Shown here: one piece after another, positions 1 to 64,000 of the stretch
Layout: the number at the start of each line of letters is the position of its first letter
How positions within the stretch are numbered: the stretch's first letter is position 1
NCBI GenBank assembly: GCA_963698075.1
Contig: OY969116.1
Span: 734,131-798,130 of the forward strand
Length of the DNA: 64,000 nucleotides
Origin: an uncultured Candidatus Berkelbacteria bacterium
GTDB lineage: Bacteria > Patescibacteriota > UBA1384 > UBA12157 > JAENIV01
Direction of reading: 5' to 3'
Made by a program: the position numbers and the translations under genes
The notes under the pieces: generated by a model
Seen by the model: the letters and a program-made list of their open reading frames with translations, nothing else
The model's database searches: none
What the model was told of the DNA's origin: nothing

Positions 1-331
1 GACCCGTTTTGTCACAAGCGGTGGCGACGATAATCCCACATGGCGTGTTCGGATCAGTATTATCCGTGCAGTCCACTCCCCGCTCTACACCCTCGGGCAA
101 ATCCGAGACAGGCGCAGGAGGGAAATGAACGTCGGTGATAACACCATCGAAACGATCGCGCATCCAATATACGTATTGGCTGCCGTCGTACGATTTCGTC
201 TGTATTTTTGGCAAATGTTCCATTGCCTCATACAGATTGGTAGCCTGCAGGACTTCATGCCCTGCTGCTTCCATCACCGAAACCGCTTCGGCCATGTGCT
301 GTGGATCATCCTCGACGATGAGGATACGCAT
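1..331 (-). CDS. response regulator receiver (REC) domain protein, partial (continues past window start)
   Basis: Minus-strand ATG at 329-331 preceded by GAAAGG RBS; translation MRILIVEDDPQHMAEAVSVMEAAGHEV...FDGVITDVHFP is a CheY-like receiver; no stop before position 1; GC ~55%. Confidence 0.55.
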   Translation of the reverse strand, partial: MRILIVEDDPQHMAEAVSVMEAAGHEVLQATNLYEAMEHLPKIQTKSYDGSQYVYWMRDRFDGVITDVHFPPAPVSDLPEGVERGVDCTDNTDPNTPCGIIVATACDKTG

Positions 332-573
332 TTGGCTTTCTACCTTTCATTTCCTCAATTCTTACTGCCAGCCTTCGGGCTACTTGCTGAAAATTGATGC
401 AAAACTTGCCATCTTTTCCCAGAAGACCACCCTGACTGGTTCGCCAGAGACGTATTGGAAAGCGCCCATTTTCGCTTTCCTAATACTCCCAAGGCGATCG
501 GAATGGAAGAATTAAGATGGGCAGTACTCCGCTGCCAGGCTGTGCCATTTAACGTGCGTCAGCCACACGTGCT

Positions 574-651
574 TATGTTCAACTCTCGAACCTCGATATT
601 GCTATCGAAGCTCGAGGTTGACCCCGTTAGATGTAATGTTATCTAACGGGG
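574..651 (-). repeat. cassette-boundary element copy A: imperfect inverted repeat (GTTCAACTCTCGAAC / GCTCGAGGTTGAC) fused to hairpin CCCCGTTAGAT-N7-ATCTAACGGGG
   Basis: Read directly; same arm sequences recur at 22874-22989, 23270-23341, 25132-25205; hairpin arm CCCCGTTAGATA recurs at 24670 and 53641. Confidence 0.5.
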
Positions 652-659
652 GAAAGTCG

Positions 660-1235
660 TTACAACGGGATACTGAAAGATGCTTCCCAGTACCAGCAGT
701 CCTCCTTGGAAAGACTTGGCGCGGCGTAGAGGGAAACGTTCTTATCGCGCCAGGTGGGGCCAAGGTAGACGTCACTGTCGTAACCAGGCATCGCCAGGAC
801 CGCCGCCATCGCGCCGAGCTTGCCTCCAGGTTGATAGTCCCCGAAGACATAAACTCGACTGGTAGTGTTGTCCTTGGCGGCGAACAATGGTCGGACAACT
901 AGGGTTAGTTCGCGGGTGATTGGCTGAACGTGATTCACCCCGATCCAGAGACGGCTCAGACTGTCGTAGCGGATGGCCAGAGAAGTCAGTGATCCGATTT
1001 TGCTTACGTACAGGGTCTGACGAGAGGTGTCGTCGGAGAAGGACTCGTCGGTAAGCCTGAGGCTCACCTTGTCGTTGCCGACGCGGATGTCGGTCATTCT
1101 GAAGAAGGTCGCGCAGTCGGCCGGGTTCATCTCGGTGCCGACAGTTAGGCTCAGCGACTTCAACTCGATAGGCGCGGCCTGGGCCAGGGAAGCAACCAGT
1201 ACGAGAGCAACCAGAGAAGCCAGGACGAATTTCAT
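660..1235 (-). CDS. secreted hypothetical protein (signal peptide MKFVLASLVALVLVASLAQA)
   Basis: 191-aa ORF, N-terminal hydrophobic signal with AQA cleavage-like site; GC ~55% (foreign-like). Confidence 0.5.
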   Translation of the reverse strand: MKFVLASLVALVLVASLAQAAPIELKSLSLTVGTEMNPADCATFFRMTDIRVGNDKVSLRLTDESFSDDTSRQTLYVSKIGSLTSLAIRYDSLSRLWIGVNHVQPITRELTLVVRPLFAAKDNTTSRVYVFGDYQPGGKLGAMAAVLAMPGYDSDVYLGPTWRDKNVSLYAAPSLSKEDCWYWEASFSIPL

Positions 1236-1461
1236 TGTTTTCTCCCGCGTTTAAGGTCCGCCGACCATAGTTTTAAGGTTCAATACCCCTGAAGCCGCTT
1301 TTTGAAGGGCCTCAGGGGGTTGAACCAAGTTGTCAATGTACGTTTTAACCTGTTAGCAACCGATTTATCTGGTCGAAATCATCTCTCTCATTTTCCGAAC
1401 ATCATAGTATACCACAAAACAATACAAATGTCAAGTCTTTTTCGTCATTATTGATATAAGG

Positions 1462-1539
1462 TGTATATCTTGACATTTTAATATAAATATGGTATGATGT
1501 CAATAGTGACGACATATAATCGTCAACATCAGGAGTAGG
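1462..1539 (+). promoter_or_regulatory. sigma70-like promoter of TrmB paralog 1 (TTGACA 1470-1475, 17 bp, TATGAT 1493-1498) with palindromes TTGACAT..ATGTCAA and TGACGAcatataatCGTCA, RBS AGGAG
   Basis: Hexamers and inverted repeats read directly upstream of ATG 1540. Confidence 0.4.
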
Positions 1540-2307
1540 ATGGACATCAAATCATCATTAGAGCAAATTGGACTTCGAAAAAGACAAATTGATATTTACC
1601 TTGCTCTTTTGCAAATGGGCGAGGCAACTGTGCAAGAGATCGCTAATAAAACCAAAGTTAAACGAACTACCGTTTATAGTATTTTAGATGTTTTAATCGC
1701 CAATGGTTTAGCCACTTTTATTGAAAAAGAAGGCCACCGAACTTACTTTGCCGAGAACCCAAAAAAAGTTATTTTATATTTTAAAAACCAAGAGCAGGAA
1801 TTAAAAACCAAATTAAATAAATTTAGTGAGATAATCCCCGAACTTTCTTCGATTTATAATATTCAAGCTACCAAACCAAAAATTCGTTTTTACGAAGGCG
1901 TTGAGGGCTTAAAACAAGTTTTTGAAGAAACTTTAACGATTAAGCCACACGAAGAAATTTTGGCGATTGCCACGGCGGCTTTGATCCACGAGGTCCTTGG
2001 CGATGAATGGGTCAACAATTATTTAACCCGCCGCGTCGGCGGGAAAATCAAACAGCGGGCGATTGTTGAAGATTCGGCCTGGGGTAGAGAACATCAAAAA
2101 AATGATAAAAAAGAAAATCGGGTCACTCGCTTAGTGCCCAAAGAAAAATTTCCGTTTTCCAATGAGGTCAATATTTTTGGCAATAAAGTCATGATCGCCT
2201 CATTCAAAGATCAAATCGGAGTAATAATCGAGAGTGCCGATGTGGCCAGGACCCAAAGGGCGATATTTGAACTGGCGTGGCTGGGAGCCGATAAGTACAG
2301 TAAATAG
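1540..2307 (+). CDS. TrmB-family transcriptional regulator (wHTH N-term + TrmB C-domain), paralog 1
   Basis: N-terminal LEQIGL..IYLALLQMGEATVQEIA..TTVYSILDVLIANGL wHTH; paralogous to ORFs at 23916, 25751, 29992. Confidence 0.8.
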   Translation: MDIKSSLEQIGLRKRQIDIYLALLQMGEATVQEIANKTKVKRTTVYSILDVLIANGLATFIEKEGHRTYFAENPKKVILYFKNQEQELKTKLNKFSEIIPELSSIYNIQATKPKIRFYEGVEGLKQVFEETLTIKPHEEILAIATAALIHEVLGDEWVNNYLTRRVGGKIKQRAIVEDSAWGREHQKNDKKENRVTRLVPKEKFPFSNEVNIFGNKVMIASFKDQIGVIIESADVARTQRAIFELAWLGADKYSK

Positions 2308-2601
2308 TATTTGTATATGGTTATTAGTGATTAGTATAAGATAAAGATAAGGGAAAGGCGGCCTGATGGCCGCCTTTGAAATAGACGGTATTACAGGTTC
2401 TAGAAACGGTTCCAACTTCCAATCTTGGAGAAGGGCGCCGAGATGAAGGGCGGCAGCAAAGGGACCAATGCCCCCCAGAACGTATTCATCGTGAGTTGAT
2501 TCGCAGTGCGGCTTTATTAGCTTGAGGACTTGTTCGGCTTTGGGGATGCTAACTCCGGCTTGGGCGTAAGTCAGACCTTTCTCTGGTGGTTGCTGGCTCA
2601 T
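2200..2601 (-). pseudogene. remnant of PurM/AIR-synthase-superfamily gene (N-terminal fragment only)
   Basis: Translation GLTYAQAGVSIPKAEQVLKLIKPHCESTHDEYVLGGIGPFAAALHL matches the PurM-like N-terminal motif (LTYKDAGVDID...GGFGGLF) but diverges after ~70 aa; high-GC (2378-2610) patch; frame runs through the TrmB terminator hairpin into the TrmB gene 3' end. Confidence 0.4.
2355..2378 (+). terminator. hairpin AAAGGCGGCC-tgat-GGCCGCCTTTG downstream of TrmB paralog 1
   Basis: perfect 10-bp stem read directly; weak T-tail. Confidence 0.4.
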
Positions 2602-2707
2602 CCTCATCTCCTCGGACTTCAGCGCTATTTCATAAATATTATCTTTAGATTCAAAAGTCAAGAAAAATTTGACAAGAAGGGATATTTTTCCTCAAAATGA
2701 ACTCGAG

Positions 2708-3583
2708 ATGAACAAATTAATTCTTTGTATTGATTTGGATGAATGGTATCATGGTCGTTGGGCAACCGGATCAAAAAGGTCACACTGGCAAAACACCGAG
2801 GAGTTGTTTAAGGAATATTATCAATCCGATAGGCCTGCCGGGGAAATTATTAGACCGACCCAAGATATTCTTGAAATCTTGGGTAAAGAAAAAATTAAGG
2901 CCACTTTTTTTATTCTTGGGGAGGTTGCCCAATGGTATCCAAAACTTATCAAAGAAATTGCCAAAGAGGGTCATGAGATTGCCTGCCATGGTTTACATCA
3001 TGAGGATTTATCCTTAAAATCAAAAAGCAAGTTTATCCGGGAGCTCCGAGAAACTCGCCAAATTCTTGAGGATTTGTCAGGTCAAAAAATAATCGGTTTT
3101 AGGGCGCCAAACCTAATCGTCACCGATTGGTTGGCCCCGGTGCTTAAAGCGGAAAAATTTAGCTACGATTCCTCTGTTTGTCCGGCCAGAGCCTTTGGGG
3201 GCAAATATCAAAACCAGGCCAATATTCAACCCAATCCTTATCGGGTTGGTCAAACACTTTTAAAAAAAGGTAATTCTGGGCTTTTCGAAATCCCCATTCC
3301 CACTTTTCCGATCCTCAAACTCCCTGGCGCCGTCTCGATTGCCACGCGCATCTTTGGTTTAACTTGGACGAAAATTACTCTCAATCAAGCTTTAAAAACC
3401 GGTGCTACCTGTTATTATGTCCACCCCTATGAATTCAATCGTCCTCCGAAAGTGCCAATGACTTATCATGAGAAAATCTTTTTCAGACGCTCTGGCCCTT
3501 GGATGAGAAAGGCTTTTAGCAAAATCTTAGCCGACTACCGTTCAAGAATTACCTCGGCCAAGAACTATTTAGAAATATTTTAA
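2708..3583 (+). CDS. polysaccharide deacetylase (CE4/NodB-homology) family protein
   Basis: Motifs LILCIDLDEW (Asp-Asp motif 1) and ACHGLHHEDL (H-x-x-x-H motif 2), GFRAP; alternative TTG start at 2669. Confidence 0.75.
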   Translation: MNKLILCIDLDEWYHGRWATGSKRSHWQNTEELFKEYYQSDRPAGEIIRPTQDILEILGKEKIKATFFILGEVAQWYPKLIKEIAKEGHEIACHGLHHEDLSLKSKSKFIRELRETRQILEDLSGQKIIGFRAPNLIVTDWLAPVLKAEKFSYDSSVCPARAFGGKYQNQANIQPNPYRVGQTLLKKGNSGLFEIPIPTFPILKLPGAVSIATRIFGLTWTKITLNQALKTGATCYYVHPYEFNRPPKVPMTYHEKIFFRRSGPWMRKAFSKILADYRSRITSAKNYLEIF

Positions 3584-3588
3584 AGAAA

Positions 3589-4263
3589 ATGCCCCCAAAA
3601 ATTCCTGAATCAGAATTAGTCAAAAAATATTACAATGGCTGGGCCAGTAATTATAATTTAGCCCTGGAAGAAGAACACGAAAAAAATGTTCGGCAAAAAC
3701 TGATTAATTGGCTGTTTCAAAGAAAAAAACTTTTAGCTGAAAGGGATCAAGCGATTATTAGGGCCTGTCAAAGATTTTCTCTCAAAAACAAAAAAATTCT
3801 TGATGTTGGTTGCGGCACCGGTCAAAATAGTTTTGTCCTGGCCCGTTTGGGAGCCAAAGTCATTGGCTACGATTTTTCGGCCAAACTCGTCAAATTTTGC
3901 CGGACTAAAGCCAAAATGTTAGGTCTCGAAGATCGCGTTCACTTTGAAGTCAGAGATTTAACCAAGGATCGTCTGCCCCCAAGTGATCTGATTTTATGCT
4001 CAGCCGTGATTGAATTCTATCAAGATGTTCAGCCGATTTTTAAAAAATTTGCCCTTTCTGCCAAAGAGGCCATCATCATCGCTGACGCTCGTTTTCGTTG
4101 GCCAAGGTCGCCGCTGAGGATGATTTTGGGTCGGCTGAAAAACTTTCCGGTTTACTTCCACCAGCCGGATAAAATCAAAGCGATCGCTAAAAAATCCGGT
4201 TTTAAATGCACTTATCTTAAAATTACTCAAATCGCCCGAGTGTTTGTTTTTGAAAAAGCCTAA
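3589..4263 (+). CDS. class I SAM-dependent methyltransferase
   Basis: LDVGCGTGQNSFVLARLGAKVIGYDFS glycine-rich SAM-binding motif. Confidence 0.75.
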   Translation: MPPKIPESELVKKYYNGWASNYNLALEEEHEKNVRQKLINWLFQRKKLLAERDQAIIRACQRFSLKNKKILDVGCGTGQNSFVLARLGAKVIGYDFSAKLVKFCRTKAKMLGLEDRVHFEVRDLTKDRLPPSDLILCSAVIEFYQDVQPIFKKFALSAKEAIIIADARFRWPRSPLRMILGRLKNFPVYFHQPDKIKAIAKKSGFKCTYLKITQIARVFVFEKA

Positions 4264-4299
4264 AGATAGAAAAAATTCTTGATATGTTATACTAAAACT

Positions 4300-6528
4300 A
4301 TGGCTTTACAAACTCGAAAAAGTCACCTTTGGCTCTATTTATTTTTTGCTGCTTGGATAATTTTAATGTTTTTGCTAGGGTTTTATCTTTCACCGGTGAG
4401 CATTTTCATTATTTTTTTGGGTTTGATCTTTATTCCTGGCTTTGCTTTATCGAGGATTTTTAAAATCCAATACCAAAATGATCGTTTCGGTCAGTTGATT
4501 TTAACTTTAGTTTTAGGATTGGAATTTAATTTTACTCTTATCTTGGCGGCGATTTTATTAGGTTTGACGATCGCCGTTTTATTGAAAATATATCTTATTT
4601 TCTTTGGCCTAATTTTTATTTTAGCCTTGATTTTAGACATCTTAAAACCGCCGGAGACTAAACCTCTTTCATGGCGAGTAAAAGATTTGTTTAAAGCTGA
4701 ATATCTTGTCTATGTCCTTTTGGCCATTCTCATTCTTGCCGTTTTAATCACCGTTGATTATCTGGGGGCGAATTTTGTCGCTGATCCATTTTATAATTTG
4801 GCGATTATTCGCAAAGCCTTTGAAGGTCAACCACTGTTGATGCAAAACTTAAGCTATAATAAATATTCCCTTCATCCGGCTTTTGCTCTGCCAATTTGGC
4901 ATGTTTTTTTGGCCTTATTTACCAAAATTTTGGGGACGAATATTTTTGTTGTTTACCGAGAAATTCCGACCAGCTTAAGTCTTTTGGCTTTTCTTGTTTG
5001 GTATTGGTTATTCTTAAAAATCTTACCCAATCGTCGAGTCGCAGTGCTGGGTACGTTGTTGGTAATAATCTATTATCTGACCACCAGCGCTTATCTTTAC
5101 ACTCGGCTGCCAGTCCCGGATACCCTCAATGAATTATTTCTCATGCCTTTGGCATTTGCCGTGACTTTAAAATATATCTTTGCCCACTCCTCTAACTTTA
5201 AACATCTCATTGTTTTGATACTTTTCACCCTTTTCATGGGCATTATCCACTGGAATCATTACTTCCAATTTTTGTTTACCATGGCGCTTTTTACGATTAT
5301 CTATGCCATTTTGCAGTGGCGCTCAGGTGATTTTAAAAAAGTTTTTAAGAAAATTTTTATCGCTTCTTTTGGAAGCGTCATTTTGGCTGGCTTGGTTTTT
5401 CTACTTTTTGAGTCAAAGGGAGGGACGATCTCAGAGCATTTACAAATTTTTCCCAATTTGAAAATGCAATACCGTTATATTCGATTTGTCCAATTCGATC
5501 AATTCTTAAAATATGCCTATATATTCTTGCCTTTTCTGGTTTTGGGCATCCGTAAATACCGCCAATTGATATTTACTTTAGCTTTATTTTTGATCGGCCC
5601 GATTATTTTTAATTTTCCGGGCGTCAAGGATTTTTTAATCAATCATTTAAGCAGCGTTTTTGTTAAGCGTTTTTATGCCAATAACGGCTGGCCATTTGTC
5701 GTCTGGGCGATTGTTATTGGTTTTATTTTTGTTTTATTTGATCGCCTAATCTCAAAGATAACCCAAAAATTGATTTTTTGGCGCTATTTAATTGATGGCA
5801 TCTTGATTGCTCTGGTAATTATCGCCTTCTATACTCAGCTTAAGTTCGCCACCGCAAGTCAAATTTATCAGAGAATATTTTCACCCGGAGCTGACCAGTG
5901 GTTAAACCATTATTATCAATGGTTAATACCTATCGTTCTTATCATGGTTTTAATAATTTATTTCTTAGCCAGATATAATGCCAAAATTAATGATTTTTTT
6001 GTTTTTTCTCATTATCAAGATGAGGTTTTTATTTTTGGCCTAATCGCCCTTTTAACTATTTTACTGGCCAGTCCAGCGATCAGTCTTTTTCAAACCAACG
6101 TCAAGAAAGACCTGAGCCAGAAACATTTTATTAGAAGCCAAGAAGATCCAACTTTCTCGATCGTCGATACCAATGATTTTGGGGGAATGGCAACCATTGA
6201 TTTTATTCGCCAAAATATTCCGGCCAAGGCAGATTTTGATAGCAATTCGGCAAATTATGTTTTACCCTTGATGGTCGATGTTTTTACCATCTATACTTTT
6301 GACCCTGATCCAATCAAGAAATATAAGGATCTTTACGAAAATATTCCCATCCAAAAGAAGTTGGCCATTCTCAAAGAGGGCAAGATCGACTATATTCTCT
6401 ATGTTTTCCCCGATCCAAGTGGGAGTTCGCCCTTTGATTCTTTTGGTCAATATTTTATGAAAATCTACGATAATGGCCAGGCAGCGATTTTTAAGATAAA
6501 CAAAACAACGGTCAACGCCGCCAGCTAA
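4300..6528 (+). CDS. large polytopic membrane protein, GT-C-like (paralog 1 of 3); candidate lipid-linked glycosyl/oligosaccharyl transferase
   Basis: ~15 predicted TM helices plus soluble C-terminal domain; first-loop motif DPFYNLAIIRKA and PIWHVFLALF conserved in paralogs at 7362 and 9547; ATG 4300 (tool ORF starts at TTG 4279); extended -10 TGTTATACT just upstream. Confidence 0.6.
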   Translation: MALQTRKSHLWLYLFFAAWIILMFLLGFYLSPVSIFIIFLGLIFIPGFALSRIFKIQYQNDRFGQLILTLVLGLEFNFTLILAAILLGLTIAVLLKIYLIFFGLIFILALILDILKPPETKPLSWRVKDLFKAEYLVYVLLAILILAVLITVDYLGANFVADPFYNLAIIRKAFEGQPLLMQNLSYNKYSLHPAFALPIWHVFLALFTKILGTNIFVVYREIPTSLSLLAFLVWYWLFLKILPNRRVAVLGTLLVIIYYLTTSAYLYTRLPVPDTLNELFLMPLAFAVTLKYIFAHSSNFKHLIVLILFTLFMGIIHWNHYFQFLFTMALFTIIYAILQWRSGDFKKVFKKIFIASFGSVILAGLVFLLFESKGGTISEHLQIFPNLKMQYRYIRFVQFDQFLKYAYIFLPFLVLGIRKYRQLIFTLALFLIGPIIFNFPGVKDFLINHLSSVFVKRFYANNGWPFVVWAIVIGFIFVLFDRLISKITQKLIFWRYLIDGILIALVIIAFYTQLKFATASQIYQRIFSPGADQWLNHYYQWLIPIVLIMVLIIYFLARYNAKINDFFVFSHYQDEVFIFGLIALLTILLASPAISLFQTNVKKDLSQKHFIRSQEDPTFSIVDTNDFGGMATIDFIRQNIPAKADFDSNSANYVLPLMVDVFTIYTFDPDPIKKYKDLYENIPIQKKLAILKEGKIDYILYVFPDPSGSSPFDSFGQYFMKIYDNGQAAIFKINKTTVNAAS

Positions 6529-6540
6529 ATTTCCAGTTCT

Positions 6541-7287
6541 CTAATATTGATAATCAGCCAAGTTGATATAATTATATTTATCTATTTTGGCGGTATATCC
6601 CTGTCCCAATTTGAGCATAAAATCTTTGACATTAATGACCCGAACAACATCTTCTTGAGCTTTTTCATTTAATTGGTCACCTGCTTTTAGGAAAAATTTC
6701 TTTGTCTCACGTGGCTGACCGGCCATTAATTCCTCCGCACTTTTATTTATCCAAACATTAATCGTCGGATCAAGAATTTGCCAATGACCGTCAAATTTGA
6801 TCTCGACAAACCCGTGGGACCCATTATTGGTCGAGATAGTTCTAAATTCATAGCCGCCAGCTCTGTCTAAAAGCATGGCCAAAAAAAGAGTATTCGTTCC
6901 GCAATGAAAGTACTCACTGCCCCAGAGCACTTCTTTGAACGTATTTTCTTTGAGTTCTCTTTTGCCGTAAAACCCGAACATATGAACAAAATTCATCATA
7001 AAGAGGGCTCGTAGTTTATATTCATCAGAGGTGCCTGCCATTTTGACAAAAGTGGAGTGATATTTCGCTAAACGCTTATCTAATTTTTGGACAACGACGG
7101 CGGCTGAATCTTCGTTGCCAGCAAGAATCTCATTTTTGTCAAAGATTTTGTAATAAGTTTCTGATGATTTGGGGTTTAAGTGGGTTGAATTATATTTGAA
7201 CCAAGCAACTCCACCGACCGCCAAGATTAAAAATATAATTATTCCCCAAATTAAATTCCTGTGTAAAAATCCCTTAGAGCGTCTCAT
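6541..7287 (-). CDS. transglutaminase-like (Cys-His-Asp) superfamily protein, membrane anchored
   Basis: CGTNTLFLAMLLDRAGG...HGFVEIKFDGHWQILDP catalytic triad arrangement; N-terminal TM; probable leaderless start MRRSKG (promoter TTGAGA-18-TATATT), longer ORF to 7323 possible. Confidence 0.6.
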   Translation of the reverse strand: MRRSKGFLHRNLIWGIIIFLILAVGGVAWFKYNSTHLNPKSSETYYKIFDKNEILAGNEDSAAVVVQKLDKRLAKYHSTFVKMAGTSDEYKLRALFMMNFVHMFGFYGKRELKENTFKEVLWGSEYFHCGTNTLFLAMLLDRAGGYEFRTISTNNGSHGFVEIKFDGHWQILDPTINVWINKSAEELMAGQPRETKKFFLKAGDQLNEKAQEDVVRVINVKDFMLKLGQGYTAKIDKYNYINLADYQY

Positions 7288-7361
7288 GATTTGAATATAC
7301 CACATTTCTCTCAATTTTCTCAAACTTCTGCTCGGGCAATATATGTTATACTAAAAATAGA

Positions 7362-9550
7362 ATGCGAAACATTAGTTTAGAAAACTTCCGACGAGGTTTC
7401 ATTTTAGAATATATTCTTTGGATTTTATTTGGCTTATTATTTTTGATCTTAGCAAAGACTGCACCCCAGATTTTTGCCAATCCTTGGTTTTTCTCCATGG
7501 CTTTTTTATATTTATTGCTTTTGCCGGGCTGGTTGCTTTTTGGAATTTTGAAAATTAAAATCGAAGATTTTGCCGGTCTTTTCCTTTGCTACTTGACCTT
7601 GGGTTTAATTTTTTATCTTATCCTGGCTTTGTTGGCAGTTCTAGCTGCTTTGAGCCTGGCTGCTTTAATTAAAATTTCCTTTGGACTGCTGATTCTTTTA
7701 TTTGTTTTAGGCTTCCTCTTAGCCCTTTTTAGACCCGCCAAAACACCAACTCTCCCCAAAAAAATTACCGAGGCTGATCTCTTCTTGTTATTGCCAATTA
7801 TTTTTGGGGCATTCATACTCTATGTCGTTTATCTGAAGGGACCCGGTTTAGATGGTGATCCCTATTTACACCTTTCAATTATTCGTAAAGCTTTTTTGGG
7901 AGATTCATTGTCGCCTCGGGCGCTGGCTTTCGCCAAAACTGGGCTCATCATGCCAGCTTATAATTATCCGATTTGGCATGTTTTCTTAGCTTTTTTAAGC
8001 AAAATCTTATCCTTGGACCCACTCATTGTCTGGTCCAATGTTTTATTTGCTTTGACAGCGATCATGCTCTTTATCTGGTACTGGTTTTTTAAGAAAATTT
8101 TTGTCCAAAAGGGCTGGTCGATTTTGGCTCTTTTAATTTTTTTGGCAGTGACCTTTTATGTCGGCACTGGTTATTTATTCACTCGCTTAGCGGTTCCGGA
8201 TACGCTTGCTCAATTCATTCTTTTGCCTCTTTTAATTGCCTTAAGCCTGGACTATATTTTCGCCCAAAACCAAAATCGAAGCCTGCTAGTTATTATTAGC
8301 TTGTTGGCCATTATTTCCCTTATCATTCATGGCCCTCATTATTTTTACTTCTTATTTATCTTTCTAATTTTCGGCCTCCTTTACACCATCGTTGGTCTCA
8401 AAGATAATGCCTACAAAATCATTTTAAAAAAGATCGGTGAAGTCATTTTCATCTCTTTAATTCCCCTTGTACTTTTTGGGATTATAGTTGAAGCCCTAAG
8501 TGGCTCTTTGTCTATGATTCTAGCTGAATTTTCTAAAGCTTCCCCCCCAGAACTGAGGACGCAATTTTCAAGTTTTGGCTTGCTGACGAGATATGGATAT
8601 TTTCTTATTCCCTTCACCATTCTTTTTGTCCGACAAAAAAGAATTCTTTTTGTCATCAGCTCAATGGCCTTAGTGCCGTTAATCTATTGGACACCACTGG
8701 GAAATTTTTTGGGAAAAATTTTAAGTTTTGTTTTTGTCGAAAGATTGCGCGATAACACCGCCTTTTATTTCCTAGTTATCACCTTGATTTTGGGCCTTTT
8801 TGTTTTGGCCATCGACCGTCTCGCTAGTCTTTACTCGCGTTATCGCCATCTCTTGGAAATAATTTTAGTTGCCTTATTTTTCTTTCTTGTCGGATTGGAA
8901 GTTCGATCCCACAAAATTACCTCCTTTTCTTATAAGATTTTTTATGATAAATCAACCGCGGCCTATCTTGATAATCATTTAATTTGGCTTGTTTTTATCA
9001 GCTTTTTTTGGCTTTATTGGCTTGCCTGGTTCGGAAATTTTTGATTAAAAAAGAGATCATCATTAGTCAACAAATCTTTCAAAATCAATTAATCTGTTTT
9101 TTGGTAATCGTAATAATTGCTTTTTTCTTTTTTGCGCCATCATTGGAATATCTCCCGGTCGACTTACATCAACCAATGAAAGAAACTGCCCAGGATTATT
9201 TCCTAAGAAGGCTTAGTGGTGACCCGGGGGCTTTGTCTTTTGTCCAAAAAAACCTACCAGCAAAGTCGGTTATTTTAGCTGACGAAAATGCGACTAAAGT
9301 GCTCTCGGTGATGACCGGTAATTATATGGCTTACAACGTTGGTTCTGCTTATGAAGAGAGATTTAATTGGGTTTTTGACCCAACCACTCCAGATTCCGAG
9401 AAGGTAAATATCGTCACCTCTCCCGAATGGGCGATTGACTATATTTATTTGGCCGATCCGACCGCTGAGGGCCAGCATTTTCGCCTCCATCCAGAAATTT
9501 ATCAGAAAATATATGATGGACAGACAATAATTTATCAAGTGACTAAATGA
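7362..9550 (+). pseudogene. GT-C-like membrane protein paralog 2, interrupted by -1 frameshift at T7 homopolymer (9004-9010); possible phase-variable gene
   Basis: ORF 7362-9044 (560 aa) and ORF 8984-9550 (188 aa) overlap in different frames; together colinear with paralogs 1 and 3; T8 would give an in-frame fusion (...SFFLALLACLVRKFLIKKE...). Confidence 0.55.
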
Positions 9551-11763
9551 AAATTAAAGCTTACTATCTTTATTTATTGTCACTTATTTGGTTAGGTGTT
9601 TTGGCCGCCTTGCTTAGGTTTACTCATCTTAATGTCACTGGTCTTGGAATGACGTTGACGGTTTTGACCTTAATCTTTTTACCAGGGATTTTTCTCTGGC
9701 GGTTAATTAGGTTTGAAAACGTTAATTTATCGATTAAATTACTCTATATTATTGGCTTAGGTTTTGTTTTTTATTTTTTTCTCAATTTCTTGGCCCTCAT
9801 ATTTAAAATGACGCTCGGGCAACTTTCTTTTGCCATTGGGTTTTTTAGCCTGGTCTTATTTTGCTTAAGTTTTTGGGAAGACCGTCAAAATCTTTTCGAG
9901 ATAGATTTTATTTGGATTAAGAAACAAACAATTGGCGATTGGCTTTTGATTGCCCTCCTCCTTGTCGGTGTTATCGCCGCTTTTTTGGGAGTTGATGCCC
10001 AATCGAATAAGGTTATCGGTGATAGTAGTTTCCATTTGGCCATCCTCAAAAAAGTCCTCACAGCCGAAAACCTCTCTCCCCATAATCTCTGGGTTACCAA
10101 GACGACCAGCCTTAATCTTGTCTACTCTTTTCCTGTTTGGCATATCTTCCTCGGTTTTTTGAGTAAAATTCTTAATTTAAATACAATTACTACCTATACG
10201 GAAGTCCTTTTGCCTCTAGTCGTTTTAGCGATCATGGTCGTTTTGGGATTCATTAAGGCGGTTTTTCAAAATAAATATCTTGTCATCGTCAGTTTTTTGA
10301 CTTTTCTGGCTCTTTCTTTTAGCGCCGGAATTTTTTACAACCTGGTGCCGCTTCGGTCACCAGATTCCTTGGTCAGATTGTTACTTTTCCCTTTAGTTTT
10401 AGGATTAACAATTAATTATTTAATCGATACCAAACCCGTCAAGTCAAAAATTTTTGCCAATGTCTTTTTCATTTCTTTTTTGGCGATTTCGATGGGATTA
10501 GTTCACTTTCCTCAACTGATCGAATATTTTTTAATTTTAGGCCTCTTCTTAATTTTTTGGCTCATTTTTAACCGAGGAAAAGAAGCTTTGAAAAAACTCG
10601 CCTGGTTATTCTTGACTCTAGCTGTCTTAATCTTGCCGTATCTTTTAATTTTCCAATTGATGAACTTACGCCATTTTTTTCAAAGCAATTTAGCCAATTT
10701 TACCGATGATCATTTTCGTAATAAGTCTTACATCGTTTCATCAAATATCTATCTTTATACTGTCTTTGCTTTGCCGCTGATGGCCTTATTTTTCAAAAAG
10801 GAACGTCGGCTGATTTTTGTGGTCGCGATTGCCCTCGGTCTCTTGATGATTAGTTGGCAAGTGTTCCAATTACGCCTATTTTTTCTGAAATATTTCGGAG
10901 AAGTTTTTACGATTAGAGCCATCACTGACATTCCCAGTTTCCTTTATGTGGGTTTTATTATCTTTTTATTAATTCTTTTGCTAAATCTTTGTTTCCGAAA
11001 AAAAATCTTTGCCTACTTATCTTCTAGCGTTTTGATCGGCGGCTTTTTATTGATTCTTGCTTTCCGAGCTGCTCCAGTGAAAAATTTTATTGACACCGTG
11101 ATCATTTCTGCCAAGAATCCATTTTTTTATGACTATTTTGTGCCTATTTTAATCGTTCTGGTAGCGGTATCGATAGTAATCTTCGTTTACCAAAATTTTA
11201 TCCGGAAGAAAGATTTAACTATTCAAGATCCTCCCAATAAAATTAATTTCGTCGTGATAACTTTCATTTTATTGGCAATTTTATCCATGCCTTATCTGAG
11301 TGATTTTAGATATGTCTTAGCTCATAATCCCAATGGCTCGCTCATAAATAACCGAGAAATTCAAGCTGTCGGTGATATTCAAAGGGTCGGCGGCAAAGAA
11401 ACGATTGATTTTTTACAAACCCTGCCACCCAGGGCAGTCCTGATTACCTCGAGCATTACCGTGGCTCAGATACTTTTGCCCAATATCAGTCAGTATTTGG
11501 CAGAATATCCCTACGGCATCAACGAATTTAGCTATAGTCAAAAGCTTTATGACCCCAATCTTTCGCCCGAGGGTCGCCAAGAAATTTTGGACAAACACCC
11601 AGTTGATTATGTTATTTGCCTTAGATCTTGGGAGACTGTTCTTTTCGAAGGCCAAACGGGATTTGAAAAAATTTATCAAAAAAAATATTCTTATACTGTC
11701 CAAAGTGGTCAAATTTCTTATCAAAAAGAAGCCGAGTTCACCATTTTTAGCTATCTTCATTAA
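9547..11763 (+). CDS. large polytopic membrane protein, GT-C-like (paralog 3 of 3)
   Basis: 738 aa, motifs DSSFHLAILKKV, FPVWHIFLGFLSKIL, C-terminal soluble domain similar to paralogs; start overlaps upstream stop (ATGA). Confidence 0.6.
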   Translation: MKIKAYYLYLLSLIWLGVLAALLRFTHLNVTGLGMTLTVLTLIFLPGIFLWRLIRFENVNLSIKLLYIIGLGFVFYFFLNFLALIFKMTLGQLSFAIGFFSLVLFCLSFWEDRQNLFEIDFIWIKKQTIGDWLLIALLLVGVIAAFLGVDAQSNKVIGDSSFHLAILKKVLTAENLSPHNLWVTKTTSLNLVYSFPVWHIFLGFLSKILNLNTITTYTEVLLPLVVLAIMVVLGFIKAVFQNKYLVIVSFLTFLALSFSAGIFYNLVPLRSPDSLVRLLLFPLVLGLTINYLIDTKPVKSKIFANVFFISFLAISMGLVHFPQLIEYFLILGLFLIFWLIFNRGKEALKKLAWLFLTLAVLILPYLLIFQLMNLRHFFQSNLANFTDDHFRNKSYIVSSNIYLYTVFALPLMALFFKKERRLIFVVAIALGLLMISWQVFQLRLFFLKYFGEVFTIRAITDIPSFLYVGFIIFLLILLLNLCFRKKIFAYLSSSVLIGGFLLILAFRAAPVKNFIDTVIISAKNPFFYDYFVPILIVLVAVSIVIFVYQNFIRKKDLTIQDPPNKINFVVITFILLAILSMPYLSDFRYVLAHNPNGSLINNREIQAVGDIQRVGGKETIDFLQTLPPRAVLITSSITVAQILLPNISQYLAEYPYGINEFSYSQKLYDPNLSPEGRQEILDKHPVDYVICLRSWETVLFEGQTGFEKIYQKKYSYTVQSGQISYQKEAEFTIFSYLH

Positions 11764-11776
11764 GAATTGAGGTCAA

Positions 11777-12706
11777 TTGCCCAAATTGTTAAAAAAAGTA
11801 ATTCTAATAGTCCTGGTTTTAAGTTTAGTCTTTGTGATCGGGTTAAATTTTCTTACCCCTAAGAAAAATTCCCAATTTCGGGTCAGCTCTTTTAAAATTA
11901 ACCAACTCGACCAAGATGAAATGCCGTTTACCTTCGACAAGATTGCCCCTCTTGAAAATGATTTTCCCACCGATCAAGATGGCATCATTCTATATAATAA
12001 TCAATATTATCACCCCGGTCAGATTGCCGATGAGGGCTTATTTTTGGTTGATACTTATCGTCAAATCAACAACCAGGAATTCTTGCTTCGAGCGGAAAAA
12101 TACGCCCATAAACTTTTAGAGTTGTCGCTTAAATCAAATGGGGCGCTTTATTTTCCTTACCCCTTTGATTTCCCTTTACATGGCTTAAAAGATGACGTCA
12201 TGAGAGCTCCCTGGTATTCAGGAATGACTCAGGGCGAGGCCCTTTCCCTTTTTAGCCGACTTTACGGGATAACTCACAAAAAAGAATATTTGATGGCCGC
12301 CGATCAGACATTTCAAAGTTTCGTAAATTTTAATCACAATCCCTGGATAGTCAATGTCGACGACAACAATTATTATTGGATTGATGAATACCCAGAAGAA
12401 AACCCCGACCAAACTCTTAACGGTTTTATTTTTGGGACTTTCGGTTTGTATGATTATTATCTTTTAAAAAAAGATTCCTCATCAAGAAAAATGCTCATGG
12501 CAGCTTTTACCACCATCAAGCACTATTTACCAGCATTCAGGAATCCAGGGAAAATAAGTTTCTATTGTCTTAAACATAAAGTCCAGAATGCACCTTATCA
12601 TAAAATTCACATCAGGCAGCTGAATCAGCTTTATAAAATAACCGGGGATTCATTCTTCAAAACAATGGCCGATAATTTTTATCAAGATTATCATGAATCA
12701 ACTTAA
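11777..12706 (+). CDS. D-glucuronyl C5-epimerase C-terminal domain-like protein, membrane anchored
   Basis: RAPWYSGMTQGEALSLFSRLYGIT resembles the WYSAMAQGQAIS motif of Glce-type C5-epimerases; N-terminal TM helix. Confidence 0.55.
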   Translation: MPKLLKKVILIVLVLSLVFVIGLNFLTPKKNSQFRVSSFKINQLDQDEMPFTFDKIAPLENDFPTDQDGIILYNNQYYHPGQIADEGLFLVDTYRQINNQEFLLRAEKYAHKLLELSLKSNGALYFPYPFDFPLHGLKDDVMRAPWYSGMTQGEALSLFSRLYGITHKKEYLMAADQTFQSFVNFNHNPWIVNVDDNNYYWIDEYPEENPDQTLNGFIFGTFGLYDYYLLKKDSSSRKMLMAAFTTIKHYLPAFRNPGKISFYCLKHKVQNAPYHKIHIRQLNQLYKITGDSFFKTMADNFYQDYHEST

Positions 12707-12711
12707 AAAAG

Positions 12712-13917
12712 TTATCTTACGAAAAGAGATTGCTCCAAAACTCGATAAAAATTTTCATCAGAGAATTTTTCGATGGCCAATCTACGGGCATTTTTTGAAT
12801 ATTGGCTGACGATTTGAGGGTTATTATAAAGCTTTAAAATAACTTGTGAAAGTTCTCTGGAAGCTCCAGGTCGTACGACTAAACCAACATTATTTGATTC
12901 AATTAGTTCTTTTAAGTTTTTGCCAGCACAAGCCACAATCGGCTTACCACACCCGAGATATTCGCTAGTTTTTGTCGGTAAGGCATTATCAGAAAAAAAT
13001 TTGTTTGGGGAAAGAGAGATTAAACCAAGATCTGAAGCATTAATCAGCTCGATAATTTTTTCCGTTGGTTGGCCATCAATGAAAATAATATTTTTTAATT
13101 TAAAATCTTTGGCTTGATGAATGAGGTTTTCTTTGTCTTCACCTTCTCCAACAAGGAAAAATATAATTTTAGGATATTTTTTAAGTAATTGGGCGGTTTC
13201 AATGACAGTTTTTAGATTTTGAACTTGGGTTAATGAGCCAACATAAATAACGACAAAATCATCTGGGGAGAGTTTGAATTTTGGTCGCGAGACTTCTGCG
13301 GGTTTAAAAAGATTAATGTCAACGGTATTAACTAAAGTAATTACCTTTTCTTTAGGGATTCCCATTTTAATAATAGTTTTTCTGATTTCCCCCGTCGCCG
13401 AGAAAATTTTTTGCGATCGGCGATAGTAAAGTCTCTCGAGGCCCTTCAATGTTTTTTTAATCATCTTGTTTGGTTTATAACCTAATTCGAAAGCAGAATC
13501 TGGCCAGAGATCACGAACATCGAAGATAAAATTACCCCTGCCCATCCAGATGGCAAAAAGACCGGCTAGCCCTGAAAAAAAGTTTGGTGAGGAAACAATT
13601 ACTAAATCGAAAGGTTCCATAAAAAAGATCGTCAAACAAGCCGCCAAAACGAAAACAAGATGGTTGATCGTTCTTCTAATAAAGCCCTTATTAGGAGTTG
13701 GCAAGTCCCAAACCCTAATGATATTTATTCGTCCGTCACGTTCTTTAGTCCAAAGTTTGCCACGATATTCCGGTGGTAGAATACCGGTTGGGTAGGAGGG
13801 CAGACTGGTGAGTACTGTTGTTTCATATCTTGAGGCCAAAAATTCAGCAATCCGGGACATCCTTTTGACTGGCGACTTCACTGGTTTGTACCAATGACTA
13901 ATAAGTAGCGCGCGCAT
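12712..13917 (-). CDS. glycosyltransferase family 4 (WcaI-like)
   Basis: GT-B fold length (401 aa), C-terminal LVGEGEDKENL...EYLGCGKPIVA nucleotide-sugar binding region. Confidence 0.7.
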   Translation of the reverse strand: MRALLISHWYKPVKSPVKRMSRIAEFLASRYETTVLTSLPSYPTGILPPEYRGKLWTKERDGRINIIRVWDLPTPNKGFIRRTINHLVFVLAACLTIFFMEPFDLVIVSSPNFFSGLAGLFAIWMGRGNFIFDVRDLWPDSAFELGYKPNKMIKKTLKGLERLYYRRSQKIFSATGEIRKTIIKMGIPKEKVITLVNTVDINLFKPAEVSRPKFKLSPDDFVVIYVGSLTQVQNLKTVIETAQLLKKYPKIIFFLVGEGEDKENLIHQAKDFKLKNIIFIDGQPTEKIIELINASDLGLISLSPNKFFSDNALPTKTSEYLGCGKPIVACAGKNLKELIESNNVGLVVRPGASRELSQVILKLYNNPQIVSQYSKNARRLAIEKFSDENFYRVLEQSLFVR

Positions 13918-14281
13918 GGCCTCTCTTTCTGACTGCCGCTCCTTTTTTGATATTTTTTAAGGCCAAGGCTCTGACTAATCGAGTGATTTCTTTTTCTTGC
14001 TCATTGGATTTGACATAGAGTCGATAAGTGGCATAAAAAAGCGCCACGATTCCTAAAAAGAACATGGCATCATTGCCGCGTTCCATCCCTAGGATTTTGG
14101 CTAAAAAATTGGTTTTGCCGGGAATAAAAACTAAAATAATCATTGCCAACCAAAGAAATGACCAAAAAATTAGTTCTTTTAAGTTTAAATCTTTAGAATA
14201 AAAACGAATCACCGCTCTCGACCAGGCAAAGACAGCGAAAAGGGTAAAAAGAATTTTGATTAAGGCAAGAGAAAGATGCAT
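13898..14281 (-). CDS. DUF2304-like small membrane protein (GT2-associated)
   Basis: 127 aa, three TM segments, basic C-tail; typical partner immediately downstream of Dpm1-like GT2. Confidence 0.5.
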   Translation of the reverse strand: MHLSLALIKILFTLFAVFAWSRAVIRFYSKDLNLKELIFWSFLWLAMIILVFIPGKTNFLAKILGMERGNDAMFFLGIVALFYATYRLYVKSNEQEKEITRLVRALALKNIKKGAAVRKRGHARATY

Positions 14282-14302
14282 TGTTTTGACCTCGTCAACT
14301 AG

Positions 14303-15013
14303 CTATTTAGTAAAAAATCTCCTGTAAATTAACTTGGAAATGATGCGCAAGGCATTGATATTTTTTTGTCCTTTTCCTAATGAGTAATCAGTATAAACAC
14401 TTTTAACCGGGACTTCAATTAATTTTAATTCGTGGCGGCCTATCTCGTAAAAAAATTCGCTCGAAACCTCCATTTTATTTGACTGAATATCAATTTTTGA
14501 TAGAGACTTTTTGGAAAAAGCCCGTAGTCCTGATTGCGAATCCGTTGACCAGACCCAGAAAAAGAGAACTGTAATTAAATTAAGTCCCCAAATACCAATC
14601 ATTCGATACCATGGCATTCCTTGGGGATTTTTAAGCCGTGAACCGATAACAACGTCAGATTGGCCATAGACAATTGGTCTTAACACCGGCCAAATATCAT
14701 CACTTTGATGTTGGCCGTCGGCATCAAAAGTTAAGACCACGTCAAACTGGTTTTCGCGGGCATATTCAAAACCGGTTCCCAAGGCACCACCCAAACCTCG
14801 GTTTAAATTATGTTCGATTAAAGTGATCCCGGCTTGTAAGTGACTTTGAACAATTTCGGCGGTTTTATCAGTTGAGCCATCGCTGATAACAACAATTTCT
14901 GTTTCACGGATTCCCGGGTAACGGCGGGGGATCGATTCTAAAACCGCCTTAATGGTTTTTTCCTCGTTGTAGGCTGGGATAATGATGGCTAACTTTATCT
15001 GTTTTTTTAACAT
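14303..15013 (-). CDS. GT2 polyprenol-phosphate glycosyltransferase (Dpm1/GtrB-like)
   Basis: LAIIIPAYNEE...VISDGSTDKT...DADGQH motifs (DxD, GT-A fold). Confidence 0.8.
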   Translation of the reverse strand: MLKKQIKLAIIIPAYNEEKTIKAVLESIPRRYPGIRETEIVVISDGSTDKTAEIVQSHLQAGITLIEHNLNRGLGGALGTGFEYARENQFDVVLTFDADGQHQSDDIWPVLRPIVYGQSDVVIGSRLKNPQGMPWYRMIGIWGLNLITVLFFWVWSTDSQSGLRAFSKKSLSKIDIQSNKMEVSSEFFYEIGRHELKLIEVPVKSVYTDYSLGKGQKNINALRIISKLIYRRFFTK

Positions 15014-15035
15014 CGATTAAATTTTAATCTATGTT
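15009..15035. repeat. AT-rich 27-bp palindrome family, copy 1 (AACATCGATTAAATTTTAATCTATGTT); overlaps GT2 start codon
   Basis: read directly; related copies at 22292, 39064, 53246, 53574. Confidence 0.5.
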
Positions 15036-15132
15036 TTCCAATGGTGATTGTGACTTTACCATACAACGGCTTTGGGAACTTTGGCAAGTCCCCTATCTTT
15101 TTACCTTAAAATTTGCTAAAATATCTGTAGAT

Positions 15133-15219
15133 GGAGAGATGGCAGAGTGGCCGATTGCGCCGCACTTGAAATGCGGTATCCTCGCAAGGGGATCGGGGGT
15201 TCGAATCCCTCTCTCTCCG
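15133..15219 (+). tRNA. tRNA-Ser (anticodon TGA), long variable arm
   Basis: Cloverleaf folded by hand: acceptor GGAGAGA/TCTCTCC, anticodon stem CCGCA/TGCGG, loop CTTGAAA, variable arm, T-loop GGTTCGAATCC; CCA not encoded. Confidence 0.85.
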
Positions 15220-15247
15220 AATTGGATTTAGTGTATGATAATTTTAT

Positions 15248-15339
15248 GGAGAGGTCGCATAGTTTGGCCTAGTGCGGCACGGTGCTAACGTGCTGAGTCC
15301 GCAAGGGCTCCGTGGGTTCGAATCCCACCCTCTCCGCCA
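15248..15339 (+). tRNA. tRNA-Ser (anticodon GCT), long variable arm, CCA encoded
   Basis: acceptor GGAGAGG/CCTCTCC, anticodon loop GTGCTAA, T-loop GGTTCGAATCC, 3' CCA present. Confidence 0.85.
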
Positions 15340-15500
15340 AGCCAAAATGTCCAATTCTTTTGGATGTTTTGGCTTGAGGGTTGGTGAGAACCCACAAATG
15401 ACAGTCATGTTATAACAATGAGACATTTACAGAAAGCACGAAAAAGACATTTAAGATAGATTTAACAAAACTTGATTGAGACGTCGGTTGGACACCGACC

Positions 15501-15523
15501 TTCGAATCCCACCCTCTCCGCCA
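15501..15523 (+). repeat. 23-nt direct repeat of tRNA-Ser(GCT) 3' end (TTCGAATCCCACCCTCTCCGCCA), att-like scar
   Basis: exact match to 15317-15339, 161 bp downstream of the intact tRNA. Confidence 0.6.
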
Positions 15524-15608
15524 CGTAATAAATTTGTGAACAAATTTAAACGTGGCTGAGACGTTTAAATCTATTGATTTATTACGTCTCGCCAAAATTA
15601 AAAAATAT

Positions 15609-16457
15609 ATGAAATTTTCTTTCAAATTAAAAAAACGTTTGGGGATTACCGAACTTCAGAAAAACACTCGCCAATTGATCGAAATTCTTTCGGAAAATTA
15701 CGTCAAGGAAAATCTCTTTCAAAATCCTAAATATCAAAACCCAAAAAAACTCAACCGCTTTGAATTTCAGGTTTTTTCCCAAAACGGTGAAGACGGCATT
15801 ATCGAAGAAATTTTTAAGCGTATTGGCACAACAAATAAGTTTTTTGTTGAGTTTGGCGCTGCCAATGGTCTTTGGAACAATACCACCCACCTTCTTATTA
15901 AAGATTGGAAGGGTTTATGGATTGAGGGTGATGAGGAATGTATTGCTGAGATTAAGACCAAGTTCGCTCGTCTTATTGATAAGAAAAAATTAATTATTCG
16001 AAAAGACTATGTGACTCCAGAGAATGTTGAAGATTTATTTAAAGAAGCCCGGGTTCTCCAGGATTTTGACCTTTGCTCCATTGATATTGACGGCAATGAC
16101 TACTGGGTTTGGCAGGCGATCCGAGAATTTAAGCCCCGCGTCATGACAATCGAATACAACTCTTTATTTCGTCCGGAGACCAAATGGGTGATGAAATACA
16201 ACCCCAAACATTTCTGGAATCAAACTTGCTATGCTGGCGCCAGCCTAAAGTCACTCGAAATATTAGGAGCCCAAAAAGGCTATAGGCTGGTTGCCTGCGA
16301 CTTCCTTGGTGTCAATGCCTTTTTCGTCAGGAAAGATTTAGTCAAAGATAAATTCCTCTCTCCATTCACTGCCGAGAATCATTACGAGCCGCCCCGCTAT
16401 TTTCTTTCGCGATCGCTTGGCCACCCCCGCGATTTCGGCGATTTTGAAAATATCTAA
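15609..16457 (+). CDS. hypothetical protein (possible polysaccharide-modifying enzyme)
   Basis: ORF with FSQNGEDGIIEEIF and DIDGNDYWV motifs; ATG 15609 chosen, GTG 15552 alternative overlaps tRNA fragment. Confidence 0.45.
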   Translation: MKFSFKLKKRLGITELQKNTRQLIEILSENYVKENLFQNPKYQNPKKLNRFEFQVFSQNGEDGIIEEIFKRIGTTNKFFVEFGAANGLWNNTTHLLIKDWKGLWIEGDEECIAEIKTKFARLIDKKKLIIRKDYVTPENVEDLFKEARVLQDFDLCSIDIDGNDYWVWQAIREFKPRVMTIEYNSLFRPETKWVMKYNPKHFWNQTCYAGASLKSLEILGAQKGYRLVACDFLGVNAFFVRKDLVKDKFLSPFTAENHYEPPRYFLSRSLGHPRDFGDFENI

Positions 16458-16472
16458 ATTTTGTGCTAACTT

Positions 16473-17360
16473 TTGAAGGCCATGACTTTTCCAAACGGTA
16501 AACAATTTGCCTTTAGCATTGTTGATGACACGGACGGGGACGAAATCGAAAACACCCGTCCAATTTATGAATTTTTGGTCAATTTGGGTCTGAAAACTAC
16601 CAAGACCGTTTGGGCACAAAAATCCCGTGATGGTTTTAAGGGTCTTTCTTTAGAGGATTATCGATATCGCCAATACATTAAAAAACTCGAACGATCAGGT
16701 TTTGAAATTGCTTTCCATGGCGTCGGCTCAGGTCGATTTACCCGACAAGATATTATCGATGGCCTTGAGGTTTTTCACCAATTCATGGGTTTTTATCCCA
16801 AAATTCAGATTAATCACGGTCAAAATCCTGACAACCTCTATTGGGGCGTCAAAAGATTTTCTTTTTTGCGGCCTTTTTGGCGCTGGAGCCATTTTCGCGG
16901 CGACGATCCCGAATCAATTTATTTCTGGGGCGATTACGCCCAAAAATATATCAAATTCATCCGCAATTTTACCTTTAAAAAACTTAACTTGCTCAAGTTT
17001 GACCCATTTATGCCTTATAAAGAAACCAGAAAAGTTTATGCCAATTATTGGTTTAGCGCCACCGAAGCCCCAGATGTGGTCAAATTTAACAAAATCGTAA
17101 ATCAGGAAAGCCTCGATCGTTTAATTAAAGAGAAAGGCATGGCCATTGTCTATACTCATTTTGCCTCGGGATTTTGCCGAGCCGGGCGCCTCGATCGCAC
17201 CTTTCAGCGGAATATGGTCTATCTTGCCCGTCGAAATGGCTGGTTTGTACCGGCAGGTGATTTGTTGGATTATCTTTTAAAACAGGGTAGAGGCAAAGAG
17301 ATTAGTTCTTGGCAAAAATTAAGTCTCGAAGCCGAATGGTTGCTTAATAGAATATTTTAA
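16473..17360 (+). CDS. hypothetical protein, divergent polysaccharide-deacetylase-like
   Basis: FSIVDDTDG and EIAFHGVGSG resemble NodB motifs 1/2 loosely. Confidence 0.4.
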   Translation: MKAMTFPNGKQFAFSIVDDTDGDEIENTRPIYEFLVNLGLKTTKTVWAQKSRDGFKGLSLEDYRYRQYIKKLERSGFEIAFHGVGSGRFTRQDIIDGLEVFHQFMGFYPKIQINHGQNPDNLYWGVKRFSFLRPFWRWSHFRGDDPESIYFWGDYAQKYIKFIRNFTFKKLNLLKFDPFMPYKETRKVYANYWFSATEAPDVVKFNKIVNQESLDRLIKEKGMAIVYTHFASGFCRAGRLDRTFQRNMVYLARRNGWFVPAGDLLDYLLKQGRGKEISSWQKLSLEAEWLLNRIF

Positions 17361-17410
17361 TTCTTGAAAAAAAGTCTCTTCTGGAGTAAAATAATAATAA
17401 GTTCGATCAT

Positions 17411-17483
17411 GTCCCCATAGCTCAGCGGATAGAGCGTCAGCTTGCGGAGCTGAAGGTCGGGTGTTCAAATCACCCTGGGGACG
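17411..17483 (+). tRNA. tRNA-Arg (anticodon GCG)
   Basis: acceptor GTCCCCA/TGGGGAC, anticodon stem TCAGC/GCTGA loop TTGCGGA, T-loop GGGTGTTCAAATCACCC. Confidence 0.75.
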
Positions 17484-17493
17484 CTATTTTATT

Positions 17494-18954
17494 ATGTCTT
17501 ATACCCGCCGCGTGGCCTTCAATACTATCGTTCAAGTCATTGGTAAGGTTCTCACCACCTTGATTTCTTTATTTTTGGTTGCCGCGCTTACCCGTTACTT
17601 GGGCGTTTCCGGTTATGGCCAATACACCACGATTTTTGCCTTCACTCAATTTTTTGCCGTTTTTGCCGATTTCGGCTTTTTTTGGTTTTTGGTTCGTGAG
17701 ATTTCCAAACCCGACGCGCCGCAAGAGAAGATTTTTAACAATGTCCTCACTTTTCGCACTTTTGTGGCATTGGTGGTTTTTGTTATTGCCTTTATCGCGG
17801 CGTTATTCATTCCTCAATATCATGATTTCCGTTTCGGCATCGGGATTATTGCCGCCGCCTCTTTCTGGCAAGTTCTCAATGGTACTTATGTCGGTATTTT
17901 CCAGAATCGTCTGAGAATGGACAAAGCGGCTTTGACTGATGTCTTAGGCCGTCTTGTGATTTTGTTAATAGTGCTTTGGCAAATCAAAACTGGTACTAAC
18001 TTAAACAGAATCCTCTGGTCATATTTTGCCGGCAACATGGTTAATTTCCTCGCCAGCGCCTTTTTGGGACGGATTTATCTTCGCTTTCGACCGGCTTTCG
18101 ATTTTGGCTACTGGCGACGGATAATCACCGAATGCTTTCCGATTTTTTTGGTCTCAATCTTGAGTCTGATATCTTTCAAAATCGACACGGTCATGCTTTC
18201 GCTTTTAAAAAGTTCAACCGATGTCGGCATTTACGGACCGCCCTACAAAGTCATTGAAATTTTCATCCTTTTGCCAGGGATTTTTATGGGCAATGTTTTT
18301 CCGATTTTGACCAGTTACATTTATTCGCAAGACAAGCGACTTTTTGGCGCCTTTCAAAAATCTTTCGACTTTTTAATCATTGCCGCTTTGCCCCTGGTTG
18401 CTGCCGTCATTGTTTTGGCCGAAAGGGTTATCAGGATAGTTGCTGGCCAGGATTTTGTCAGCGCCCATACCATTGGGCCAGTTTTGGGCCTCCCGGCTAC
18501 TTCAGTTCTGGCTTTACAAATTCTCATCATTGCCGTCGCCATCGCTTATATTTCCCACCTTTTCAATTACATGGTCATTGCCTTGGGTAAACAAGCTAAG
18601 CTCATTGGTCCCAATATAATTTTTGTGATTTTTAATGTGGCCTTAAACTTATTTTTAATCCCAAGATTCTCTTATATCGGGGCCGCCCTGGTCACGGTTT
18701 TAACCGAGATAGTCGTGGTTTCTCTCTACTTTAGGGTTTTGCGTCGCTATCTGGTAATTAAGATTAACCTGGACATCTTGCCAAAAACGATTCTTGCGGC
18801 TATAATCTTGGGTCTGACCCTTTACTGGCTAAGATTTTTAAGTCTCTGGTATTTGGTGCCAATCGGGATAGTCATCTATTCGATTGCTTTATTCTTAGTC
18901 AGAGGCATATCCAAAGAAATGATCCTCGCCGTTATTAAGCCAAAAAACTCATGA
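17494..18954 (+). CDS. oligosaccharide flippase (Wzx-like, MOP superfamily) / polysaccharide biosynthesis protein
   Basis: ~487 aa, 12-14 TM, typical Wzx N-terminus; ATG 17494 just after tRNA-Arg. Confidence 0.7.
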   Translation: MSYTRRVAFNTIVQVIGKVLTTLISLFLVAALTRYLGVSGYGQYTTIFAFTQFFAVFADFGFFWFLVREISKPDAPQEKIFNNVLTFRTFVALVVFVIAFIAALFIPQYHDFRFGIGIIAAASFWQVLNGTYVGIFQNRLRMDKAALTDVLGRLVILLIVLWQIKTGTNLNRILWSYFAGNMVNFLASAFLGRIYLRFRPAFDFGYWRRIITECFPIFLVSILSLISFKIDTVMLSLLKSSTDVGIYGPPYKVIEIFILLPGIFMGNVFPILTSYIYSQDKRLFGAFQKSFDFLIIAALPLVAAVIVLAERVIRIVAGQDFVSAHTIGPVLGLPATSVLALQILIIAVAIAYISHLFNYMVIALGKQAKLIGPNIIFVIFNVALNLFLIPRFSYIGAALVTVLTEIVVVSLYFRVLRRYLVIKINLDILPKTILAAIILGLTLYWLRFLSLWYLVPIGIVIYSIALFLVRGISKEMILAVIKPKNS

Positions 18955-20027
18955 AAATAGCGATAGATACCCAGACAACTTTAGGTCAAAAATCAGGGTT
19001 TGGTTTTTACGTCAAAAATTTGGTCGAGGCCCTGGCTAAGGTTGATCACCAGAATGAATATTTTTTGATTCGCCCCAACACCGAAAAAGATTTTTCGACT
19101 CCTCAAAGATTGCTCTGGGATCAGGTAATTTTTCCTAATCGCGCCCGGCAAAAAAAAGTTGATTTACTCCATCAGCCCTGTTTTTCGGCCCCCTTGTTAT
19201 ATCCAGGCCGCGTGATTGTTACTTGTCACGATCTTATTTCCATCTTTTTCCCGGCAAATCTTCCCCTGGCTTCCCGTCTTTTTTACTCTCAATGGGAACC
19301 ATTTTCTTATCGCAAGGCCTCAAAAATTATCGCAATATCGGAGCACACCAAAAAGGATTTAATGGCTTTTTTGAAGATTCCCGAAGAAAAAATCAGCGTT
19401 ATCCAATTGGCGGCTTCAAGAGATTTTCGACCCGTTAAATCGAAGAAAACTTTAAAAAAAATTCAAAAGAAGTATCGCACCGGGCCAAATTATATTTTGG
19501 ATGTCGGTACCCTAGAACCGCGCAAGAATTTGTCTTTCTTGGTTCGTGCCTACGCCCTGGCGGTTCGCGAGGGAGCTGACGTCAATTTGGTGATTACTGG
19601 TAAAAAAGGTTGGTATTTTGAAGGATTATTTAAATTAGTAGCCGAGCTCAATTTAAAAAATAAAATCATCTTCACCGGCTATGTTGAGGAGAAGAACCTC
19701 CCTGCCCTTTATTCCGGCGCCAAAGCCTTTGTTTTCCCCAGTCTTTATGAAGGTTTTGGTCTGCCGCCGCTGGAGGCGATGGCCTGTGGCGCACCCGTAA
19801 TTTCTTCGAGTACCTCCTCCATGCCCGAGGTCATTGGCCAAGCAGGAATCCTTATTTCGCCCAAAGATGAACGGGTCTGGGCCCAAAATATTCTCAAAAT
19901 CCTCCGTGACAAAGGTTTAGCCCGGACTTTAAGCCAAATGGGTTTAAGACAGGCGAAGAAGTTTTCGTGGGAAGAGACCGCCCGAAAAACCATCGAAGTC
20001 TATAAGGAGGTTATAAATTATACGTGA
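18951..20027 (+). CDS. glycosyltransferase family 4
   Basis: [20 protein letters not shown] motif. Confidence 0.8.
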
Positions 20028-20063
20028 TACGTATATACGTGTAACTTTTAACTTTTAACACTT

Positions 20064-21209
20064 ATGAAAATTGCCATCGACGCTTCGAGGGCCATTAATG
20101 AGAAAGCAGGGATTGGTCGTTACACTCGCGAGCTGGTCAAAAAAATGATTGAAGTCGATAAAAAAGCCTGCCTGCCGGCAGGCAGGAATCAGTATCTTCT
20201 GATTTTCAGTTTTTTCCGCCAAAGCCCTCAAAAAGAAAAACTCATCAAAACCTTCGAAAATTCTAATGCTAAAATAAAAATTTTAAAAATCCCGGGTGCA
20301 CTCAAAGAAAAGGCCTGGCAATGGCGCCTATCATGGTATGAGAAGTTTTTGGAAGGCGCCGATGTTTTCTTTGCTCCCTCATTTTTTGAGGTTAATTTTG
20401 GTCTGAAGATTCCTCAAGTAGTGACGATTCATGATCTTTCAACCTTCATTTTCCCCAGCCACCGGGGGGAAAATGTCTCCCAAAGATTATCCAAACGAGC
20501 TAAGGCAGCGGCCAAAATTGCCAAAAAAGTCATCTCTGTATCGGAGTCAACCGCTCAAGACACCATTAAATATTTAAATGTCAACCAAACTAAAATCAAG
20601 GTCATCTATCCGGGAATCACTGATTTGCCAACCCCGGTCAAAAATTTACCGGCGTCTTTGAAGCCCCAATCTTACATTCTTTTTGTCGGTACGATTGAAC
20701 CAAGAAAAAACTTAATCGGTCTTTTTAAGGCCTATGCTCTTTTGCCGCCAAGATTGCAAGAAAAATATCCGTTAGTAATTGTTGGCGCCGAAGGTTGGCA
20801 GACCGGTGAGATTTTTGCCACTATTCGGCTGCTCAATTTAGAAGATAAGGTGAAGTTTTTAGGTTTGGTGAGCGATAACATTTTGACCAAGCTCTATCAA
20901 GAGGCCGCGGTTTTTGTTTACCCTTCGTTATATGAGGGTTTTGGCCTGCCGGTTTTGGAAGCGCTCTCTTTTGGGACGCCGGTGGTTACCTCAAATATCT
21001 CTTCTTTGCCAGAAGTCGCTGGCCCAGCCGCCCTCCTGGTGGAGCCCCAAGAGCCCAAGTCAATTGCTAGAGGCCTACAGCGGCTTTTAGAGGGCAAATT
21101 TGAGCGTGAAAACTTGCGAAAAAAGGCCCAAAAACAGGTTCAAAAATTCTCCTGGGACCGGGCGGCCAAAGAGACTATCAAAGTTCTTGAGGAGGTAGGT
21201 CGTGGCTAA
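20064..21209 (+). CDS. glycosyltransferase family 4
   Basis: EGFGLPVLEALSFGTPVVTS motif. Confidence 0.8.
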   Translation: MKIAIDASRAINEKAGIGRYTRELVKKMIEVDKKACLPAGRNQYLLIFSFFRQSPQKEKLIKTFENSNAKIKILKIPGALKEKAWQWRLSWYEKFLEGADVFFAPSFFEVNFGLKIPQVVTIHDLSTFIFPSHRGENVSQRLSKRAKAAAKIAKKVISVSESTAQDTIKYLNVNQTKIKVIYPGITDLPTPVKNLPASLKPQSYILFVGTIEPRKNLIGLFKAYALLPPRLQEKYPLVIVGAEGWQTGEIFATIRLLNLEDKVKFLGLVSDNILTKLYQEAAVFVYPSLYEGFGLPVLEALSFGTPVVTSNISSLPEVAGPAALLVEPQEPKSIARGLQRLLEGKFERENLRKKAQKQVQKFSWDRAAKETIKVLEEVGRG

Positions 21210-22275
21210 ACCTGTCCTTGCCATTCTAACTGAATCTATCAGATACGATAATCAGCATGCACTTGAGTATTTCTCTAAAATCAAACCGGTCCATTTTTAT
21301 AAAACGGCGCCTTATGGGGATTTGACGAAGAACGATCTGAAAGACGCGGTTAAATACCATAATTTCGCCGACTTAGAAAAGAAGTTACTGACTTTAAAGC
21401 CCGATATTATTCAAGGTGCTGAACCATATGGATCGAAAATTCAGTTACGGCTTTGTCATATCGCCTGGCGGGTTTCGCGCCAGCTTAATATTCCGCTCAT
21501 TTTCGGCATGCTCGAAAACCGGCCGGTTAAAGAGAGGTTTGGCAAATTATTGGCGCCAATGCTTAAAAAAGTTTTGGCGGCTTATGCGAAACAGGCAAGG
21601 CTAATATTTTATCTAAATTCCGGGGCGAAGCGGAATCTCCTGGAAGTGGGGGCTGATCCATCGAAACTGAAGAAATTACTATATGGCATCTGGGGCGTTG
21701 ATAGCTCTGTTTTTAAACCACTAAAACCTAAAACCTTGAACCTAAAACCTCACATTTTATTTGCCGGCAGAATTGATGAAGCCAAGGGAATTCCGTATTT
21801 GCTTGAGGCGTGGAGCATGATTTGGCGGGATTATCCTGATATTGAGTTGGTCATGGCAGGCAAAGGGGAGATGGAAGATAGAGTAAAAAGGGAAAAGGGC
21901 ATAAGGTATATAGGCATGGTCAAAAATCAGGATTTGCCGGCCTTATTTAATCAGGCCTTGTTTACAGTTTATCCATCAGTGACTCTAAAGCGCTGGGAAG
22001 AGCAGGTAGGGATGGTTAATTTGCAGTCGCTTTCTTGCGGCACGCCAGTTATCACCACCAAATCCGGCGCCATTCCCGAATATATCAATAGTAAAGTGGG
22101 GATTTTGGTACCAGAGCGAGATTCAAAAGCGCTGGCCGAGGCAATGCGGAAATTATTATCGGATACTAAATATCGCCAAAGATTGGGAGCTGCCGGCCGG
22201 CAATATATCTTAGAGAACTTTGATGCTAAAAAGACGATAGAGAAGGTAGAAAATCTCCTTATAGGACTCTTATAA
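21202..22275 (+). CDS. GT4-like glycosyltransferase (divergent)
   Basis: GT-B C-terminal domain region FAGRIDEAKGIPYLLEAW...CGTPVITT. Confidence 0.6.
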   Translation: MAKPVLAILTESIRYDNQHALEYFSKIKPVHFYKTAPYGDLTKNDLKDAVKYHNFADLEKKLLTLKPDIIQGAEPYGSKIQLRLCHIAWRVSRQLNIPLIFGMLENRPVKERFGKLLAPMLKKVLAAYAKQARLIFYLNSGAKRNLLEVGADPSKLKKLLYGIWGVDSSVFKPLKPKTLNLKPHILFAGRIDEAKGIPYLLEAWSMIWRDYPDIELVMAGKGEMEDRVKREKGIRYIGMVKNQDLPALFNQALFTVYPSVTLKRWEEQVGMVNLQSLSCGTPVITTKSGAIPEYINSKVGILVPERDSKALAEAMRKLLSDTKYRQRLGAAGRQYILENFDAKKTIEKVENLLIGLL

Positions 22276-22291
22276 ATCAATCATCCATTCA

Positions 22292-22317
22292 AACATCGAT
22301 TAAAATTTAAGTTATGT
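22292..22317. repeat. AT-rich palindrome family copy 2 (AACATCGATTAAAATTTAAGTTATGT)
   Basis: read directly, at junction between GT4 operon and high-GC islet. Confidence 0.45.
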
Positions 22318-22440
22318 GTGCTAGAGACTTCTTTATATTTTATAATATTTTTTATTTTTAACCTGAAAAATATACTACTTTTTCTACTCGAGTAATCAAA
22401 GTGATATAGTTTTCCCTGTTAGACTATTAATTTGTAAACA

Positions 22441-22480
22441 AAAAGCCCCGCCGGTTTTCACCTTTGGGGCTTGGTGGTGG
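22441..22480 (-). terminator. rho-independent terminator AGCCCC-N-GGGGCT with T-run on minus strand
   Basis: hairpin AGCCCCGCCGGTTTTCACCTTTGGGGCT followed (minus) by TTTTTGTTT. Confidence 0.5.
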
Positions 22481-22508
22481 TGCCGTTGTGCCTGTTGGGG
22501 CGCGAGGC

Positions 22509-22871
22509 CTAGTAATACATCTTGGCATACTTGATCTCCAGAAGTAGTTCCTCCAGCGCTTTAATTCGCGGCTTGTCATCGGGGTAGTAGCGTTTCTCTG
22601 CTGCCAAAAGGGCTTCGACGGGAGCGGGAGCTTCGAGAATTTGGCAGTTAATGCGGATTTTCTCCTTATCTGTTTTGTCCTTTGATTCCTTGGCGCTGGA
22701 AATTCTGGCCTCATCGAACGCCCGATAACATTTGGCGTACTCCTCGGGCGTATCTTCCCCGATTCCGACGTAGGCGTATGCCGCCATTGCCCGAAAGACA
22801 GCTCCTGTGAGCTTGAGTCCGGTCTGCCAATCGGGGGACAGCACTCTAAACACGTCTTCCCATCCAGGCAT
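22509..22871 (-). CDS. hypothetical protein (high-GC islet cassette gene)
   Basis: 120-aa ORF, RBS AAAGGAG, GC ~52%. Confidence 0.5.
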   Translation of the reverse strand: MPGWEDVFRVLSPDWQTGLKLTGAVFRAMAAYAYVGIGEDTPEEYAKCYRAFDEARISSAKESKDKTDKEKIRINCQILEAPAPVEALLAAEKRYYPDDKPRIKALEELLLEIKYAKMYY

Positions 22872-22873
22872 CT

Positions 22874-22989
22874 GTTTTCTCCTTTCTCAACGCTCCAATC
22901 CCGTTAGATAACGATGTATCCAATGGGACTCGAGGTTGACCATGTTAAATCTGAAAACTATTTAACAGGGTTGAGCCCCGCCCTCACGG
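22874..22989 (-). repeat. cassette-boundary element copy B (GGAGCGTTGAGAAAG ... CTCGAGGTTGACC ... hairpin AGCCCCGCCCTCACGGACGGGGCT)
   Basis: read directly; shares arms with copies A, C, E. Confidence 0.45.
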
Positions 22990-23250
22990 ACGGGGCTGGT
23001 TGAAATTGCGGCGGATAAGCCGCAGTGCTTTGCCCTCTAACTGCTTGGTTTGCCTCCGTGTTTTGCCGAGCAGCCGACCCGCTTCCTCGAGAGTCATGAG
23101 GTGGGCGGAGAGGCCGAAGCGATAGCTCAGAACCATCCGTTCAGACACATCAAGGGCGGCGTAGGCTTGGCGGACTCGTTCTTGGTCTTCGGCGGTCACA
23201 TCCTTCAGCTCTTTGCCTGTTAGGGCTCGCGCCAAATGCCTGAAATCCAT
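22984..23250 (-). CDS. sigma-70 region 4-like HTH small protein (88 aa)
   Basis: LDVSERMVLSYRFGLSAHLMTLEEAGRLLGKTRRQTKQLEGKALRLIRR matches sigma70 region 4 (LSERER.VL.LRFGL...TLEEIG..LGVTRERIRQIE.KALRKLR); RBS CTAGGAGG. Confidence 0.55.
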   Translation of the reverse strand: MDFRHLARALTGKELKDVTAEDQERVRQAYAALDVSERMVLSYRFGLSAHLMTLEEAGRLLGKTRRQTKQLEGKALRLIRRNFNQPRP

Positions 23251-23269
23251 GAGTTCCTCCTAGGAGATA

Positions 23270-23341
23270 GATTCAACTCTTGAACTCCCATATCTCTATA
23301 GAAGCTCGAGGTTGAGCCGGAAAGTCACCCAACCCTCCGGC
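23270..23341 (-). repeat. cassette-boundary element copy C (GATTCAACTCTTGAACTC ... GCTCGAGGTTGAGCC + hairpin GCCGGA-N-TCCGGC)
   Basis: read directly. Confidence 0.45.
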
Positions 23342-23462
23342 TATTTTGATCTTACCCATGGCTGTTTGAACGGGTTTGATCGGTTGTCGTGTGGTTGCCT
23401 TCTGGTTCTTGCCCAGGCGCCCCACACAGGCTGAGCCGTTCTCGGCTAGCGAACCGCTAGAG

Positions 23463-23759
23463 CTACTCCTTCACCAGGAATGCTACGGCTTGGATGATAA
23501 ATCCTGATGGTTGGAGCCAGTCTAGAGTGAAGTAGCCGCGATTTGGTTCGGGATACTCCCTAACCTTGACGTCCTTCATCTTGGTGGGTTTATCCTGGCC
23601 AGGAAAAGTAATCTCCTTGGCCTCCAAATCGGCGACGTACTCCTTTCCCGCAGGGAGGGTATGTTCGAGAACGTAGAGGGTATCTGGCGTTCTCGCATAC
23701 TGGCCACTGCGGGCGGTAGTGGTAAGGCGGATCGGTATGGTCTCACCTCCTTTCAGCAC
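23463..23759 (-). CDS. hypothetical protein (cassette gene)
   Basis: 98-aa ORF in same orientation as neighbours, GC-rich. Confidence 0.45.
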   Translation of the reverse strand: MLKGGETIPIRLTTTARSGQYARTPDTLYVLEHTLPAGKEYVADLEAKEITFPGQDKPTKMKDVKVREYPEPNRGYFTLDWLQPSGFIIQAVAFLVKE

Positions 23760-23915
23760 AGGTTGTCAAAAACAGGTTAACAGGTATAACTTATCTTCAG
23801 AACGTAATATTATAGCACATTCCGACTGATTTGTCAAGACTTTTTACATATATATTGACAAAATAAAAGATTTGATATATAATATAATTAATAAATGTAA
23901 AAAAAATTTACAACA

Positions 23916-24662
23916 ATGAATCTAGAGAAACTTTTAGAAGAATTTGGGTTAAATGAGAAAGAGGCAAAAACTTACCTTGCCTGTTTGGAATTGGGGCCAT
24001 CGAAAATTCATGACATTGCTGACTTATCGGGCGTTGGTCGAGTGAATACCTACTATATTATTGAGAAATTAATCCAGCATGGTTTGGTCAGCCGCACTTT
24101 CAAAAAAGAGAAAATGCTTTTTGTGGCGGAAGAGCCGGAAGTTTTAGCGGAAATTGCCCAACGCCGGGCCAAGCGTTTTAAAAATTTATTACCCAATCTT
24201 AAAGCCCTCTCAAAAGGAGAGAACAAACCCTCGGTCAGGTATTACGAAGGCGAAGAAGGAATCAAAGCGTTATATGAAGATTCTTTAACCAGTAAAGAAA
24301 AAATATATGCTTGGAATAGCGCCGAAAATCTTGAAGCAGTCATGCCGGAATATTTTCACGATTATTACAAGCGCCGGGCAGCCAAAAATATCTTTATTAC
24401 AGGTATTTTGAATGATTCTCCTGAAGCGCGGGCATACCAAAAGCAGGATAAAGAGTTAAAACGCGAAATTCGACTGGTGCCCGAGAATCGAATGAATATT
24501 AAGCCTGAGTGCTATATTTATGAAAATAAGGTCTCTTTTATGTCTTTACGGGAGAAAATTGGGGTGATGATTGAGTCTAAAGATATCGCCGATGCGATGA
24601 AACGGCTATATGAACTTGCTTGGGAAAGAGCTGGGGAATATCAAAAAAAGGTCTCGAAGTAA
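23916..24662 (+). CDS. TrmB-family transcriptional regulator, paralog 2
   Basis: LEEFGLNEKEAKTYLACLELGPSKIHDIADLSGVGRVNTYYIIEKLIQHGLV; promoter TTGACA-16-TATAAT with TTGTCAA/TTGACAA inverted repeat at 23831-23862. Confidence 0.8.
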   Translation: MNLEKLLEEFGLNEKEAKTYLACLELGPSKIHDIADLSGVGRVNTYYIIEKLIQHGLVSRTFKKEKMLFVAEEPEVLAEIAQRRAKRFKNLLPNLKALSKGENKPSVRYYEGEEGIKALYEDSLTSKEKIYAWNSAENLEAVMPEYFHDYYKRRAAKNIFITGILNDSPEARAYQKQDKELKREIRLVPENRMNIKPECYIYENKVSFMSLREKIGVMIESKDIADAMKRLYELAWERAGEYQKKVSK

Positions 24663-24669
24663 AACAAAA

Positions 24670-24732
24670 CCCCGTTAGATAACTCTGTATCTAACGGGGC
24701 AGGAGCCCCGCAGCCGATATGGCTTTGGGGCT
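24670..24732. terminator. tandem hairpins CCCCGTTAGATA-actctg-TATCTAACGGGG and AGCCCCG-N-GGGGCT between convergent genes
   Basis: perfect 12-bp palindrome arms read directly. Confidence 0.5.
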
Positions 24733-24741
24733 TGGGGCGAT

Positions 24742-25098
24742 CTAATCGACATTAGGCGTCTGGATTACAGCAACAATAACTGCTGCTGGAATCCACATCG
24801 GTACAGGTTCATCTTCCCAGTCGTATCCCGGATGATAGGGGAACCAAGCGTCTCTCAGAAAAGCTCCTTTTTCATTCAAGCTTGCAAGGTTTCCTCTAAC
24901 CACCAGGTGTTCCTCCAGATCATCTTCCGGCTGTTTTTTCTGGTTCCGATAAGTACCGCGTGGTAACTTGATGTTGGTGATGATATGGAACGTTGGTCCC
25001 TCTGGGGAGTTCTTGAAAGGGCCAACATGGCCAAGTAGCCAGTACCAATTCTTGATGTCATCCCAGATTTTCTTAATCTTTCTCCCTAGCTTCTTCAT
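24742..25098 (-). CDS. hypothetical protein (cassette gene)
   Basis: start MKKLGRKIKK with RBS AAGGGG; longer ORF to 25176 unlikely. Confidence 0.45.
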   Translation of the reverse strand: MKKLGRKIKKIWDDIKNWYWLLGHVGPFKNSPEGPTFHIITNIKLPRGTYRNQKKQPEDDLEEHLVVRGNLASLNEKGAFLRDAWFPYHPGYDWEDEPVPMWIPAAVIVAVIQTPNVD

Positions 25099-25131
25099 TG
25101 TTCCCCTTGCGTTTAAGGGCCGCCGCCCGTA

Positions 25132-25205
25132 GATTGTCAACTCTCGAGCCATCCAAGTCAAACCTGAATGGCTCAAGGTTGACCCCGCCCCTGATTGGGG
25201 CGGGG
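25132..25205 (-). repeat. cassette-boundary element copy E (GATTGTCAACTCTCGAGCC ... GGCTCAAGGTTGACC + hairpin CCCCGCCCC-tgatt-GGGGCGGGG)
   Basis: read directly; arms pair as ~15-bp imperfect stem with 20-nt loop. Confidence 0.5.
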
Positions 25206-25211
25206 TGAGTG

Positions 25212-25577
25212 TTACTTTTTCCTCCAGTGCTCAATGTCAAGCTGGCGAATGTAGACTGTACACTGACCCCTGCCAGCCGGCTGTTCGATGATGACGACGA
25301 TGTCATCCCCATCCACAGCCCCTCGGTAGACCAGGAAGTCATACTCGAAGACTTCATCTCCTCGTTTAGTGAAAACCCAGAAACACACAACAGGAGGTTT
25401 GAAATGGACCAGGAGATGTGAGCCACTCCAGTCCCTACTAGAGCGGCTCTCCTCAGGGATCAATTCCCAGGTTGCCTGGGAAAGATCCGCCAAGAATTGG
25501 GACCTCTGACAGATCAACTCTGCCCACTCCTCGGCAGTCTCTGGCCTCGGATAGCCGATTTTGCGAACTTCCATTTT
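25212..25577 (-). CDS. hypothetical protein (cassette gene)
   Basis: start MEVRKIG with RBS AAGGAGAGG; tool ORF extends to 25670. Confidence 0.45.
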   Translation of the reverse strand, partial: KMEVRKIGYPRPETAEEWAELICQRSQFLADLSQATWELIPEESRSSRDWSGSHLLVHFKPPVVCFWVFTKRGDEVFEYDFLVYRGAVDGDDIVVIIEQPAGRGQCTVYIRQLDIEHWRKK

Positions 25578-25750
25578 CCTCTCCTTGAGTTTTAAGCTTC
25601 GTTCCAATGGGCGATACCTGTTATCAGGTATGCTTCCCATCGTGAACGTCCTATTATAGCATATATGCAAGCAAATGTCAAGTCTGTATAGACATATATT
25701 ATGGACTATTGACCAAATATAATAAATAGTGTATAATAGAATTAAACAAT

Positions 25751-26509
25751 ATGAATAATGAAGAGTTAGTAAAATTGTTGGCAGAATTAGGAATTACCGG
25801 CAATGAGGCGAAGGTTTATCTCGCCTGCTTGGAGCTGGGGCCGACAACAATTACTAAAATCGCCCGTAAAGCGGAGGTTGAGCGGGCAACGGTTTATGCG
25901 ATTTTGGATCGTTTGAAAGAAAAAGGATTAGTAGGCATCGAAGTCAAAGATTATGACCGGCATGTTCAAGTTGAGACACCCGATAAATTATTGGTTCTTG
26001 CGCGGCACAAAAAGAGGGCCATCGAAGAAAAAGAACATCAATTTAAAGAAATTTTGCCAGATTTGTTGGCTACGGTTAACCAGCGCGGCAAACAGCCAAA
26101 AGTGCGGTTTTATGAGGGGAAAGAGCAATTTATGGCTGTTTTTGATCAAGCATTAGATGAAACCAAAGAAAAAATGTATTTTTTTGGCGCGGCTTCGCTT
26201 TTTGTTGACCTTATTTCTTATCAGTTTGAAAAAGAATGGATTAAAAGAAGGGTACGTAAGAAAATCCATATTGATATTTTGGTCCACAAAACCCCATTAA
26301 CCGAGAGATTTAAAATTGACGACGAGAAAGAAATGCGAACCACTCGATTTTTGCCATCGAATATGAAATTCGAGGCCTCATATCTTTTATGGGGTAATAA
26401 AATTGCCCTCTGGAACCCCGTCGTTCCTTTGGCAATAGTTATCGAGGACGAAATTATCGTCAAAATGTTTAAGGAGATGTTTTTCGGGTTGTGGGCAAAG
26501 GCAAAATAA
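25751..26509 (+). CDS. TrmB-family transcriptional regulator, paralog 3
   Basis: LAELGITGNEAKVYLACLELGPTTITKIARKAEVERATVYAILDRLKEKGLV; promoter TTGACC-18-TATAAT. Confidence 0.75.
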   Translation: MNNEELVKLLAELGITGNEAKVYLACLELGPTTITKIARKAEVERATVYAILDRLKEKGLVGIEVKDYDRHVQVETPDKLLVLARHKKRAIEEKEHQFKEILPDLLATVNQRGKQPKVRFYEGKEQFMAVFDQALDETKEKMYFFGAASLFVDLISYQFEKEWIKRRVRKKIHIDILVHKTPLTERFKIDDEKEMRTTRFLPSNMKFEASYLLWGNKIALWNPVVPLAIVIEDEIIVKMFKEMFFGLWAKAK

Positions 26510-26673
26510 TATGTTAAATTAAAAAAAGAATATTAAAAATTGAAGGCCCATCCAGCGCTTAATCTCTTAGAGAATTAGATGATTATTTCTCTTCTCTAAA
26601 TAGATATCGCTTAGGAGGGCTTCCTGTTCTTTGCTTCCGTGTGAGGAGCGCAAAAACAGGAGCGGAGGGATTT

Positions 26674-28353
26674 ATGAAGAAAAAGGCACGGAATTTACTA
26701 TTAGAACTCTTATTGGTTTTCTTTTTTATTGCCAATGTGGGCGTTTGGTCAACCGCTCAAGGTTATTATGGCTCCAACACCTTGTTTGTTATCCGCGGGA
26801 TTCAGAACCTTAGACAAGCCGGCACCTCGCGCATCAAATCAATGGGCGGTGAATGGGTGCGCGAAGAATTCAATTGGCAAACGCTCAACCCACGGCGTGG
26901 CCGCTACGATATTGCCAATGCTGACCACGCGGTCTCTATCTATCGCCGCAATGGCGTCAAAGTTTTGGGGATGATTTGTTATTCATCGCTTTGGGGTTCC
27001 TCAAACCCCCGCGCCGGCACTGACGCCCAGTTTTATAAACCCAATATCAATGACTGGAAAAATTACGTTGGCTTTCTGGTGCGGCGCTATGGCAACTACG
27101 TCAAAGATTGGGAAATCTGGAATGAGCCGAACGCGATGTGGAAACCTAGCCCCAATGCCGACGAATATCGCGAGGTCTTAATTGCCGCCTACGATACGAT
27201 TAAATCAATTGATCCAGGAGCCAAAGTCGGCTCGGGCGGCACGACTTACATTGACAATGGTTTTATTAGTGCTTATTTGGATAACGGCGGCTGGGAACAC
27301 ACTGATGCCATTTCCGTTCATTACTACCCGCCCGGTAACATTGGTCCCGATGGCTTTGACGCGCCTTTGCGGCCCGAGTTGACGGATCTAGTCTATAATG
27401 TCTTAATTCCTCGCGGTAACAAAGAAATTTGGATTACCGAAATGGGTTGGCAATCGAGACCTATCGGCGAAGAAGCCCAAGCTTCAAATATTGCTCGGGG
27501 CGTGATTTTAGCCCGGACGATTAACGAAGTCTCCAAGATTTTAATTTTTAACATGCGCGATGAAACAGGGAACACTTATGGTTTAATGACCGCGGGGCTT
27601 AGACCCAAAAAGGCCTACAATTATTATAAAAAAACCATCGAAATGTTAGGTGGAAAACGCATCTCTCAATGGTTTGATTTAGACAATAATTCGAAATTCT
27701 ATATCTTTTCTGATGGTGGCGGGGCCGTGGCTGCTGCCTGGAATCCGTCGGGCGGTCAAATTACCGGTTTTCACGTCAATGCTTCCGGCATGCATTGCTT
27801 CGATATGGACGGCAAAGACGTTTCTTCTTCGGTGATTTTGGCCTGGAATGGTGGCGATACGACGCTCGCTTTTGGCCAACGGCCGATTTTCTGTCAGCTG
27901 GATAATTACTACGTCGCCGAAAATGATAAGCTTCAAGGTGAGCCGAAAGTCGCCAATATTGCCCAAGTGGCCGGCGTCTCGGATATGGCGATTTTTTCTG
28001 ATCAAACTTTAGCCGCCCCCACGGTTTCCGGCCAAGTGATGGGATTTTTAGGCGGCAAAGTTAACGGCCAGGTGATTGCTTATCAAAAAACTGATTCGGG
28101 TTGGCAGGAATTTAGCCAGGAAAAATTGACTAATTCTTCCTATAGTCTGGATTTACCTGACGGTCAATATTATCTGGCCTATGACGTGCCAGGGTTTGTT
28201 TCCTCGTCAACCCAGCCATTTGGGGTGGCCGGGGATACGACCGTTAATTTAGAAACCAAGTTGCTCAACTTATGGCTGCCAATGGTCCTTTTGGCCGGCG
28301 GAATTTTGGTTTTAGTCTTATTGGTCTTGAAATATTCGCGGAAGAAAAAATAA
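26674..28353 (+). CDS. glycoside hydrolase, clan GH-A (GH5-like), secreted with C-terminal TM anchor
   Basis: EIWNEPN (acid/base NEP) and ITEMGW (nucleophile TE) motifs; N-terminal signal/TM and C-terminal LWLPMVLLAGGILVLVLLVLKYSRKKK; RBS GGAGCGGAGGGA. Confidence 0.7.
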   Translation: MKKKARNLLLELLLVFFFIANVGVWSTAQGYYGSNTLFVIRGIQNLRQAGTSRIKSMGGEWVREEFNWQTLNPRRGRYDIANADHAVSIYRRNGVKVLGMICYSSLWGSSNPRAGTDAQFYKPNINDWKNYVGFLVRRYGNYVKDWEIWNEPNAMWKPSPNADEYREVLIAAYDTIKSIDPGAKVGSGGTTYIDNGFISAYLDNGGWEHTDAISVHYYPPGNIGPDGFDAPLRPELTDLVYNVLIPRGNKEIWITEMGWQSRPIGEEAQASNIARGVILARTINEVSKILIFNMRDETGNTYGLMTAGLRPKKAYNYYKKTIEMLGGKRISQWFDLDNNSKFYIFSDGGGAVAAAWNPSGGQITGFHVNASGMHCFDMDGKDVSSSVILAWNGGDTTLAFGQRPIFCQLDNYYVAENDKLQGEPKVANIAQVAGVSDMAIFSDQTLAAPTVSGQVMGFLGGKVNGQVIAYQKTDSGWQEFSQEKLTNSSYSLDLPDGQYYLAYDVPGFVSSSTQPFGVAGDTTVNLETKLLNLWLPMVLLAGGILVLVLLVLKYSRKKK

Positions 28354-28393
28354 GTTCTCGAAAAACTTCTCGACTACGCTCGAAGTAAACAAA

Positions 28394-28452
28394 AAGCCCC
28401 GCACCCGCTTGTCTCGAGTGAAATCGAGAGATTGGGTTTGGGGCTGGTTAGG
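28394..28452 (-). terminator. imperfect hairpin AAGCCCCGCACCC...GGGTTTGGGGCT downstream of methyltransferase
   Basis: read directly; shares AGCCCCGC arm with other islet terminators. Confidence 0.35.
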
Positions 28453-28457
28453 CTTCT

Positions 28458-29192
28458 TTATTTCCGGGCACAGACAACGTCATAGTTCGGCTCGTGGGCC
28501 AATTTAGGTTGCCAGATTCCGGTCGGCTGAAGACTTCGCAAGATCTCTACGAGCTCGTCTGCCGTCAGTAGGTAACAGATGGAATCACCGCAGAATTCCT
28601 GACCGTGGACCATCCCGGAACCTGAAATATAGCGCGCCCTTTTTTGCCAGTCGTGCTCGATGCGGCCGACAAGTTCAATGTCGGGCAAGCTTATTGTGAC
28701 CGCTCGGCTACCCAGAGCAATTTCTCCCTGAGAGACCGTGTCGAGATAAAGTATTCCGCCTGGCTTGAGCTGGCGATACATTATTCTGATGCTTTTTTCG
28801 ATCAGGATACTTATGGTGTCAGAGTCAAAATCGTGCTTTTCTTTGTCCCAACTATTCACGTAGGTGAGACTATTACCTCGGCAGATGACGGCATCAAAGG
28901 TCTCGCCCAGTCGGCCCAAATTCAGCCAGTTCATCAGAATGTAGGTTAGGTTAGTATGGGCATGTTCTTGTTCAGCCATTGCGATCATCTCTGGCTCGGC
29001 ATCGATTCCAATGCCACAAAACCCCCGTCTGGCTAAGCCTTCCAGAAAGTAGCCATTGCCGCAGCCGCACTCGAGAATCCTCTGCGCCCCATTCTGGCGG
29101 AGAAAAGCAGCTAATTCAGCGATGAAATCCTCGCCGTACATTGCCTCCGAAAGCGCTGACCACTCCTGGGAAAGGGTCATTGATGGTCTCAT
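28458..29192 (-). CDS. class I SAM-dependent methyltransferase
   Basis: RILECGCGNGYFLEGLARRGF SAM-binding motif; GC ~52%. Confidence 0.75.
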   Translation of the reverse strand: MRPSMTLSQEWSALSEAMYGEDFIAELAAFLRQNGAQRILECGCGNGYFLEGLARRGFCGIGIDAEPEMIAMAEQEHAHTNLTYILMNWLNLGRLGETFDAVICRGNSLTYVNSWDKEKHDFDSDTISILIEKSIRIMYRQLKPGGILYLDTVSQGEIALGSRAVTISLPDIELVGRIEHDWQKRARYISGSGMVHGQEFCGDSICYLLTADELVEILRSLQPTGIWQPKLAHEPNYDVVCARK

Positions 29193-29193
29193 C

Positions 29194-29844
29194 TTATATC
29201 TCCTTATATCCGATTATTCTTATGCCGCCAGCCGGCTTGTCCTCTGGCAAGAAGCCGGGGATGATCCAGAGGAATTTTCCGCCACCGGCTACCCGGATGT
29301 AAAAAGCCAAGGTTGGATCAGTCAACAGTATTTCATCCGTCGGGAATGGGCCACCGGCCAAATAACTGTCAAGCGCGGCTTTCAGTTCCGGATTTTGTCT
29401 GATCTGTTCTTCTTTCGCCACGCTGCCATTGTAGGAGGATGGTCGGCCGTCAACGACAACGTAAGTGCAGCCGTCCTTCTTTGCTCTTTCAAACATCGCT
29501 CTAATCAGCAAAGAAGCGGCTTTGCCTCCCCGGTAGTTGGGGATGACATCAAGGTTATAGACAAAAACAGTGTTATATCTTTCTGGCCGAGGCTGATGAG
29601 AGAATTCTTGGAAAGTTTTGGGAAAGCCTTCGAAATCATTGGGGGAGAAGTTGGCATAGGAAAAGCAAATCTTCCCGATCAGTTTTCCGGCCATTTCAGC
29701 CCCAAGCATGATATGCCCCAGATGCAACCTTAGCCGGACGGACTCCTCACTAGCCTGGATAGCGGGGATAAAGGACAGTCTCTCGGTATGCATGATTCTT
29801 TCGATGTCCTTAAGACCGAGGGTGACGATTGTAAAGGTGTTCAC
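29194..29844 (-). CDS. GNAT-family acetyltransferase-like protein
   Basis: VIPNYRGGKAASLLIRAMFERAKKDGCTYV resembles GNAT motif A; start/stop overlap with downstream methyltransferase. Confidence 0.5.
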   Translation of the reverse strand: MNTFTIVTLGLKDIERIMHTERLSFIPAIQASEESVRLRLHLGHIMLGAEMAGKLIGKICFSYANFSPNDFEGFPKTFQEFSHQPRPERYNTVFVYNLDVIPNYRGGKAASLLIRAMFERAKKDGCTYVVVDGRPSSYNGSVAKEEQIRQNPELKAALDSYLAGGPFPTDEILLTDPTLAFYIRVAGGGKFLWIIPGFLPEDKPAGGIRIIGYKEI

Positions 29845-29991
29845 TCTGATCCTCCTTGCCAGAGCGTAATTAACAGATTATCGGTGGATATCTATAAATA
29901 GTCAATCAATTTAACAAATATAATAGTATTTACAAAAGAATAGTAATCTGATATATTTGACTATGTTGTTAAAAGTTTTAACAAAACAATT

Positions 29992-30756
29992 ATGAATCTT
30001 GAAGAAGTTTTAGAAGAATATGGGCTTACCGAAAGACAAGCCAAGGTCTACTTGGCTGCTTTGGAATTGGGCGAATCCGACGTTTCGGATCTTGCCCAGA
30101 AAGCCCAAATCAGAAGAGCAGGCGCTTATTATTTAAGCGAATCATTGGTTAAAGACGGTTTGTTTTATAAAACTAAAAAAGCCAATAAACTCTATTATTC
30201 CGCCGTTGAACCAAAAAATCTATTAGAGCAAGCCAAACGCAAAAAACAAATTATTGAAGAAAATTTCTCAGAACTTCAAGCTTTAGCAAGGTTGTCAATC
30301 AAAAAACCCAACATCCATATTTATGAAGGAATTGAGGGCATAAAAACTGCCTATAAAAGAACTTTAACTAAGAAAAATGCCAAAATGTATGCCTTTTCGC
30401 CTTATGCGACCGCCCAAAAAACCGCCCAATTTCACGGTCGGGAATATCTCAAATGGGGTTTAGAATATATTAAACAAAGAGCCAAAAAAAACATTTTTGT
30501 TTATGACATTGCCGAAGACTCCTCAGAGGCGCGGGAAAGAAAAAAACGTGATCAAGAAGAGTTGCGAGAAACCCGTTTAGTGCCTAAGGAAAAGTTTCCT
30601 TTTACGAACGAAATTGATATTTTCCAAAATTTGGTCATTATAATCTCGTATAAAGAGTTATTGGCAATAATAATCGAATCTCAAGATATCGCTTTTACTT
30701 TAAAGACCATTTTCAACCTCGCCTGGGAGGCGGCAGCTAATTATAGTAAAAAGTAA
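29992..30756 (+). CDS. TrmB-family transcriptional regulator, paralog 4
   Basis: LEEYGLTERQAKVYLAALELGESDVSDLAQKAQIRRAGAYYLSESLVKDGL; C-terminus near-identical in pattern to paralog 1. Confidence 0.8.
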   Translation: MNLEEVLEEYGLTERQAKVYLAALELGESDVSDLAQKAQIRRAGAYYLSESLVKDGLFYKTKKANKLYYSAVEPKNLLEQAKRKKQIIEENFSELQALARLSIKKPNIHIYEGIEGIKTAYKRTLTKKNAKMYAFSPYATAQKTAQFHGREYLKWGLEYIKQRAKKNIFVYDIAEDSSEARERKKRDQEELRETRLVPKEKFPFTNEIDIFQNLVIIISYKELLAIIIESQDIAFTLKTIFNLAWEAAANYSKK

Positions 30757-30817
30757 AAAGTACAGAGTTATTAGTTATCAGTATAGATAATATAGTATAA
30801 TTCAAATTGAGGTAAAA

Positions 30818-31840
30818 ATGGGTGAATTTAGGCCTTATCCGGTGCCGGAATATACTCATGAGCAAGTTTTTGGCCCAGAAAGAATGACTGATGGCGAAAG
30901 CATCAGCCAAGAGAGAGTCGAGGAATTAGCTTCTTTAATTGAATCAGACGCTCAAAATTTTCAAAGATTCCAAATAAGTGAGGCCCAACGTGGGCTAAAA
31001 ACCTGGGATGAAGTTTTTAGCCAAATGGGGGAGATCCACAAAGCCGAGGCCGAAGATTTTGCCGAAAGCCCTTTGGAAGGGAAAATGATGTCGGTTTATT
31101 GGGGAATGGGCGAGATTTTAAGCCAAACCAGAGAAAGAAATAGTTTGTCGCGGGCGCTTGAGGCGATTGAAGCCCGCCCTAATCCTGATAAACGACATCG
31201 CGCCGAAATAAAAAAACGATTTGACGAACTTAATATCCCCTTAGCCGATTGGCAAAATGACATCGCTCGAGTCACTTTGGCCTTGGCGAAGATGGAGGCC
31301 GGCCGTAAATTTTTAAAGTTTTTTTGGGACTCATTCCATAAACTTTCTCGCCTCACTTTTGAGGAGAGCGAAGACCAGTCGGGAAGCATCAGAAGTGGCG
31401 TCTTAGGAGTTATAACGACGATCAAAATTATGAACGCTTTGAGTTTTGAAACTGCCCTGCCTTATCCAGAGCAAGATGCCATTCATAAGATTGATCTTTT
31501 TGCTCGGCGCGGTGAACAAACCCTGGCGATTCAAGTTAAATCCCATAACGCCCCGGTTTTAAGAGTTCGTTGTTTTCCTTTGAGAAGTCTAGAAAGAACA
31601 GATGGTTTGGAGGGTCGCGAAAAGAAAGAAGCGGAAAATCGCAATCAACTCTTGACAAATAGCCGAAAATATGCAGATAATTGGGGAAAGCCGGTGGTGC
31701 CGCTCTGGGTTGATCTAGACCGCTACGGCGGTCTGAACCTTTACCAAGACGAGTTGACTGGTGAGCCCGCCCGCGACTTTACGCTGGGGAAACTTGCCCA
31801 AGAGGTGGAGGCCAGTCTCAAAGGAGGCACCGATGTCTGA
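30818..31840 (+). CDS. hypothetical protein (340 aa, high GC)
   Basis: long ORF with coding-like composition, no recognisable motif. Confidence 0.5.
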   Translation: MGEFRPYPVPEYTHEQVFGPERMTDGESISQERVEELASLIESDAQNFQRFQISEAQRGLKTWDEVFSQMGEIHKAEAEDFAESPLEGKMMSVYWGMGEILSQTRERNSLSRALEAIEARPNPDKRHRAEIKKRFDELNIPLADWQNDIARVTLALAKMEAGRKFLKFFWDSFHKLSRLTFEESEDQSGSIRSGVLGVITTIKIMNALSFETALPYPEQDAIHKIDLFARRGEQTLAIQVKSHNAPVLRVRCFPLRSLERTDGLEGREKKEAENRNQLLTNSRKYADNWGKPVVPLWVDLDRYGGLNLYQDELTGEPARDFTLGKLAQEVEASLKGGTDV

Positions 31841-32036
31841 TAGGTCTTCTCAAGATCCCTTCCGAGATAAAGCTTATCAAACCCGCACTTGGGAAGGGAT
31901 GGTTAAGCAAGATCCTGCTGATTCATCAGGTTGCGCCCGATGTGCCCGTCTCATCAAGAGAAAAGGGGTTCAACATCCCCACGTCCAGCACCATCTTCAG
32001 CGCTGCGAGCGCTGTCGAGCCCGCTACGCCCATTGA
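31836..32036 (+). CDS. small zinc-ribbon protein (CxxC...CxxC)
   Basis: ATG overlaps upstream stop (ATGTCTGA); C-terminal CARCARLIKRKGVQHPHVQHHLQRCERCRARYAH. Confidence 0.4.
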   Translation, partial: SDRSSQDPFRDKAYQTRTWEGMVKQDPADSSGCARCARLIKRKGVQHPHVQHHLQRCERCRARYAH

Positions 32037-32070
32037 GCGCCCGAGGCACGTTGCCCGGGCGCTTTGCTTA
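32037..32070 (+). terminator. rho-independent terminator GCGCCCG-N12-CGGGCGC + TTTGCTT
   Basis: 7-bp GC stem and T-tail read directly. Confidence 0.5.
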
Positions 32071-32109
32071 TACTGGCCGCATTATACTGGCCGCATTATA
32101 CTGGCCGCA
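32068..32109 (+). repeat. perfect tandem repeat 3 x 14 bp (TTATACTGGCCGCA) plus degenerate 4th unit
   Basis: read directly; lies 40 bp upstream of ATG 32151. Confidence 0.75.
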
Positions 32110-32150
32110 TTGTCCCTTGAAAAATTTCCTCCTTAAGGTATACTCAAGAC

Positions 32151-33581
32151 ATGGCTAAATTAAGCTTGAAGGAAAATATTATTTGGTTAGGCATCGCTAT
32201 TTTTGCCGCTCTCTTTTTTGCCTTTGTCATTGGCAAATTCGCCAGTCTTTCCATCGCCATTATCCCCGTTTTATTGGCCGGTCTTTTTTTGGCTTATTAT
32301 ATAATCCGTAATCCCGAGCTTGGCTGGTTTTTAATCATCTTTTTCTTGCCTTTCGAACGAGTGCCAACGGTTAATTTCGGCGGGATTGATGTCAAAATTA
32401 ATACCGCTTTGGGCTTTATCACTCTTTTAGCTTGGATCCTCGCCTTGGCGTTTTCCCCCAAGAAATACAAAGTTTCCCCCAATGCCCTCGCCATTCCTTT
32501 GTCTATTTTTGTTTTTGCCTTGGTGCTTTCTTTGTCCCACGCGGTGGCTCTTACGAGAGCCCTTGAGGTTTTGGCTTTTATTGGCTTTACCATTACACTT
32601 TCAATTTTGGCAGTCAATATGGTCAATTCTAAAGAAATTCTCAACAAAACGATTATTGTCCTCTTTGCCTCCAGTTTGCTCGTGGGCATTTTTGGACTTT
32701 TTCAATTTGGCGGGGATGTGGTGGGGCTGCCGCAATCAATGACCTTCCTTAAAGAAGGTTACACCAAAGCTGTTTTTGGTTTTCCCCGCATCCAGGCTTT
32801 TTCAATGGAGCCGTTATATTTGGCTAATTATCTTTTAATCCCCTTATTTATCGGCTTGGCCTTTTTCTTTAATCGTACCGGGCCTTTAAAACGCTGGCCG
32901 TTGGTTGGTCTTTTGGCTTTGCTTTTAATGATTTTTGTTTTAACCGTTTCTCGGGGCGGCTACCTTGGTTTTGTCGGGGCATTTCTGGTTTTGGCGATTT
33001 TTCTTTTCCGGAAAGTTTTTACTTGGCGAAACATCGTTTTTGCCGTCTTGATTATTGGCGTGGTCGGCTATGGCGTTGCTTTTGCCTTATCCAAGGGAGA
33101 TTACAAAGCGACCAATGAATTTATCGGTCATGTTTTACTTTCGGATATTAATCGTGGGGAATCGATTCAAGGAAGACTTCAAACCTATGAGCGTTCTTTG
33201 CAGGCCTTTCACGAAAGCCCTATCTTGGGCATTGGCATTGGTAACTACGGTCCCTGGAATAAATTTTACCCGCCAATGACGCCGCCGAAGGGCTGGGACA
33301 TTGTTAACAATCAATATCTCGAACTTTTGGCGGAAACGGGAATCATTGGTTTAAGTGCTTTTGGACTAATAATTTTCGTTCTTCTTTTAAGGACACTGGT
33401 TGCCCTAAAACATGCCAAGGACACCTATCTGAGATCGGTTTTAATTGGTTTGGCCGCGGCCTTTGTGGGGATTTTAATCCAGTATAATTTTATGTCTACC
33501 CTCTATATTATTCATATTTGGGTGATGATCGGGTTATTAATTGCGGTACAGAATATCATTTTAAAAACAAAAAATGTCTAA
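32151..33581 (+). CDS. O-antigen ligase/polymerase-like (Wzy_C domain) membrane protein
   Basis: ~12 TM; periplasmic loop motif DIVNNQYLELLAETGIIGL resembles WaaL/Wzy HNxxLExxxExGxxG. Confidence 0.65.
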   Translation: MAKLSLKENIIWLGIAIFAALFFAFVIGKFASLSIAIIPVLLAGLFLAYYIIRNPELGWFLIIFFLPFERVPTVNFGGIDVKINTALGFITLLAWILALAFSPKKYKVSPNALAIPLSIFVFALVLSLSHAVALTRALEVLAFIGFTITLSILAVNMVNSKEILNKTIIVLFASSLLVGIFGLFQFGGDVVGLPQSMTFLKEGYTKAVFGFPRIQAFSMEPLYLANYLLIPLFIGLAFFFNRTGPLKRWPLVGLLALLLMIFVLTVSRGGYLGFVGAFLVLAIFLFRKVFTWRNIVFAVLIIGVVGYGVAFALSKGDYKATNEFIGHVLLSDINRGESIQGRLQTYERSLQAFHESPILGIGIGNYGPWNKFYPPMTPPKGWDIVNNQYLELLAETGIIGLSAFGLIIFVLLLRTLVALKHAKDTYLRSVLIGLAAAFVGILIQYNFMSTLYIIHIWVMIGLLIAVQNIILKTKNV

Positions 33582-34803
33582 TCTAATTGCTTTAATTTTT
33601 CTTCTGCTGCCGACCTATCTTATTCGTTTTACACCTTTTGGTATCCCAACTACCGTCTTGGAAATCTTAATATATATAGTATTGCTGGTCGGTCTCTGGC
33701 GGGCGTATCGAAGTGGCTTCAAAAAGATACCCCTGAAGATATGGTTGCCAATCGGATTATTGATTATCGCTCTTGTTATTTCGACCATTGTTTCCCCAGA
33801 TAAACGCACCGCCATGGGCGAATTTAAGGGCTTTTTTATTGATCCAATGCTGGTGGGCTGGCTGATTTTCCAATTTATTAAAAAAGAAAATTTAACTAAA
33901 ATTTTTTGGGCGCTAATTTTAGCGGGCGCTTTTGTGGCTGGTCATACGATTGTCAAAAGATTTCTCGGAATCATTGAGCCAGGCGGTCGAGTAGTAGGCA
34001 TCTTTGGTTATTCGCCAAATTACACCTCGTTGTTTTTAGCGCCGATAGTGGTGCTGTTGGCATGCTTATTGCTTAGCATGCGCTGTGACTACAGACTATT
34101 GTTGATAAGAAATAAATATTTGCGGTGGTCAGTAGTCTGTGGTCTGTTAGCGATTTTGTTACTCGCTATCTTTTTTTCTGGGTCGCGTGGCGGCTTTTTG
34201 GCCATTATCGCTGGTTTAGGAATTTTTGCAGTAGCTAATTATTGGGGATGGATTAAAGAGCGAATTTCTGCCAAAATTATCATTGCGATTTTAATTATTG
34301 CCGGCATTTACACGGCTTGGACGGTTTTTCGACCTAACTTTTCTGCCTCGCCTGAGGCCGGCCGAGTCGCCTCATCAAATAATGTTCGTTGGCAAATTTG
34401 GCAGGAATCAATAAAATTAGGGTTTAAACACCCTATTTTGGGCGTAGGTTTAGGCAACTTTCAGCCGGCTTTTGGGAAATTTACCCAAAATATTGCCAAT
34501 TTTCCTGAATTTATCACTCCCTTGGCCCTAACGCCGCACAATAATTTTTTTATGTTTTGGCTTTCCACTGGCCTCTTGGGTTTAGCCGCCTTTATCTGGT
34601 TAATCGTGGCCTTTTATTTTCAGGCGCTCAAAAATTCAGCAAAAGTTTATGCGCCGATTATTTTAGCTTGTATGAGTGCGATTCTTCTTTATGGTTTGAT
34701 CGAAACCTCAATCTGGAAGAATGACTTAAGCATTATTTTTTGGGGATTCTGGGCGATGATTTGGATAGATAATGCAAAATTCAAAAATCAAAATGCAAAA
34801 TGA
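33574..34803 (+). CDS. O-antigen ligase/polymerase-like (Wzy_C domain) membrane protein, second copy
   Basis: LTPHNNFFMFWLSTGLLGLAAF motif; polytopic. Confidence 0.65.
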   Translation: MSNLIALIFLLLPTYLIRFTPFGIPTTVLEILIYIVLLVGLWRAYRSGFKKIPLKIWLPIGLLIIALVISTIVSPDKRTAMGEFKGFFIDPMLVGWLIFQFIKKENLTKIFWALILAGAFVAGHTIVKRFLGIIEPGGRVVGIFGYSPNYTSLFLAPIVVLLACLLLSMRCDYRLLLIRNKYLRWSVVCGLLAILLLAIFFSGSRGGFLAIIAGLGIFAVANYWGWIKERISAKIIIAILIIAGIYTAWTVFRPNFSASPEAGRVASSNNVRWQIWQESIKLGFKHPILGVGLGNFQPAFGKFTQNIANFPEFITPLALTPHNNFFMFWLSTGLLGLAAFIWLIVAFYFQALKNSAKVYAPIILACMSAILLYGLIETSIWKNDLSIIFWGFWAMIWIDNAKFKNQNAK

Positions 34804-34948
34804 CAATTAAAAATGTAAAATGAGCGAGCCATGTATCCTCAAAAGCAAATCGCGCAGCCGAGCGGGCAGGTGTCCCGCCTGTGGCGGGACGAGCGAGGCG
34901 AGCGTTTAGACCTGATTTTCTCGCTGGGAAAATCAAGGTCGGTGTCTT

Positions 34949-36544
34949 TTGACGGGTACTGGCGAGCGAGGTGTTTTGAAAAAATATTGGATTCAAATAA
35001 GTCTGATTATTATCATCATCATCGCTTCTTTTCTATTGATGATTTTTTCAGCGCGAACGGATTCTCTCACAGTCGATGAAAAAGTCCATATTACCGCCGG
35101 CTATTTGCATACCTGGTATGGGAATTACACCTTCAATAGCGAACATCCGCCCCTTTTAAATGATTTAGCCGGTTTTTTTGCCAAATTAAGCCGGCCCAAT
35201 CTTCCAGCTGCTTCTTTATCTGATTTCGAGGGTGGCGATCAGTGGCAATATGGAGATTTGTTTTTCTATCATTCAGATAATAATGTTGAAAAACTGGTCT
35301 TTTCATCCAGACTACCATTTATTTTATTGACCCTTGGGCTGATTTATTTGGTTTTTATCTGGGCTAAAGAAGTTTTTGGGCCAAAAGCCGGGCTTATGGC
35401 GGCGGCGCTAGTAGGTTTTTGTCCCAATATTTTAGCCCACGGTCGATTGGCAACGACCGATGCAGTGGCTTTCTTTTTTGTGTTGGCAGTTTGGTTGCTT
35501 CGAAAATACATTTTAAAATCGAGCTGGTCTAATGCTTTACTTTTGGGGACAGCAATCGCTTTGGCAATCCTTGCCAAATTTTCCGGAGTTTTGATTTTGC
35601 CGGTCATTGGTTGTGGGTTGCTTTATTTTTGGATTGCCAAGAGGCCGAAATTTTTGACTGCTTTCGGACAATTACTTGTCATCTTGGGAACCGCCCTTGT
35701 TTTATCTTGGTTGGTCTATCTTTTCTCGATGAGAGGGGAACTTACTTCGCCAATATTTATGGCGCCGATTAATAAATTTATTCAAGGCTACAATATCCTC
35801 GCTGACCACAACCAGGTTGGCCACTGGAACTATTTAAATGGTCAAATTAAATTCACTGGTTGGTGGTATTATTTCTTGCTGGTTTTATGGTATAAACTGA
35901 CCATACCATCACTTCTTCTCATTGGGCTTTCAATCATTTTTTATATCTACTCGAAGCATTCAAAAATCAATAGCTTTTTGGATGAATTTTTGATTGCCTT
36001 TCCGTTGTTATTGTTTTTGGGCTTTTCTTTCACCTCCCATATTGATATTGGCATTCGTCATATTTTGCCAGTCTTGCCATTTTTGTTTCTTTTCGCCTCA
36101 AGGCTGGGAGAAACTACCAATTTCATTCTCAAACCGATCGTTGCCGGTTTGGTGATCCTCCATGTGGCTTTTGGCATTTTGGCTTACCCGAATTTTATTG
36201 CTTATTTTAACCAAATTGCCGGAGGACCGAAGGGTGGGATTAATCATTTAATTGACTCCAATTTGGATTGGAATCAAAATATGAAAAGATTCGCTGCTTA
36301 TGCTAAAGATAAAAATATTAAAGAAGTTTACACTTATTGCTGGGATTTAGAATCTTTCGAATATTATGGAATCAAAGCTAATTTTTTACCAACTACGCCG
36401 GTAAACGGGGTGGTCGTCGTCTGCGCCCACCAACTGAAGATTAAATATGATTATGACTTTAGCTGGGTGACGAAATATCCTTTTGACGACGTTGTTGCCC
36501 AGGGGATGTATATTTGGCGTTTTGACCAAAAACCAGTACAATGA
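34949..36544 (+). CDS. GT-C glycosyltransferase, family 39/83-like (PMT/ArnT-type)
   Basis: first TM followed by loop TDSLTVDEKVHITAGY (DE..H motif), ~11 TM, 531 aa; start uncertain (GC-rich 5' region). Confidence 0.6.
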   Translation: MTGTGERGVLKKYWIQISLIIIIIIASFLLMIFSARTDSLTVDEKVHITAGYLHTWYGNYTFNSEHPPLLNDLAGFFAKLSRPNLPAASLSDFEGGDQWQYGDLFFYHSDNNVEKLVFSSRLPFILLTLGLIYLVFIWAKEVFGPKAGLMAAALVGFCPNILAHGRLATTDAVAFFFVLAVWLLRKYILKSSWSNALLLGTAIALAILAKFSGVLILPVIGCGLLYFWIAKRPKFLTAFGQLLVILGTALVLSWLVYLFSMRGELTSPIFMAPINKFIQGYNILADHNQVGHWNYLNGQIKFTGWWYYFLLVLWYKLTIPSLLLIGLSIIFYIYSKHSKINSFLDEFLIAFPLLLFLGFSFTSHIDIGIRHILPVLPFLFLFASRLGETTNFILKPIVAGLVILHVAFGILAYPNFIAYFNQIAGGPKGGINHLIDSNLDWNQNMKRFAAYAKDKNIKEVYTYCWDLESFEYYGIKANFLPTTPVNGVVVVCAHQLKIKYDYDFSWVTKYPFDDVVAQGMYIWRFDQKPVQ

Positions 36545-36578
36545 TATTATCCAGATTAAAACATAAGGAGGATCGAAA

Positions 36579-37640
36579 ATGAAGAATTTTCTCATTATTT
36601 TATTCGCTTTAATTATCGGGGGCGGCGGTGGTTATTTTGCCTGGAAATATCTCACCGGTCAGGAAGGCGGTCAGTCAAAGACTCAAGCCGTCACCGCCGC
36701 AAATTATAAGGAGCCGTTTATGTGGGGAATCACCATGCGGCCAACCTCGCTGGGTCGATATATTGATGAACTTTGGCTTAAACAAATTAAATTGCAGGTC
36801 AATTTAGGTGCCAAGTGGGTGCGTCTCGCCTACAGTTTCGATGCTCCGGACCAATTTCAATACAATGATGAGGTTGTAAATTATCTTAAAAAGTATGGTG
36901 CAGAAGTTTATTTAATAATTGAACCTTCTGATAAGTTTGATAAAATCAAAGATCCCTATAAGGATGGTTATGACAACGCTTTACGGATCGTTTCTCATTA
37001 TAAAGGGCAAATTAAATATTATCAGATTATGAATGAAGCCAGCGGCAATGCCATCAAAGATGGCACATATTCAGGTGAAAAGGATTCTGATTATGATCCT
37101 CAAAAATATGAAAGAACGCGCGATTGGATTAAAGGCGCTTTAGCGGGAACCAGAAAGGCAGACCCTTCAGCTTATACGATTATTTCTGCTCAGTGGCTCC
37201 ATTTTGGTTTTTTGGATAAACTCAAAGCCGATAAAATTGACTATGATATTATCGGCTGGGATTGGTTTTCCGACATGGGTTTAATGGGTGATAAGAAACT
37301 TTCCGATGGTACCCTTTTGATTGATAAGCTCAAAAGCTACGATAAACCCTTGATTTTGGCAGAAATAAATTTTCGACCCGAGGGCAAAAATGGTCAAAAG
37401 GGTCAACCCGAAGCCAAACAAGCGGCTTTTATTCAACAAATGGCTGATTGGTCAGTCACTGCCGGTCTCAAAGGTTTTTTTGTCTTGGAGCTTTTGGATA
37501 ATCCTAATTCCGGCAATGGCTATACTGACTATTACGGGATTGTTTCGGCCCAAAAGTCTAAGTCCGGCGTTTGGTCGATTGGTGAGCCCCGCGAAGCCTA
37601 TTCTACTTATCAAGCAATTATCAAAAAATATACTCAATAA
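36579..37640 (+). CDS. membrane-anchored glycoside-hydrolase-like TIM-barrel protein
   Basis: strong RBS AAGGAGG; YYQIMNEASG and LILAEINF resemble GH-A acid/base and nucleophile strands. Confidence 0.45.
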   Translation: MKNFLIILFALIIGGGGGYFAWKYLTGQEGGQSKTQAVTAANYKEPFMWGITMRPTSLGRYIDELWLKQIKLQVNLGAKWVRLAYSFDAPDQFQYNDEVVNYLKKYGAEVYLIIEPSDKFDKIKDPYKDGYDNALRIVSHYKGQIKYYQIMNEASGNAIKDGTYSGEKDSDYDPQKYERTRDWIKGALAGTRKADPSAYTIISAQWLHFGFLDKLKADKIDYDIIGWDWFSDMGLMGDKKLSDGTLLIDKLKSYDKPLILAEINFRPEGKNGQKGQPEAKQAAFIQQMADWSVTAGLKGFFVLELLDNPNSGNGYTDYYGIVSAQKSKSGVWSIGEPREAYSTYQAIIKKYTQ

Positions 37641-37652
37641 ATATTATCTATT

Positions 37653-38375
37653 TTGAGCATGCGATTAACGGTCATTATTCCGGCTTTTAATGAAGAAGGG
37701 CGCTTGCCGGAAACTTTAACTAAAGTCCGGAACTATTTGAATCACCAGCCTTATAGCTGGGAGGTTTTGGTAGTTAATGATGGCTCGAAGGATGGGACTG
37801 CCGCAGTGGTGACAGATTTGATTAAAGAATGGAGCGGATTCCGTCTCATCGATAATAAAGAAAACAAAGGTAAGGGTGGCGTGGTCAAGCAGGGGATGAT
37901 GGCGGCGAAAGGCGATTGGCGGCTTTTTATGGACGCCGATAATTCAACTGATATTTCGGAAATTGAAAAATTATGGGCTTATACCAAAGATTATGAAGTT
38001 GTTATCGGCTCCCGTTATTTAAAAGCTGATTCTATCAAAATCAAACAGTCGTTTTTAAGAAGAATGGTTTCGCGAATGGGAAATTGGCTAATTAGGGTGT
38101 TATTGGGATTAGATATCGTTGACACGCAGTGCGGTTTTAAGCTCTTTTCCGCTAAAGCCGCCGAGGAGATTTTCTCCAAACAAACTATCATGCGCTGGGG
38201 ATTTGATATGGAAATTTTGGCGATTGCCGTAAAGCACGGCTACGAAATCAAAGAAGTCGCGGTTGACTGGTATGATGCCGAAGGTTCTCAAGTCAAAAAA
38301 TCCGCGGCATTAAAAACTTTAAAAGAACTCTTGATTATTAAGTGGAATCTAATTCGGGGAAAGTACTCCAAGTGA
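37653..38375 (+). CDS. GT2 polyprenol-phosphate glycosyltransferase (Dpm1/GtrB-like)
   Basis: LTVIIPAFNEEGRL...VVNDGSKDGT...MDADNS. Confidence 0.8.
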   Translation: MSMRLTVIIPAFNEEGRLPETLTKVRNYLNHQPYSWEVLVVNDGSKDGTAAVVTDLIKEWSGFRLIDNKENKGKGGVVKQGMMAAKGDWRLFMDADNSTDISEIEKLWAYTKDYEVVIGSRYLKADSIKIKQSFLRRMVSRMGNWLIRVLLGLDIVDTQCGFKLFSAKAAEEIFSKQTIMRWGFDMEILAIAVKHGYEIKEVAVDWYDAEGSQVKKSAALKTLKELLIIKWNLIRGKYSK

Positions 38376-38473
38376 ATAAAAAGTAATTTCGTTCTATCAA
38401 TTTTCTTGACCGAAATTATATTATAGTGTACTATTAGTGGCTGATTCCAGTACGCGAAGAAAGGAAGCCGAGC

Positions 38474-38974
38474 ATGAGCAATTCGACTGCAGCACCCGAA
38501 GTGACGCAGGAGGCGGCCGGCCATTTCGGCATCGGAACGAAACATCCTGGTGGCGACATGACGCTCTTGATGATACCAGCCGTCCCGGAGCAGTTCGATC
38601 TGGATTCTCTGAACGCACGGATCGACCCCAATGGTTATCTTGTCATCGACGCCGAGCGAGGTGAGTCGAAACTTCACTTGGTTCTACCGGCTGATGAGAC
38701 GAAGATGACGGAAGTGACAATGTTCACACCGCAGCCCGAGACCGAGTTACAGTGGGTTCTCCACGCGAGGTGGAGCGGTGAACATTTCACCTTCGTGCTC
38801 AACCCAAACTTCATGAAGCTGTGCCAGCCTGGCTTGGCGCTCTACGTGCTCACCGAGCATTTGGCCAAGTGCTTGACCAAAGCCATGATCGACGACATCG
38901 CCAGATTCTGTACCAGCAGGTCTGGCTACTACGCAGACTTCGGTCGGCTTATTTCAGAGCTGTCGGCGCGGTGA
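38474..38974 (+). CDS. hypothetical protein, orphan high-GC (~58%) gene with own promoter and terminator
   Basis: promoter-like TTGACC/TATAGT and RBS AAAGGAAG upstream; perfect terminator downstream. Confidence 0.5.
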   Translation: MSNSTAAPEVTQEAAGHFGIGTKHPGGDMTLLMIPAVPEQFDLDSLNARIDPNGYLVIDAERGESKLHLVLPADETKMTEVTMFTPQPETELQWVLHARWSGEHFTFVLNPNFMKLCQPGLALYVLTEHLAKCLTKAMIDDIARFCTSRSGYYADFGRLISELSAR

Positions 38975-38992
38975 GGAATCGAAGTATGCATT

Positions 38993-39030
38993 GGCGGCGG
39001 AAACGCAGTTTCCGCCGCCTCTTTTGTTTA
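38993..39030 (+). terminator. rho-independent terminator GGCGGCGGAAAC-gca-GTTTCCGCCGCC + TCTTTTGTTTATT
   Basis: perfect 12-bp stem and T-tail. Confidence 0.7.
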
Positions 39031-39063
39031 TTAGGTGCATTTGATTCGGGAAAAATATTCATA

Positions 39064-39090
39064 AACATCGATTAAAAATTAATCGTAGTT
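39064..39090. repeat. AT-rich palindrome family copy 3 (AACATCGATTAAAAATTAATCGTAGTT)
   Basis: read directly, immediately after orphan-gene terminator. Confidence 0.5.
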
Positions 39091-39157
39091 GGTAAAAGAC
39101 ACTCTAAGTACAAATTAATCTCTGGTAAAAAGGAATCGTTTCTGGTATATTTGCCCT

Positions 39158-39565
39158 ATGAGAGAGCTTATCCACCGTCGCGGAGTGCGGCAGTTTGTTA
39201 AATTTGGCATTGTCGGGGCGTCGTCGACCATAATTGATTGGGGAATCTATTTATTATTAACGCGAATTTTCGGGCTCTTCTATCTTATGGCTAAAATCCT
39301 CTCATTTGGAGTGGCGGTTTTGAATTCTTACATCTGGAATCGGCGTTGGACCTTTCGTTCTAATGATCCTCGTAAACTCAAGCAATTTATCAAATTTTTG
39401 ACTATTTCGATGGTTGGTTTAGTTTTGAATTCAACCATCATGTTTATCGCTGTTAGTAAAATTAAGCTACATGATATTTATGGTCTTGTTTTGGCTACCG
39501 CGATAGTTTTAATATGGAATTTTTTGGCGAATAAATATTATACCTTCAAGGAGTCGCAGGCATGA
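39158..39565 (+). CDS. GtrA-family small membrane protein
   Basis: FVKFGIVGASSTIIDWGIYLLL; four TM; typical partner of GT2/GT-C. Confidence 0.7.
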   Translation: MRELIHRRGVRQFVKFGIVGASSTIIDWGIYLLLTRIFGLFYLMAKILSFGVAVLNSYIWNRRWTFRSNDPRKLKQFIKFLTISMVGLVLNSTIMFIAVSKIKLHDIYGLVLATAIVLIWNFLANKYYTFKESQA

Positions 39566-40692
39566 GGATCGGCATAGACGCAAGAATGTTTCGTTCAAGC
39601 ACGGCCGGCATTGGCAGATATTCTCAGAATTTAATCAAAAAACTATTAGAGATTGATCATAAAAATCAATATGTTTTATTTATGACACCGGCCGATTATG
39701 AAGAGTTCAAAAATCAAAAATCAAAAATCAAAATGACAAATCAAAATGTAAAAATTAAAGTCACAAATATACCGCATTATAGCATCGCGGAGCAGACAAA
39801 ATTAGCGAATATTATCGCCAAAGAAAAATGTGATCTTGTCCACTTTCTTAATTTTAATTATCCGGTGAAATATCGCGGCAAGTTTATGGTGACAATTCAT
39901 GATTTGACGTTGCTTTTTTATCCGGAGGCAGCCAACAAAACCAACTTGACCAAAAAGTGGGCTTTCAAATATGTTTTTGCTAAGGCCTGCCGAAATTCAA
40001 GCCGGATTATCGCGGTGAGCGAAAACACGAAAAATGATATCGTCAAGACATTTCATATCGCGCCGGAAAAAATCAAGGTTATCCACGAAGCGGCAGATGA
40101 TAAATTACATAAGGACATAAAAACCGAAGACATAAGAACTTTAAAACAAAAATACAATATTAAAGGACCAGTTATCCTTTATGTTGGACAATTTCGTAAG
40201 CATAAAAACATCGAGGGATTGCTTAAAGCGTATGAAATTATTAAAAAGAAGTTGTCAGTTAGATTAGTTTTGGTGGGAAAAGTCACCGAAGAAATTAAAA
40301 ATTACATTGACAGCAAACCTGAAATAAGAGATACTTTAATGCCAGGCTTTGTTTCGGACGCTGAATTAGCCGCTTGGTATAAACTGGCGTCAGTTTTTGT
40401 TTTCCCTTCATTATATGAAGGTTTTGGTCTGCCGGGATTGGAGGCAATGATTGCCGGCGTGCCGGTTGTTTCATCGAAGGGGGCATCTTTACCCGAGATT
40501 TATCAAGACGCCGCTTTATATTTTGACCCCTTAAAACCGAAAGAGATTGCTGATAAAATAAAAACAGTGATAAGTGATAAAGTGATTAGTGATCAGTTGA
40601 TAGAAAAAGGCAAAATCCAGGCGAAGAAATATTCTTGGTCTAAAACTGCCGAAGAAACATTGAAAATATACCAAAAATTACGGGAGGAATAA
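39562..40692 (+). CDS. glycosyltransferase family 4
   Basis: [20 protein letters not shown] motif. Confidence 0.8.
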
Positions 40693-42683
40693 TGTCTATT
40701 GACAACCTGGCTTTTTTCATTGCTCTTGGCTCAGCTGGCTTAGGGATCATTTACGGTCTTATTTTAATCTGGCAAGTCCTCAAAGCTGACCCTGGCTCGG
40801 CCAAAATGCAGGAAATCGCCACGGCCATCCAGCAAGGCGCCAAGGCCTATTTAAATCGCCAGTATAAAACTGTGGCAATTATTGCGGTGATTTTGGCAAT
40901 AATTTTATGGCTGGCGCTGGGACCGAAAACAGCTATTGGTTTTTTAATCGGGGCGATTTTTTCGGCTTTAGCCGGCTACATTGGCATGAACGTTGCGGTC
41001 CGCGCCAATGTCCGGACGGCTCAAGCCGCATCGAGGGGGTTAAAACCGGCGTTGACGCTGGCTTTTCGGGGCGGCGCGGTGACCGGTTTATTGGTGGTGG
41101 GTTTGGGTCTTTTGGGCGTGGCCGGATATTATATGATTACCAAAGACATTTCCGCTTTAATCGGCCTAGGATTTGGGGGCTCGCTGATTTCGATTTTTGC
41201 CCGTTTAGGCGGTGGAATTTATACCAAAGCGGCTGATGTTGGCGCGGATTTAGTCGGTAAAGTTGAAGCTGGTATTCCTGAAGATGATCCGCGGAACCCT
41301 GCTGTTATTGCCGACAACGTCGGCGATAATGTCGGCGACTGCGCCGGCATGGCCGCGGATTTATTTGAAACTTATGCGGTGACAGCGATTGCGGTGATGC
41401 TTTTGGGCTCATTGACTTTTACTTCCGATAATGCCATTTTATTTCCCTTGGCGCTCGGCGGGATCGCCATCATCGCTTCAATTTTGGGAACATTTTTTGT
41501 CCGATTAAGTGGTCAGAATATTATGAACGCGCTTTATAAAGGACTGGCTGCGAGTGCGATTTTGGCGGCCATTGGCTTTTATTTCGCCACTCGCTATTTC
41601 ATGACTGGAATAACCGATATCAATAATCTTTATTTTACCAGTTTGATCGGCATTGCGGTGACGATGCTGATGGTGATTATTACCGAATATTACACTTCGA
41701 CCAAATACAAACCAGTCAAAACGATCGCCCAGGCCTCAACCACTGGCCATGGGACAAATATCATTGCCGGCTTAGCCACTTCGATGAAAGCGACCGCTTG
41801 GCCGATTTTGGTGATTTCAGCCGGCATTTTAGCCGCTTATCATTTTGCTGGTTTGTATGGCATTGCCGTCGCTGCTTTTTCGATGCTTTCCATGACCGGG
41901 ATTATTGTTGCTATTGATTCCTATGGCCCAATTACTGATAACGCCGGCGGGATTGCCGAAATGGCAGATTTGCCGGAATCAGTTCGTAAAGTGACCGATC
42001 CATTGGATGCGGTCGGCAATACCACCAAAGCAGTTACTAAGGGTTATGCGATTGCCTCAGCCGGCCTGGCGGCTTTGGTTTTGTTTGCGGCATATATCCA
42101 AGAACTTACCGTGGCGCATGGCCAGTTGCTATTCGAACTTTCCAATCCTCGCTTGCTCGTTGGCTTGTTTATAGGCGGTCTCCTACCATATTTGTTTGGC
42201 GCCTTATCGATGGAAGCTGTGGGCCGAGCCGCCGGCGCGGTAGTCATTGAAGTCCGTCGACAGTTTAAAGAAATCAAGGGTTTAATGGAAGGCAAAGCCA
42301 AACCGGATTATTCCAAAGCCGTAGATATTGTGACGCGCGGGGCTTTAAAACAGATGATTGTGCCGGCTTTAATCCCAGTTTTAATGCCGATTATTGTTGG
42401 ATTTATTTTAGGCCCAATTGCCTTGGGAGGGATGCTTGTTGGCTCAATCGTCACCGGTCTTTTTGTCGCCATTTCGATGACCACCGGTGGGGCCGCTTGG
42501 GATAATGCCAAAAAATATATTGAGGAAGGCAATTTAGGCGGTAAGGGGAGTCCGGCCCATCAAGCCGCAGTGACTGGCGATACGGTCGGCGATCCCTACA
42601 AAGACACCGCCGGGCCAGCGATCAATCCCATGATTAAAATCTTAAATATCGTAGCGCTGTTGATAGTTAAGTTTTTAAGATGA
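40692..42683 (+). CDS. hppA: membrane-bound ion-translocating pyrophosphatase
   Basis: [47 protein letters not shown] signature motifs. Confidence 0.92.
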
Positions 42684-42684
42684 T

Positions 42685-42921
42685 ATGACCATAAAAGGTC
42701 TTGAAGTAAAAGTTATTGCCAAAAAGGGGAAATTAGCCGAAATTGAAATTGAGGGTCCCGAAGGGGCAAGTCAAAAAATCAGCGTCCCACAAGATTTTTT
42801 ACCGGCCAATTTTGAAGTCGGTCAAATTTTTAGCCTTTATTTTATGAATTCCCAAGAAGGCACCTTGCAAGAGAAAAAATTAGCTAAAGCCATTTTGGAA
42901 GAGATTTTAAATGGCAAATAA
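42685..42921 (+). CDS. small hypothetical protein (78 aa)
   Basis: ORF tightly packed between hppA and VanW genes. Confidence 0.4.
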   Translation: MTIKGLEVKVIAKKGKLAEIEIEGPEGASQKISVPQDFLPANFEVGQIFSLYFMNSQEGTLQEKKLAKAILEEILNGK

Positions 42922-44872
42922 TTTTTACAAAAAATTTAACTTAAAAAAAATTGGCAAAATTTTGCGCCAATTTGGGCGAAGTAAATTTATCCATCGAGCC
43001 CTAATCGCCTCGGGCTTAATTGTAGTTTTTGTTGCCATTCTTTTTACTGTCTTTAACTTAATTTATAATCATCGAATCCTGCCCCACACTTACATCGGTC
43101 AGACAAATTTCGGTGGACAAAGAAGAGAAGCGGCGCTTGGTATACTCGAGGAACTCGAAAATCAAAGCGAGAATGGCCGCCTTAACTTTAACTGGAACGA
43201 TAAAGATTATGTCTTAACGAGAAATGATCTTGAAGTTGATTGGCAAGTCAGGAATCAAGAAACTTTAGATCGCTTATTTGCTGTTGGTCGTTCAGGTTCA
43301 ATCGTCCAAATTCTCAAAGAACAAACCCGCGCCGCCTTTGGTCGAAATCAGGTTTTTGCCGCCTTTTTTTATGCCGAAGAAAAGTTAGCAGATTTTTTAA
43401 AAACGATCGCCGGCGATATTGATAAACCAGAAAAAGATGCCTCAATTGTCATCAAGGATAATAAACCAGAAATAATCCCTGAAGAAATTGGGCAAAAATT
43501 TCCCCTCGATGATAATCAAAGAATTGCCCTTGAGACAATCGGCAGTTTTAATTTTTCCGCAAGAACCCCCTTTCTAGTAATTAAGATCAATCCTAAAGTC
43601 ACCACTTTGGGTGCCCAGGCCGCTTTGGCGCAAACCGAGCTACTTCTTTCCAGGCATTTAATTTTAAAAGCTGGAGATAAAACTTTTCAACTTTATCCCA
43701 AAGATGTTGCCGATTTTATTGGCTTTGTGACCATTTTCGGCAACAAGGGTGTTTTGGGAGAGCAAAGCGAGCAAAAAAACACTGCCCAAGATTTTGTTAT
43801 TCCTTATACTCTTTCGCCTGAACTTTCATCCGATAAAATCGGAGCTTATGTCCAAAAAATCGCCGCCGAAATCGACCAAGAAGCCAAAGATGCCAAATTT
43901 GAAGTCTCGGACGGCCGGGTCCGCGCTTTTCAGATTGCCCAAACCGGTTACGCCCTTGATAAAGAAAAAGCCACCTCCGTTATTATTGAAGCTTTGAAAA
44001 ATGGCGATCCCTCCGTTGAATTGCCCGTTAAGGTGACCGAGCCGGCAATCACGGAAACTGCCAGTCAGGGGATCAAAGATTTAATCGGCGAGGGCCGGAC
44101 ATCTTGGAGAGGGTCGCCCTCAAACCGCATTCACAATCTTACCCTCGGCGCCAATAATATTTCTGGAAATATCGTCATGCCTGGGCAAGAATTTTCCGCC
44201 CTTAAAGCCATTGGTCACGTTGGTCCCTCAACTGGGTTCTTACAGGAATTGGTCATTAAAAACAGCACCCGCGTCGAACCCGAATACGGCGGCGGGCTTT
44301 GTCAGGTTTCAACAACTTTATTTCGGGCGGTTATAAATTCCGGGCTGAAGGTGACTGCCCGAACGCCGCATTCATTCCGAGTTAGTTATTATGAACCGCC
44401 GGTGGGGATGGATGCGACGATTTATGATCCAGCGCCAGATTTTAAGTTTATCAACGATATGAAAACGCCAATTTTAATTTGGGCCATCGCCGGTAATAAT
44501 AGCTTAGTTTTTCAAATCTACGGCACCAAAGATGGCCGGAAAATTGAGATTTCCAATCCCGTAACCTACGATTATGTCTCAGCTGGTGACTCGATATATA
44601 CCGAATCGCCGAGCATGGAAGCCGGGGCGATACGCCAGGTCGAAAGAGCCACCTCCGGCTGTACAGCATCTTTTACTTATCATGTTACCTCGGCCGACGG
44701 AACAGTTTTAGAAAATGAGACCTATGTTAGTAAATATGTTCCAATTCCCAACAGTTATTTGTATGGTCCGGGGACAACGGGGATTCCGGGTCAGGAAACA
44801 CCCCCACCGACGCCTCAAACTTCGCCTACGCCCACGCCAAAGCCTAGCCCCACAAAAACAATTAAAAAATAG
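42911..44872 (+). CDS. VanW-domain protein with N-terminal TM and Pro/Thr-rich C-terminus
   Basis: GGGLCQVSTTLFRAV VanW core motif. Confidence 0.8.
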   Translation: MANNFYKKFNLKKIGKILRQFGRSKFIHRALIASGLIVVFVAILFTVFNLIYNHRILPHTYIGQTNFGGQRREAALGILEELENQSENGRLNFNWNDKDYVLTRNDLEVDWQVRNQETLDRLFAVGRSGSIVQILKEQTRAAFGRNQVFAAFFYAEEKLADFLKTIAGDIDKPEKDASIVIKDNKPEIIPEEIGQKFPLDDNQRIALETIGSFNFSARTPFLVIKINPKVTTLGAQAALAQTELLLSRHLILKAGDKTFQLYPKDVADFIGFVTIFGNKGVLGEQSEQKNTAQDFVIPYTLSPELSSDKIGAYVQKIAAEIDQEAKDAKFEVSDGRVRAFQIAQTGYALDKEKATSVIIEALKNGDPSVELPVKVTEPAITETASQGIKDLIGEGRTSWRGSPSNRIHNLTLGANNISGNIVMPGQEFSALKAIGHVGPSTGFLQELVIKNSTRVEPEYGGGLCQVSTTLFRAVINSGLKVTARTPHSFRVSYYEPPVGMDATIYDPAPDFKFINDMKTPILIWAIAGNNSLVFQIYGTKDGRKIEISNPVTYDYVSAGDSIYTESPSMEAGAIRQVERATSGCTASFTYHVTSADGTVLENETYVSKYVPIPNSYLYGPGTTGIPGQETPPPTPQTSPTPTPKPSPTKTIKK

Positions 44873-44940
44873 ATTAATTTAATCATCTACTCGCGGCCTC
44901 GCCAACACTTATCGGGATGAAAATCCCCCTAAGTTCTGGC

Positions 44941-45150
44941 TCAGGGGGAATCGTTGACGGGTTCGATTGCATCTTGGTGAAAGGTGAGGTGAATTTCTTC
45001 GTCTGGATAACCAGGTTCTTTTAGGATCAATCTGACGATCAAATAAGACCCTCTGGAACCAACAATCTCACCTATCCTCCCGTCGGCCCGGATCCTAACC
45101 TTTTGCGGCGACTCATTATCCTCTGGCATTTCCTCTCTCCCAGATGTCAT
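44941..45150 (-). CDS. small hypothetical protein (69 aa)
   Basis: ORF with hairpin TCCCCCT..AGGGGGA downstream; weak. Confidence 0.3.
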   Translation of the reverse strand: MTSGREEMPEDNESPQKVRIRADGRIGEIVGSRGSYLIVRLILKEPGYPDEEIHLTFHQDAIEPVNDSP

Positions 45151-45235
45151 CTCTCTTAGACTAAAAACCTAAATCAAAAAATTGTCAAATTAATTAATCA
45201 TTGTCAAATAGAGTCTTTAAATATAGTATAAAAAT

Positions 45236-46579
45236 ATGGATCCAAAAATTTTCAAAGCCTATGACATTCGCGGCATTTATCCCGAAGAGATTAATGATGA
45301 TTTGGCTTACAGAATCGCCCAAGCTTATGTGCGATTAGTTGAACCGAAGGGCAAAGTCGCCGTCGGTTTTGATGTTCGAGCCTGTTCCAAAAAGATGCAT
45401 AAAAAGGTCATTGAAGGACTAATCAATGCTAGTGTTGAAGTTATTGACATCGGACTTTCCTCGACCGAAGAAATTTATTTTAGCGTCGGTTTTTACCATC
45501 TCGCTGGGGGGATTCACGTGACTGCCTCCCATAACCCCAAAGAATGGGGCGGGATGAAAATGACGCGCGAGCAAGTCATTCCTTTAACTGGTGAGAGCGG
45601 TATTTATGAAATTCGCGATTTGATTATTGCTGGAAAAGACAAAGTTTCCTCTATCAAAAAAGGAAAAGTTGAAAAAAGGAATGTTTTAAAAGACTATGTC
45701 AAATTTTGTCTTGACTTTATTGACGCCAAATCTATTAAACCGATGAAGCTGGTTTTTAATCCCAACTTTGGTTTTCAGGGCGAAGTCTTGAAAAAAGCGG
45801 TTGAAGTCGGCAAATTGCCTTTAAATTTGATTGGTCTCAACGATACTCCGGATGGCACTTTTCCCAAAGGTCGACCAGATCCATTTCGGCCAGAGAATCG
45901 ACCAGAATTTGTTAAGTTAGTAAAATCGTCAAAAGCTGATTTGGGCGTGGCTTGGGATGCGGATGCCGACAGGGTATTCTTTTGTACCGGTTCTGGCGTT
46001 TTTGTCGAACCATATTACATGAACGCTCTATTGATTAAAGCCATGCTGAAAAAATATCCGGCTAGTAAAATTGTCTATGACCCGCGTTATACTTGGGCTT
46101 TGATTGATTCAGCCAATGAAAATGGCGGCCAAGCTGTCATTTCTAAAGTCGGCCATTCCTATATTAAAGAGATTATGCGTAAACAAGACGCCATTTTTTG
46201 CGGTGAATCCAGCGGCCACACCTATTTCAAAAATTTCTGGTATGCCGATTCGGGGATGATTCCTTTAATGATGGTTTTGGAGATGGTTTCCAAAGAGGGG
46301 GATTTAGATAAACTATTAGTGTCGTATTTTGAGAAATATTTCATTTCTGGAGAAAGTAATTATGAGGTTAAAGATCAAAATGCGTTGGTAGCCAAGCTCA
46401 AAGAGAAATATGCGGATGGCCAACAATCAGAAGTTGATGGTTTGTCAGTCGAATATCCTGATTGGCGATTTAATGTTCGTCCTTCAAATACGGAACCGTT
46501 AGTGCGCTTAAATATTGAGGCCAAATCGCAAAAATTGGTTGATGAAAAGGTTAAAGAGTTGGAACATTTGATTAAATAA
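45236..46579 (+). CDS. phosphomannomutase/phosphoglucomutase (alpha-D-phosphohexomutase)
   Basis: active-site TASHNP, four-domain length. Confidence 0.85.
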   Translation: MDPKIFKAYDIRGIYPEEINDDLAYRIAQAYVRLVEPKGKVAVGFDVRACSKKMHKKVIEGLINASVEVIDIGLSSTEEIYFSVGFYHLAGGIHVTASHNPKEWGGMKMTREQVIPLTGESGIYEIRDLIIAGKDKVSSIKKGKVEKRNVLKDYVKFCLDFIDAKSIKPMKLVFNPNFGFQGEVLKKAVEVGKLPLNLIGLNDTPDGTFPKGRPDPFRPENRPEFVKLVKSSKADLGVAWDADADRVFFCTGSGVFVEPYYMNALLIKAMLKKYPASKIVYDPRYTWALIDSANENGGQAVISKVGHSYIKEIMRKQDAIFCGESSGHTYFKNFWYADSGMIPLMMVLEMVSKEGDLDKLLVSYFEKYFISGESNYEVKDQNALVAKLKEKYADGQQSEVDGLSVEYPDWRFNVRPSNTEPLVRLNIEAKSQKLVDEKVKELEHLIK

Positions 46580-46602
46580 TATTAAGTTCTCAAAAAAAAG
46601 AA

Positions 46603-46628
46603 ACGCCACGTCAAGGTTGACGTGGCGG
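46603..46628 (-). terminator. hairpin CGCCACGTCAA-gg-TTGACGTGGCG, T-run on minus strand
   Basis: perfect 11-bp stem; minus-strand tail TTTCTTTTTTTTG. Confidence 0.5.
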
Positions 46629-46838
46629 GGGTTGGGTCGATGTGAAATTGCTTCGTTAGTGCTTGTGGCACCGATTCGATCTATCGTCTCTTTCCTCTGC
46701 TCGAGGTTTTTGGACCTTGAACAGGCGTCCAACAGCCTATAGTTCGGGGTTTGCTTTCGAGAACTTGACGAAGATGTCTTCGTTTCTCCAATTCTTCCAA
46801 CTCTGCGCGGTTGATCTCTACGTCAGTGAGTTTCCTTC

Positions 46839-47246
46839 TCATCGTCTTTTACCTCCTTTAACAAGCTGCAGATTGCGTAGTCCGGCTTGGGGGACGAATT
46901 GACCACCGACTCGAGAGCCAAAAAGATAGCGAGGATGTGAAGAACATCTAAGAACCACTCCTTCAGTATCTGCCGGCTCAAGAATGTATCTTTCGTTAGC
47001 TGGTTTTGGTGGATTGTTGTGAAGGATAACCTTGCCAGCAAAAGGCAACCGTGACTCTTCGGTGGCTTCAAGATCCAGACTAACACATCGATGTTTGCCA
47101 CCTGCCTTTGCTTCACAGATGACGTATGACCCGAAGGGATGATTATTGCGCAAGATGGTGACAGGAAACAAAAAAGGGATTTCGAAGTTTCGCCAGCAAT
47201 CAGAATCTCGAAATTGGCCTGTCAGGGTGAATGGGCTTCTTACCAT
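46839..47246 (-). CDS. hypothetical protein (high GC)
   Basis: strong RBS GAGGAGGTGAG before ATG 47246. Confidence 0.5.
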   Translation of the reverse strand: MVRSPFTLTGQFRDSDCWRNFEIPFLFPVTILRNNHPFGSYVICEAKAGGKHRCVSLDLEATEESRLPFAGKVILHNNPPKPANERYILEPADTEGVVLRCSSHPRYLFGSRVGGQFVPQAGLRNLQLVKGGKRR

Positions 47247-47493
47247 CTCTCACCTCCTCAATCTTGTTGAGGTGCGGCTATTCCAACAAGCCCATGGCTT
47301 GATGAGATCATAATATCCTGTTCGGTTTTTCCAGTCAAGAGGGATTTGATAAACCGCCCCGGTAGAGGCGGTCAGTTCGATGGTTCTAACCGAGTCTGTT
47401 TCTATTCTCCCAGAATCTGACGAATCTCCAAATGATGTAGAAAGTAATAGCGGCGAAAAGGCAAGCAATAATGGCTGCTGGTAAACGGGGCAT

Positions 47494-47625
47494 TTATATA
47501 ACCTCGTCAGGATTCTGGCCATAATAGTCCGACCAATTCCAAATGATGTGCCAGATCAGCAAAAGAAAACCGGCGATTGGGATACTCAGGAGTAAGACTT
47601 TCAGAATAATGAGTTCTCTGCCCAT
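47494..47625 (-). CDS. small hydrophobic protein (43 aa), tentative
   Basis: RBS GGGAGGAAAGCG + ATG; MGRELIILKVLLLSIPIAGFLLLIWHIIW single TM; not in ORF track (<60 aa). Confidence 0.3.
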   Translation of the reverse strand: MGRELIILKVLLLSIPIAGFLLLIWHIIWNWSDYYGQNPDEVI

Positions 47626-47676
47626 CGCTTTCCTCCCTCTGGTGGTGGTGCGTCCCCCCTGTTAGTATCGAACTTC

Positions 47677-47889
47677 TCAAATATAGGTTAAAATTACCCA
47701 GATTGTCAATAAAATAAGGATAATAGAGAGAACTGTGATCATTAAACATTGTTTTGGCGTTTTAGAGTTATAACTTTCGTGATTTTTTTTAAGGCAAAAC
47801 CAAAAAATAAAACCAATTGAGGCCAAACTAAAAATAAACAATAGCCAATCAAACCATGGCAATCCGAAAAAAGACAAATTTGCCATCAT
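47677..47889 (-). CDS. small membrane protein (70 aa, two TM)
   Basis: RBS AGGAGGGG + ATGATG. Confidence 0.5.
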   Translation of the reverse strand: MMANLSFFGLPWFDWLLFIFSLASIGFIFWFCLKKNHESYNSKTPKQCLMITVLSIILILLTIWVILTYI

Positions 47890-47950
47890 CCCCTCCTAAA
47901 ACAATAACAATTATACCACTTCCGTATCACAACGGGAACTTCCGACGCAA

Positions 47951-48517
47951 TTATTGATTTACCATTAAGTAATTTAATTGATTTGTTTGAGTGCACCAAC
48001 CGAAAGTTGCTTCTTTGCCAATTTGGATATCTGATTGAGAAATTTTTTGACCTTGAGCATTATAAGCATCTACCGAGGAAGTATAAAAGGTCGTTGTGCC
48101 TGTTTTACCTGCTTCTTCCCAGTTAATTGTTATTGAAACATTTGGCTGGATGGCAGCGACGGTACCAGTACCGGTACCAACAGCCGGAGCTGGCCCTGGG
48201 CAAGCTCCTGATGATTTTGGTGTTGATGTTGTAGGGGAAGCAGTGTTTATAGGCGAGGGAGTTATTGAAACTGATTTAACCGGACTTGGGCTCGGGCTGG
48301 GGGTTTTATTTTTAGAATTATTGTGTAAAACCAGTACCATTGCCAGGATAATGCCGATAATGGGAATCGCTAGGATATAAATTAGAATCCGAATTACAAC
48401 CCAAACTGATTTGTTTGGATCTTTTTGTTGAGATGGTTGATTTTGATTTGGGATTTGATCCTGAGGGGAGGGATAAATATTTTGATTGGGATTTTGAGGT
48501 GATGGTTGTTGATTCAC
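47951..48517 (-). CDS. membrane-anchored Pro/Gln/Thr-rich hypothetical protein
   Basis: low-complexity N-terminus, one TM, PSPSPSP linker. Confidence 0.5.
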   Translation of the reverse strand: MNQQPSPQNPNQNIYPSPQDQIPNQNQPSQQKDPNKSVWVVIRILIYILAIPIIGIILAMVLVLHNNSKNKTPSPSPSPVKSVSITPSPINTASPTTSTPKSSGACPGPAPAVGTGTGTVAAIQPNVSITINWEEAGKTGTTTFYTSSVDAYNAQGQKISQSDIQIGKEATFGWCTQTNQLNYLMVNQ

Positions 48518-48537
48518 AATGTCTCCTTAAAAAGTTT

Positions 48538-49497
48538 TTATATCTTCAATCCCATCTTTTCTTTAATTTCTCGGATATTTTTTTGGGCATCGACGGCCAG
48601 CTTTTCCGCGCCGTCTTTAAGGATCTTTTTTACCTCTTCATCAGTTATTTCTGAGCGGCGTTTTTGGATTGGCGATAGCTCTTTTATTATAGCTTCCGCC
48701 AGCTCTGGTTTCAATTCAGAATATTTAATTGTCCCTTGACGCCGGGCTTCCCAATAATGATCCGCGCGCTCTTTTCCGGCAAAAATTTCGATCAAGCCAA
48801 TGAGATTTTTAGTGCCATTACTAATTTCCGGTTCATTACCTTGGTCAGTGGTCGCAGCAGAAATTTTTTGGCGGATAGCATTGGGATTATCGTTTAAACC
48901 AATATAAGTCGAGGGAGCATTGGATTTAGACATTTTTCCTTGACCATCTAATCCTAAAATTCTTTTGGCCGGCGCCAATAAAACTTTCGGCTCGGGGAAA
49001 GTTTGGCCGAATTTTTGATTAAACCGCCGGGATAAATCTCGCGCCAATTCCACATGTTGTACCTGATCTTCACCAACCGGCACGCCTTCGGCTTTATAAA
49101 TTAAAATATCGGCGGCCATGAGTACTGGGTAATCAAAAAGCCCGACTCGTTGTTCATATTTCTCACTTTTTTCCTTGTATTGAGTCATCCTTTGGAGTTC
49201 TCCCATGGTGGTTATCGTATTTAAAAGCCAGGCCAATTCCGTGTGTTCCGGCCGATCAGATTGCAGGAATAGTATCGACTTTGTTGGGTCAATACCGATT
49301 GCCAGTAAATCTTTAGCGGCATCAATAATTCGCTTAGGCAATTCTTTCGGAGAATAGTCAACCGTAATCGCATGGTAATCAACAACACAAAAGATACAAC
49401 TATTCTCCTTTTGTAAATCTACCCAGTTTTTCATCGCCCCCAGATAATTGCCAATATGGAATTCGCCCGAAGGCTGAATCCCAGAGAAAATACGCAT
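48538..49497 (-). CDS. trpS: tryptophan--tRNA ligase
   Basis: N-terminal SGIQPSGEFHIGNYLG and KMSKS motif. Confidence 0.92.
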   Translation of the reverse strand: MRIFSGIQPSGEFHIGNYLGAMKNWVDLQKENSCIFCVVDYHAITVDYSPKELPKRIIDAAKDLLAIGIDPTKSILFLQSDRPEHTELAWLLNTITTMGELQRMTQYKEKSEKYEQRVGLFDYPVLMAADILIYKAEGVPVGEDQVQHVELARDLSRRFNQKFGQTFPEPKVLLAPAKRILGLDGQGKMSKSNAPSTYIGLNDNPNAIRQKISAATTDQGNEPEISNGTKNLIGLIEIFAGKERADHYWEARRQGTIKYSELKPELAEAIIKELSPIQKRRSEITDEEVKKILKDGAEKLAVDAQKNIREIKEKMGLKI

Positions 49498-49571
49498 AAT
49501 TTTTACCTCACCTTGATTCTATGTCAATTATGACTTGATTTCAAGAAAGGGCTGGTGTATGATTTCGGGTT

Positions 49572-50519
49572 ATGAAAAGAATTGAAAAAACTATCCTTAA
49601 AACTCTTGTTTATTTTGATATTTTAAACCGACCGTTAATTTTGGATGAAATCTGGCATTACCTTTATCAAGAAAAGGCCAGTAAATTGCAGGTTTTTATG
49701 GGGCTCAAAAGTCTCTTGAGCAAAAAGGTTATTGGGCAAGAAACCTCGCCTAAGAGCGGTCACATCTATTATTTTTTAAATGGACGGAAAGAGATAGTGC
49801 CTGAATATTTTACCAATTTCTCAATTTCTCAAAAACGCTGGCAAAAGGTGGACAAGGTTTTAAAAATAATCCGTCTGGCGCCATTTGTGAAAATGATCGC
49901 CGTCATTAATTCGCTCTCTTATAATAATTCAAATGAAGATTCCGATATTGATATCCTTATGGTTACCAAAGGGGGACGGCTTTGGACGGCAAGGACCTTG
50001 ACGATATTATTGCTCGAAATTATCGGTCAAAATAAGGATCAATGGTACAAAGCCGGCAAAATCTGTCTTGGCTTTGCTTTTGATGAAAGTCGTCTTGATA
50101 TGGGAAAGATTAAATTAAATCTGCCAGCCGGCGGAGACATTGATTTTATTTACTGGTTAGCAAATTTAACGCCCGTTTACGACCGGGGGATTTATCGTGA
50201 TTTTATCAAGGCGAATCATTGGTTACATCAAGAATTACCGAATTGGCAACCCAAGGAACTAAAAACTGAAGACGTAAAACTTAAAACAGCAGAAAAAATA
50301 TTCTTAGGGAAATTCGGAGAGAGTTTAGAAAAATGGTTGGCAAAAATCCAGATTAATCGTATCTGGCACGACCCAAAAAATAAACGCCAGGGCACTTCAG
50401 TAATCGCCGATCCGGGGATGATGAAGCTTCATCCTTACGATAAAAGAGCGGAACGTCAAAAAGCCTGGGAAAAGAAGATTATGGCACTTGACAAAAAAAT
50501 CAAAAATCGATTAAAATGA
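49572..50519 (+). CDS. hypothetical protein with nucleotidyltransferase-like segment
   Basis: NSNEDSDIDILMV resembles NTase GS..D.D motif. Confidence 0.45.
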   Translation: MKRIEKTILKTLVYFDILNRPLILDEIWHYLYQEKASKLQVFMGLKSLLSKKVIGQETSPKSGHIYYFLNGRKEIVPEYFTNFSISQKRWQKVDKVLKIIRLAPFVKMIAVINSLSYNNSNEDSDIDILMVTKGGRLWTARTLTILLLEIIGQNKDQWYKAGKICLGFAFDESRLDMGKIKLNLPAGGDIDFIYWLANLTPVYDRGIYRDFIKANHWLHQELPNWQPKELKTEDVKLKTAEKIFLGKFGESLEKWLAKIQINRIWHDPKNKRQGTSVIADPGMMKLHPYDKRAERQKAWEKKIMALDKKIKNRLK

Positions 50520-50627
50520 AATGTGATGGAAGCGTGGTTATCCCCCTTCCCGCTTCCATCATAACTTTAAGGTAGGCACTTGAAGTTTTTTTATGCTTAA
50601 TGTAAAATAATTAGTCAAAGGAGTTTT

Positions 50628-50921
50628 ATGCCAAGCATGCAAATTCAACCTTTAGCCGACCGCGTGGTCGTGAAACCCTTGGAGCAAGAATCAAAAACTA
50701 AATCAGGCATCATTATTCCTGATACGGCCAAAGAAAAGTCGCAAAAAGGAAAAGTTTTGGCCAAGGGGCCGGGAAAATATGAAGAGGGCAAGTTGGTGCC
50801 GCTTTCGGTTAAAATTGGTGACGTGGTTTTGTATAAAGAATATGGCGGCGATGAAATAAAATTGGATGGCGAAGAAGTGATGATTTTAAAAGAAGAAGAT
50901 ATCCTCGCAATTTTAGAATAA
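50628..50921 (+). CDS. groS: co-chaperonin GroES
   Basis: [14 protein letters not shown]...[11 protein letters not shown]; RBS AAAGGAG. Confidence 0.93.
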
Positions 50922-50979
50922 TTGCGAAATTTCAAATTATAAATTCTAAATTTTAAATTAAATTGAAATTTCTAATTGA

Positions 50980-52650
<1,671 letters not shown>

Positions 52651-52784
52651 GAGAATATAGCCTCGGGTCGCCCCCGTTCGCATCCAGCCACCCTAGCCAA
52701 CCTAGGCTCGAACTTCGTTCGAGCCACCGGCATTCGCTCAGGGGGCATCCCCTCGGCTCATAAAGATAATAAGAAATAAAGAAG

Positions 52785-52808
52785 ACCGCTCGAAAGGGCG
52801 GTTTTCTT
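52785..52808 (+). terminator. groEL terminator ACCGC-tcgaaagg-GCGGT + TTTTCTT
   Basis: read directly. Confidence 0.5.
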
Positions 52809-52811
52809 GAT

Positions 52812-52846
52812 ATGAAAAAGGCCGACCCCTGTATCGGAAGGGTCGA
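52812..52846 (-). terminator. hairpin CGACCC-N11-GGGTCG with T-run on minus strand
   Basis: read directly. Confidence 0.4.
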
Positions 52847-52892
52847 CCCTGTGTGACAGATTGGCACCCTGCTGGGCATAGTCAGTTGATTC

Positions 52893-53180
52893 TCAGAGTC
52901 GAGCTTCAACTCGTTTGGCTTTCCTTCGTGCAGCCTTCCTGATTTCAGAGGCTAAACCATTGGCCATCGCCTGGAGCCTGGGTGTCGAGATGCCGGTTCC
53001 GACTAAGATTGACTCAGCCTTGCTGGCTGTATGTTCTCCGATATCACGGATAGCTTGTGGCATGGTGCAAGGGATGTAGCTATCGCGGCGACGAACGAAG
53101 TCAGGATCCTTATGGGGATTCCACCTGGCGGTTGCTCGGCGGACCTTCTTCATGACAGATTCAACCTTCTGCATGGTCAT
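52893..53180 (-). CDS. hypothetical basic protein (95 aa)
   Basis: RBS AGGAGA; driven by consensus promoter TTGACA-18-TATAAT (53203-53232 minus). Confidence 0.5.
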   Translation of the reverse strand: MTMQKVESVMKKVRRATARWNPHKDPDFVRRRDSYIPCTMPQAIRDIGEHTASKAESILVGTGISTPRLQAMANGLASEIRKAARRKAKRVEARL

Positions 53181-53245
53181 CTCCTGACAGCAGAGTGATT
53201 CAATTATATCAACAATACTTTTTTAATGTCAACTTATACCTCACC
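53181..53245 (-). promoter_or_regulatory. consensus sigma70 promoter (minus-strand TTGACA 53227-53232, TATAAT 53203-53208, RBS AGGAGA)
   Basis: hexamers with 18-bp spacer read directly. Confidence 0.55.
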
Positions 53246-53272
53246 AACATAGATTAAAAATTAATCGATGTT
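53246..53272. repeat. AT-rich palindrome family copy 4 (AACATAGATTAAAAATTAATCGATGTT)
   Basis: read directly, abuts -35 of promoter above. Confidence 0.5.
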
Positions 53273-53305
53273 TGGGAAAGGTCGTTTAAAAAAATACCAA
53301 AAAAT

Positions 53306-53554
53306 TTAAAAAAGATGTGAGAACGCGTCTTCGTTAAATTGATAAAAAGTTTTGTAGAGAGTTGGCTTGGCTTTTAAAAAATGATGTTTGGTAAAGCCGC
53401 GGCAATAATATTGCACCGCGCCGATTGACCACCTAAGATCAGAAGCAACTTGGGCTTGATAGAATTCTTTTTGCTCATCACAGTAGCGTAAAAATTGGGC
53501 TTTCTTTTTGCCAAAAAGGAACTCAAATTGGCCAGTGTCTTTGATTTTAATCAT
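53306..53554 (-). CDS. small hypothetical protein (82 aa)
   Basis: RBS GGAGG; flanked on both sides by palindrome copies 4 and 5. Confidence 0.45.
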   Translation of the reverse strand: MIKIKDTGQFEFLFGKKKAQFLRYCDEQKEFYQAQVASDLRWSIGAVQYYCRGFTKHHFLKAKPTLYKTFYQFNEDAFSHLF

Positions 53555-53573
53555 CGCAAAAACCTCCTTCGGA

Positions 53574-53598
53574 CATAGATTAAAAATTAAGTTATGTT
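53574..53598. repeat. AT-rich palindrome family copy 5 (ACATAGATTAAAAATTAAGTTATGTT)
   Basis: read directly. Confidence 0.5.
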
Positions 53599-53756
53599 TC
53601 TTAAATCATCATCCAACGAGTCCATAAATTTGTCAAGCCCCGTTAGATAGCTTCGCATCAAACGGGGCGCAGACCCCGCAGACGACGCTCCTGCGTGATT
53701 GAACGTAGTTCAATAAGTCAGGAAGGAGTTGTGCTGGGGTCAAGCCCCGAAAATTT

Positions 53757-54104
53757 TTAAGCCAAGTTCGGTAGCTTGATTTTGTGTTTATCAATCACAT
53801 GGCCCTCGAGCTTTAATATCCGCTCTTTTTCTTTGGGCCCACGAGCATAACCGCCGAGATGACCATCAGAGCGGATAACCCGGTGGCAAGGGACGGGATC
53901 GAAATCCTCCAAAGGCAGTTGCCATTCGCGGGCGCGATAGTTGCGATTCAAAATTGACCCCACAGCCCGATAGGCCCGAGGGCTTCCAGCTTCGCGGGCA
54001 ACTTGAGAATAGGTCATCAACTTCCCTCTCGGGATTCTTGAGACAATATCCAGAACTCTTTTGGAGAAATCTTTGACCATATTATGCCGGGACGCCGGCA
54101 GCAC
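53757..54104 (-). CDS. ogt: methylated-DNA--protein-cysteine methyltransferase
   Basis: active-site PCHRVI motif. Confidence 0.85.
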   Translation of the reverse strand: MLPASRHNMVKDFSKRVLDIVSRIPRGKLMTYSQVAREAGSPRAYRAVGSILNRNYRAREWQLPLEDFDPVPCHRVIRSDGHLGGYARGPKEKERILKLEGHVIDKHKIKLPNLA

Positions 54105-54588
54105 CGGTGGGCGGCTCGGCTACATCATCACTAAATATAATCGCCGTGTCAATTTTCTGGACTTTTTCTGAACCAAAAACCCGGGCGTCACCGAGGAGAT
54201 CTTTGAGATAATATTTTCCCACACACTGATTATCAGTATCAATGAGTAAATCTTCAACCACTCCCAAACCTTTTCCAGATTCAGTTTTGGCCCTCATCCC
54301 TAAAAGATTAATTTTTTTGTCAAGGATTTCTTTAATGCGAATGATTTCTTCCGCGCTCACAAGATTATCAATTGATTCAGTGACAATCCCCTTCGGATCC
54401 CAATCACGGATATCAGTGATGGAAAGTACTTTTTTAGGGCTAAAAATTCCTCCTGAAGAAACTAAAAATCCGAGCAAATTGCCGTTTTCAGGATCAACAA
54501 TAATTTGGCGGATTTCGCCAACCTTTGATTGAGTATCAGTCGCCGCTACGGGCATGCCAATAAGTTTTTTGGCTTCGATGTACATCAA
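54082..54588 (-). CDS. PRC-barrel domain protein
   Basis: two PRC-barrel-like repeats (GMPV...VGEIRQIIVD, GKYYLKDLLG...). Confidence 0.65.
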   Translation of the reverse strand: MMYIEAKKLIGMPVAATDTQSKVGEIRQIIVDPENGNLLGFLVSSGGIFSPKKVLSITDIRDWDPKGIVTESIDNLVSAEEIIRIKEILDKKINLLGMRAKTESGKGLGVVEDLLIDTDNQCVGKYYLKDLLGDARVFGSEKVQKIDTAIIFSDDVAEPPTGAAGVPA

Positions 54589-54701
54589 CTACATAATAAA
54601 CTAAAAACTTAAATGTTAAAACTTAAACTTGCAGCTTAAAACAAAAAAGAAAAATTCTTTTAAGCTTTTTCTTGAAGTTTTGAGTTTTGCGCTTTCAGCT
54701 T

Positions 54702-55262
54702 TTAGTTGCCCCGCTCAACATATTCCCCAGTTCTCGTATCAATCACAATTTTATCGCCGGTTTTGATAAAGAGAGGCACTTGGATTTGGGTGCCGGTTTC
54801 GAGCGTCGCCGGTTTGAGAACATTGGTGGCCGTATTGCCACGGAATCCCGGCTCAGTATAGGTCACTTCAAAGGTCATTTTGATGGGCAAGTTAATATTT
54901 ATCGGCTTGTCATCGAAATAGACGATATCGACTTCGCCGCCTTCTTTAAGAAAATCGGCGGTTTTATCCAATTGATTTTTAGCTAAAGAGAACTGCTCAA
55001 AAGTGGCCGAATCCATAAAGTAGTAACCATTGGTATCATGATATAAATACTGGGCCTTTTTGGTCTCAAGCTCGGCTTCCTCCAGTTTTTCCGCACCAGC
55101 AAAACTTTTTTCAATAATCGTGCCAGAAATTAGATTGCGTAGTTTCGTCCGCATAATTCCGCCGCCGCGACCGAGTTTTGAGTGCTGGGAAAATACCACC
55201 ACCATGGGCTGGTCATTAAAAATGATTTTACTCCCAATTTTGAGATCGTTGATGCTAAGCAT
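54702..55262 (-). CDS. efp: elongation factor P
   Basis: MLSINDLKIGSKI...GRGGGIMRTKLRNL. Confidence 0.93.
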   Translation of the reverse strand: MLSINDLKIGSKIIFNDQPMVVVFSQHSKLGRGGGIMRTKLRNLISGTIIEKSFAGAEKLEEAELETKKAQYLYHDTNGYYFMDSATFEQFSLAKNQLDKTADFLKEGGEVDIVYFDDKPININLPIKMTFEVTYTEPGFRGNTATNVLKPATLETGTQIQVPLFIKTGDKIVIDTRTGEYVERGN

Positions 55263-55279
55263 AACTTTAGAGTTTCCGC

Positions 55280-55504
55280 CTATTGGCGGACATACGGCAT
55301 CAGCGCCATAAACCGGGACCGTTTGATGGCATCGGTAAGCATTCGCTGATGTCGAGCGCAGTTTCCGGTATCACGGGCCGGTTTAATTTTGGACCAGGCC
55401 GTTAAATATTTGGTCAAAGTGTTAGTATCACGAAAATCAATATAATCGATTTTTTTTCGACAAAACTGACACTGTCTTTTTCTAAATGTAAATTGTCTGG
55501 GCAT
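55280..55504 (-). CDS. rpsR: 30S ribosomal protein S18
   Basis: CQFCRKKIDYIDFRD...GNCARHQR...AIKRSRFMALMPY. Confidence 0.9.
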   Translation of the reverse strand: MPRQFTFRKRQCQFCRKKIDYIDFRDTNTLTKYLTAWSKIKPARDTGNCARHQRMLTDAIKRSRFMALMPYVRQ

Positions 55505-55520
55505 ATTGCTTTACGCTTTT

Positions 55521-56598
<1,078 letters not shown>

Positions 56599-56684
56599 GA
56601 GTCGCTTCGCTCCATTACGAACTACAAATCTTGTTACAAATATACGAATAAATCATAGCATAGGGAGGGAAATTAAGCAATACT

Positions 56685-57542
56685 TTAGACATTAAACTTA
56701 AAGTGAACAATATCACCGTCTTGGACGGTGTAATCTTTGCCTTCGGTGTGAAGTTTGCCGTTTTCGCGAGCTTCCTGCCAGCCGCCACATGATGTGAGAT
56801 CAACATAATGGCAGACATCAGCGGCAATGAAGCCGCGTTCCATGTCGGTATGAACCTTGCCAGCAGCTTGAGGGGCTTTGGTGTTGGCTAAAATTGGCCA
56901 GGCCTGAATTTGCTGGTGAGGGATTAAAGTGTAGAAAGTGATAAGATTGAGTAATTTATAGGACTCTTGGATTAGGCGCACCAATCCCGATTGACCGAGG
57001 CCGAAAGATTCTAAGTATTGTTTGGCCTCGTTATCGGATAAATCAGTAATTTCTTCCTCCATTTTAGCGCAGATAATAATAGTATCATCATCCTGCGCAA
57101 TTTTGTTGAGATTTGCTTCGGCAACGTTTAAAACATACAATGTCGGTTTTTTGATATTCGCGAGTTCGAGTTCAATATTAATAGTTTCTTTGGCATCAGC
57201 CGGATTTGAATCTTCGGAAAAGTTGTCAATTACGTGGATAATGGCGTCAACTTCGCTAATATGGCTTAAAAATTCATTGCCCAATCCCTCACCGCGGTGC
57301 GCATTTTCAACCAATCCGGCAATATCAATAAATTTGACCGTCGCCGGGATTTTTTTGGGCAATTTTAATATTGCGGCAATCTTATCAAGCCGTTCATCCG
57401 GCACTTCGACCATCCCGACATTCGGGTCGATAGTGGTAAACGGATAATCCGCCACCTTGGCTTGGTGGCCTTTGACTAAGGCGTTAAAAAGTGTCGATTT
57501 TCCAACATTCGGAAGCCCGACGATGCCTATACTTAATGACAT
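56685..57542 (-). CDS. ychF: ribosome-binding ATPase YchF (Obg-family), short form
   Basis: G1 GLPNVGKST, YPFTTIDPN, C-terminal TGS-like DGDIVHFKFNV. Confidence 0.85.
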   Translation of the reverse strand: MSLSIGIVGLPNVGKSTLFNALVKGHQAKVADYPFTTIDPNVGMVEVPDERLDKIAAILKLPKKIPATVKFIDIAGLVENAHRGEGLGNEFLSHISEVDAIIHVIDNFSEDSNPADAKETINIELELANIKKPTLYVLNVAEANLNKIAQDDDTIIICAKMEEEITDLSDNEAKQYLESFGLGQSGLVRLIQESYKLLNLITFYTLIPHQQIQAWPILANTKAPQAAGKVHTDMERGFIAADVCHYVDLTSCGGWQEARENGKLHTEGKDYTVQDGDIVHFKFNV

Positions 57543-57569
57543 AGCACAATTATAGCGTATTTTAACCTA

Positions 57570-57608
57570 TAGATAAAGAAGAGGGTGACGGGACAGATCC
57601 CGTCACCC
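57570..57608 (-). terminator. hairpin GGGTGACGGGA-cagatc-CCGTCACCC with T-rich tail on minus strand
   Basis: read directly. Confidence 0.5.
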
Positions 57609-57629
57609 CACGCGGCTGTGATCAGGCGG

Positions 57630-58037
57630 CTAGCTCAGGATGTGTGCTCGCAGATCTTCTGCGCGGGTAGTCCAACCCTTCCCGATCCAGATGACCTTCC
57701 CATCCGGAATGAAACCTGTCCAGACGGCGACTCGCATCCTCGGGTAGCGAGCCGCCATCTCCTCGGCTGTCCGTTCCATATCGCGGCTGACGAAGACTAT
57801 CGCGCTCACTCCCGTGCCTGTCTGGATGCGGTGCTCCGCCTCCTTGGCGGTGGCGAAAATCTCCACATCTGCCGCTTTCTGCGTACCGCCATGTAGGGCA
57901 GGCACTTCTGCCTCGAGCGTTTCCTGGAGATACTTGACCTGCAGTTCGTAGTCTTCGGGCGTTGCTTGCCCCCACTGTCCTTCCTTTACGATCAGAACGG
58001 TCGGTATCATGCCGTCCTCCTTTCCGTGGTGATACAA
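57630..58037 (-). CDS. hypothetical protein (high GC ~58%)
   Basis: 135-aa ORF; flavodoxin/CheY-like alternation of hydrophobic strands; no motif recognised. Confidence 0.45.
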   Translation of the reverse strand: MYHHGKEDGMIPTVLIVKEGQWGQATPEDYELQVKYLQETLEAEVPALHGGTQKAADVEIFATAKEAEHRIQTGTGVSAIVFVSRDMERTAEEMAARYPRMRVAVWTGFIPDGKVIWIGKGWTTRAEDLRAHILS

Positions 58038-58226
58038 CAGCTAATTGTATATTAAAACCTTTACAAATTCAAGAGAGTATTAAAAAAAGGACTCTCTAAG
58101 TCCGAAACTCATAGGTCAATTATACCTGAAAACCTAATAAAATCCAACAGCTCAAGACGTGAGCCATTGACAAAATTTTCAGATAAACTAGTATAGATTA
58201 AAATACTCAAAAATGGGTAATCGAAA

Positions 58227-59402
58227 ATGGCTAAATCAAATCTTAATCAAGCTTTAACCTTTGATGACGTGTTGCTTTTGCCCGGCTACACTGATTTTAC
58301 GCGCAAGGAAATTAATCTTTCCACTAATCTGACAAAAAAACTCAAAATCGCCCTGCCGCTGGTTTCAGCGCCAATGGATAAAGTCACTGAAAACCGTCTG
58401 GCCATCGCTTTGGGAAAACTTGGCGGCATTGGCATTATCCATCGCAATTTATCCGTCAAAGATCAGGCGCGAGAAGTTGCCAAAGTCAAAAGTCAAAACC
58501 TGCTCGTGGGGGCCGCCATCAGCTCGCAACCCGGGTTCGACGAACGCACCGAAGCTTTGATTCGGGCAAAAACCGATTGCATTGTCATTGATTCGGCCCA
58601 TGGGTTTTCCAAATTTGTGATTGATTGTCTTAAAACCATTAAGAAAAAATATCCTCGGTTACAAGTCATTGCCGGAAACGTCGCCACTTATGACGGCGCG
58701 CGGGCATTAGTCAATGCCGGCGCTGATGGTTTACGTGTTGGCATGGGGCCGGGCTCAATTTGCTCAACGCGCGTGATTTCCGGGATGGGGGTGCCGCAAA
58801 TCACCGCTTTATTGGAAACTTCACGGGCTGCCAAAACGCGCAAGATTCCCGTGATTGCTGACGGCGGGATTCAATTTTCCGGCTGCATTGTCAAAGCCCT
58901 GGCCGCCGGCGCCTCATCGGTAATGATGGGCTCGATGTTTGCCCAAACTGTGGAATCGCCGGGCAAGGTGGTTTTCTTAGACTATTCCCATGTCCCTTCA
59001 AGATTTAAAAGCATTTGGAATAATAATGCGAATCATGCGGGTCATCAGCGAACAAATAAATATCCTTTTAAAGAATACCGCGGCATGGGCTCAATCGGAG
59101 CGATGCAGGAGGGCATTAAAATTAAATCCGAAGACGAATTTCACAATAAAGAATATCCGAAAAAGAAGAATGGTCATTTGATTGCCGAAGGCATTGAAGG
59201 TTTGGTGCCGGTAAAGGGCTCGTTAAGTGAATTAGTCGAACAGCTCATCGGTGGGGTCAAATCAGGATTTTATTATGTTGGCAGCCGGACTATCCCTGAG
59301 CTTTGGCAAAAAGCGCGGTTTATTCAAATTACCCCGGCCTCTTTGGCAGAAAGTCATCCTCATGATATTTTAATTACTAACCCGGGGAAAAATTATTTGT
59401 AG
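58227..59402 (+). CDS. IMP dehydrogenase family protein (CBS-less short form)
   Basis: GMGPGSICSTRVISGMGVPQ catalytic Cys loop, TIM barrel length 391 aa. Confidence 0.85.
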   Translation: MAKSNLNQALTFDDVLLLPGYTDFTRKEINLSTNLTKKLKIALPLVSAPMDKVTENRLAIALGKLGGIGIIHRNLSVKDQAREVAKVKSQNLLVGAAISSQPGFDERTEALIRAKTDCIVIDSAHGFSKFVIDCLKTIKKKYPRLQVIAGNVATYDGARALVNAGADGLRVGMGPGSICSTRVISGMGVPQITALLETSRAAKTRKIPVIADGGIQFSGCIVKALAAGASSVMMGSMFAQTVESPGKVVFLDYSHVPSRFKSIWNNNANHAGHQRTNKYPFKEYRGMGSIGAMQEGIKIKSEDEFHNKEYPKKKNGHLIAEGIEGLVPVKGSLSELVEQLIGGVKSGFYYVGSRTIPELWQKARFIQITPASLAESHPHDILITNPGKNYL

Positions 59403-59519
59403 TTCTCTCACTTGACAAGTTGGACTCATCCAAGATATTTTGAACTTGACCTCATCGGTTCTCTTCAAAACGATGAGGTAGCACTCCACAGGAGGAAGAC
59501 GGTAGTGACCAAACAAGAA

Positions 59520-60224
59520 ATGGTCCGTCGAATCATCGAGGCTAAGGGTCTCGAAATCCATGATGTCGACGCCGGCGAAGAGGCATTTCTTTACGCCTCA
59601 GGAAACTGGGGTCCGATCTATGTTTCGATCAAGGGACTCGTCTCTGTTGTTAAGCCGGTCAAACTGATAGAGGTGCTGACTGCTCACTTGGCGGTGAAGG
59701 TTGCCGAGGCCGTACCTAACATGGACTTTCTGGCGGCCAACGTTAGCGGCGGAATGGTGCCTGGCTGGAATCTGGCAGAGATGTTGGAGCCTTTCCTTGG
59801 TCGACCAGTGCCTTACGTCTATGTCCGCGAGACGAGAAAGAAGGGCGGTCAGAAGGAGCTTATTACCGGGTTGGCGACTAATCCTGATCTTACGCCAGGC
59901 ATGAATTGTCTGATTCATGAAGAGCTAGTCAACTTCGCTGAGACGACGATCAATAGTGCCTCGGCGATGCGTGCCGCTGGCTACGTAGTTACCCATGCTT
60001 CCACGATTCTTTACTACGACAATCCGGTCGCCAATGCCAATCTGAAGGAAGAGGGAATCGAGATGATTGCTCTTCTGACGATGCCAGAACTCATCGATAT
60101 CGCCGAGCAAGACGGACTACGCACTCCTCGTCAGATTGCCGCCTATCGCGAGTTCAAAGATGATCCTCTTGGCTGGCAGGCGAAGCGAGGACTCAAGCCA
60201 GTCGCGAGTGGAGGAACTCAATGA
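59520..60224 (+). CDS. type I phosphoribosyltransferase, OPRT(PyrE)-like paralog
   Basis: FLYASGNWGPIYVSIKG (PRPP/orotate loop-like) and VYVRETRKKGGQKELITG; longer ORF from 59412 possible; GC ~53%. Confidence 0.5.
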   Translation: MVRRIIEAKGLEIHDVDAGEEAFLYASGNWGPIYVSIKGLVSVVKPVKLIEVLTAHLAVKVAEAVPNMDFLAANVSGGMVPGWNLAEMLEPFLGRPVPYVYVRETRKKGGQKELITGLATNPDLTPGMNCLIHEELVNFAETTINSASAMRAAGYVVTHASTILYYDNPVANANLKEEGIEMIALLTMPELIDIAEQDGLRTPRQIAAYREFKDDPLGWQAKRGLKPVASGGTQ

Positions 60225-60925
60225 ACAAGCCATTAGTCTTTGTTGCTTTGGATGGATTGGCTACCGAAAGAGCGAAAACCCTTAAGACAGCCGAAGATCT
60301 TTGTAAGGCAGAAGGTGGCGATTTCGGCTTCAAGATCAACCTCGATGCCTTGATCGATCTGGACATGGGACTGAGAGAGATCTTGGCGCCGATCCAAGAG
60401 CTTAATCGTCCGATCTTTGCCGACCTCAAGGTTTTCAACGGCACCCGGACCATGGCTTCGTTGTTTGGCAAACTAGCCGATCTGGGGATCAACTACACCA
60501 ATGTCTGGGCTCAGGCGGAAAGGTTACTCCCTAAGGCTATCAAAGCCGTCGAGGGAACCCAAACCAAGATTCTGGGTCTCACTGTTCTGACCCACTATGA
60601 CGAAGCCTACTGTCAGCGCCATTTCGGCCGAGATTTCCCTTCAACCGTCCGCCACTTCGCGCAAGTTGCGGTCGAGAATGGTTGCCATGGGATTATCCTT
60701 CCTGGAACTCAACTTTCGGCTGTCCGGGATCTTGACACCTTCAAGGTGGTCCCCGGTGTCCGGCCAACATGGTATCACGACGATCGCCATAGCGAAGAAG
60801 CCGAGATTACACCAAAGGAAGCGGCTGAGGCAGGCGCTGATGCCCTTGTCTGCGGTAGCCCAATCATGAAATCGGCTGACCCCGTCGCTGCCTTGAGCAA
60901 TATTCTCCTCGAAGTCAATCAATAG
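60221..60925 (+). CDS. pyrF: orotidine-5'-phosphate decarboxylase
   Basis: LVFVALDGL...FADLKVFNGTRT...GADALVCGSPIMKSADP. Confidence 0.8.
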   Translation: MNKPLVFVALDGLATERAKTLKTAEDLCKAEGGDFGFKINLDALIDLDMGLREILAPIQELNRPIFADLKVFNGTRTMASLFGKLADLGINYTNVWAQAERLLPKAIKAVEGTQTKILGLTVLTHYDEAYCQRHFGRDFPSTVRHFAQVAVENGCHGIILPGTQLSAVRDLDTFKVVPGVRPTWYHDDRHSEEAEITPKEAAEAGADALVCGSPIMKSADPVAALSNILLEVNQ

Positions 60926-60943
60926 ACCATTCACACGACTTGT

Positions 60944-60985
60944 TGCCCGTAGGGATAGAGTGCCCTGCGGGCTTGTTTTTTATTT
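60944..60985 (+). terminator. hairpin GCCCGTAGGG-N-CCCTGCGGGC + TTGTTTTTTATTT
   Basis: read directly. Confidence 0.5.
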
Positions 60986-60996
60986 ATGGATTTTAT

Positions 60997-61770
60997 ATGT
61001 TCGAAAAGACGATCAAATTGCTACTGGGGGTGAACCCAATGAAGGGCGACAAGACGATAGCAATGCTTGAAGAACGACTCCAGGCGCGTGAGCCCCTTAG
61101 TGCCGAAGAGATGGCTGACGCGCTTTGCCAGCTTGGAGCCGTCGTTTGTGCACCTACAAGAAGAACACTGGCTCACAGGATGTATTCTGAATTGCCACCA
61201 TGTCCCATTTTCATTGATACACGTATCCAACCGAAGGGGCCGTTAAGTTCGAAGCAAGTTAATCTCCTTGGTCAACACATGGCTTTAGCATTTGAGCCAT
61301 ACGCCCAAGATCGTCGAATCATTCTTGCTGGAGTTCCTCAAAGTGGACGACACTTGGCAGAGGCATTTTCCGAGCAGTGGTCGGGTGATGATAGGGAGTC
61401 AGAATGTCTTAAGATTATCAGAAGAAGCAAGGTTGAGCTGGCTCTTGCGAAGCAGCGAAAACCCAGGTTGGAGACAGATTACAGCTTGATTATTGATAAT
61501 GCCACTGAGACCGGCAACACGGCTGGTAAAGCTGCTTTGGTGCTTCAGAGAGACGGATACAATGTCGATTGTTTCGTTCTCGTAAACAGAGATGAAGGCG
61601 CTCGTGAATTGCTTGAGGCGATAAATGTTCGTCTGATAGCATTTGTCAGTCTTATGACCGTTGTCAAAAAGGCAATTGAGCTCCACAGTCAAGAAATATG
61701 GGGGAGACTTCAAGCTTTCCAGAACGCCTTACGTAATAGAATCGGCCTTCCTCGCGTTCAGCTACCCTAA
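60997..61770 (+). CDS. pyrE: orotate phosphoribosyltransferase-like
   Basis: YSLIIDNATETGNTAGKAALVLQRDGYNVDCFVLVNRDEGA matches OPRT PRPP-binding motif and VLVDREEGG tail. Confidence 0.55.
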   Translation: MFEKTIKLLLGVNPMKGDKTIAMLEERLQAREPLSAEEMADALCQLGAVVCAPTRRTLAHRMYSELPPCPIFIDTRIQPKGPLSSKQVNLLGQHMALAFEPYAQDRRIILAGVPQSGRHLAEAFSEQWSGDDRESECLKIIRRSKVELALAKQRKPRLETDYSLIIDNATETGNTAGKAALVLQRDGYNVDCFVLVNRDEGARELLEAINVRLIAFVSLMTVVKKAIELHSQEIWGRLQAFQNALRNRIGLPRVQLP

Positions 61771-61803
61771 GCACGAACTCAAACCTAACATCGCCTCCTT
61801 GCA

Positions 61804-62754
61804 TCACGCGGGAGGCGTTTCTTGATGTCTTCTTCTCCCATGAAACGCCTGGTGGACTTCGGCGAGATGCTGGTCAGTGACGTGAGTATAGATTTGGGTT
61901 GTCGTCACCGAAGCGTGGCCTAAAAGTTCCTGAACCGAGCGCAAGTCCGCTCCGGACATTAAAAGATCAGTGGCAAACGAATGACGCATGGTGTGGGGGC
62001 TAACATGTTTGGTAATTCCCGCCATTCGGGCATATTTATGAATCATCCGCTGAACCGACCGGGGAGTCATAGGGGAAGGTTTTAGGTTTAAGGGGTTAGG
62101 TTTTAAAGAGTGTCCGTAAGATATAAATAAATACGGGTTTTTATCATTCCTAATATTTAAATAATTTTTTATCGATTCTCGTGCTTCTTGATCCAAAAAG
62201 ACAACTCTGACTTTACCACCCTTACCGACCACCGAAAATTCGCTCTTTTCCAAATTAATATCATCCTTTTTAAGATTACAAAGCTCAGAAACCCGAAGTC
62301 CAGTTGAAAAAAATAGATCCAAAATTGCCTTATCGCGCCGACCCTGGATGGTTCTTAAATCTGGTTGTTTGAGGATGGCGTCAAGTTCTTCATCATCCAA
62401 AAAACTTATTTGACGTTCGCCAGTTTTGGCCAGTTCGATGCCTTCGGCAGACAGTGTTTGAATCCCGCGAGTGCCCAAATATTTCAAAAAAGCCCTCAAG
62501 GCAATCAAATGATAATTGGCGGTTGATTTGGCAATAATATCTTTTTTGGTTGAATCAGGCAATCTATGCAAAAACAGCCGATATTTATGAATTAGATCCT
62601 GATCAATTTTTTGAGGGGTTTCCACTCCCGAATCTTTAGCAAAACCGGCAAAACGCCTTAGATAATGATCATAATTTCTGACCGTCAGAACCGAGTGGCC
62701 TTTGTCCACCTCCAGATACTCCAAGAAATCAGTGATGAGACTATTAATAGTCAT
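61804..62754 (-). CDS. XerC/XerD-family tyrosine site-specific recombinase
   Basis: C-terminal RHSFATDLLMSGADLRSVQELLGHASVTTTQIYTHV (R..H..R...Y catalytic residues). Confidence 0.88.
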   Translation of the reverse strand: MTINSLITDFLEYLEVDKGHSVLTVRNYDHYLRRFAGFAKDSGVETPQKIDQDLIHKYRLFLHRLPDSTKKDIIAKSTANYHLIALRAFLKYLGTRGIQTLSAEGIELAKTGERQISFLDDEELDAILKQPDLRTIQGRRDKAILDLFFSTGLRVSELCNLKKDDINLEKSEFSVVGKGGKVRVVFLDQEARESIKNYLNIRNDKNPYLFISYGHSLKPNPLNLKPSPMTPRSVQRMIHKYARMAGITKHVSPHTMRHSFATDLLMSGADLRSVQELLGHASVTTTQIYTHVTDQHLAEVHQAFHGRRRHQETPPA

Positions 62755-62821
62755 ATTTAAAATGTACGACGCATTTACTTTCTTGTCAAAAGGCCCACTT
62801 TTCTGGTAAAGTTAAAGAGCA

Positions 62822-63397
62822 ATGTTTACAAAAATTCTGAGCGTCGATCAATCCTGGCTACTGGCGGTCAATCATTTTGCCACGAGCTCCCATTTTTGGC
62901 AGGTAATTTTTAAATTTTTGGGCACCTATTTAATTTATCTCGCGCCTTTATTTTTAGTCGTTTTATGGTTTTGGTCAGCCCAAAGTAAAAAAATAGCCCT
63001 GCGAGCCACTTTGAGTGGGGCTTTCGCCTGGTTGGTGATAGCCAATGTGCTCGGTCGAGTCATTAACCGACCACGACCATTTGAAATTGTAGGGATCAAA
63101 GAATTGCTTTTCCACCGGCCTGATTATTCTTTTCCGTCCGATCACGCCGCATTTCTCTTCGCCATTGCCATCTCTTTTTACTATTCAGGATACAAAAAAT
63201 TAGCTTTTTGGAGTCTCCTTGTTGCTCTTTTTGCTTCCTTGGGCCGGATTGGGATTGGTTTTCATTATCCCTTAGATATCGTCGCCGGCGCAGTCATCGG
63301 CTGGCTGGCTGCCTGGCTTGTTTGGCTCTTTGATCGTCCCCTAAACTATCTCTACAATTTCCTAATTTCCCTTGCCAAAAAATTAAAGTTGGCTTAA
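62822..63397 (+). CDS. PAP2-family phosphatase (BcrC/undecaprenyl-diphosphatase-like)
   Basis: PSDHAAFLFAIA (PSGH-like) motif, 5-6 TM. Confidence 0.7.
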   Translation: MFTKILSVDQSWLLAVNHFATSSHFWQVIFKFLGTYLIYLAPLFLVVLWFWSAQSKKIALRATLSGAFAWLVIANVLGRVINRPRPFEIVGIKELLFHRPDYSFPSDHAAFLFAIAISFYYSGYKKLAFWSLLVALFASLGRIGIGFHYPLDIVAGAVIGWLAAWLVWLFDRPLNYLYNFLISLAKKLKLA

Positions 63398-63407
63398 AAG
63401 GATTTTT

Positions 63408-64000
63408 ATGGAAGAAAATTACCCGCATAGAAAATTTTGGGACATACTGGCTTTTGGGATTTCCGCCATTTTCTCGCCCTATGTGACAGCGGCGATATTT
63501 ATTCTTTTGATCACCTATACTTACGCCCAAAACGTTCGCGAATTTTTACCTTGGATTGGGATAGCATTTCTTTTTGCTATTTTAATCCCAGCCAGTTATA
63601 TCATTTGGCTGATCGAGCGAAAACACGTCCGTGATATTCATCTTTCCGACCATAGTGAGAGAAAAATTCCTTTTTTGGTTACCGGTATTTCGGCGGTTTT
63701 GGGGGCCGCCGCCTTGGCGATAATCGGTGCGGCCAAACCCGTCGTTTTAATGGGGGTGGCTTATGCCGTCAATGCCGTCGCCGTTGGCATCCTGACTTTG
63801 TTTTGGAAGATTTCCGTCCATACGGCTCTTTTTAGTTCGGTGGTGACAGTGATTGTTATTCTTTATGGACCACAATATGCCTGGGCGTTTCTTCTTTTGA
63901 TTCCCTTGGCCTGGTCAAGAGTTTATCGTCAACGCCACCGCCTCGATCAGGTCATCGGTGGGGCATTAATTGCTTTTGTGCTGACATCGTTAGTTTTTTG
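63408..64000 (+). CDS. second PAP2-family membrane phosphatase, partial (runs off window end)
   Basis: open frame from ATG 63408 to end, KISVHTALFSSV and WSRVYRQRHRLDQVIGG (SR..H..D) motifs; not in ORF track because no stop. Confidence 0.55.
   Translation, partial: MEENYPHRKFWDILAFGISAIFSPYVTAAIFILLITYTYAQNVREFLPWIGIAFLFAILIPASYIIWLIERKHVRDIHLSDHSERKIPFLVTGISAVLGAAALAIIGAAKPVVLMGVAYAVNAVAVGILTLFWKISVHTALFSSVVTVIVILYGPQYAWAFLLLIPLAWSRVYRQRHRLDQVIGGALIAFVLTSLVF

Follow-up and report, generated by a model that had tools for sequence, protein, structure and literature searches.

GC-rich accessory gene units in a Patescibacteria genome, with a subset next to TrmBL2-like genes

The 64-kb stretch of DNA analysed here (the window) is part of a Patescibacteria (CPR) genome of about 0.93 Mb (source contig 929,420 bp) and contains short GC-rich stretches which are accessory units, as the corresponding slots in relatives are empty or otherwise filled. 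With a probability of about 0.55 they are accessory GC-rich cassettes circulating within Patescibacteria, among them a subclass docked at TrmBL2-like genes with hairpin-separated operons. In this proposal each stretch would be an expression unit complete in itself, with a consensus promoter, a strong terminator and one to five genes. The units would sit in intergenic slots between conserved genes and differ among related genomes through gain, loss or replacement. In the subclass, docked at paralogous TrmBL2-like genes, the small, mutually unrelated genes of a GC-rich operon would be transcribed from a sigma-70 consensus promoter in the AT-rich divergent spacer, with a tandem element between the cistrons. 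The TrmBL2-like proteins may repress the divergent operons. The junction hairpin may act in the transcript, for processing or stabilisation, and could provide the homology for recombinational exchange of ORF-plus-hairpin modules. The source of the GC richness might be a gene pool of higher GC within Patescibacteria, or GC-biased conversion of DNA that recombines often.

Base composition and assembly

The GC content of the whole window is 42.8%. A first-pass annotation had described a mosaic of at least 12 islets with 52-58% GC in a low-GC background. The mosaic proved to be real, with a pooled GC of 50.9% for the 13 segments it listed against 40.5% for the remainder, but it is not uniform. When islet GC was ranked against windows of the same length taken from unlisted sequence, eight of the 13 segments lay above all of these, whereas five lay only within the upper tail (34840-34975 in the top 0.3%, 30818-32110 in the top 1.1%, 2378-2610 in the top 2.8%, 46640-47660 in the top 5%, and 44880-45150 in the top 7.8%). 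The measured values are 53.5% (1-1300), 51.9% (2378-2610), 53.2% (22400-23760), 50.3% (24664-25680), 48.8% (26640-29850), 48.7% (30818-32110), 59.6% (34840-34975), 53.7% (38400-39030), 49.1% (44880-45150), 47.2% (46640-47660), 53.9% (52650-53180), 59.9% (57585-58040), and 50.8% (59412-61770), so that the claimed range is valid for about half of the segments and not for the others. The core genes ychF, rpsF, efp, trpS, groES/EL, and the xerC-like gene have a GC of 40-47% and two loci of relatives, 20 kb each, a GC of 40.8%, in agreement with the view that the islets are accessory insertions and the low-GC background is native. A genome of about 50% GC, in which these roles would be reversed, is therefore unsupported by the sampled sequence, and no sign of it was seen in the sampled core genes and the two loci. 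The GC of conserved genes varies continuously from 0.36 to 0.49. A dinucleotide signature sets most islets apart from the background, with the islet at 26640-29850 being native-like; as the signature is generic, it neither proves a common pool nor identifies a donor. Local GC values of up to 50% were also observed at the conserved H+-PPase, ssb, and MGMT-like genes.

Sharp GC steps in sequence from a metagenomic source are a classic sign of a chimera, here of a low-GC contig into which assembly or binning has joined pieces from an organism of higher GC. Such an artefact is highly improbable, since the islet junctions are reproduced by Logan contigs of run ERR10755944, which cross them independently in three regions: the contig over 34.8-39.7 kb is 100% identical to the window along its entire length, and those over about 20-28.7 kb and 54-60.7 kb have the same gene order. 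The low-GC/high-GC junction of islet 1 beside its TrmB-like gene was also found on contigs of other samples, and the islet promoters are AT-rich and common to the islets and the neighbouring native genes. The nearest ychF loci are those of Patescibacteria MAGs.

The same slots in related genomes

Two of the GC-rich stretches could be recognised as insertions or deletions relative to other genomes. The stretch at 52650..53757 (minus strand) is one of them in comparison with L010, where the MGMT-like gene directly adjoins groEL. It comprises a GC-rich tail after groEL with a terminator (52818-52850), a 95-aa ORF (52893-53180) with a promoter at 53232..53203, a low-GC gene for an 82-aa wHTH protein (53306-53554), and a 51-nt terminator block (53635-53685) with 76% identity to that of islet 4. 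In L008 a different GC-rich block of 3 kb occupies this slot. The other stretch, at 57543..61803, lies between ychF and the xerC-like gene, which directly adjoin each other in L009 and L010. It contains a 126-aa gene without known family (57630-58010, minus strand, GC 0.59) and the terminator of that gene (57582-57609), then an IMPDH/GMP-reductase-like gene (58227-59402), a pyrE-like gene (59412-60224), and pyrF (60221-60925). A second PRTase-like gene is present at 60940-61770. In L008 and L009 corresponding slots are filled by other GC-rich genes without known family. The MGMT-like gene, with a GC of 0.51, is conserved in relatives.

Operons next to TrmBL2-like genes

Four TrmBL2-like regulator paralogs are encoded on the plus strand within 30 kb, at 1540..2307 (TrmB1), 23916..24662 (with Pfam domain PF01978), 25751..26509, and 29992..30756 (TrmB4). 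They have 29-39% identity to one another, and all four stand opposite a divergent GC-richer operon. Their profile aligns with the TrmBL2 structures 5bpd, 5box, and 5bqt over residues 7-244 with an E value of about 1e-6, and their scores are far under the NCBIfam equivalog cut-offs for TrmB and TrmBL1. They share with the TrmB/TrmBL2 proteins of Thermococcales the N-terminal TrmB winged helix (PF01978) and the full-length TrmBL2 alignment, and differ from them in being bacterial and in occurring as four such divergent copies close together. While the proteins of Thermococcales serve sugar regulons or chromatin-wide repression, the targets of the paralogs in the window would be the adjacent accessory operons. 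A full-text literature search yielded no item joining the Candidate Phyla Radiation with TrmB. The GC excess upstream of TrmB-like genes is generally small, with a mean of +0.034 and values above +0.08 in 13 of 64.

Islet 1 (1..1300, minus strand) is divergent from TrmB1 and contains a partial response-regulator gene (2-340), a 43-nt junction hairpin (579-621), a CCCCGTTAGAT hairpin (622-651), and the gene of a 191-aa signal-peptide protein (660-1235, GC 0.57, GC3 0.71). It is driven by a conserved promoter block of repeat family D7 (1397..1448, minus strand, TTGACA-N17-TATACT) in the AT-rich spacer common to islet 1 and TrmB1. The operon of islet 3 (22427..23760, minus strand) contains ORFs of 98 aa (23463-23759), 88 aa (22984-23250, for a sigma70-region-4 protein), and 120 aa (22509-22871). 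Its hairpins are a junction hairpin (23273-23315), a variant junction hairpin (22887-22939), and an AGCCCCG hairpin (22974-22997), and its terminator lies at 22444-22471. The operon of islet 4 (24664..25680, minus strand) has ORFs of 120 aa (25212-25574) and 118 aa (24742-25098), a GC-rich hairpin (25182-25206), a junction hairpin (25137-25182), and, at 24669-24735, a double terminator which includes CCCCGTTAGATA and AGCCCCGC. Islet 5 (26641..29844, both strands, GC 0.49) carries a GH5/39-like glycosidase gene (26641-28353, plus strand) and, divergent from TrmB4, genes for a methyltransferase (28458-29192) and a GNAT acetyltransferase (29194-29844), both on the minus strand, with a promoter at 29905..29877 of that strand.

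The promoters of islet 3 (23837..23809) and islet 4 (25681..25653), both on the minus strand, match the promoter consensus at 12 of 12 positions. Within 20-60 kb such full matches were found only in the spacers between TrmB-like genes and islets and upstream of the 95-aa gene at 53.2 kb. The operons end in shared terminator modules, CCCCGTTAGATA... and AGCCCCGC..., and the best-ranked terminators are those of islets, which confirms that several islets possess their own promoter and terminator. Three motifs exceed their frequency in shuffled sequence: 8 copies of AGCCCCGC stand against 2.2 expected, 7 of CCCCGTTAGAT (one mismatch allowed) against 0.86, and 18 of CTCGAG against 8.35. The CTCGAG and CCCCGTTAGATA motifs of the first-pass annotation turned out to be pieces of the junction element and of common terminators. 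The excess of AGCCCCGC, CCCCGTTAGAT, and CTCGAG stands, but not a sharing across at least 12 islets, as the shared arms are limited to 1-1300, 22400-23760, 24664-25680, and 26640-29850, together with the 51-nt block at 53635-53685, hence to four or five of the listed stretches.

The junction element

The junction element consists of a variable GC-rich hairpin directly followed by a conserved 43-nt hairpin, TCAACCTYGAGC...TCRAGAGTTGA, and separates genes in three of the four TrmB-divergent operons. All four copies in the window lie inside these three GC-rich operons, and seven more were found in five other independent CPR metagenome loci, with surroundings of 29-53% GC. Every copy lies upstream of a TrmB-like gene, at a distance of 0.5-2.2 kb, and in antisense orientation to that gene. 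Among 80 sampled metagenomic TrmB loci only six contained the element, one of them being the same contig as L003. The stem of the conserved hairpin has 19 bp, with compensatory changes at eight pairs, one bulged base, conserved outer arms (..TCAAC/GTTGA..), and a variable inner stem. Because of G-U pairs the coding strand folds better than the opposite strand, by 6-15 kcal/mol in nine of 12 folded copies, the other three being equal. No match to the element was found in Rfam, nor in IMG/VR, phage, or plasmid collections, and the conserved double hairpin appears to fit none of the RNA families described in Rfam.

In two comparisons the 3' end of the element is the exact point at which synteny breaks. 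The window and L002 cease to be homologous at window base 579, which is the last base of the element, and L150 and L165 differ by exactly one additional unit of a 140-aa ORF plus element.

Such breaks, one of them a clean single-cassette difference, recall integrons, in which case the 43-nt hairpin would be an attC-like site and a dedicated recombinase would insert and excise cassettes downstream of a fixed platform formed by the TrmB-like gene and its strong promoter. Integron arrays likewise have co-oriented, unrelated small ORFs, mostly of unknown function, behind one upstream promoter and separated by imperfect hairpins; they are modular in ORF plus site and unlike their host in composition. 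The conserved outer arms, variable inner stem, bulged base, and strand bias of the hairpin, as well as the cassette content, which varies among relatives, also fit. An integron-like mechanism for the cassettes is possible, yet this reading is doubtful, as the window contains no integron integrase. Its only tyrosine recombinase matches XerC/XerD models best, reaches a score of 146 where the integron-integrase model requires 265, and lies 36 kb away at the same position in relatives, and the conserved neighbour of the arrays is a TrmBL2-like DNA-binding protein instead of a recombinase. The attC sites of integrons have a length of about 57-141 nt. The hairpin, with 43-53 nt, is shorter, deviates from the R''/R' consensus (GTTRRRY for R' is satisfied by only two of nine copies), and occurs merely once or twice per array. 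Its G-U pairs suit a role in RNA at least equally well, and repeats of 43 nt can recombine without a dedicated enzyme. REP/BIME sequences, too, are short imperfect intergenic palindromes in operons which can stabilise transcripts and serve as recombination substrates. They differ in that the junction element is not dispersed genome-wide, with four copies per 64 kb confined to three operons, has no GTAG-type head, and always comes with an upstream variable GC hairpin and beside a TrmB-like gene.

Origin of the GC-rich stretches

The cargo bears on the question of a donor. A word-indexed search, which distant relatives can escape, found only six homologs of the 191-aa protein besides itself among 5.8 billion proteins. 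The 166-aa protein encoded at 38474-38974 has only two related clusters (three including its own) among 1.84 billion representatives. On the examined contigs every 191-aa homolog lies in a low-GC context with CPR-type genes. In three genomes the 191-aa gene is divergent from a TrmB-like gene, at three different positions, with a GC of 0.56-0.59 against a background of about 0.41. Its dN/dS of 0.11-0.16 relative to the homologs in L002 and L005 (dS 0.83-1.0) marks it as a real gene under purifying selection, and it is less diverged than its flanking genes, for which divergence is saturated.

Recent transfer from one or a few high-GC organisms outside Patescibacteria, for example the host of a presumed episymbiont, is an unlikely source. 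The islet GC and GC3 far above background and the dinucleotide signature unlike native DNA speak for it, and so does the 191-aa protein, for which structure prediction yields a porin-like 12-stranded beta-barrel; the predicted barrel hints at an origin in an outer-membrane-bearing bacterium, and Patescibacteria are considered to have no such membrane. CPR bacteria are also known recipients of horizontal transfer, which according to PMC12455944 (mSystems 2025) comprises up to 13% of genome length and comes mostly from other Patescibacteria. Against such outside donors stand the CPR contexts of the 191-aa homologs and the nearest named relatives of pyrF, which are Berkelbacteria and Parcubacteria. 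The promoter, 5'-UTR, and junction grammar also occurs in other CPR contigs, and no match was found in plasmid or phage collections. Moreover, TrmB1, with an ortholog of 82% identity in L002, has diverged from its L002 counterpart in step with the 191-aa gene (dS 0.95 and 0.85), and the pair is therefore no recent arrival.

GC-rich genes which are native, their composition kept by local selection or GC-biased gene conversion and nothing imported, would account for a GC3 near 0.70 in all three 191-aa copies in spite of a dS of 0.8-1.0, a persistence which simple transfer followed by amelioration does not explain. The conserved MGMT-like gene, the native-like signature of islet 5, and the continuous GC of conserved genes point in the same direction. 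This reading is improbable nonetheless, because the closest relatives lack most islets or have replacements, and because the 191-aa gene sits at three different positions with flanks more diverged than itself, both of which indicate movement.

Cassettes circulating within Patescibacteria are thus preferred. The first-pass annotation had inferred a common donor or mobilisation mechanism from the shared arms. The shared regulatory modules are indeed present in a subset of islets, for which they suggest that the islets arose from one source or are exchanged in one and the same way, but one foreign donor found no support: the arms are best read as the common promoter, element, and terminator grammar of the operon family. 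Neither a donor genome nor a mobile-element backbone was found, and the islets of the window and their immediate flanks contain no integrase, transposase, relaxase, or other mobility gene. Like the genomic islands of Patescibacteria as described in PMC12455944, the units are compositionally deviant accessory DNA with metabolic or unknown cargo in streamlined CPR genomes; they differ in being tiny (0.25-4.3 kb, about 12 in 64 kb) and devoid of mobility genes, and the arrangement seen in a subset of them, with ORFs separated by hairpins behind a promoter divergent from a TrmBL2-like gene, does not appear in the consulted passages of that paper.

Stretches outside the element-bearing operons

Sixteen of 24 scanned islet ORFs have no Pfam family, in line with the earlier description of mostly small unknown genes, and the islet proteins are for the most part restricted to the lineage. 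Islet 6 (30818..32063, plus strand) encodes a 340-aa protein without known family (30818-31840) and a 67-aa Cys-rich ORF (31833-32036), followed by a terminator (32036-32063). No TrmB neighbour and no copy of the element accompany the islets at 38.4, 44.9, 52.9, and 57.6 kb or the pyr block, which are grouped with the others solely by composition and accessory status. The first of these (38400..39030, plus strand) holds the single gene of the 166-aa protein, without known family (GC3 0.70), and a 12-bp terminator (38993-39019); the second (44924..45150, minus strand), with a weak GC excess (49%), a 62-aa ORF (44941-45129) and a terminator (44924-44949). A weak islet of 47% GC (46604..47749, minus strand) has small ORFs of 90, 135, and 53 aa, the latter two overlapping at ATGA, and a terminator (46604-46627) which includes TCAACCTTGAC. 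Between the terminator of TrmB1 and the gene that follows, the GC-rich stretch 2378..2610 (minus strand) shows only the beginning of an ORF, with a strong RBS and no Pfam match, and may be a gene remnant. At 34840..34975 lies a non-coding stretch of 136 nt with 60% GC, GAGCGAG repeats, and an 8-bp hairpin.

Base composition of the islets and their native background

The source contig is 929,420 bp long, and the closest ychF loci among species-representative genomes belong to Patescibacteria metagenome-assembled genomes with 81%, 69%, and 62% identity. The conserved genes of the window (ychF, rpsF, ssb, efp, trpS, groES/EL, and the xerC-like gene) have a GC content of 0.40–0.48 with 0.40–0.50 at third codon positions (GC3), the glycosylation membrane proteins have 0.36–0.37, and two 20-kb loci of relatives have 0.408. 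None of these sampled genes and loci points to a genome of about 50% GC, in which the islets themselves would have been the native part.

A mosaic of GC-rich islets with 52–58% GC had been described in the first-pass annotation. The mosaic is genuine, as eight of the 13 listed segments are richer in GC than all same-length windows of unlisted sequence and the other five lie in the upper tail (34840–34975 in the top 0.3%; 2378–2610, 30818–32110, 44880–45150, and 46640–47660 in the top 1–8%). Pooled, the segments have 50.9% GC, compared with 40.5% for the remainder and 42.8% for the whole window. The range, however, suits only about half of the list, which extends from 47.2% (46640–47660) to 59.9% (57585–58040), and 50% GC is locally reached by some conserved genes, too. 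In dinucleotide signatures three of four islet groups have a delta* to native DNA of 0.14–0.17 versus a null maximum of 0.10, and islet 5 (26640–29850) is native-like. By GC and delta* the islets show the deviating composition of a horizontally acquired genomic island.

Terminator arms and CTCGAG motifs had further been taken as common to the islets. All three motifs are indeed over-represented in the window as compared to dinucleotide-preserving shuffles: AGCCCCGC occurs eight times (2.2 expected), CCCCGTTAGAT with at most one mismatch seven times (0.86 expected), and CTCGAG 18 times (8.35 expected). They are shared by part of the list only, linking the islets at 1–1300 and at 22.4–23.8, 24.7–25.7, and 26.6–29.9 kb with a 51-nt block at 53635–53685.

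Several smaller features were observed in the GC-rich DNA. The segment at 34840–34975 is non-coding (136 nt, 60% GC), contains repeated GAGCGAG units and a hairpin GTCCCGCC-TGT-GGCGGGAC, and has no match in Rfam. At 32069–32110 a 14-nt unit, ATACTGGCCGCATT, is present three times in tandem between the terminator of islet 6 (30818–32110) and the next gene. Immediately behind the stop codon of groEL, and still ahead of its terminator, begins an apparently structured GC-rich stretch of about 105 nt (52655–52760), which has no Rfam match and for which no counterpart was recognised in the sequences of the same slot in L008 and L010, two loci of relatives around ychF/groEL. The region at 46.6–47.6 kb was considered as a large structured RNA (z-score −3.3, minus strand), but small overlapping open reading frames (ORFs) with strong ribosome binding sites are the better reading.

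TrmBL2-like paralogs and their divergent operons

Four paralogs with a TrmB winged helix start at positions 1540 (TrmB1), 23916, 25751, and 29992 on the plus strand and are 29–39% identical to each other. The N-terminal TrmB winged helix (PF01978) is found in the gene at 23916–24662 with an E value of 5.7e-13 and is recorded in the paralogs and in relatives, too. A profile of the paralogs, residues 7–244, aligns full-length with the TrmBL2 chains 5bpd, 5box, and 5bqt (E 8e-7 to 1e-6). The equivalog models of the sugar-sensing regulators TrmB/TrmBL1 in NCBIfam gave only 21–29 bits versus cut-offs of 600–650.

Each paralog faces a divergent, GC-richer gene set. Opposite TrmB1 this is a gene for a 191-amino acid protein (660–1235, minus strand) with a partial response-regulator gene beyond it in islet 1, opposite the paralog at 23916 the three genes of islet 3 (22400–23760), opposite that at 25751 the two genes of islet 4 (24664–25680), and opposite that at 29992 a GNAT-methyltransferase pair. 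The AT-rich spacers between the paralogs and these genes carry back-to-back consensus promoters. From 20 to 60 kb, promoters matching at 12/12 positions occur only in such TrmB/islet spacers and upstream of a 95-amino acid gene at 53.2 kb, and the best-ranked terminators are all owned by islets, which bears out the earlier suggestion that several islets come with a promoter and a terminator of their own. The pattern of an intrinsic terminator, in which the transcribed strand has a T-run after a GC-rich stem, is seen at 24669–24700 and, by reading, at 22444–22471 (CCCCGTTAGATA/AGCCCCGC hairpins). Of two other hairpin copies, that at 622–651 is followed by the junction hairpin with no T-run, and that at 53638–53667 by CTTGACA. 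The start codons of two unrelated islet genes in the window have a conserved 5'-untranslated motif, CGGCGGNCCTTAAACGC, ahead of them, and in L002, a relative's locus with a homolog of the 191-amino acid gene, a third islet start codon is preceded by the variant CGGCGGGCCAAAACGC. A general rule of GC-rich genes upstream of TrmB was rejected, as it holds only weakly (mean GC excess +0.034, 13 of 64 above +0.08).

An AT-rich palindrome, ACATCGATTAAAAATTAATCGATGT, is present at 15010–15034, 22293–22317, 39065–39089, 53247–53271, and 53573–53597 of the window and at 14975–14999 of L008. It lies just upstream of promoters or ribosome binding sites, for example of the 82-amino acid winged-helix, the 95-amino acid islet, and the GtrA-like genes, often at islet borders, and probably serves a native regulator as its operator.

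The junction element

Between the cistrons of islets 1, 3, and 4 a tandem element is found, in which a variable GC-rich hairpin is directly followed by a 43-nt hairpin. The latter reads TCAACCTYGAGCTT-loop-RRSYTCRAGAGTTGA with a 19-bp stem and one bulged base, and its arms are the CTCGAG noticed in the first-pass annotation and the CTCGAGGTTGA repeat; in one version the upstream hairpin or terminator occurs as CCCCGTTAGATA. RNAalifold gave 19 pairs, eight of them with double compensatory changes, and G-U recurs at two positions. Pairing in the outer helix is 96%, with almost no variation in sequence, the inner helix covaries, and the single bulge is conserved. In nine of 12 copies the coding strand folds 6–15 kcal/mol better than its complement, with no difference in the other three, which argues that the element works in the transcript, or at any rate in a single strand. 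With the covariance models of Rfam 15 nothing overlaps the element at E values up to 10, and only three tRNAs of the window reach the gathering score. These are two adjacent tRNA-Ser genes and one tRNA-Arg gene (15132–15339 and 17411–17484), which lie in the low-GC glycosylation region; no islet is bordered by any of them.

All four copies in the 64-kb window are inside three GC-rich operons. A metagenome scan by TrmB alignment yielded 80 loci, on which the covariance model of the hairpin was run. Hits were obtained in L126, L139 (two copies), L150 (two copies), L165, and L167, the last being the same contig as L003, which together with L004 represents the same locus as L002. In every such locus the element lies on the strand opposite to the TrmB-like gene and 0.5–2.2 kb upstream of it, within a block of 0.50–0.55 GC in surroundings of 0.29–0.53 GC. 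The association is not universal, as the element is present in only six of these 80 TrmB loci; no copy was found in about 0.2 Mb of other loci of the candidate phyla radiation (CPR) without a TrmB neighbour.

Turnover of slots and signs of module movement

In L009 and L010, two further relatives' loci around ychF/groEL, the xerC-like gene directly adjoins ychF, and therefore the region 57543–61803 of the window is an insertion or a deletion. It contains a 126-amino acid gene without known family, an IMPDH-like and a pyrE-like gene, pyrF, and a second PRTase-like gene. Likewise an MGMT-like gene abuts groEL in L010, which makes 52650–53757 another insertion or deletion. At these two slots (52650–53757, absent from L010, and 57543–61803, absent from L009 and L010) the presence/absence pattern of a genomic island is thus observed. 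L008, the closest relative, has other GC-rich ORFs in the same slots, including a 3-kb block of 0.50–0.57 GC between the 82-amino acid gene and groEL, and L009 has its own GC-rich gene of 0.85 kb between the xerC-like gene and ychF; all four L008 islet ORFs scanned are without a Pfam family. As the content of the same slots differs in relatives, the slots behave as hot spots with turnover.

No Pfam domain of an integrase, a transposase, or conjugation was found in the islet ORFs. The xerC-like gene beside the pyr block keeps the same place in L009 and L010, which are without the block. An insertion of the IMEX/dif type next to this gene was considered and dropped, since the borders show no repeated dif-like site, only a 15-nt repeat around the 57.6-kb islet. 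This direct repeat, CATAG(CA/GT)CAATTATA, brackets the islet at 57540–57554 and 58110–58124 with 13 of 15 positions identical. Both copies include a TATAAT box and, about 6 nt downstream of it, an ATG, so that ychF looks leaderless and the insertion appears to have duplicated its promoter and start region.

In three genomes the 191-amino acid gene neighbours a TrmB-like gene, at a location that differs from one genome to the next and with a GC content of 0.56–0.59 each time. In the window it lies upstream of a deacetylase gene, in L002 it is flanked by other glycosylation genes, and in a further relative's locus, L005, it is beside dnaA, with a TrmB neighbour that is only 43% identical to TrmB1. 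The dS values among the copies are 0.83–1.0, and the flanking genes are saturated between the window and L002. Homology between these two ends at window base 579, the last base of the element. The metagenomic loci L150 and L165 share a radical-SAM gene, the element, and a small ORF and differ by exactly one extra unit of a 140-amino acid ORF plus element, and the alignment breaks, to within 1 nt, at the element's 3' end. These two sequence comparisons, and only these two, show an ORF plus hairpin acting as a module.

Origin of the islets and possible mechanisms

The composition, accessory status, and architecture of the islets, the recurrence and covariation of the hairpin, and the breakpoints are observations. 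The reading favoured here, with a probability of somewhat more than one half, is that the islets are accessory expression units at intergenic hot spots, with a subclass regulated by TrmBL2-like proteins in which the cistrons are joined by hairpins and the hairpin serves as exchange homology. The TrmBL2-like proteins would regulate the operons of this subclass, the junction hairpin would join the cistrons at the level of the transcript, and the same hairpin would supply the homology for the exchange of modules.

For a true site-specific system of the integron type speaks that the junction hairpin resembles attC in its imperfect stem, whose outer arms are conserved and whose inner arms vary, and in its extrahelical base, and that the islet operons resemble integron cassettes in their ORF-plus-site modules with breakpoints at the site, as seen in the two comparisons. 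Integron attC sites are 57–141 nt long, with R'' RYYYAAC and R' GTTRRRY. The geometry here is different, as the hairpin has 43–53 nt and GTTRRRY fits, by reading, two of nine copies. Unlike in integrons, the neighbours of the array are TrmBL2-like genes and no IntI is adjacent; the only tyrosine recombinase of the window (61804–62754) reaches a score of 146 with the integron-integrase model, whose cut-off is 265, and is matched best by XerC/XerD models. Such a system is considered unlikely. An import from an outside high-GC donor or host has hardly better prospects. The islets of eight loci are alike (delta* 0.04–0.13) and unlike native DNA (0.09–0.25), but their signature is also near that of unrelated Firmicutes loci and hence generic, so that it was abandoned as a test for a donor. 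Of the common donor or mobilisation mechanism suggested in the first-pass annotation, no outside donor was found, and the homologs found were all in CPR-type contexts; the closest named relatives of pyrF are from Berkelbacteria (64%) and Parcubacteria (55%), and the module of IMPDH-like, pyrE-like, and pyrF genes is also present on a contig of 0.51 GC with a response-regulator gene before it. A viral origin was rejected, as IMG/VR has no match for the junction pattern or for the 166-, 126-, and 191-amino acid proteins, and distant blastn of 22400–25700 gave no match in phage and plasmid records.

The simplest reading of the source is a gene pool within the phylum, possibly of higher-GC lineages. 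Detectable horizontal transfer into Patescibacteria comes mostly from other Patescibacteria, according to PMC12455944. Simple transfer does not account for the GC3 near 0.70 which persists across the diverged copies of the 191-amino acid gene, and GC-biased conversion is a possibility. Persisting GC3 would also suit native genes held GC-rich by selection or conversion; since content turns over in the relatives' same slots, this explanation is judged improbable. An assembly artefact is very improbable: chimeric assembly is ruled out as far as the tools used could test, the islet junctions are spanned by Logan contigs of run ERR10755944, and the same low-GC/high-GC junction is present in contigs from other samples.

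Compositional islets and horizontal transfer within the phylum are already known in Patescibacteria. TrmBL2-like docking and the tandem-hairpin junction were not found in Rfam, and targeted literature searches gave no publication that describes cassettes with a TrmB-linked or integron-type architecture for Patescibacteria. The element also differs from REP/BIME, as its copies are not dispersed through the intergenic regions within the 64-kb window. A bolder and unlikely extension is an integrase-less, integron-like platform in Patescibacteria, with a TrmBL2-like gene and a strong divergent promoter as fixed dock, where GC-rich cassettes of ORF plus hairpin would enter, leave, and pass from lineage to lineage by way of the conserved 43-nt hairpin. 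If true, minimal genomes would gain a dedicated route to sample accessory genes. How the tiny genomes of CPR/Patescibacteria acquire and control accessory functions is poorly understood. With the accessory units favoured here, foreign-looking patches become a searchable architecture of TrmBL2-like paralogs, divergent consensus promoters, GC-rich genes without known family, and the conserved tandem-hairpin junction where the order of genes changes, and a covariance model of the junction could map such operons and their cargo across all CPR genomes. Site-specific versus homologous exchange and the role of the hairpin as RNA become testable.

Cargo genes

In accordance with the earlier description as mostly small genes of unknown function, 16 of 24 islet ORFs scanned are without a Pfam family. 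Recognisable cargo comprises a partial response regulator, a sigma-70 region-4 protein, a GH5/39-like glycosidase, a methyltransferase, a GNAT acetyltransferase, and the IMPDH/GMP-reductase-like, pyrE-like, and pyrF genes. An apparent resemblance of the ORF start at 2378–2610 to the N-terminus of PurM was unsupported by Pfam.

The 191-amino acid protein has a signal peptide and six homologs besides itself among 5.8 billion proteins, and a 166-amino acid protein has two further clusters among 1.84 billion representatives. The dN/dS of the 191-amino acid gene is 0.11–0.16 versus the copies in L002 and L005, and judged by this ratio the ORF is a real gene. Its AlphaFold model is a 12-stranded beta-barrel with amphipathic strands (mean pLDDT 83.8, pTM 0.76), built on an alignment of seven sequences and with pLDDT above 80 in only two of five models. 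In the PDB the model is closest to small KdgM-type porins of the outer membrane (E 1e-4, TM 0.59–0.64); a sequence-level search against PDB porins found no relation. A predicted porin-like barrel is unexpected in a lineage regarded as being without an outer membrane and is taken as a lead only. Were the integrase-less platform to exist, this barrel would be among the sampled genes and could act on the host envelope, and if the cargo includes such envelope-active proteins the cassettes may bear on host interaction.

In the metagenomic CPR contigs L150 (3600–5700) and L165 (1600–3200) the GC-rich operon divergent from TrmB starts with a radical-SAM enzyme, after which come the junction hairpin and a small ORF of 78–91 amino acids, and may be a peptide-maturation cassette. 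L005 has a GC-rich pair of its own at 14919–16834, purD (0.54 GC) and a 158-amino acid gene without known family (0.54 GC) in a background of 0.41. Genes of nucleotide biosynthesis thus recur among the GC-rich accessory genes, with purD in L005 and the pyrE-like, pyrF, and IMPDH-like genes in the window.

Follow-up and report, generated by a model that had tools for sequence, protein, structure and literature searches.

TrmBL2-like paralogs of a Candidatus Berkelbacteria genome as probable autoregulated repressors of divergent partner genes

Introduction

The archaeal regulators TrmB and TrmBL1 (Tgr) bind palindromes at promoters, e.g., the TGM TATCAC-N5-GTGATA. In bacterial divergons of the TetR/TetA and MarR type, regulator and target are transcribed divergently from a short shared stretch of intergenic DNA, where operators overlap the two promoters, and the regulator keeps its own gene repressed as well. 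Within the TrmB family, Y50 of P. furiosus TrmB is a DNA-contacting tyrosine of the recognition helix, and autoregulation has been proposed for Tgr (PMC4158304). TrmBL2 (TK0471 / PF0496, Thermococcales), on the other hand, is without the C-terminal sugar-binding part of TrmB and represses when bound at a promoter (PMC4158304, PMC3031468); this chromatin protein is abundant, for the most part non-specific, and occurs as a single copy.

The DNA analysed here, hereafter the window, is a stretch of 64,000 nt from an uncultured Candidatus Berkelbacteria bacterium (Patescibacteriota; contig OY969116.1, 734,131-798,130; GCA_963698075.1). An earlier note, made from the sequence alone, had reported four TrmB-family paralogs in it, namely P1 to P4. 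They resemble TrmBL2 in length class (about 250-264 aa) and domain order, and TrmBL2 is their best full-length match by sequence and by fold; their identity to it is only 18-20%, though, and, unlike it, they stand behind bacterial promoters and belong to a set of five or more divergent paralogs that each have a recognition helix and conserved palindromic sites of their own. With TrmB and TrmBL1 they share the PF01978 winged helix with its DNA-contacting Tyr and the palindromes at promoters, but no PF11495 was detected, the operators differ in sequence and spacing, the paralogs have no link to genes of sugar transport and the proteins would act at sigma-70 rather than TBP/TFB promoters. In layout they are like TetR/TetA and MarR-type divergons, with the regulator divergent from a candidate target, sites over both promoters and proposed self-repression, although their DNA-binding domain belongs to an unrelated family and their sensor domain is PLD-like. 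Recognisable transcription factors are very few in Patescibacteria, and a literature search found no paper tying TrmB to this phylum. Judging from sequence comparison, we consider it most likely (probability about 0.68) that P1-P4 are autoregulated local repressors of their divergent partners, in modules that are permuted, gained or lost as units.

The four paralogs and their family

As the earlier note had it, the genes starting at 1540, 23916, 25751 and 29992 belong to the TrmB family, with a PF01978 winged helix scoring 44-58 bits against a Pfam gathering cut-off of 25.6 and pairwise identities of 29-40%. A fifth paralog lies just upstream of the window, within which no further TrmB-family copy was found. 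The profile match to TrmB (3qph, 8e-9) covers the first 148 residues of 3qph only; that to TrmBL2 (5box, 2.6e-5) runs over the full length, as do those to 5bpd/5bqt. Searched against the PDB with Foldseek, the AF2 model of P2 (pLDDT 94) best matched TrmBL2 (E about 4e-13, about 265 columns, full length), followed by TrmB and then PLD-like domains; its TM-score to TrmBL2 is merely 0.40 because domain orientation differs. As such, the architecture is of the TrmBL2 type: the winged helix at the N-terminus is followed by a long helix and then by a C-terminal PLD-like domain, and TrmB's sugar-binding subdomain is missing. The four proteins fall in the TrmBL2-like subfamily (about 260 aa; wHTH, long helix and PLD-like domain). 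By analogy with TrmB and TrmBL2, the long helix may serve dimerisation. Sugar-sensing TrmB sensu stricto (TrmB and TrmBL1; PF11495, about 340 aa) was also considered and was ruled out at 248-255 aa, with no match to the PF11495 effector domain at E<=0.01 in Pfam and 36 bits against a cut-off of 600 for the NCBIfam TrmB equivalogs.

In the recognition helix, Y46 (P2 numbering) is at least 90% conserved across 75 homologues and corresponds to Y50 in the alignment with 3qph. Each orthologue group conserves a recognition helix and wing of its own, different from those of the other groups.

Divergent promoters and partner genes

Each paralog is half of a divergon, in which two near-consensus promoters stand back to back, the regulator being read rightwards and a GC-rich partner leftwards (Table 1). 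The near-consensus promoters noted earlier are borne out: seven of the ten sigma-70-like sites with a score of 11/12 or higher in the first 40 kb, including all three that reach 12/12, lie upstream of P1-P3, and the region upstream of P4 holds two at 10/12. P3 is nearly leaderless, with 13 nt between the end of its -10 and the ATG. The layout extends to the family, a promoter of at least 10/12 lying upstream of 57 of 98 homologues, against about 6% of random windows, and the upstream neighbour being divergent in 74 of 92.

Table 1. Coordinates of the paralogs, partner genes, predicted promoters and operator-like sites (O_up, upstream; O_down, downstream) in the window
Feature	Position	Strand	Description
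P1 partner	660..1235	-	191-aa protein with apparent signal peptide; GC 0.57, GC3 0.71
P1 divergent promoter	1406..1434	-	TTGACA-17-TATACT, 11/12; towards 191-aa gene
P1 O_up	1429..1447	.	TGTCAA-N7-TCGTCA; overlaps divergent -35
P1 own promoter	1470..1498	+	TTGACA-17-TATGAT, 11/12
P1 O_down	1507..1525	.	TGACGA-N7-TCGTCA; between -10 and RBS
P1	1540..2307	+	255 aa; PF01978 E=8.8e-14
P2 partner operon	22427..23759	-	ORFs of 98, 88 (sigma-70 region 4-like) and 120 aa; GC 0.52-0.58
Terminator B, P2 partner operon	22433-22477
Intercistronic element A, P2 partner operon	23268-23323
P2 divergent promoter	23809..23837	-	12/12
P2 O_up	23832..23848	.	TGTCAA-N5-TTTACA
P2 own promoter	23855..23883	+	12/12
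P2 O_down	23896..23912	.	TGTAAA-N5-TTTACA
P2	23916..24662	+	248 aa; PF01978 E=5.7e-13
P3 partner operon	24742..25574	-	Orphan ORFs of 120 and 118 aa; Shine-Dalgarno sites, structured leader; GC 0.48-0.51
P3 divergent promoter	25653..25681	-	12/12
P3 O_up	25676..25694	.	TGTCAAGTCTGTATAGACA, TGT-N13-ACA
P3 own promoter	25709..25737	+	TTGACC-17-TATAAT, 11/12
P3 O_down	25730..25748	.	TGTATAATAGAATTAAACA, TGT-N13-ACA; covers -10 and transcription start
P3	25751..26509	+	252 aa; PF01978 E=8.5e-16
P4 partner operon	28458..29844	-	GNAT-like 29194-29844, SAM methyltransferase 28458-29192 (Pfam); GC 0.50-0.51
P4 divergent promoter	29877..29905	-	TTGACT-17-GATAAT, 10/12; towards GNAT-methyltransferase operon
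P4 O_up	29900..29916	.	AGTCAAT-N3-TTTAACA
P4 own promoter	29929..29957	+	TTTACA-17-TATATT, 10/12
P4 O_down	29967..29983	.	TGTTAAA-N3-TTTAACA; includes GTTAAAAgTTTTAAC at 29968-29982
P4	29992..30756	+	254 aa; PF01978 E=2e-11

The GC boundary seen earlier at each paralog is real, the 600 nt upstream having a GC of 0.50-0.56 against 0.37-0.40 in the gene, a contrast of at least 0.12 being reached at only 4.2% of window positions. The GC-rich cargo is nevertheless the divergent upstream gene or operon and not, as had been proposed, what immediately follows the regulator: the strongest of the GC islets are upstream, in divergently transcribed DNA, the methyltransferase and GNAT genes assigned to P3 are on the minus strand in the divergent operon of P4, and neither the PurM remnant (ORF 2200-2661) nor the zinc ribbon (31761-32158) has Pfam support. 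Like those of many relatives, the four partners are compositional outliers (GC3 0.5-0.7); the partners are mostly orphans. Family searches gave no matches for the 191-aa partner of P1, and the 120-aa protein of the P3 operon had no real homologue among 1.84 billion representatives. The sigma-70 region 4-like ORF of the P2 operon matches phage and defence sigma factors. Partner transcripts carry conserved structured elements, namely element A and a leader hairpin that shows covariation. Across the family as a whole there is no GC contrast (median difference about 0), and the contrast found here is not accounted for by a local-repressor model.

Orthologues and modularity

The paralogs are ancient lineages rather than recent acquisitions, because each has orthologues elsewhere at 50-91% identity, i.e., 79% (L002), 57% (L003) and 53% (L004) for P1, 81-51% for P2, 91-57% for P3 and 91-53% for P4. 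In synteny comparisons, the modules vary among relatives in presence, order and genomic position, and the TrmB gene is permuted, gained or lost together with its promoters and partner operon, as one unit. The variable zone, at about 22.3-32.1 kb, is flanked by conserved GT4 and Wzy/PMT genes (glycan synthesis). Partner genes at orthologous loci differ for P1-P3, a radical-SAM/SPASM gene replacing the 191-aa gene at loci orthologous to P1, and are conserved only for P4, whose GNAT and methyltransferase pair is also divergent to the orthologues in L091 and L092. It is for P4 alone that a fixed link between regulator and target is clear. Of the earlier suggestion that regulator-plus-cargo modules were acquired repeatedly, the variability holds, but the regulators themselves are old and the linked cargo is the upstream operon.

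A stronger reading of this modularity, possible but unlikely, is that the locus is a platform for the expression of gene cassettes with the TrmBL2-like paralogs as gatekeepers, in which GC-rich genes are swapped, or turn over fast, on a conserved non-coding chassis. The chassis may consist of the two consensus promoters, two operators, the structured leader, element A and the near-identical terminator B, and may be retained across genomes while many of the genes it drives are orphan or encode secreted proteins. If so, the sharp, recurrent GC discontinuity at the regulator boundary would mean that foreign genes, possibly from a host, had been imported again and again and placed under tight, inducible repression.

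Operator-like sites

Local repression by P1-P4 would require specific sites, and candidate operators that overlap the promoters and are conserved in orthologues were found at all four paralogs, those of P3 being the weakest. Each region has two. O_down spans about +1 to +25 of the transcript predicted for the regulator itself or, in P3, over the -10 and start; in O_up, one arm is the divergent -35 and the other a paralog-specific half-site. The right arm of O_up recurs as the right arm of O_down in P1, P2 and P4 (shuffle P = 0.004, 0.026 and 0.012, respectively). Among orthologues of 53-82% protein identity, in sets of 3-5 phylogenetically non-independent sequences each, arm identity is 0.83-1.0 against 0.53-0.66 in the remaining intergenic DNA. 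The -35 hexamer that makes one arm of every O_up would be expected to be conserved regardless. Many distant family members have a palindrome in the same place after the -10.

In P1, the right arm TCGTCA of O_up is identical in L002 and L004, and O_down, the sole exact match in the 64 kb (0.00 expected), is conserved in L004 and L003 and, with one degenerate arm, in L002. In P2, the block TTACAT of O_up is kept in L084, L092 and L082, and the arms of O_down, also the sole exact match in the window, are 0.94-1.0 identical in four orthologues against 0.66 for the remainder of the region. The P4 O_up retains GTCAAT(A/C)(A/T)ATTT(A/G)AC in L091, L092 and L093; its O_down, the sole match in the window at up to two mismatches (0.58 expected), is conserved in L091 and L092. 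In P3, TGT-N13-AC(A/G) of O_up is retained, and TGT and ACA of O_down are invariant, in five of five orthologues; of the four O_down sites, the case for this one is the weakest, six bases only being specified. Both P3 sites come down to TGT/ACA triplets, and one of these overlaps an extended -10.

These sites partly coincide with the inverted repeats listed earlier, all of which exist, although some spacings were slightly wrong and two of the five are merely opposed -35 hexamers. The P1 palindrome at 1507-1525 and GTTAAAAgTTTTAAC of P4 stood as conserved candidates. The P1 repeat TTGACAT (1470-1476)/ATGTCAA (1497-1503), in contrast, is made of two -35 boxes, one from the + promoter and one from a promoter-like site overlapping it on the - strand; TTGTCAA (23831-23837)/TTGACAA (23855-23861) of P2, spaced by N17 and not N18, is the -35 pair of the divergent 12/12 promoters, the O_down of P2 having been missed; and ATGTC (25675-25679)/GACAT (25691-25695) of P3, included in O_up, is spaced by N11, not N10. 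A scan of the 64 kb, as had been suggested, found exact matches to the palindromes only at each paralog's own promoter. The idea of autoregulation through distinct operators thus gains support from orthologue footprinting and paralog-specific recognition helices, but largely at other sites than those first listed.

Could the repeats nonetheless be incidental to back-to-back consensus promoters in AT-rich DNA, the paralogs acting on unrelated targets elsewhere? The -35 boxes in the listed P1 and P2 repeats and in every O_up speak for it, as does the inclusion of part of the divergent -35 in the P3 repeat; moreover, short palindromes are plentiful in AT-rich intergenic DNA, where several are expected at up to two mismatches. 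Exact palindromes, however, are expected at most 0.06 times in the window, and the arms TCGTCA, TTTACA and TTTAACA are not promoter elements; each region has two copies at a fixed spacing, and no positions outside the promoter elements are better conserved among orthologues, which makes incidental repeats improbable.

Quite improbable, too, is that the paralogs are architectural proteins or xenogeneic silencers which, like TrmBL2, coat foreign GC-rich DNA without discrete operators. The nearest fold is indeed that of this chromatin protein and the partners are mostly orphan GC3 outliers, but the GC contrast is not a family trait and the known silencers act on AT-rich rather than GC-rich DNA. 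The group-specific recognition helices of at least five divergent paralogs, with conserved sites to match, point to specific recognition, and the conserved sites argue against chromatin-like, non-specific coating by P1-P4.

The downstream palindromes of P1, P2 and P4 lie within the predicted 5' leader, between -10 and start codon, and could be read as mRNA hairpins acting on stability or translation, all the more so as partner transcripts do have conserved structures. This is highly improbable: the stems are short, AT-rich and weak, the same half-site is found again in DNA that is not transcribed, between the two -35 boxes, in P3 the site and the -10 overlap, and complementarity is broken in L002 and L091. 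As the O_down arms are conserved as sequence with zero compensatory changes, recognition by a protein fits better than an RNA stem.

Proposed function and significance

In the preferred reading, that of autoregulated local repressors, a dimer would bind each site through the group-specific recognition helix, including the invariant Tyr equivalent to Y50 of TrmB, and would repress the partner promoter as well as that of the regulator (negative autoregulation), until a ligand sensed by the PLD-like domain relieves repression. O_up and O_down are 54-78 bp apart and a tetramer could therefore bridge them. It is most improbable that the modules are instead mobile-element or prophage remnants, with the TrmB-like protein as a CI-like maintenance repressor and the small divergent ORFs as early genes. 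In favour of it, the back-to-back promoters recall a phage immunity region, one of the small orphan ORFs is the sigma-70 region 4-like protein with matches to phage and defence sigma factors, module position varies among relatives, and a TrmB paralog has an integrase as its neighbour in L082 and a Bro-N gene in L087. Against it, the window is without genes for integrase, transposase, structural proteins or replication, the partners matched nothing in PHROG or PADLOC, a pattern scan of IMG/VR gave no TrmB relatives, the P4 partners are ordinary enzymes conserved with their regulator and the regulators have a host-like low GC.

The arrangement of regulator and partner looks like ordinary local repression, and for four or five regulators it yields concrete predictions, i.e., a promoter pair, two operators with their half-sites, a matching recognition helix and a likely target operon. 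The results also suggest that this family of roughly 250-aa TrmBL2-like proteins is a general-purpose local repressor of Patescibacteria; if so, it would give a way to make expression inducible in those few CPR bacteria that can be cultivated. The partners, recurrently GC-rich and evolving fast, point to a tightly controlled class of accessory genes that may bear on the episymbiotic lifestyle, and they are located in the variable zone of a cell-envelope glycan cluster.

Paralogs, family and fold

All four regulators of the window (P1 to P4, from left to right) match the TrmB family, share 29-40% pairwise identity and are alignable end to end; tblastn of the window revealed no further TrmB copy within the 64 kb. 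A fifth paralog sits ~3 kb beyond the left end of the window, on a Logan contig (locus L001) that overlaps this end. The nearest relatives of the window are Patescibacteria/CPR MAGs, which places the organism among the Patescibacteria; the comparison loci (L numbers) come from other members of this group. A profile built from the four paralogs aligned with the N-terminal 150 residues of TrmB (3qph) and with the whole of TrmBL2. In the AlphaFold2 model of P2 (pLDDT 94), a wHTH is followed by a long helix (residues 75-98) and an alpha/beta domain, with PDB matches ranking TrmBL2 first, then TrmB, then PLD-like domains. The effector domain PF11495 was not detected in P1-P4 by Pfam search. Considering PF01978, the TrmBL2-type full-length match and the absence of PF11495, P1-P4 are therefore TrmB-family members of TrmBL2 architecture and not sugar-sensing TrmB proteins.

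The recognition helix and wing (Table) are constant inside each orthologue group and distinct among groups, and a conserved Tyr aligns with Y50 of TrmB, a residue reported to be important in DNA recognition (PMC4158304). Full-text literature searches found no paper linking TrmB to Patescibacteria or CPR bacteria, and the TrmB review deals with archaeal members only. The four proteins represent a new branch, on the bacterial side, of an established family of regulators, and a classical mode of action is predicted for them.

Table. Coordinates and sequences of the TrmB modules and associated elements (window positions unless a locus is named; O_up and O_down are predicted operator-like sites)
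Feature	Position	Strand	Description
TrmB P1	1540-2307	+	PF01978 above gathering score; recognition helix and wing of orthologue group KRTTVYSILDVLI
TrmB P2	23916-24662	+	PF01978 above gathering score; GRVNTYYIIEKLI
TrmB P3	25751-26509	+	PF01978 above gathering score; ERATVYAILDRLK
TrmB P4	29992-30756	+	PF01978 above gathering score; RRAGAYYLSESLV
P1 promoters	1470-1498; 1434-1406; 1503-1475	+; -; -	last site overlapping
P2 promoters	23855-23883; 23837-23809	+; -
P3 promoters	25709-25737; 25681-25653	+; -
P4 promoters	29929-29957; 29905-29877	+; -
P1 O_up	1429-1447		TGTCAA-N7-TCGTCA; overlapping divergent -35
P1 O_down	1507-1525		TGACGA-N7-TCGTCA; own -10 or start region
P2 O_up	23832-23848		TGTCAA-N5-TTTACA; overlapping divergent -35
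P2 O_down	23896-23912		TGTAAA-N5-TTTACA; own -10 or start region
P3 O_up	25676-25694		TGT-N13-ACA; overlapping divergent -35
P3 O_down	25730-25748		TGT-N13-ACA; own -10 or start region
P4 O_up	29900-29916		AGTCAAT-N3-TTTAACA; overlapping divergent -35
P4 O_down	29967-29983		TGTTAAA-N3-TTTAACA; own -10 or start region
Element A	574-629; 23268-23323	-	also L001 4508-4563, 369-423, 915-975; L002 2118-2173; L092 9318-9363
Terminator-like hairpin	22433-22477; 24698-24740	-	GCCCCAAAGGTGAAAACCTGCGGGGC; also L087 7213-7258; L092 6377-6423, 8914-8952; L086 5485-5526
Third hairpin	~600-640; 24669-24700; 53590-53630	-	CCCCGTTAGATA...TATCTAACGGGG
Leader	25575-25646	-	starts GTTCACGATGGG; also L086, L087, L088; L001 ~1640-1680

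Divergent promoters and operator-like sites

Promoter sites are arranged at all four paralogs as back-to-back divergent pairs. In a consensus scan of the first 40 kb, seven of the ten sites scoring at least 11/12, including all three 12/12 sites, sit upstream of P1-P3, and P4 has a pair of 10/12 sites. Family-wide, a promoter of at least 10/12 occurs within 200 nt upstream in 57 of 98 members, as against ~6% of random windows, with -10-to-ATG distances clustering at 27-49 nt. Given these divergent pairs, the inverted repeats that the earlier note had proposed as operators need rereading: for P2, TTGTCAA-N17-TTGACAA turns out to be the opposed -35 hexamers of the two promoters, and for P1, TTGACAT/ATGTCAA is the -35 of the plus-strand promoter together with that of the minus-strand site overlapping it. 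In P3, the repeat falls inside O_up and its ATGTC arm belongs to the divergent -35. TGACGA-N7-TCGTCA (P1) and GTTAAAAgTTTTAAC (P4) are distinct from promoter elements.

Upstream regions were aligned with orthologous loci of P1 (L002, 79%; L003, 57%; L004, 53%), P2 (L084, 67%; L082, 66%; L092), P3 (L086, 82%; L087, 72%; L088, 73%; L089, 57%) and P4 (L091, 79%; L092, 63%; L093, 53%). Beyond the four promoter hexamers, the highest conservation falls on two sites per module with a common paralog-specific half-site (O_up and O_down), the arms of these sites in orthologues being 0.83-1.0 identical to the window, except the P3 TAGACA arm (0.62), against 0.53-0.66 at other intergenic positions. That the palindromes are incidental is less likely: exact ones occur in the 64 kb solely at the promoter of their own paralog (at most 0.06 expected), and the probability of the O_down right arm recurring between the two -35 boxes by chance, under a generous shuffle, is 0.004 for P1, 0.026 for P2 and 0.012 for P4. 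Many of the 98 family members also present a palindrome directly after the -10, often TGT...ACA. RNA hairpins in the leader are likewise a less likely explanation; the arms are kept in sequence without compensatory changes in the orthologue alignments, a pattern that favours recognition by a protein rather than pairing in an RNA.

The simplest reading is that P1-P4 constitute a set of autoregulated local repressors, where O_down would control the regulator's own promoter and O_up the divergent partner, i.e., the GC-rich gene or operon transcribed leftwards; DNA bound at the two sites, which lie 54-78 bp apart, might possibly loop, and a ligand would be perceived by the PLD-like domain, the likely sensor. 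What the analysis shows is promoter architecture, site conservation and fold; DNA binding, repression, a ligand and any looping are inferred. The earlier note had suggested scanning for regulons, and the scan of the 64-kb window yielded no further exact or one-mismatch operator copies outside the paralogs' own intergenic regions.

Within ORF 15552-16457, TGTCAATGCCTTTTTCGTCA (16310-16329) comes near the P1 O_up TGTCAAGTCTTTTTCGTCA with two mismatches, which is chance-level. Outside the window, the upstream region of the fifth paralog (L001 ~1700-1820) exhibits, downstream of a 12/12 promoter, two perfect palindromes with the half-site TCGTA in common, namely TCGTAA-N5-TTACGA and the 28-nt AATTTAATTCGTAC|GTACGAATTAAATT, a layout unlike that of P1-P4.

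Divergent partners and GC contrast

The GC content of the TrmB genes is 0.37-0.40 versus 0.48-0.58 for the divergent partners, and the contrast is at least 0.12 at all four TrmB boundaries, a value reached by just 4.2% of window positions. It is seen again in L001, L002, L082, L084, L086, L087, L088 and L092, not in L089, L091 and L093, and a family-wide contrast was rejected (median difference ~0 over 74 divergent pairs); it is therefore a lineage feature. Genes for H+-PPase, GroEL, IMPDH and OMP decarboxylase also lie in higher-GC stretches (~0.47-0.52), and the genome is thus compositionally heterogeneous in general. For the regulators, silencing of foreign DNA in the manner of TrmBL2 is less likely than local repression. 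As known RNAs, the GC islets were rejected, Rfam at gathering score giving three tRNAs only and permissive scans of 1-1600, 22200-25800 and 52500-53800 nothing credible. Their codon-position GC, of coding type in the partners (GC3 0.50-0.71), together with Shine-Dalgarno sites, indicates that they are coding.

Most partners are orphans without Pfam, PHROG, NCBIfam or PADLOC matches, and for the P3 partner of 120 aa, 1.84 billion representatives contain no real homologue. A phage or defence origin was accordingly rejected, the sole exception in these searches being the sigma-70 region 4 similarity of an 88-aa partner ORF. The TrmB proteins themselves match PHROGs, NCBIfam and PADLOC at the wHTH level only (e.g., Csa3/CasR), and no relatives of TrmB turned up in a pattern scan of IMG/VR; mobile-element remnants are a less likely account of the modules.

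Partners vary among orthologous loci, L002 and L003 having radical-SAM/SPASM, L004 a tRNA and L089 ornithine decarboxylase. Homology between them was found only for the L002/L003 radical-SAM pair and the P4 operon (GNAT-like and methyltransferase), whose proteins retain 40-57% identity in L091 and L092 versus 63-79% for TrmB4. In relatives (L002, L003, L082, L087), genes of the radical-SAM/SPASM or B12-binding radical-SAM type repeatedly appear as TrmB partners, either divergent or nearby, a hint that enzymes modifying peptides or cofactors are under regulation.

Two further GC-rich orphans were observed. On the minus strand, 52893-53554 again combines a GC-rich orphan and a regulator-like gene of low GC, here in the absence of a TrmB gene, in the order 82-aa low-GC ORF (53306-53554), 12/12 promoter (53232-53203), 95-aa GC-rich ORF (52893-53180) and strong terminator (52850-52818). 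An isolated 166-aa orphan ORF (38474-38974, plus strand; GC 0.56, GC3 0.70; no family matches) lies in the glycan cluster and is followed by a 12-bp GC-rich terminator (38993-39019).

Variable position of the modules

Besides the modules, the window contains a cluster for cell-envelope glycans (GT2, GT4, Polysacc_synt, Wzy_C, PMT_2, GtrA) as well as H+-PPase, GroEL, EF-P, SSB and S6, a gene content in keeping with Patescibacteria. Between conserved flanks, namely Polysacc_synt-GT4x3 (17461-22275) and Wzy_C x2-PMT (32151-36544), are found P2, P3 and P4 in the window, P2 alone in L084, P3 alone in L088, and P4 then P2 in L092; contig L090, which is cut, has a P4 orthologue adjoining the right flank. 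Elsewhere, P3 orthologues lie near dnaA/dnaN/recF (L086, L087) and a P2 orthologue adjoins ychF (L082), and downstream, the GH5-like gene and the 340-aa protein change place with respect to the paralogs. The modules, though ancient, are therefore positionally labile. The earlier note, whose observation is largely real, was partly right in its interpretation, which is corrected on repeats and on cargo: the partner stably linked to the regulator is the divergent upstream operon, and the "PurM remnant" and "zinc ribbon" placed downstream have no Pfam support.

Recurrent non-coding elements

The GC-rich orphan partners have non-coding elements in common between genomes (Table). In element A (~50 nt; no Rfam match), the outer stem TCAAC-CTCGA...TCGAG-A-GTTGA encloses an inner hairpin with wobble or compensatory changes; the element is always sense to GC-rich partner operons, at intercistronic or 3' positions. 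A terminator-like hairpin followed by a T-run ends non-homologous partner operons, with 97% identity, loop included, across genomes, which is unusual for a terminator. One of the three window copies of a third hairpin lies away from any TrmB gene. Finally, the divergent transcripts of P3 and of the fifth paralog start with a common leader. Its 7-bp outer stem (CGAUGGG/CCCAUUG) surrounds a variable hairpin, covarying pairs are present in L086 and L087, and the leader, which precedes orphan ORFs, may be a cis-regulatory RNA.

What the first reader, a model, noticed from the sequence alone, without database searches (positions are those of the whole stretch)
8984..9044. Homopolymeric T7 tract frameshift splits one of three paralogous surface glycosyltransferase-like genes: candidate phase-variation switch
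The middle paralog (7362-9550) is broken into overlapping ORFs exactly at a run of seven T at 9004-9010. Inserting one T (T8) reads ...SFFLALLACLVRKFLIKKE..., and gives a full-length protein colinear with its neighbours. Slipped-strand mispairing at homopolymer tracts inside surface glycosyltransferase genes is a classic ON/OFF mechanism in other bacteria. Here it would toggle one of three envelope-modifying enzymes.
Basis: partly seen in the sequence, partly recalled or inferred. Interest (0 to 1): 0.7.

Follow-up and report, generated by a model that had tools for sequence, protein, structure and literature searches.

The report
Frameshifted glycosyltransferase gene, two null alleles
One of three conserved membrane glycosyltransferase genes in a tiny uncultured (Patescibacteria) bacterium is broken by a one-base change in a run of T, and a second public assembly of the same organism has that run repaired but is broken at a run of C instead. 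The gene may therefore flip on and off by replication slippage, but sequencing error at these runs cannot yet be excluded.

Summary
A T7 run sits at 9003-9009, one base left of the reported position. It splits a 729-codon gene into ORFs 7362-9044 and 8984-9550, and one extra T restores a protein colinear with its two flanking paralogs.

New evidence: Logan contigs of run ERR10755944 match 39,873 nt of the window with no simple base substitutions. They carry T8 at this run, giving exactly the predicted reading ...SFFLALLACLVRKFLIKKE.... They also carry C6 instead of C7 at 8542-8548, so that copy is broken 460 nt upstream. These are the only 2 discordant runs among 47 compared. The intact C7/T8 allele was not found anywhere.

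Orthologs in more than 15 other Patescibacteria loci are intact. The repaired protein keeps 126 of 137 highly conserved residues, so this is not an old pseudogene.

A confident predicted structure shows a GT-C fold with an oligosaccharyltransferase-like C-terminal domain. The gene sits in a conserved cassette with a PpgS-like GT2 and a DUF2304 protein.

Against an evolved switch: the runs are short, no more frequent than elsewhere in the window, and not conserved in orthologs.

Best reading (about 0.5): real slippage-generated null alleles, meaning phase-variation-like ON/OFF or recurrent loss. Main rival (about 0.35): homopolymer miscalls in one or both assemblies.

The parts
7362..9550 (+). 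GTC2: the middle GT-C-fold glycosyltransferase paralog. It would be 729 codons if read as C7/T8 and is frameshifted in the window.
   Evidence: colinear with paralogs and orthologs. (GT-C fold). (126 of 137 highly conserved positions kept).
9003..9009 (+). T7 run in codons 548-550 (F-F-L in the T8 form), inside the penultimate transmembrane helix. It is T8 in the Logan assembly of ERR10755944.
8542..8548 (+). C7 run (TCC CCC CCA, S394-P395-P396), the only C run of 7 or more in the window. It is C6 in the Logan assembly, where the ORF stops two codons later.
7362..9044 (+). N-terminal ORF of the T7 allele: 560 aa, whose last 11 residues WLYWLAWFGNF are out of frame. Identical to P0037 from the 929,420-nt source contig.
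8984..9550 (+). C-terminal ORF of the T7 allele. The source record calls it from TTG 9041 (169 aa, P0039). That TTG overlaps the TGA stop at 9042-9044. The product would be the last transmembrane helix plus the globular domain.
4279..6528 (+). GTC1, the upstream paralog (intact).
9547..11763 (+). GTC3, the downstream paralog (intact). Its ATG overlaps the GTC2 stop by 4 nt.
6541..7323 (-). Conserved 260-aa ORF with no family match. It lies upstream of GTC1 in four relatives (54-66% identity), whereas in the window it lies between GTC1 and GTC2.
11777..12706 (+). Glucuronyl C5-epimerase-like gene.
   Evidence: (PF06662, 1.3e-38).
12712..13917 (-). GT4 (WcaI-like) glycosyltransferase.
13898..14281 (-). 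DUF2304 small membrane protein.
   Evidence: (4.5e-23).
14303..15013 (-). GT2 most similar to the polyprenyl-phospho-GalNAc synthase PpgS. It is the likely maker of the lipid-linked sugar donor for the GT-C enzymes.
   Evidence: (NF058614, 2.6e-41, 141.5 bits, below the 370-bit cutoff).

Best explanation
GTC2 is the middle of three conserved GT-C-fold membrane glycosyltransferases. These probably use a polyprenyl-phosphate sugar, made by the neighbouring PpgS-like GT2, to decorate an envelope polymer or protein outside the membrane.

In this organism the gene exists as at least two different null alleles, each made by loss of one base in a short homopolymer:
- T8 to T7 at 9003-9009 (this window). 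This cuts off the last transmembrane helix and the extracytoplasmic C-terminal domain.
- C7 to C6 at 8542-8548 (Logan assembly). This stops the protein at residue 397.

The most likely cause is replication slippage at these runs in a near-clonal population in which loss of this enzyme is tolerated or favoured. That amounts to stochastic and in principle reversible ON/OFF variation of one surface-glycan step. It is phase-variation-like in the broad sense used for the 7-nt run of M. tuberculosis glpK. It is not a dedicated long-tract contingency locus.

Shown: the frameshift, the two alleles, the fold, the conserved cassette, and that orthologs are intact.
Inferred: that the alleles are biological, that the ancestor was C7/T8, that switching is reversible, and the donor and target of the enzyme.
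For: - Five Logan contigs of ERR10755944 cover 39,873 nt of the window with no simple base substitutions. Of 47 compared homopolymers (A/T of 7 or more, C/G of 6 or more, including six of 8 or more), only two differ, and both lie in GTC2.
- Given the T run was the ascertained one, the chance that the only other discordant run falls among the 4 other runs of the same gene is about 4/46 = 0.09.
- Each assembly is intact at the other's lesion. The simplest history is two independent one-base losses from an intact C7/T8 gene.
- The gene is not decayed: 126 of 137 highly conserved positions are kept, within the range of intact orthologs, both before and after the shifts.
- GTC2 orthologs are intact single frames in every other locus examined, and GTC2 sits with GTC3 and, in most loci, GTC1 in a conserved cassette.
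- No other mid-gene homopolymer frameshift candidate exists in the 64 kb, so the assembly is not riddled with indel errors.
- Precedent for a 7-nt run acting as a reversible switch: glpK, PMC10334774.
Against: - The intact C7/T8 allele, and any other tract-length variant, is absent from a 15-billion-protein collection. Reversibility and an ON state are therefore unobserved.
- All three differences between the assemblies are indel-type changes in low-complexity contexts: C7/C6, T7/T8, and GAGAAA/GGAGAA at 3049-3051. There is no ordinary SNP. That pattern is typical of base-calling or polishing artefacts.
- Both GTC2 lesions are one-base deletions relative to the intact form, which is the usual direction of long-read homopolymer error.
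- The source is a single 929,420-nt contig, which suggests a long-read assembly.
- The platform of ERR10755944 and its relation to the source reads are unknown.
- The runs are short, at ordinary density, explained by codon usage (TTT is 76% of Phe codons, CCC 25% of Pro), and not conserved in orthologs.
Confidence: 0.5

Rival explanations
1. Sequencing or assembly artefact. The true gene is intact (C7/T8). The window's consensus under-called the T run, and the k-mer assembly of ERR10755944 under-called the C run.
For: - The source is one 929-kb contig, suggesting long reads.
- Both lesions are one-base deletions in homopolymers.
- The third difference between the assemblies is also an indel-type shuffle in a purine run, and there are no SNPs.
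- Each assembly repairs the other.
- All orthologs are intact and the protein is fully conserved.
- Logan contigs are short (2.8-17.9 kb) and end in unique sequence, suggesting low coverage.
Against: - It needs two independent errors in the same 2.2-kb gene, while 45 other runs, including six of 8 or more, agree over 39.9 kb. The chance is about 0.06-0.09.
- There is no other mid-gene frameshift candidate in 64 kb.
- If ERR10755944 is short-read data, its C6 call is unlikely to be an error.
Confidence: 0.35
2. Fixed, decaying pseudogene. The enzyme has been lost for good in this lineage and the tract differences are neutral drift in dead DNA.
For: Both available assemblies are out of frame, and no intact allele is on record.
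Against: - There are no further stops, shifts or substitutions.
- 92% of highly conserved positions are kept in all three segments.
- The two assemblies carry alternative lesions, not cumulative ones, so neither lesion is ancestral to both.
- GTC2 is present and intact in every other locus examined, and the full trio in seven of them.
Confidence: 0.05
3. The T7 allele is still expressed. This could happen by recoding (-1 ribosomal frameshift or transcriptional slippage on the U run). Alternatively it could be a split enzyme, with the 560-aa membrane core plus a 169-aa piece re-initiated at TTG 9041, which overlaps the TGA stop.
For: - TTG 9041 overlaps TGA 9042-9044, and GGA lies 6 nt upstream.
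- The out-of-frame tail WLYWLAWFGNF is hydrophobic and could complete the cut helix.
- The source annotation calls both pieces.
- Runs of 7 or more U/A are known slippage sites (general knowledge).
Against: - The T run is not in the X XXY YYZ register: the zero-frame codons are TTT TTT TGG.
- There is no stable downstream structure (z = 0.35).
- T7 is short for efficient transcriptional slippage.
- No ortholog is split or carries the run.
- The C6 allele cannot be rescued this way, because about 40 residues would be lost.
Confidence: 0.07

Closest known systems
Homopolymer-tract phase variation of surface glycosyltransferase genes (Campylobacter jejuni LOS/CPS genes, Neisseria lgt genes, Helicobacter fucosyltransferases, Pasteurella multocida; e.g. 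PMC8355987, PMC9176279)
   Same: A +/-1 change in a mononucleotide run inside a glycosyltransferase ORF truncates the enzyme. Near-identical genomes differ only in tract length. The expected result is an altered surface glycan.
   Different: The runs here are 7-8 nt (T) and 6-7 nt (C), against typically 8-17 G/C. They are not over-represented and not conserved in orthologs. Two separate runs in one gene are involved. The enzyme is GT-C (lipid-linked donor), not a Leloir GT-A/GT-B. The ON state and read-level heterogeneity have not been shown. The organism is an uncultured Patescibacterium, and no paper in the library treated phase variation in this group as a subject.
Short-tract reversible frameshifts in Mycobacterium tuberculosis (7-nt run in glpK; PMC10334774)
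   Same: A 7-nt C/G run in an ordinary, conserved gene acts as a low-rate reversible frameshift site. Variants are seen as recurrent independent indels in otherwise near-identical genomes.
   Different: In M. tuberculosis this rests on thousands of isolates plus a measured rate of 3.14e-8 per generation. Here there are two assemblies and no measured rate or phenotype.
GT-C fold glycosyltransferases, especially oligosaccharyltransferases AglB/STT3/PglB, and AftA, ArnT, DPY19
   Different: Sequence identity is only 8-14%. There is no WWDYG motif, no PDB sequence hit, and no Pfam or NCBIfam hit for the window proteins. About four extra N-terminal helices precede the core. The family is small: 339 representatives among 1.84 billion proteins.
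Mycobacterial PpgS (Rv3631) / Rv3632 / Rv3779 module (PMC3485146)
   Same: The layout is a GT2 that makes a polyprenyl-phosphate sugar, a small integral membrane protein next to it, and a GT-C enzyme that uses the lipid-linked sugar outside the membrane. The window's GT2 best matches the PpgS model over its full length, and a DUF2304 membrane protein lies beside it.
   Different: The PpgS score (141 bits) is far below the 370-bit equivalog cutoff. There are three GT-C paralogs instead of one. The sugar and acceptor are unknown. That Rv3632 belongs to DUF2304 is from memory and was not tested here.
Homopolymer indel errors in long-read (meta)genome assemblies
   Same: A single-base deletion in a run of 7 or more bases splits a conserved gene whose orthologs are all intact. 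A second assembly disagrees at exactly that run.
   Different: Such errors are normally scattered. Here 45 of 47 runs agree, and both disagreements lie in one gene.

Membership tests
Simple-sequence-repeat contingency locus (phase variation) | A mononucleotide or short repeat inside the ORF or promoter whose +/-1 unit change switches expression | tested here: met
   T7/T8 at 9003-9009 and C7/C6 at 8542-8548 each change the frame.
Simple-sequence-repeat contingency locus (phase variation) | Tract length differs among cells or isolates of one strain | tested here: inconclusive
   Two assemblies with no simple base substitutions over 39.9 kb differ at both runs. No reads were available and the platform is unknown, so error is not excluded.
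Simple-sequence-repeat contingency locus (phase variation) | Both ON and OFF states occur (reversibility) | tested here: not met
   Only two OFF alleles were found. An exact look-up of the intact 729-aa product and five other tract variants found nothing.
Simple-sequence-repeat contingency locus (phase variation) | The tract is longer or more frequent than composition predicts, or is conserved in related strains | tested here: not met
   There are 68 A/T runs of 7 or more in 64 kb. Codon usage explains both runs. No ortholog has a run at either site.
Simple-sequence-repeat contingency locus (phase variation) | High switching rate (well above the base-substitution rate) | not testable with these tools
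   This needs read-level or culture data.
GT-C fold glycosyltransferase superfamily | Multi-spanning membrane core with the GT-C architecture | tested here: met
GT-C fold glycosyltransferase superfamily | A conserved acidic residue in the first long extracytoplasmic loop | tested here: inconclusive
   Invariant D166 in G-D-P-Y lies in the 160-219 loop, which has two short helices. Its equivalence to the catalytic Asp was not checked by superposition.
GT-C fold glycosyltransferase superfamily | Uses a polyprenyl-phosphate-linked sugar donor | not testable with these tools
   The only support is indirect: a conserved neighbouring PpgS/AglJ-like GT2 and a DUF2304 protein.
Pfam DUF6541 (PF20176) | Match to the family model | tested here: not met
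   The window protein matches no Pfam family even at E of 1 or less. Seven of 16 orthologs do match DUF6541, best 5.6e-16.
Oligosaccharyltransferase (STT3/AglB/PglB) | WWDYG motif in the C-terminal domain | tested here: not met
   No WWD[YWF]G occurs in any of 16 orthologs or the paralogs. Only a conserved W-A-I-D-Y / [IV]-D-Y-[IV] near the C terminus is present.
Programmed -1 ribosomal frameshift site | Slippery heptamer X XXY YYZ in the zero frame plus a downstream stimulatory structure | tested here: not met
   The zero-frame codons are AGC TTT TTT TGG. The downstream 91 nt fold no better than shuffles, z = 0.35.

The most novel reading that the evidence does not exclude
A Patescibacteria (CPR) cell toggles one of three conserved GT-C surface glycosyltransferases by slippage at two separate short homopolymers in the same gene. 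A near-clonal population would then carry a mix of glycan types. This would be the first contingency-type locus described in this episymbiotic radiation, and it could plausibly be tied to host attachment or phage escape.
Probability: 0.2. Interest if true: 0.65.

Novelty: new member of a known kind. Interest (0 to 1): 0.4.

Why it matters
If the two alleles are biological, this is direct genomic evidence that ultra-small, uncultured Patescibacteria vary their surface glycans by slippage. Their cell surface mediates attachment to host cells and phage adsorption. The locus would be testable at once with public reads.

Independently of that question, the locus defines a small, uncharacterised GT-C family. 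It is a conserved trio with an oligosaccharyltransferase-like C-terminal domain, linked to a PpgS-like lipid-sugar synthase, and is a candidate envelope or protein glycosylation system of this radiation.

If the alleles are artefacts, the case is a useful warning. One gene annotated as two fragments in a public genome would then be an error, and agreement between two assemblies cannot be assumed at homopolymers.

Tried and rejected
- **Wider search for the locus.** I scanned GTDB representative genomes and JGI metagenome contigs with a pattern spanning both runs (C5-9, T6-10). There were 0 matches, and the pattern does work on the window. No further alleles came from those collections.
- **Exact protein look-ups.** I looked up the intact C7/T8 product and the T6, T9, C5, C8 and C6/T7 variants. 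None is on record.
- **Source and platform.** The window's own 560-aa ORF was not retrievable as a contig. The source is known only as a 929,420-nt NCBI/ENA contig. Literature searches for ERR10755944 and ERR10755* found nothing, so the platform is undetermined.
- **Family assignment by sequence.** Pfam, NCBIfam and PDB sequence searches of the paralogs gave nothing usable. The afdb50 fold library was unavailable.
- **Recoding.** Programmed frameshifting was rejected on register and on lack of structure.
- **Conserved switch.** Rejected, because no ortholog has a run at either site.
- **Old pseudogene.** Rejected on conservation.
- **Other fusion candidates.** Those from the +/-1 scan (13943, 13953, 18942, 33569) are ordinary gene junctions, not broken genes.
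- **The 3049-3051 difference.** One homolog has Q there, so it could not be assigned to either assembly as an error.
- **Failed look-ups.** Four more window proteins had no exact record, probably because the called start codons differ.

Full report
**1. The observation**

The run of seven T is at 9003-9009, one base left of the reported 9004-9010. ORF 7362-9044 (560 aa) and ORF 8984-9550 (188 aa from the first TTG) overlap over exactly the reported interval.

Inserting one T gives a 729-aa product reading ...ISFFLALLACLVRKFLIKKE.... This product is colinear with the flanking genes 4279-6528 (749 aa, 30% identity) and 9547-11763 (738 aa, 24%). It aligns with no gap at the junction to 15 intact orthologs of 717-744 aa.

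A T7 run is not special in itself. The window has 68 A/T runs of 7 or more, and each paralog has 3-5. TTT makes up 76% of Phe codons. However, this is the only mid-gene homopolymer in the 64 kb at which a +/-1 change fuses two long ORFs. The four other hits of that scan are ordinary gene junctions.

**2. A second assembly of the same organism**

Exact-protein look-ups of neighbouring genes recovered five contigs from the Logan assembly of run ERR10755944. Together they cover window 1-13963, 19762-31209, 34785-39732, 42500-45269 and 53989-60732, a total of 39,873 nt. There are no simple base substitutions.

The only differences are:
- T8 instead of T7 at 9003-9009.
- C6 instead of C7 at 8542-8548.
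- GGAGAA instead of GAGAAA at 3049-3051, an in-frame E to R change in the polysaccharide deacetylase gene.

The Logan protein P0038 reads ...WLVFISFFLALLACLVRKFLIKKE.... That copy is not intact either. The C6 allele stops at residue 397 (P0036 ends ...EFSKASPQN), and the next ORF starts about 40 residues later.

The window's own ORFs, P0037 (560 aa) and P0039 (169 aa), come from a single 929,420-nt contig held by NCBI and ENA.

Of 47 compared homopolymers (A/T of 7 or more, C/G of 6 or more, six of them 8 or more), only these two differ. Both lie in this one gene. The C7 run is the only C run of 7 or more in the window.

The intact C7/T8 product is not in a 15-billion-protein collection, and neither are the T6, T9, C5, C8 or C6/T7 variants. 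The locus is also absent from GTDB representative genomes and JGI metagenomes (pattern validated).

**3. What the gene is**

No Pfam, NCBIfam or PDB sequence hit exists for the window's three paralogs. Seven of 16 orthologs match DUF6541.

An AlphaFold2 model built on 16 sequences is confident, with pLDDT 83.3 and pTM 0.87. Its best structural matches are all GT-C glycosyltransferases:
- ALG12, STT3B, AftA, ArnT, ALG9, DPY19, PglB, PMT.

There is no WWDYG motif, so I do not file it as an oligosaccharyltransferase. An invariant G-D-P-Y (D166) lies in a long loop with two short helices. It is a candidate for the GT-C catalytic loop, but I did not check this by superposition.

The family is small. 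It has 339 representatives at E of 1e-3 or less among 1.84 billion proteins. The named hits come from Berkelbacteria and other Patescibacteria.

The order GTC1-GTC2-GTC3-(C5-epimerase)-GT4(-)-DUF2304(-)-GT2(-) recurs, in full or in part, in about nine distinct Patescibacteria loci. The 260-aa ORF lies upstream of GTC1 in four of them; in the window it lies between GTC1 and GTC2. The GT2 best matches the polyprenyl-phospho-GalNAc synthase PpgS (2.6e-41, full length, below the equivalog cutoff) and AglJ.

A lipid-sugar synthase, a small membrane protein and a GT-C enzyme together form the layout of the mycobacterial Rv3631/Rv3632/Rv3779 module (PMC3485146). From this I infer that the trio transfers lipid-linked sugars to an envelope polymer or protein outside the membrane. 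This step is inference, not shown.

The T run lies in the penultimate transmembrane helix (model helix 540-562). The T7 allele therefore separates the membrane core from the last helix and the external domain.

**4. Is the gene decaying?**

No. At positions where at least 14 of 15 orthologs agree, the repaired protein matches at 126 of 137 (92%). Intact orthologs score 81-98% in the same leave-one-out test. The segments before, between and after the two runs are equally conserved.

GTC2 orthologs in all other loci are single open frames. The two assemblies carry alternative lesions, not cumulative ones. The simplest history is two independent one-base losses from an intact C7/T8 gene.

**5. 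Is it an evolved switch?**

The evidence is against a dedicated contingency tract.
- The runs are short (7-8 T, 6-7 C).
- Their density is ordinary for a T-rich membrane-protein gene.
- Codon usage explains them.
- Orthologs carry 3-6 runs of 7 or more at other, non-homologous positions, including T8 and A8 runs in intact genes.

Short runs can still act as low-rate reversible frameshift sites. The 7-nt run of M. tuberculosis glpK is the accepted example, with a measured rate of 3.14e-8 per generation (PMC10334774). No paper in the library treats phase variation in Patescibacteria as a subject.

**6. Real or artefact?**

For real variation:
- Both discordant runs lie in one 2.2-kb gene, while 45 other runs agree. 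Given that the T run was the ascertained one, the chance that the other falls in the same gene is about 0.06-0.09.
- The window shows no other frameshifted gene.

For artefact:
- A 929-kb single contig suggests a long-read assembly.
- Both lesions are one-base deletions relative to the intact form.
- The third difference is also an indel-type shuffle in a purine run, and there is no ordinary SNP.
- Logan contigs are short and end in unique sequence, suggesting low coverage.
- The platform of ERR10755944 and its relation to the source reads could not be established.

Weighing a prior that favours error for long-read genomes against the roughly 3-4-fold likelihood advantage of a locus-specific process, I give these probabilities:

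| Explanation | Probability |
|---|---|
| Real slippage-generated null alleles | about 0.5 |
| Miscalls | about 0.35 |
| Old pseudogene | about 0.05 |
| Recoding or a functional split gene | about 0.07 |

On the last row, the T run is not in X XXY YYZ register and the downstream RNA has no structure (z = 0.35). TTG 9041 does overlap the TGA stop, so re-initiation of a 169-aa C-terminal piece is conceivable.

**7. Verdict**

The gene is a GT-C-type glycosyltransferase, and T7/T8 length difference exists between two public assemblies. A second variable run was also found in the same gene. However, the ON allele is unobserved, the runs are ordinary, and sequencing error remains a strong rival.

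If real, this is a new member of a known kind: short-homopolymer ON/OFF variation of a surface glycosyltransferase, in a lineage where it has not been described. The decisive test is a read pile-up at 8542-8548 and 9003-9009 against control runs, using the public run named above.

Noticed in passing
window 39707-39768 (inside ORF 39562-40692) and 34771-34822: AT-rich 7-nt repeats (TCAAAAA / AATGCAA, about 3-7 copies). The first lies inside the N-terminal coding part of a 376-aa ORF that I did not scan against any family; its protein there reads ...[21 protein letters not shown].... A copy-number change would shift the frame. Both repeat regions coincide with ends of Logan contigs (34785/34795 and 39732), which could reflect copy-number heterogeneity or low coverage.
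   Followed up: partly
window 3049-3051 (polysaccharide deacetylase gene 2669-3583): The only non-homopolymer difference between the two assemblies is GAGAAA (window, R-E) versus GGAGAA (Logan, R-R). It is a paired one-base loss and gain 2 nt apart. It looks more like a base-calling or polishing artefact than a natural mutation. One homolog has Q at this position, so neither version could be called wrong.
   Followed up: partly
window 12712-15013 (- strand) with 4279-11763: The conserved cassette GT2 (PpgS/AglJ-like), DUF2304 and GT4 next to the GT-C genes recurs with GTC2 in seven distinct Patescibacteria loci, and with a single more distant (29-31% identical) GT-C gene in two more. It is a candidate lipid-linked extracytoplasmic glycosylation system of unknown product.
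   Followed up: partly
window 6541-7323 (- strand): A 260-aa ORF with no Pfam or NCBIfam match is conserved at 54-66% identity upstream of GTC1 in four relatives (in the window it lies between GTC1 and GTC2), and is duplicated in L022. Its function is unknown.
   Followed up: no
window 1540-2307, 23916-24662, 25751-26509, 29992-30756: At least four paralogous TrmB-type helix-turn-helix regulators of about 250 aa are scattered among glycan genes in the 64 kb. This is an unusually high density for a roughly 0.93-Mb genome.
   Followed up: no
window 32068-32111: A perfect 14-nt tandem repeat, TTATACTGGCCGCA x3.1, lies about 40 nt upstream of the ORF starting at 32151.
   Followed up: no
window 34949-39565: A second GT-C module: a PMT_2-family GT-C (34949-36544), a GT2 (37653-38375) and a GtrA-like flippase-type protein (39158-39565). 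The genome therefore invests in at least four GT-C enzymes within 35 kb.
   Followed up: no
proteins P0018 (477 aa), P0105 (436 aa), P0098/P0128: Some family members from other metagenomes look truncated or frameshifted. P0018 follows the family consensus to ...PLIYWTPLQSIFNK and then diverges for 27 residues before a stop. P0098 and P0128 are overlapping pieces of one gene. The DNA was not examined because the look-ups were exhausted, so real frameshift, error and contig end cannot be told apart.
   Followed up: no
window 17411-17483 versus ORF 17461-18954: The mechanical ORF for the Wzx-like flippase (GTG at 17461) overlaps the 3' end of a tRNA gene, so the true start must lie further downstream. 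Two more tRNAs lie at 15133-15219 and 15248-15336.
   Followed up: no
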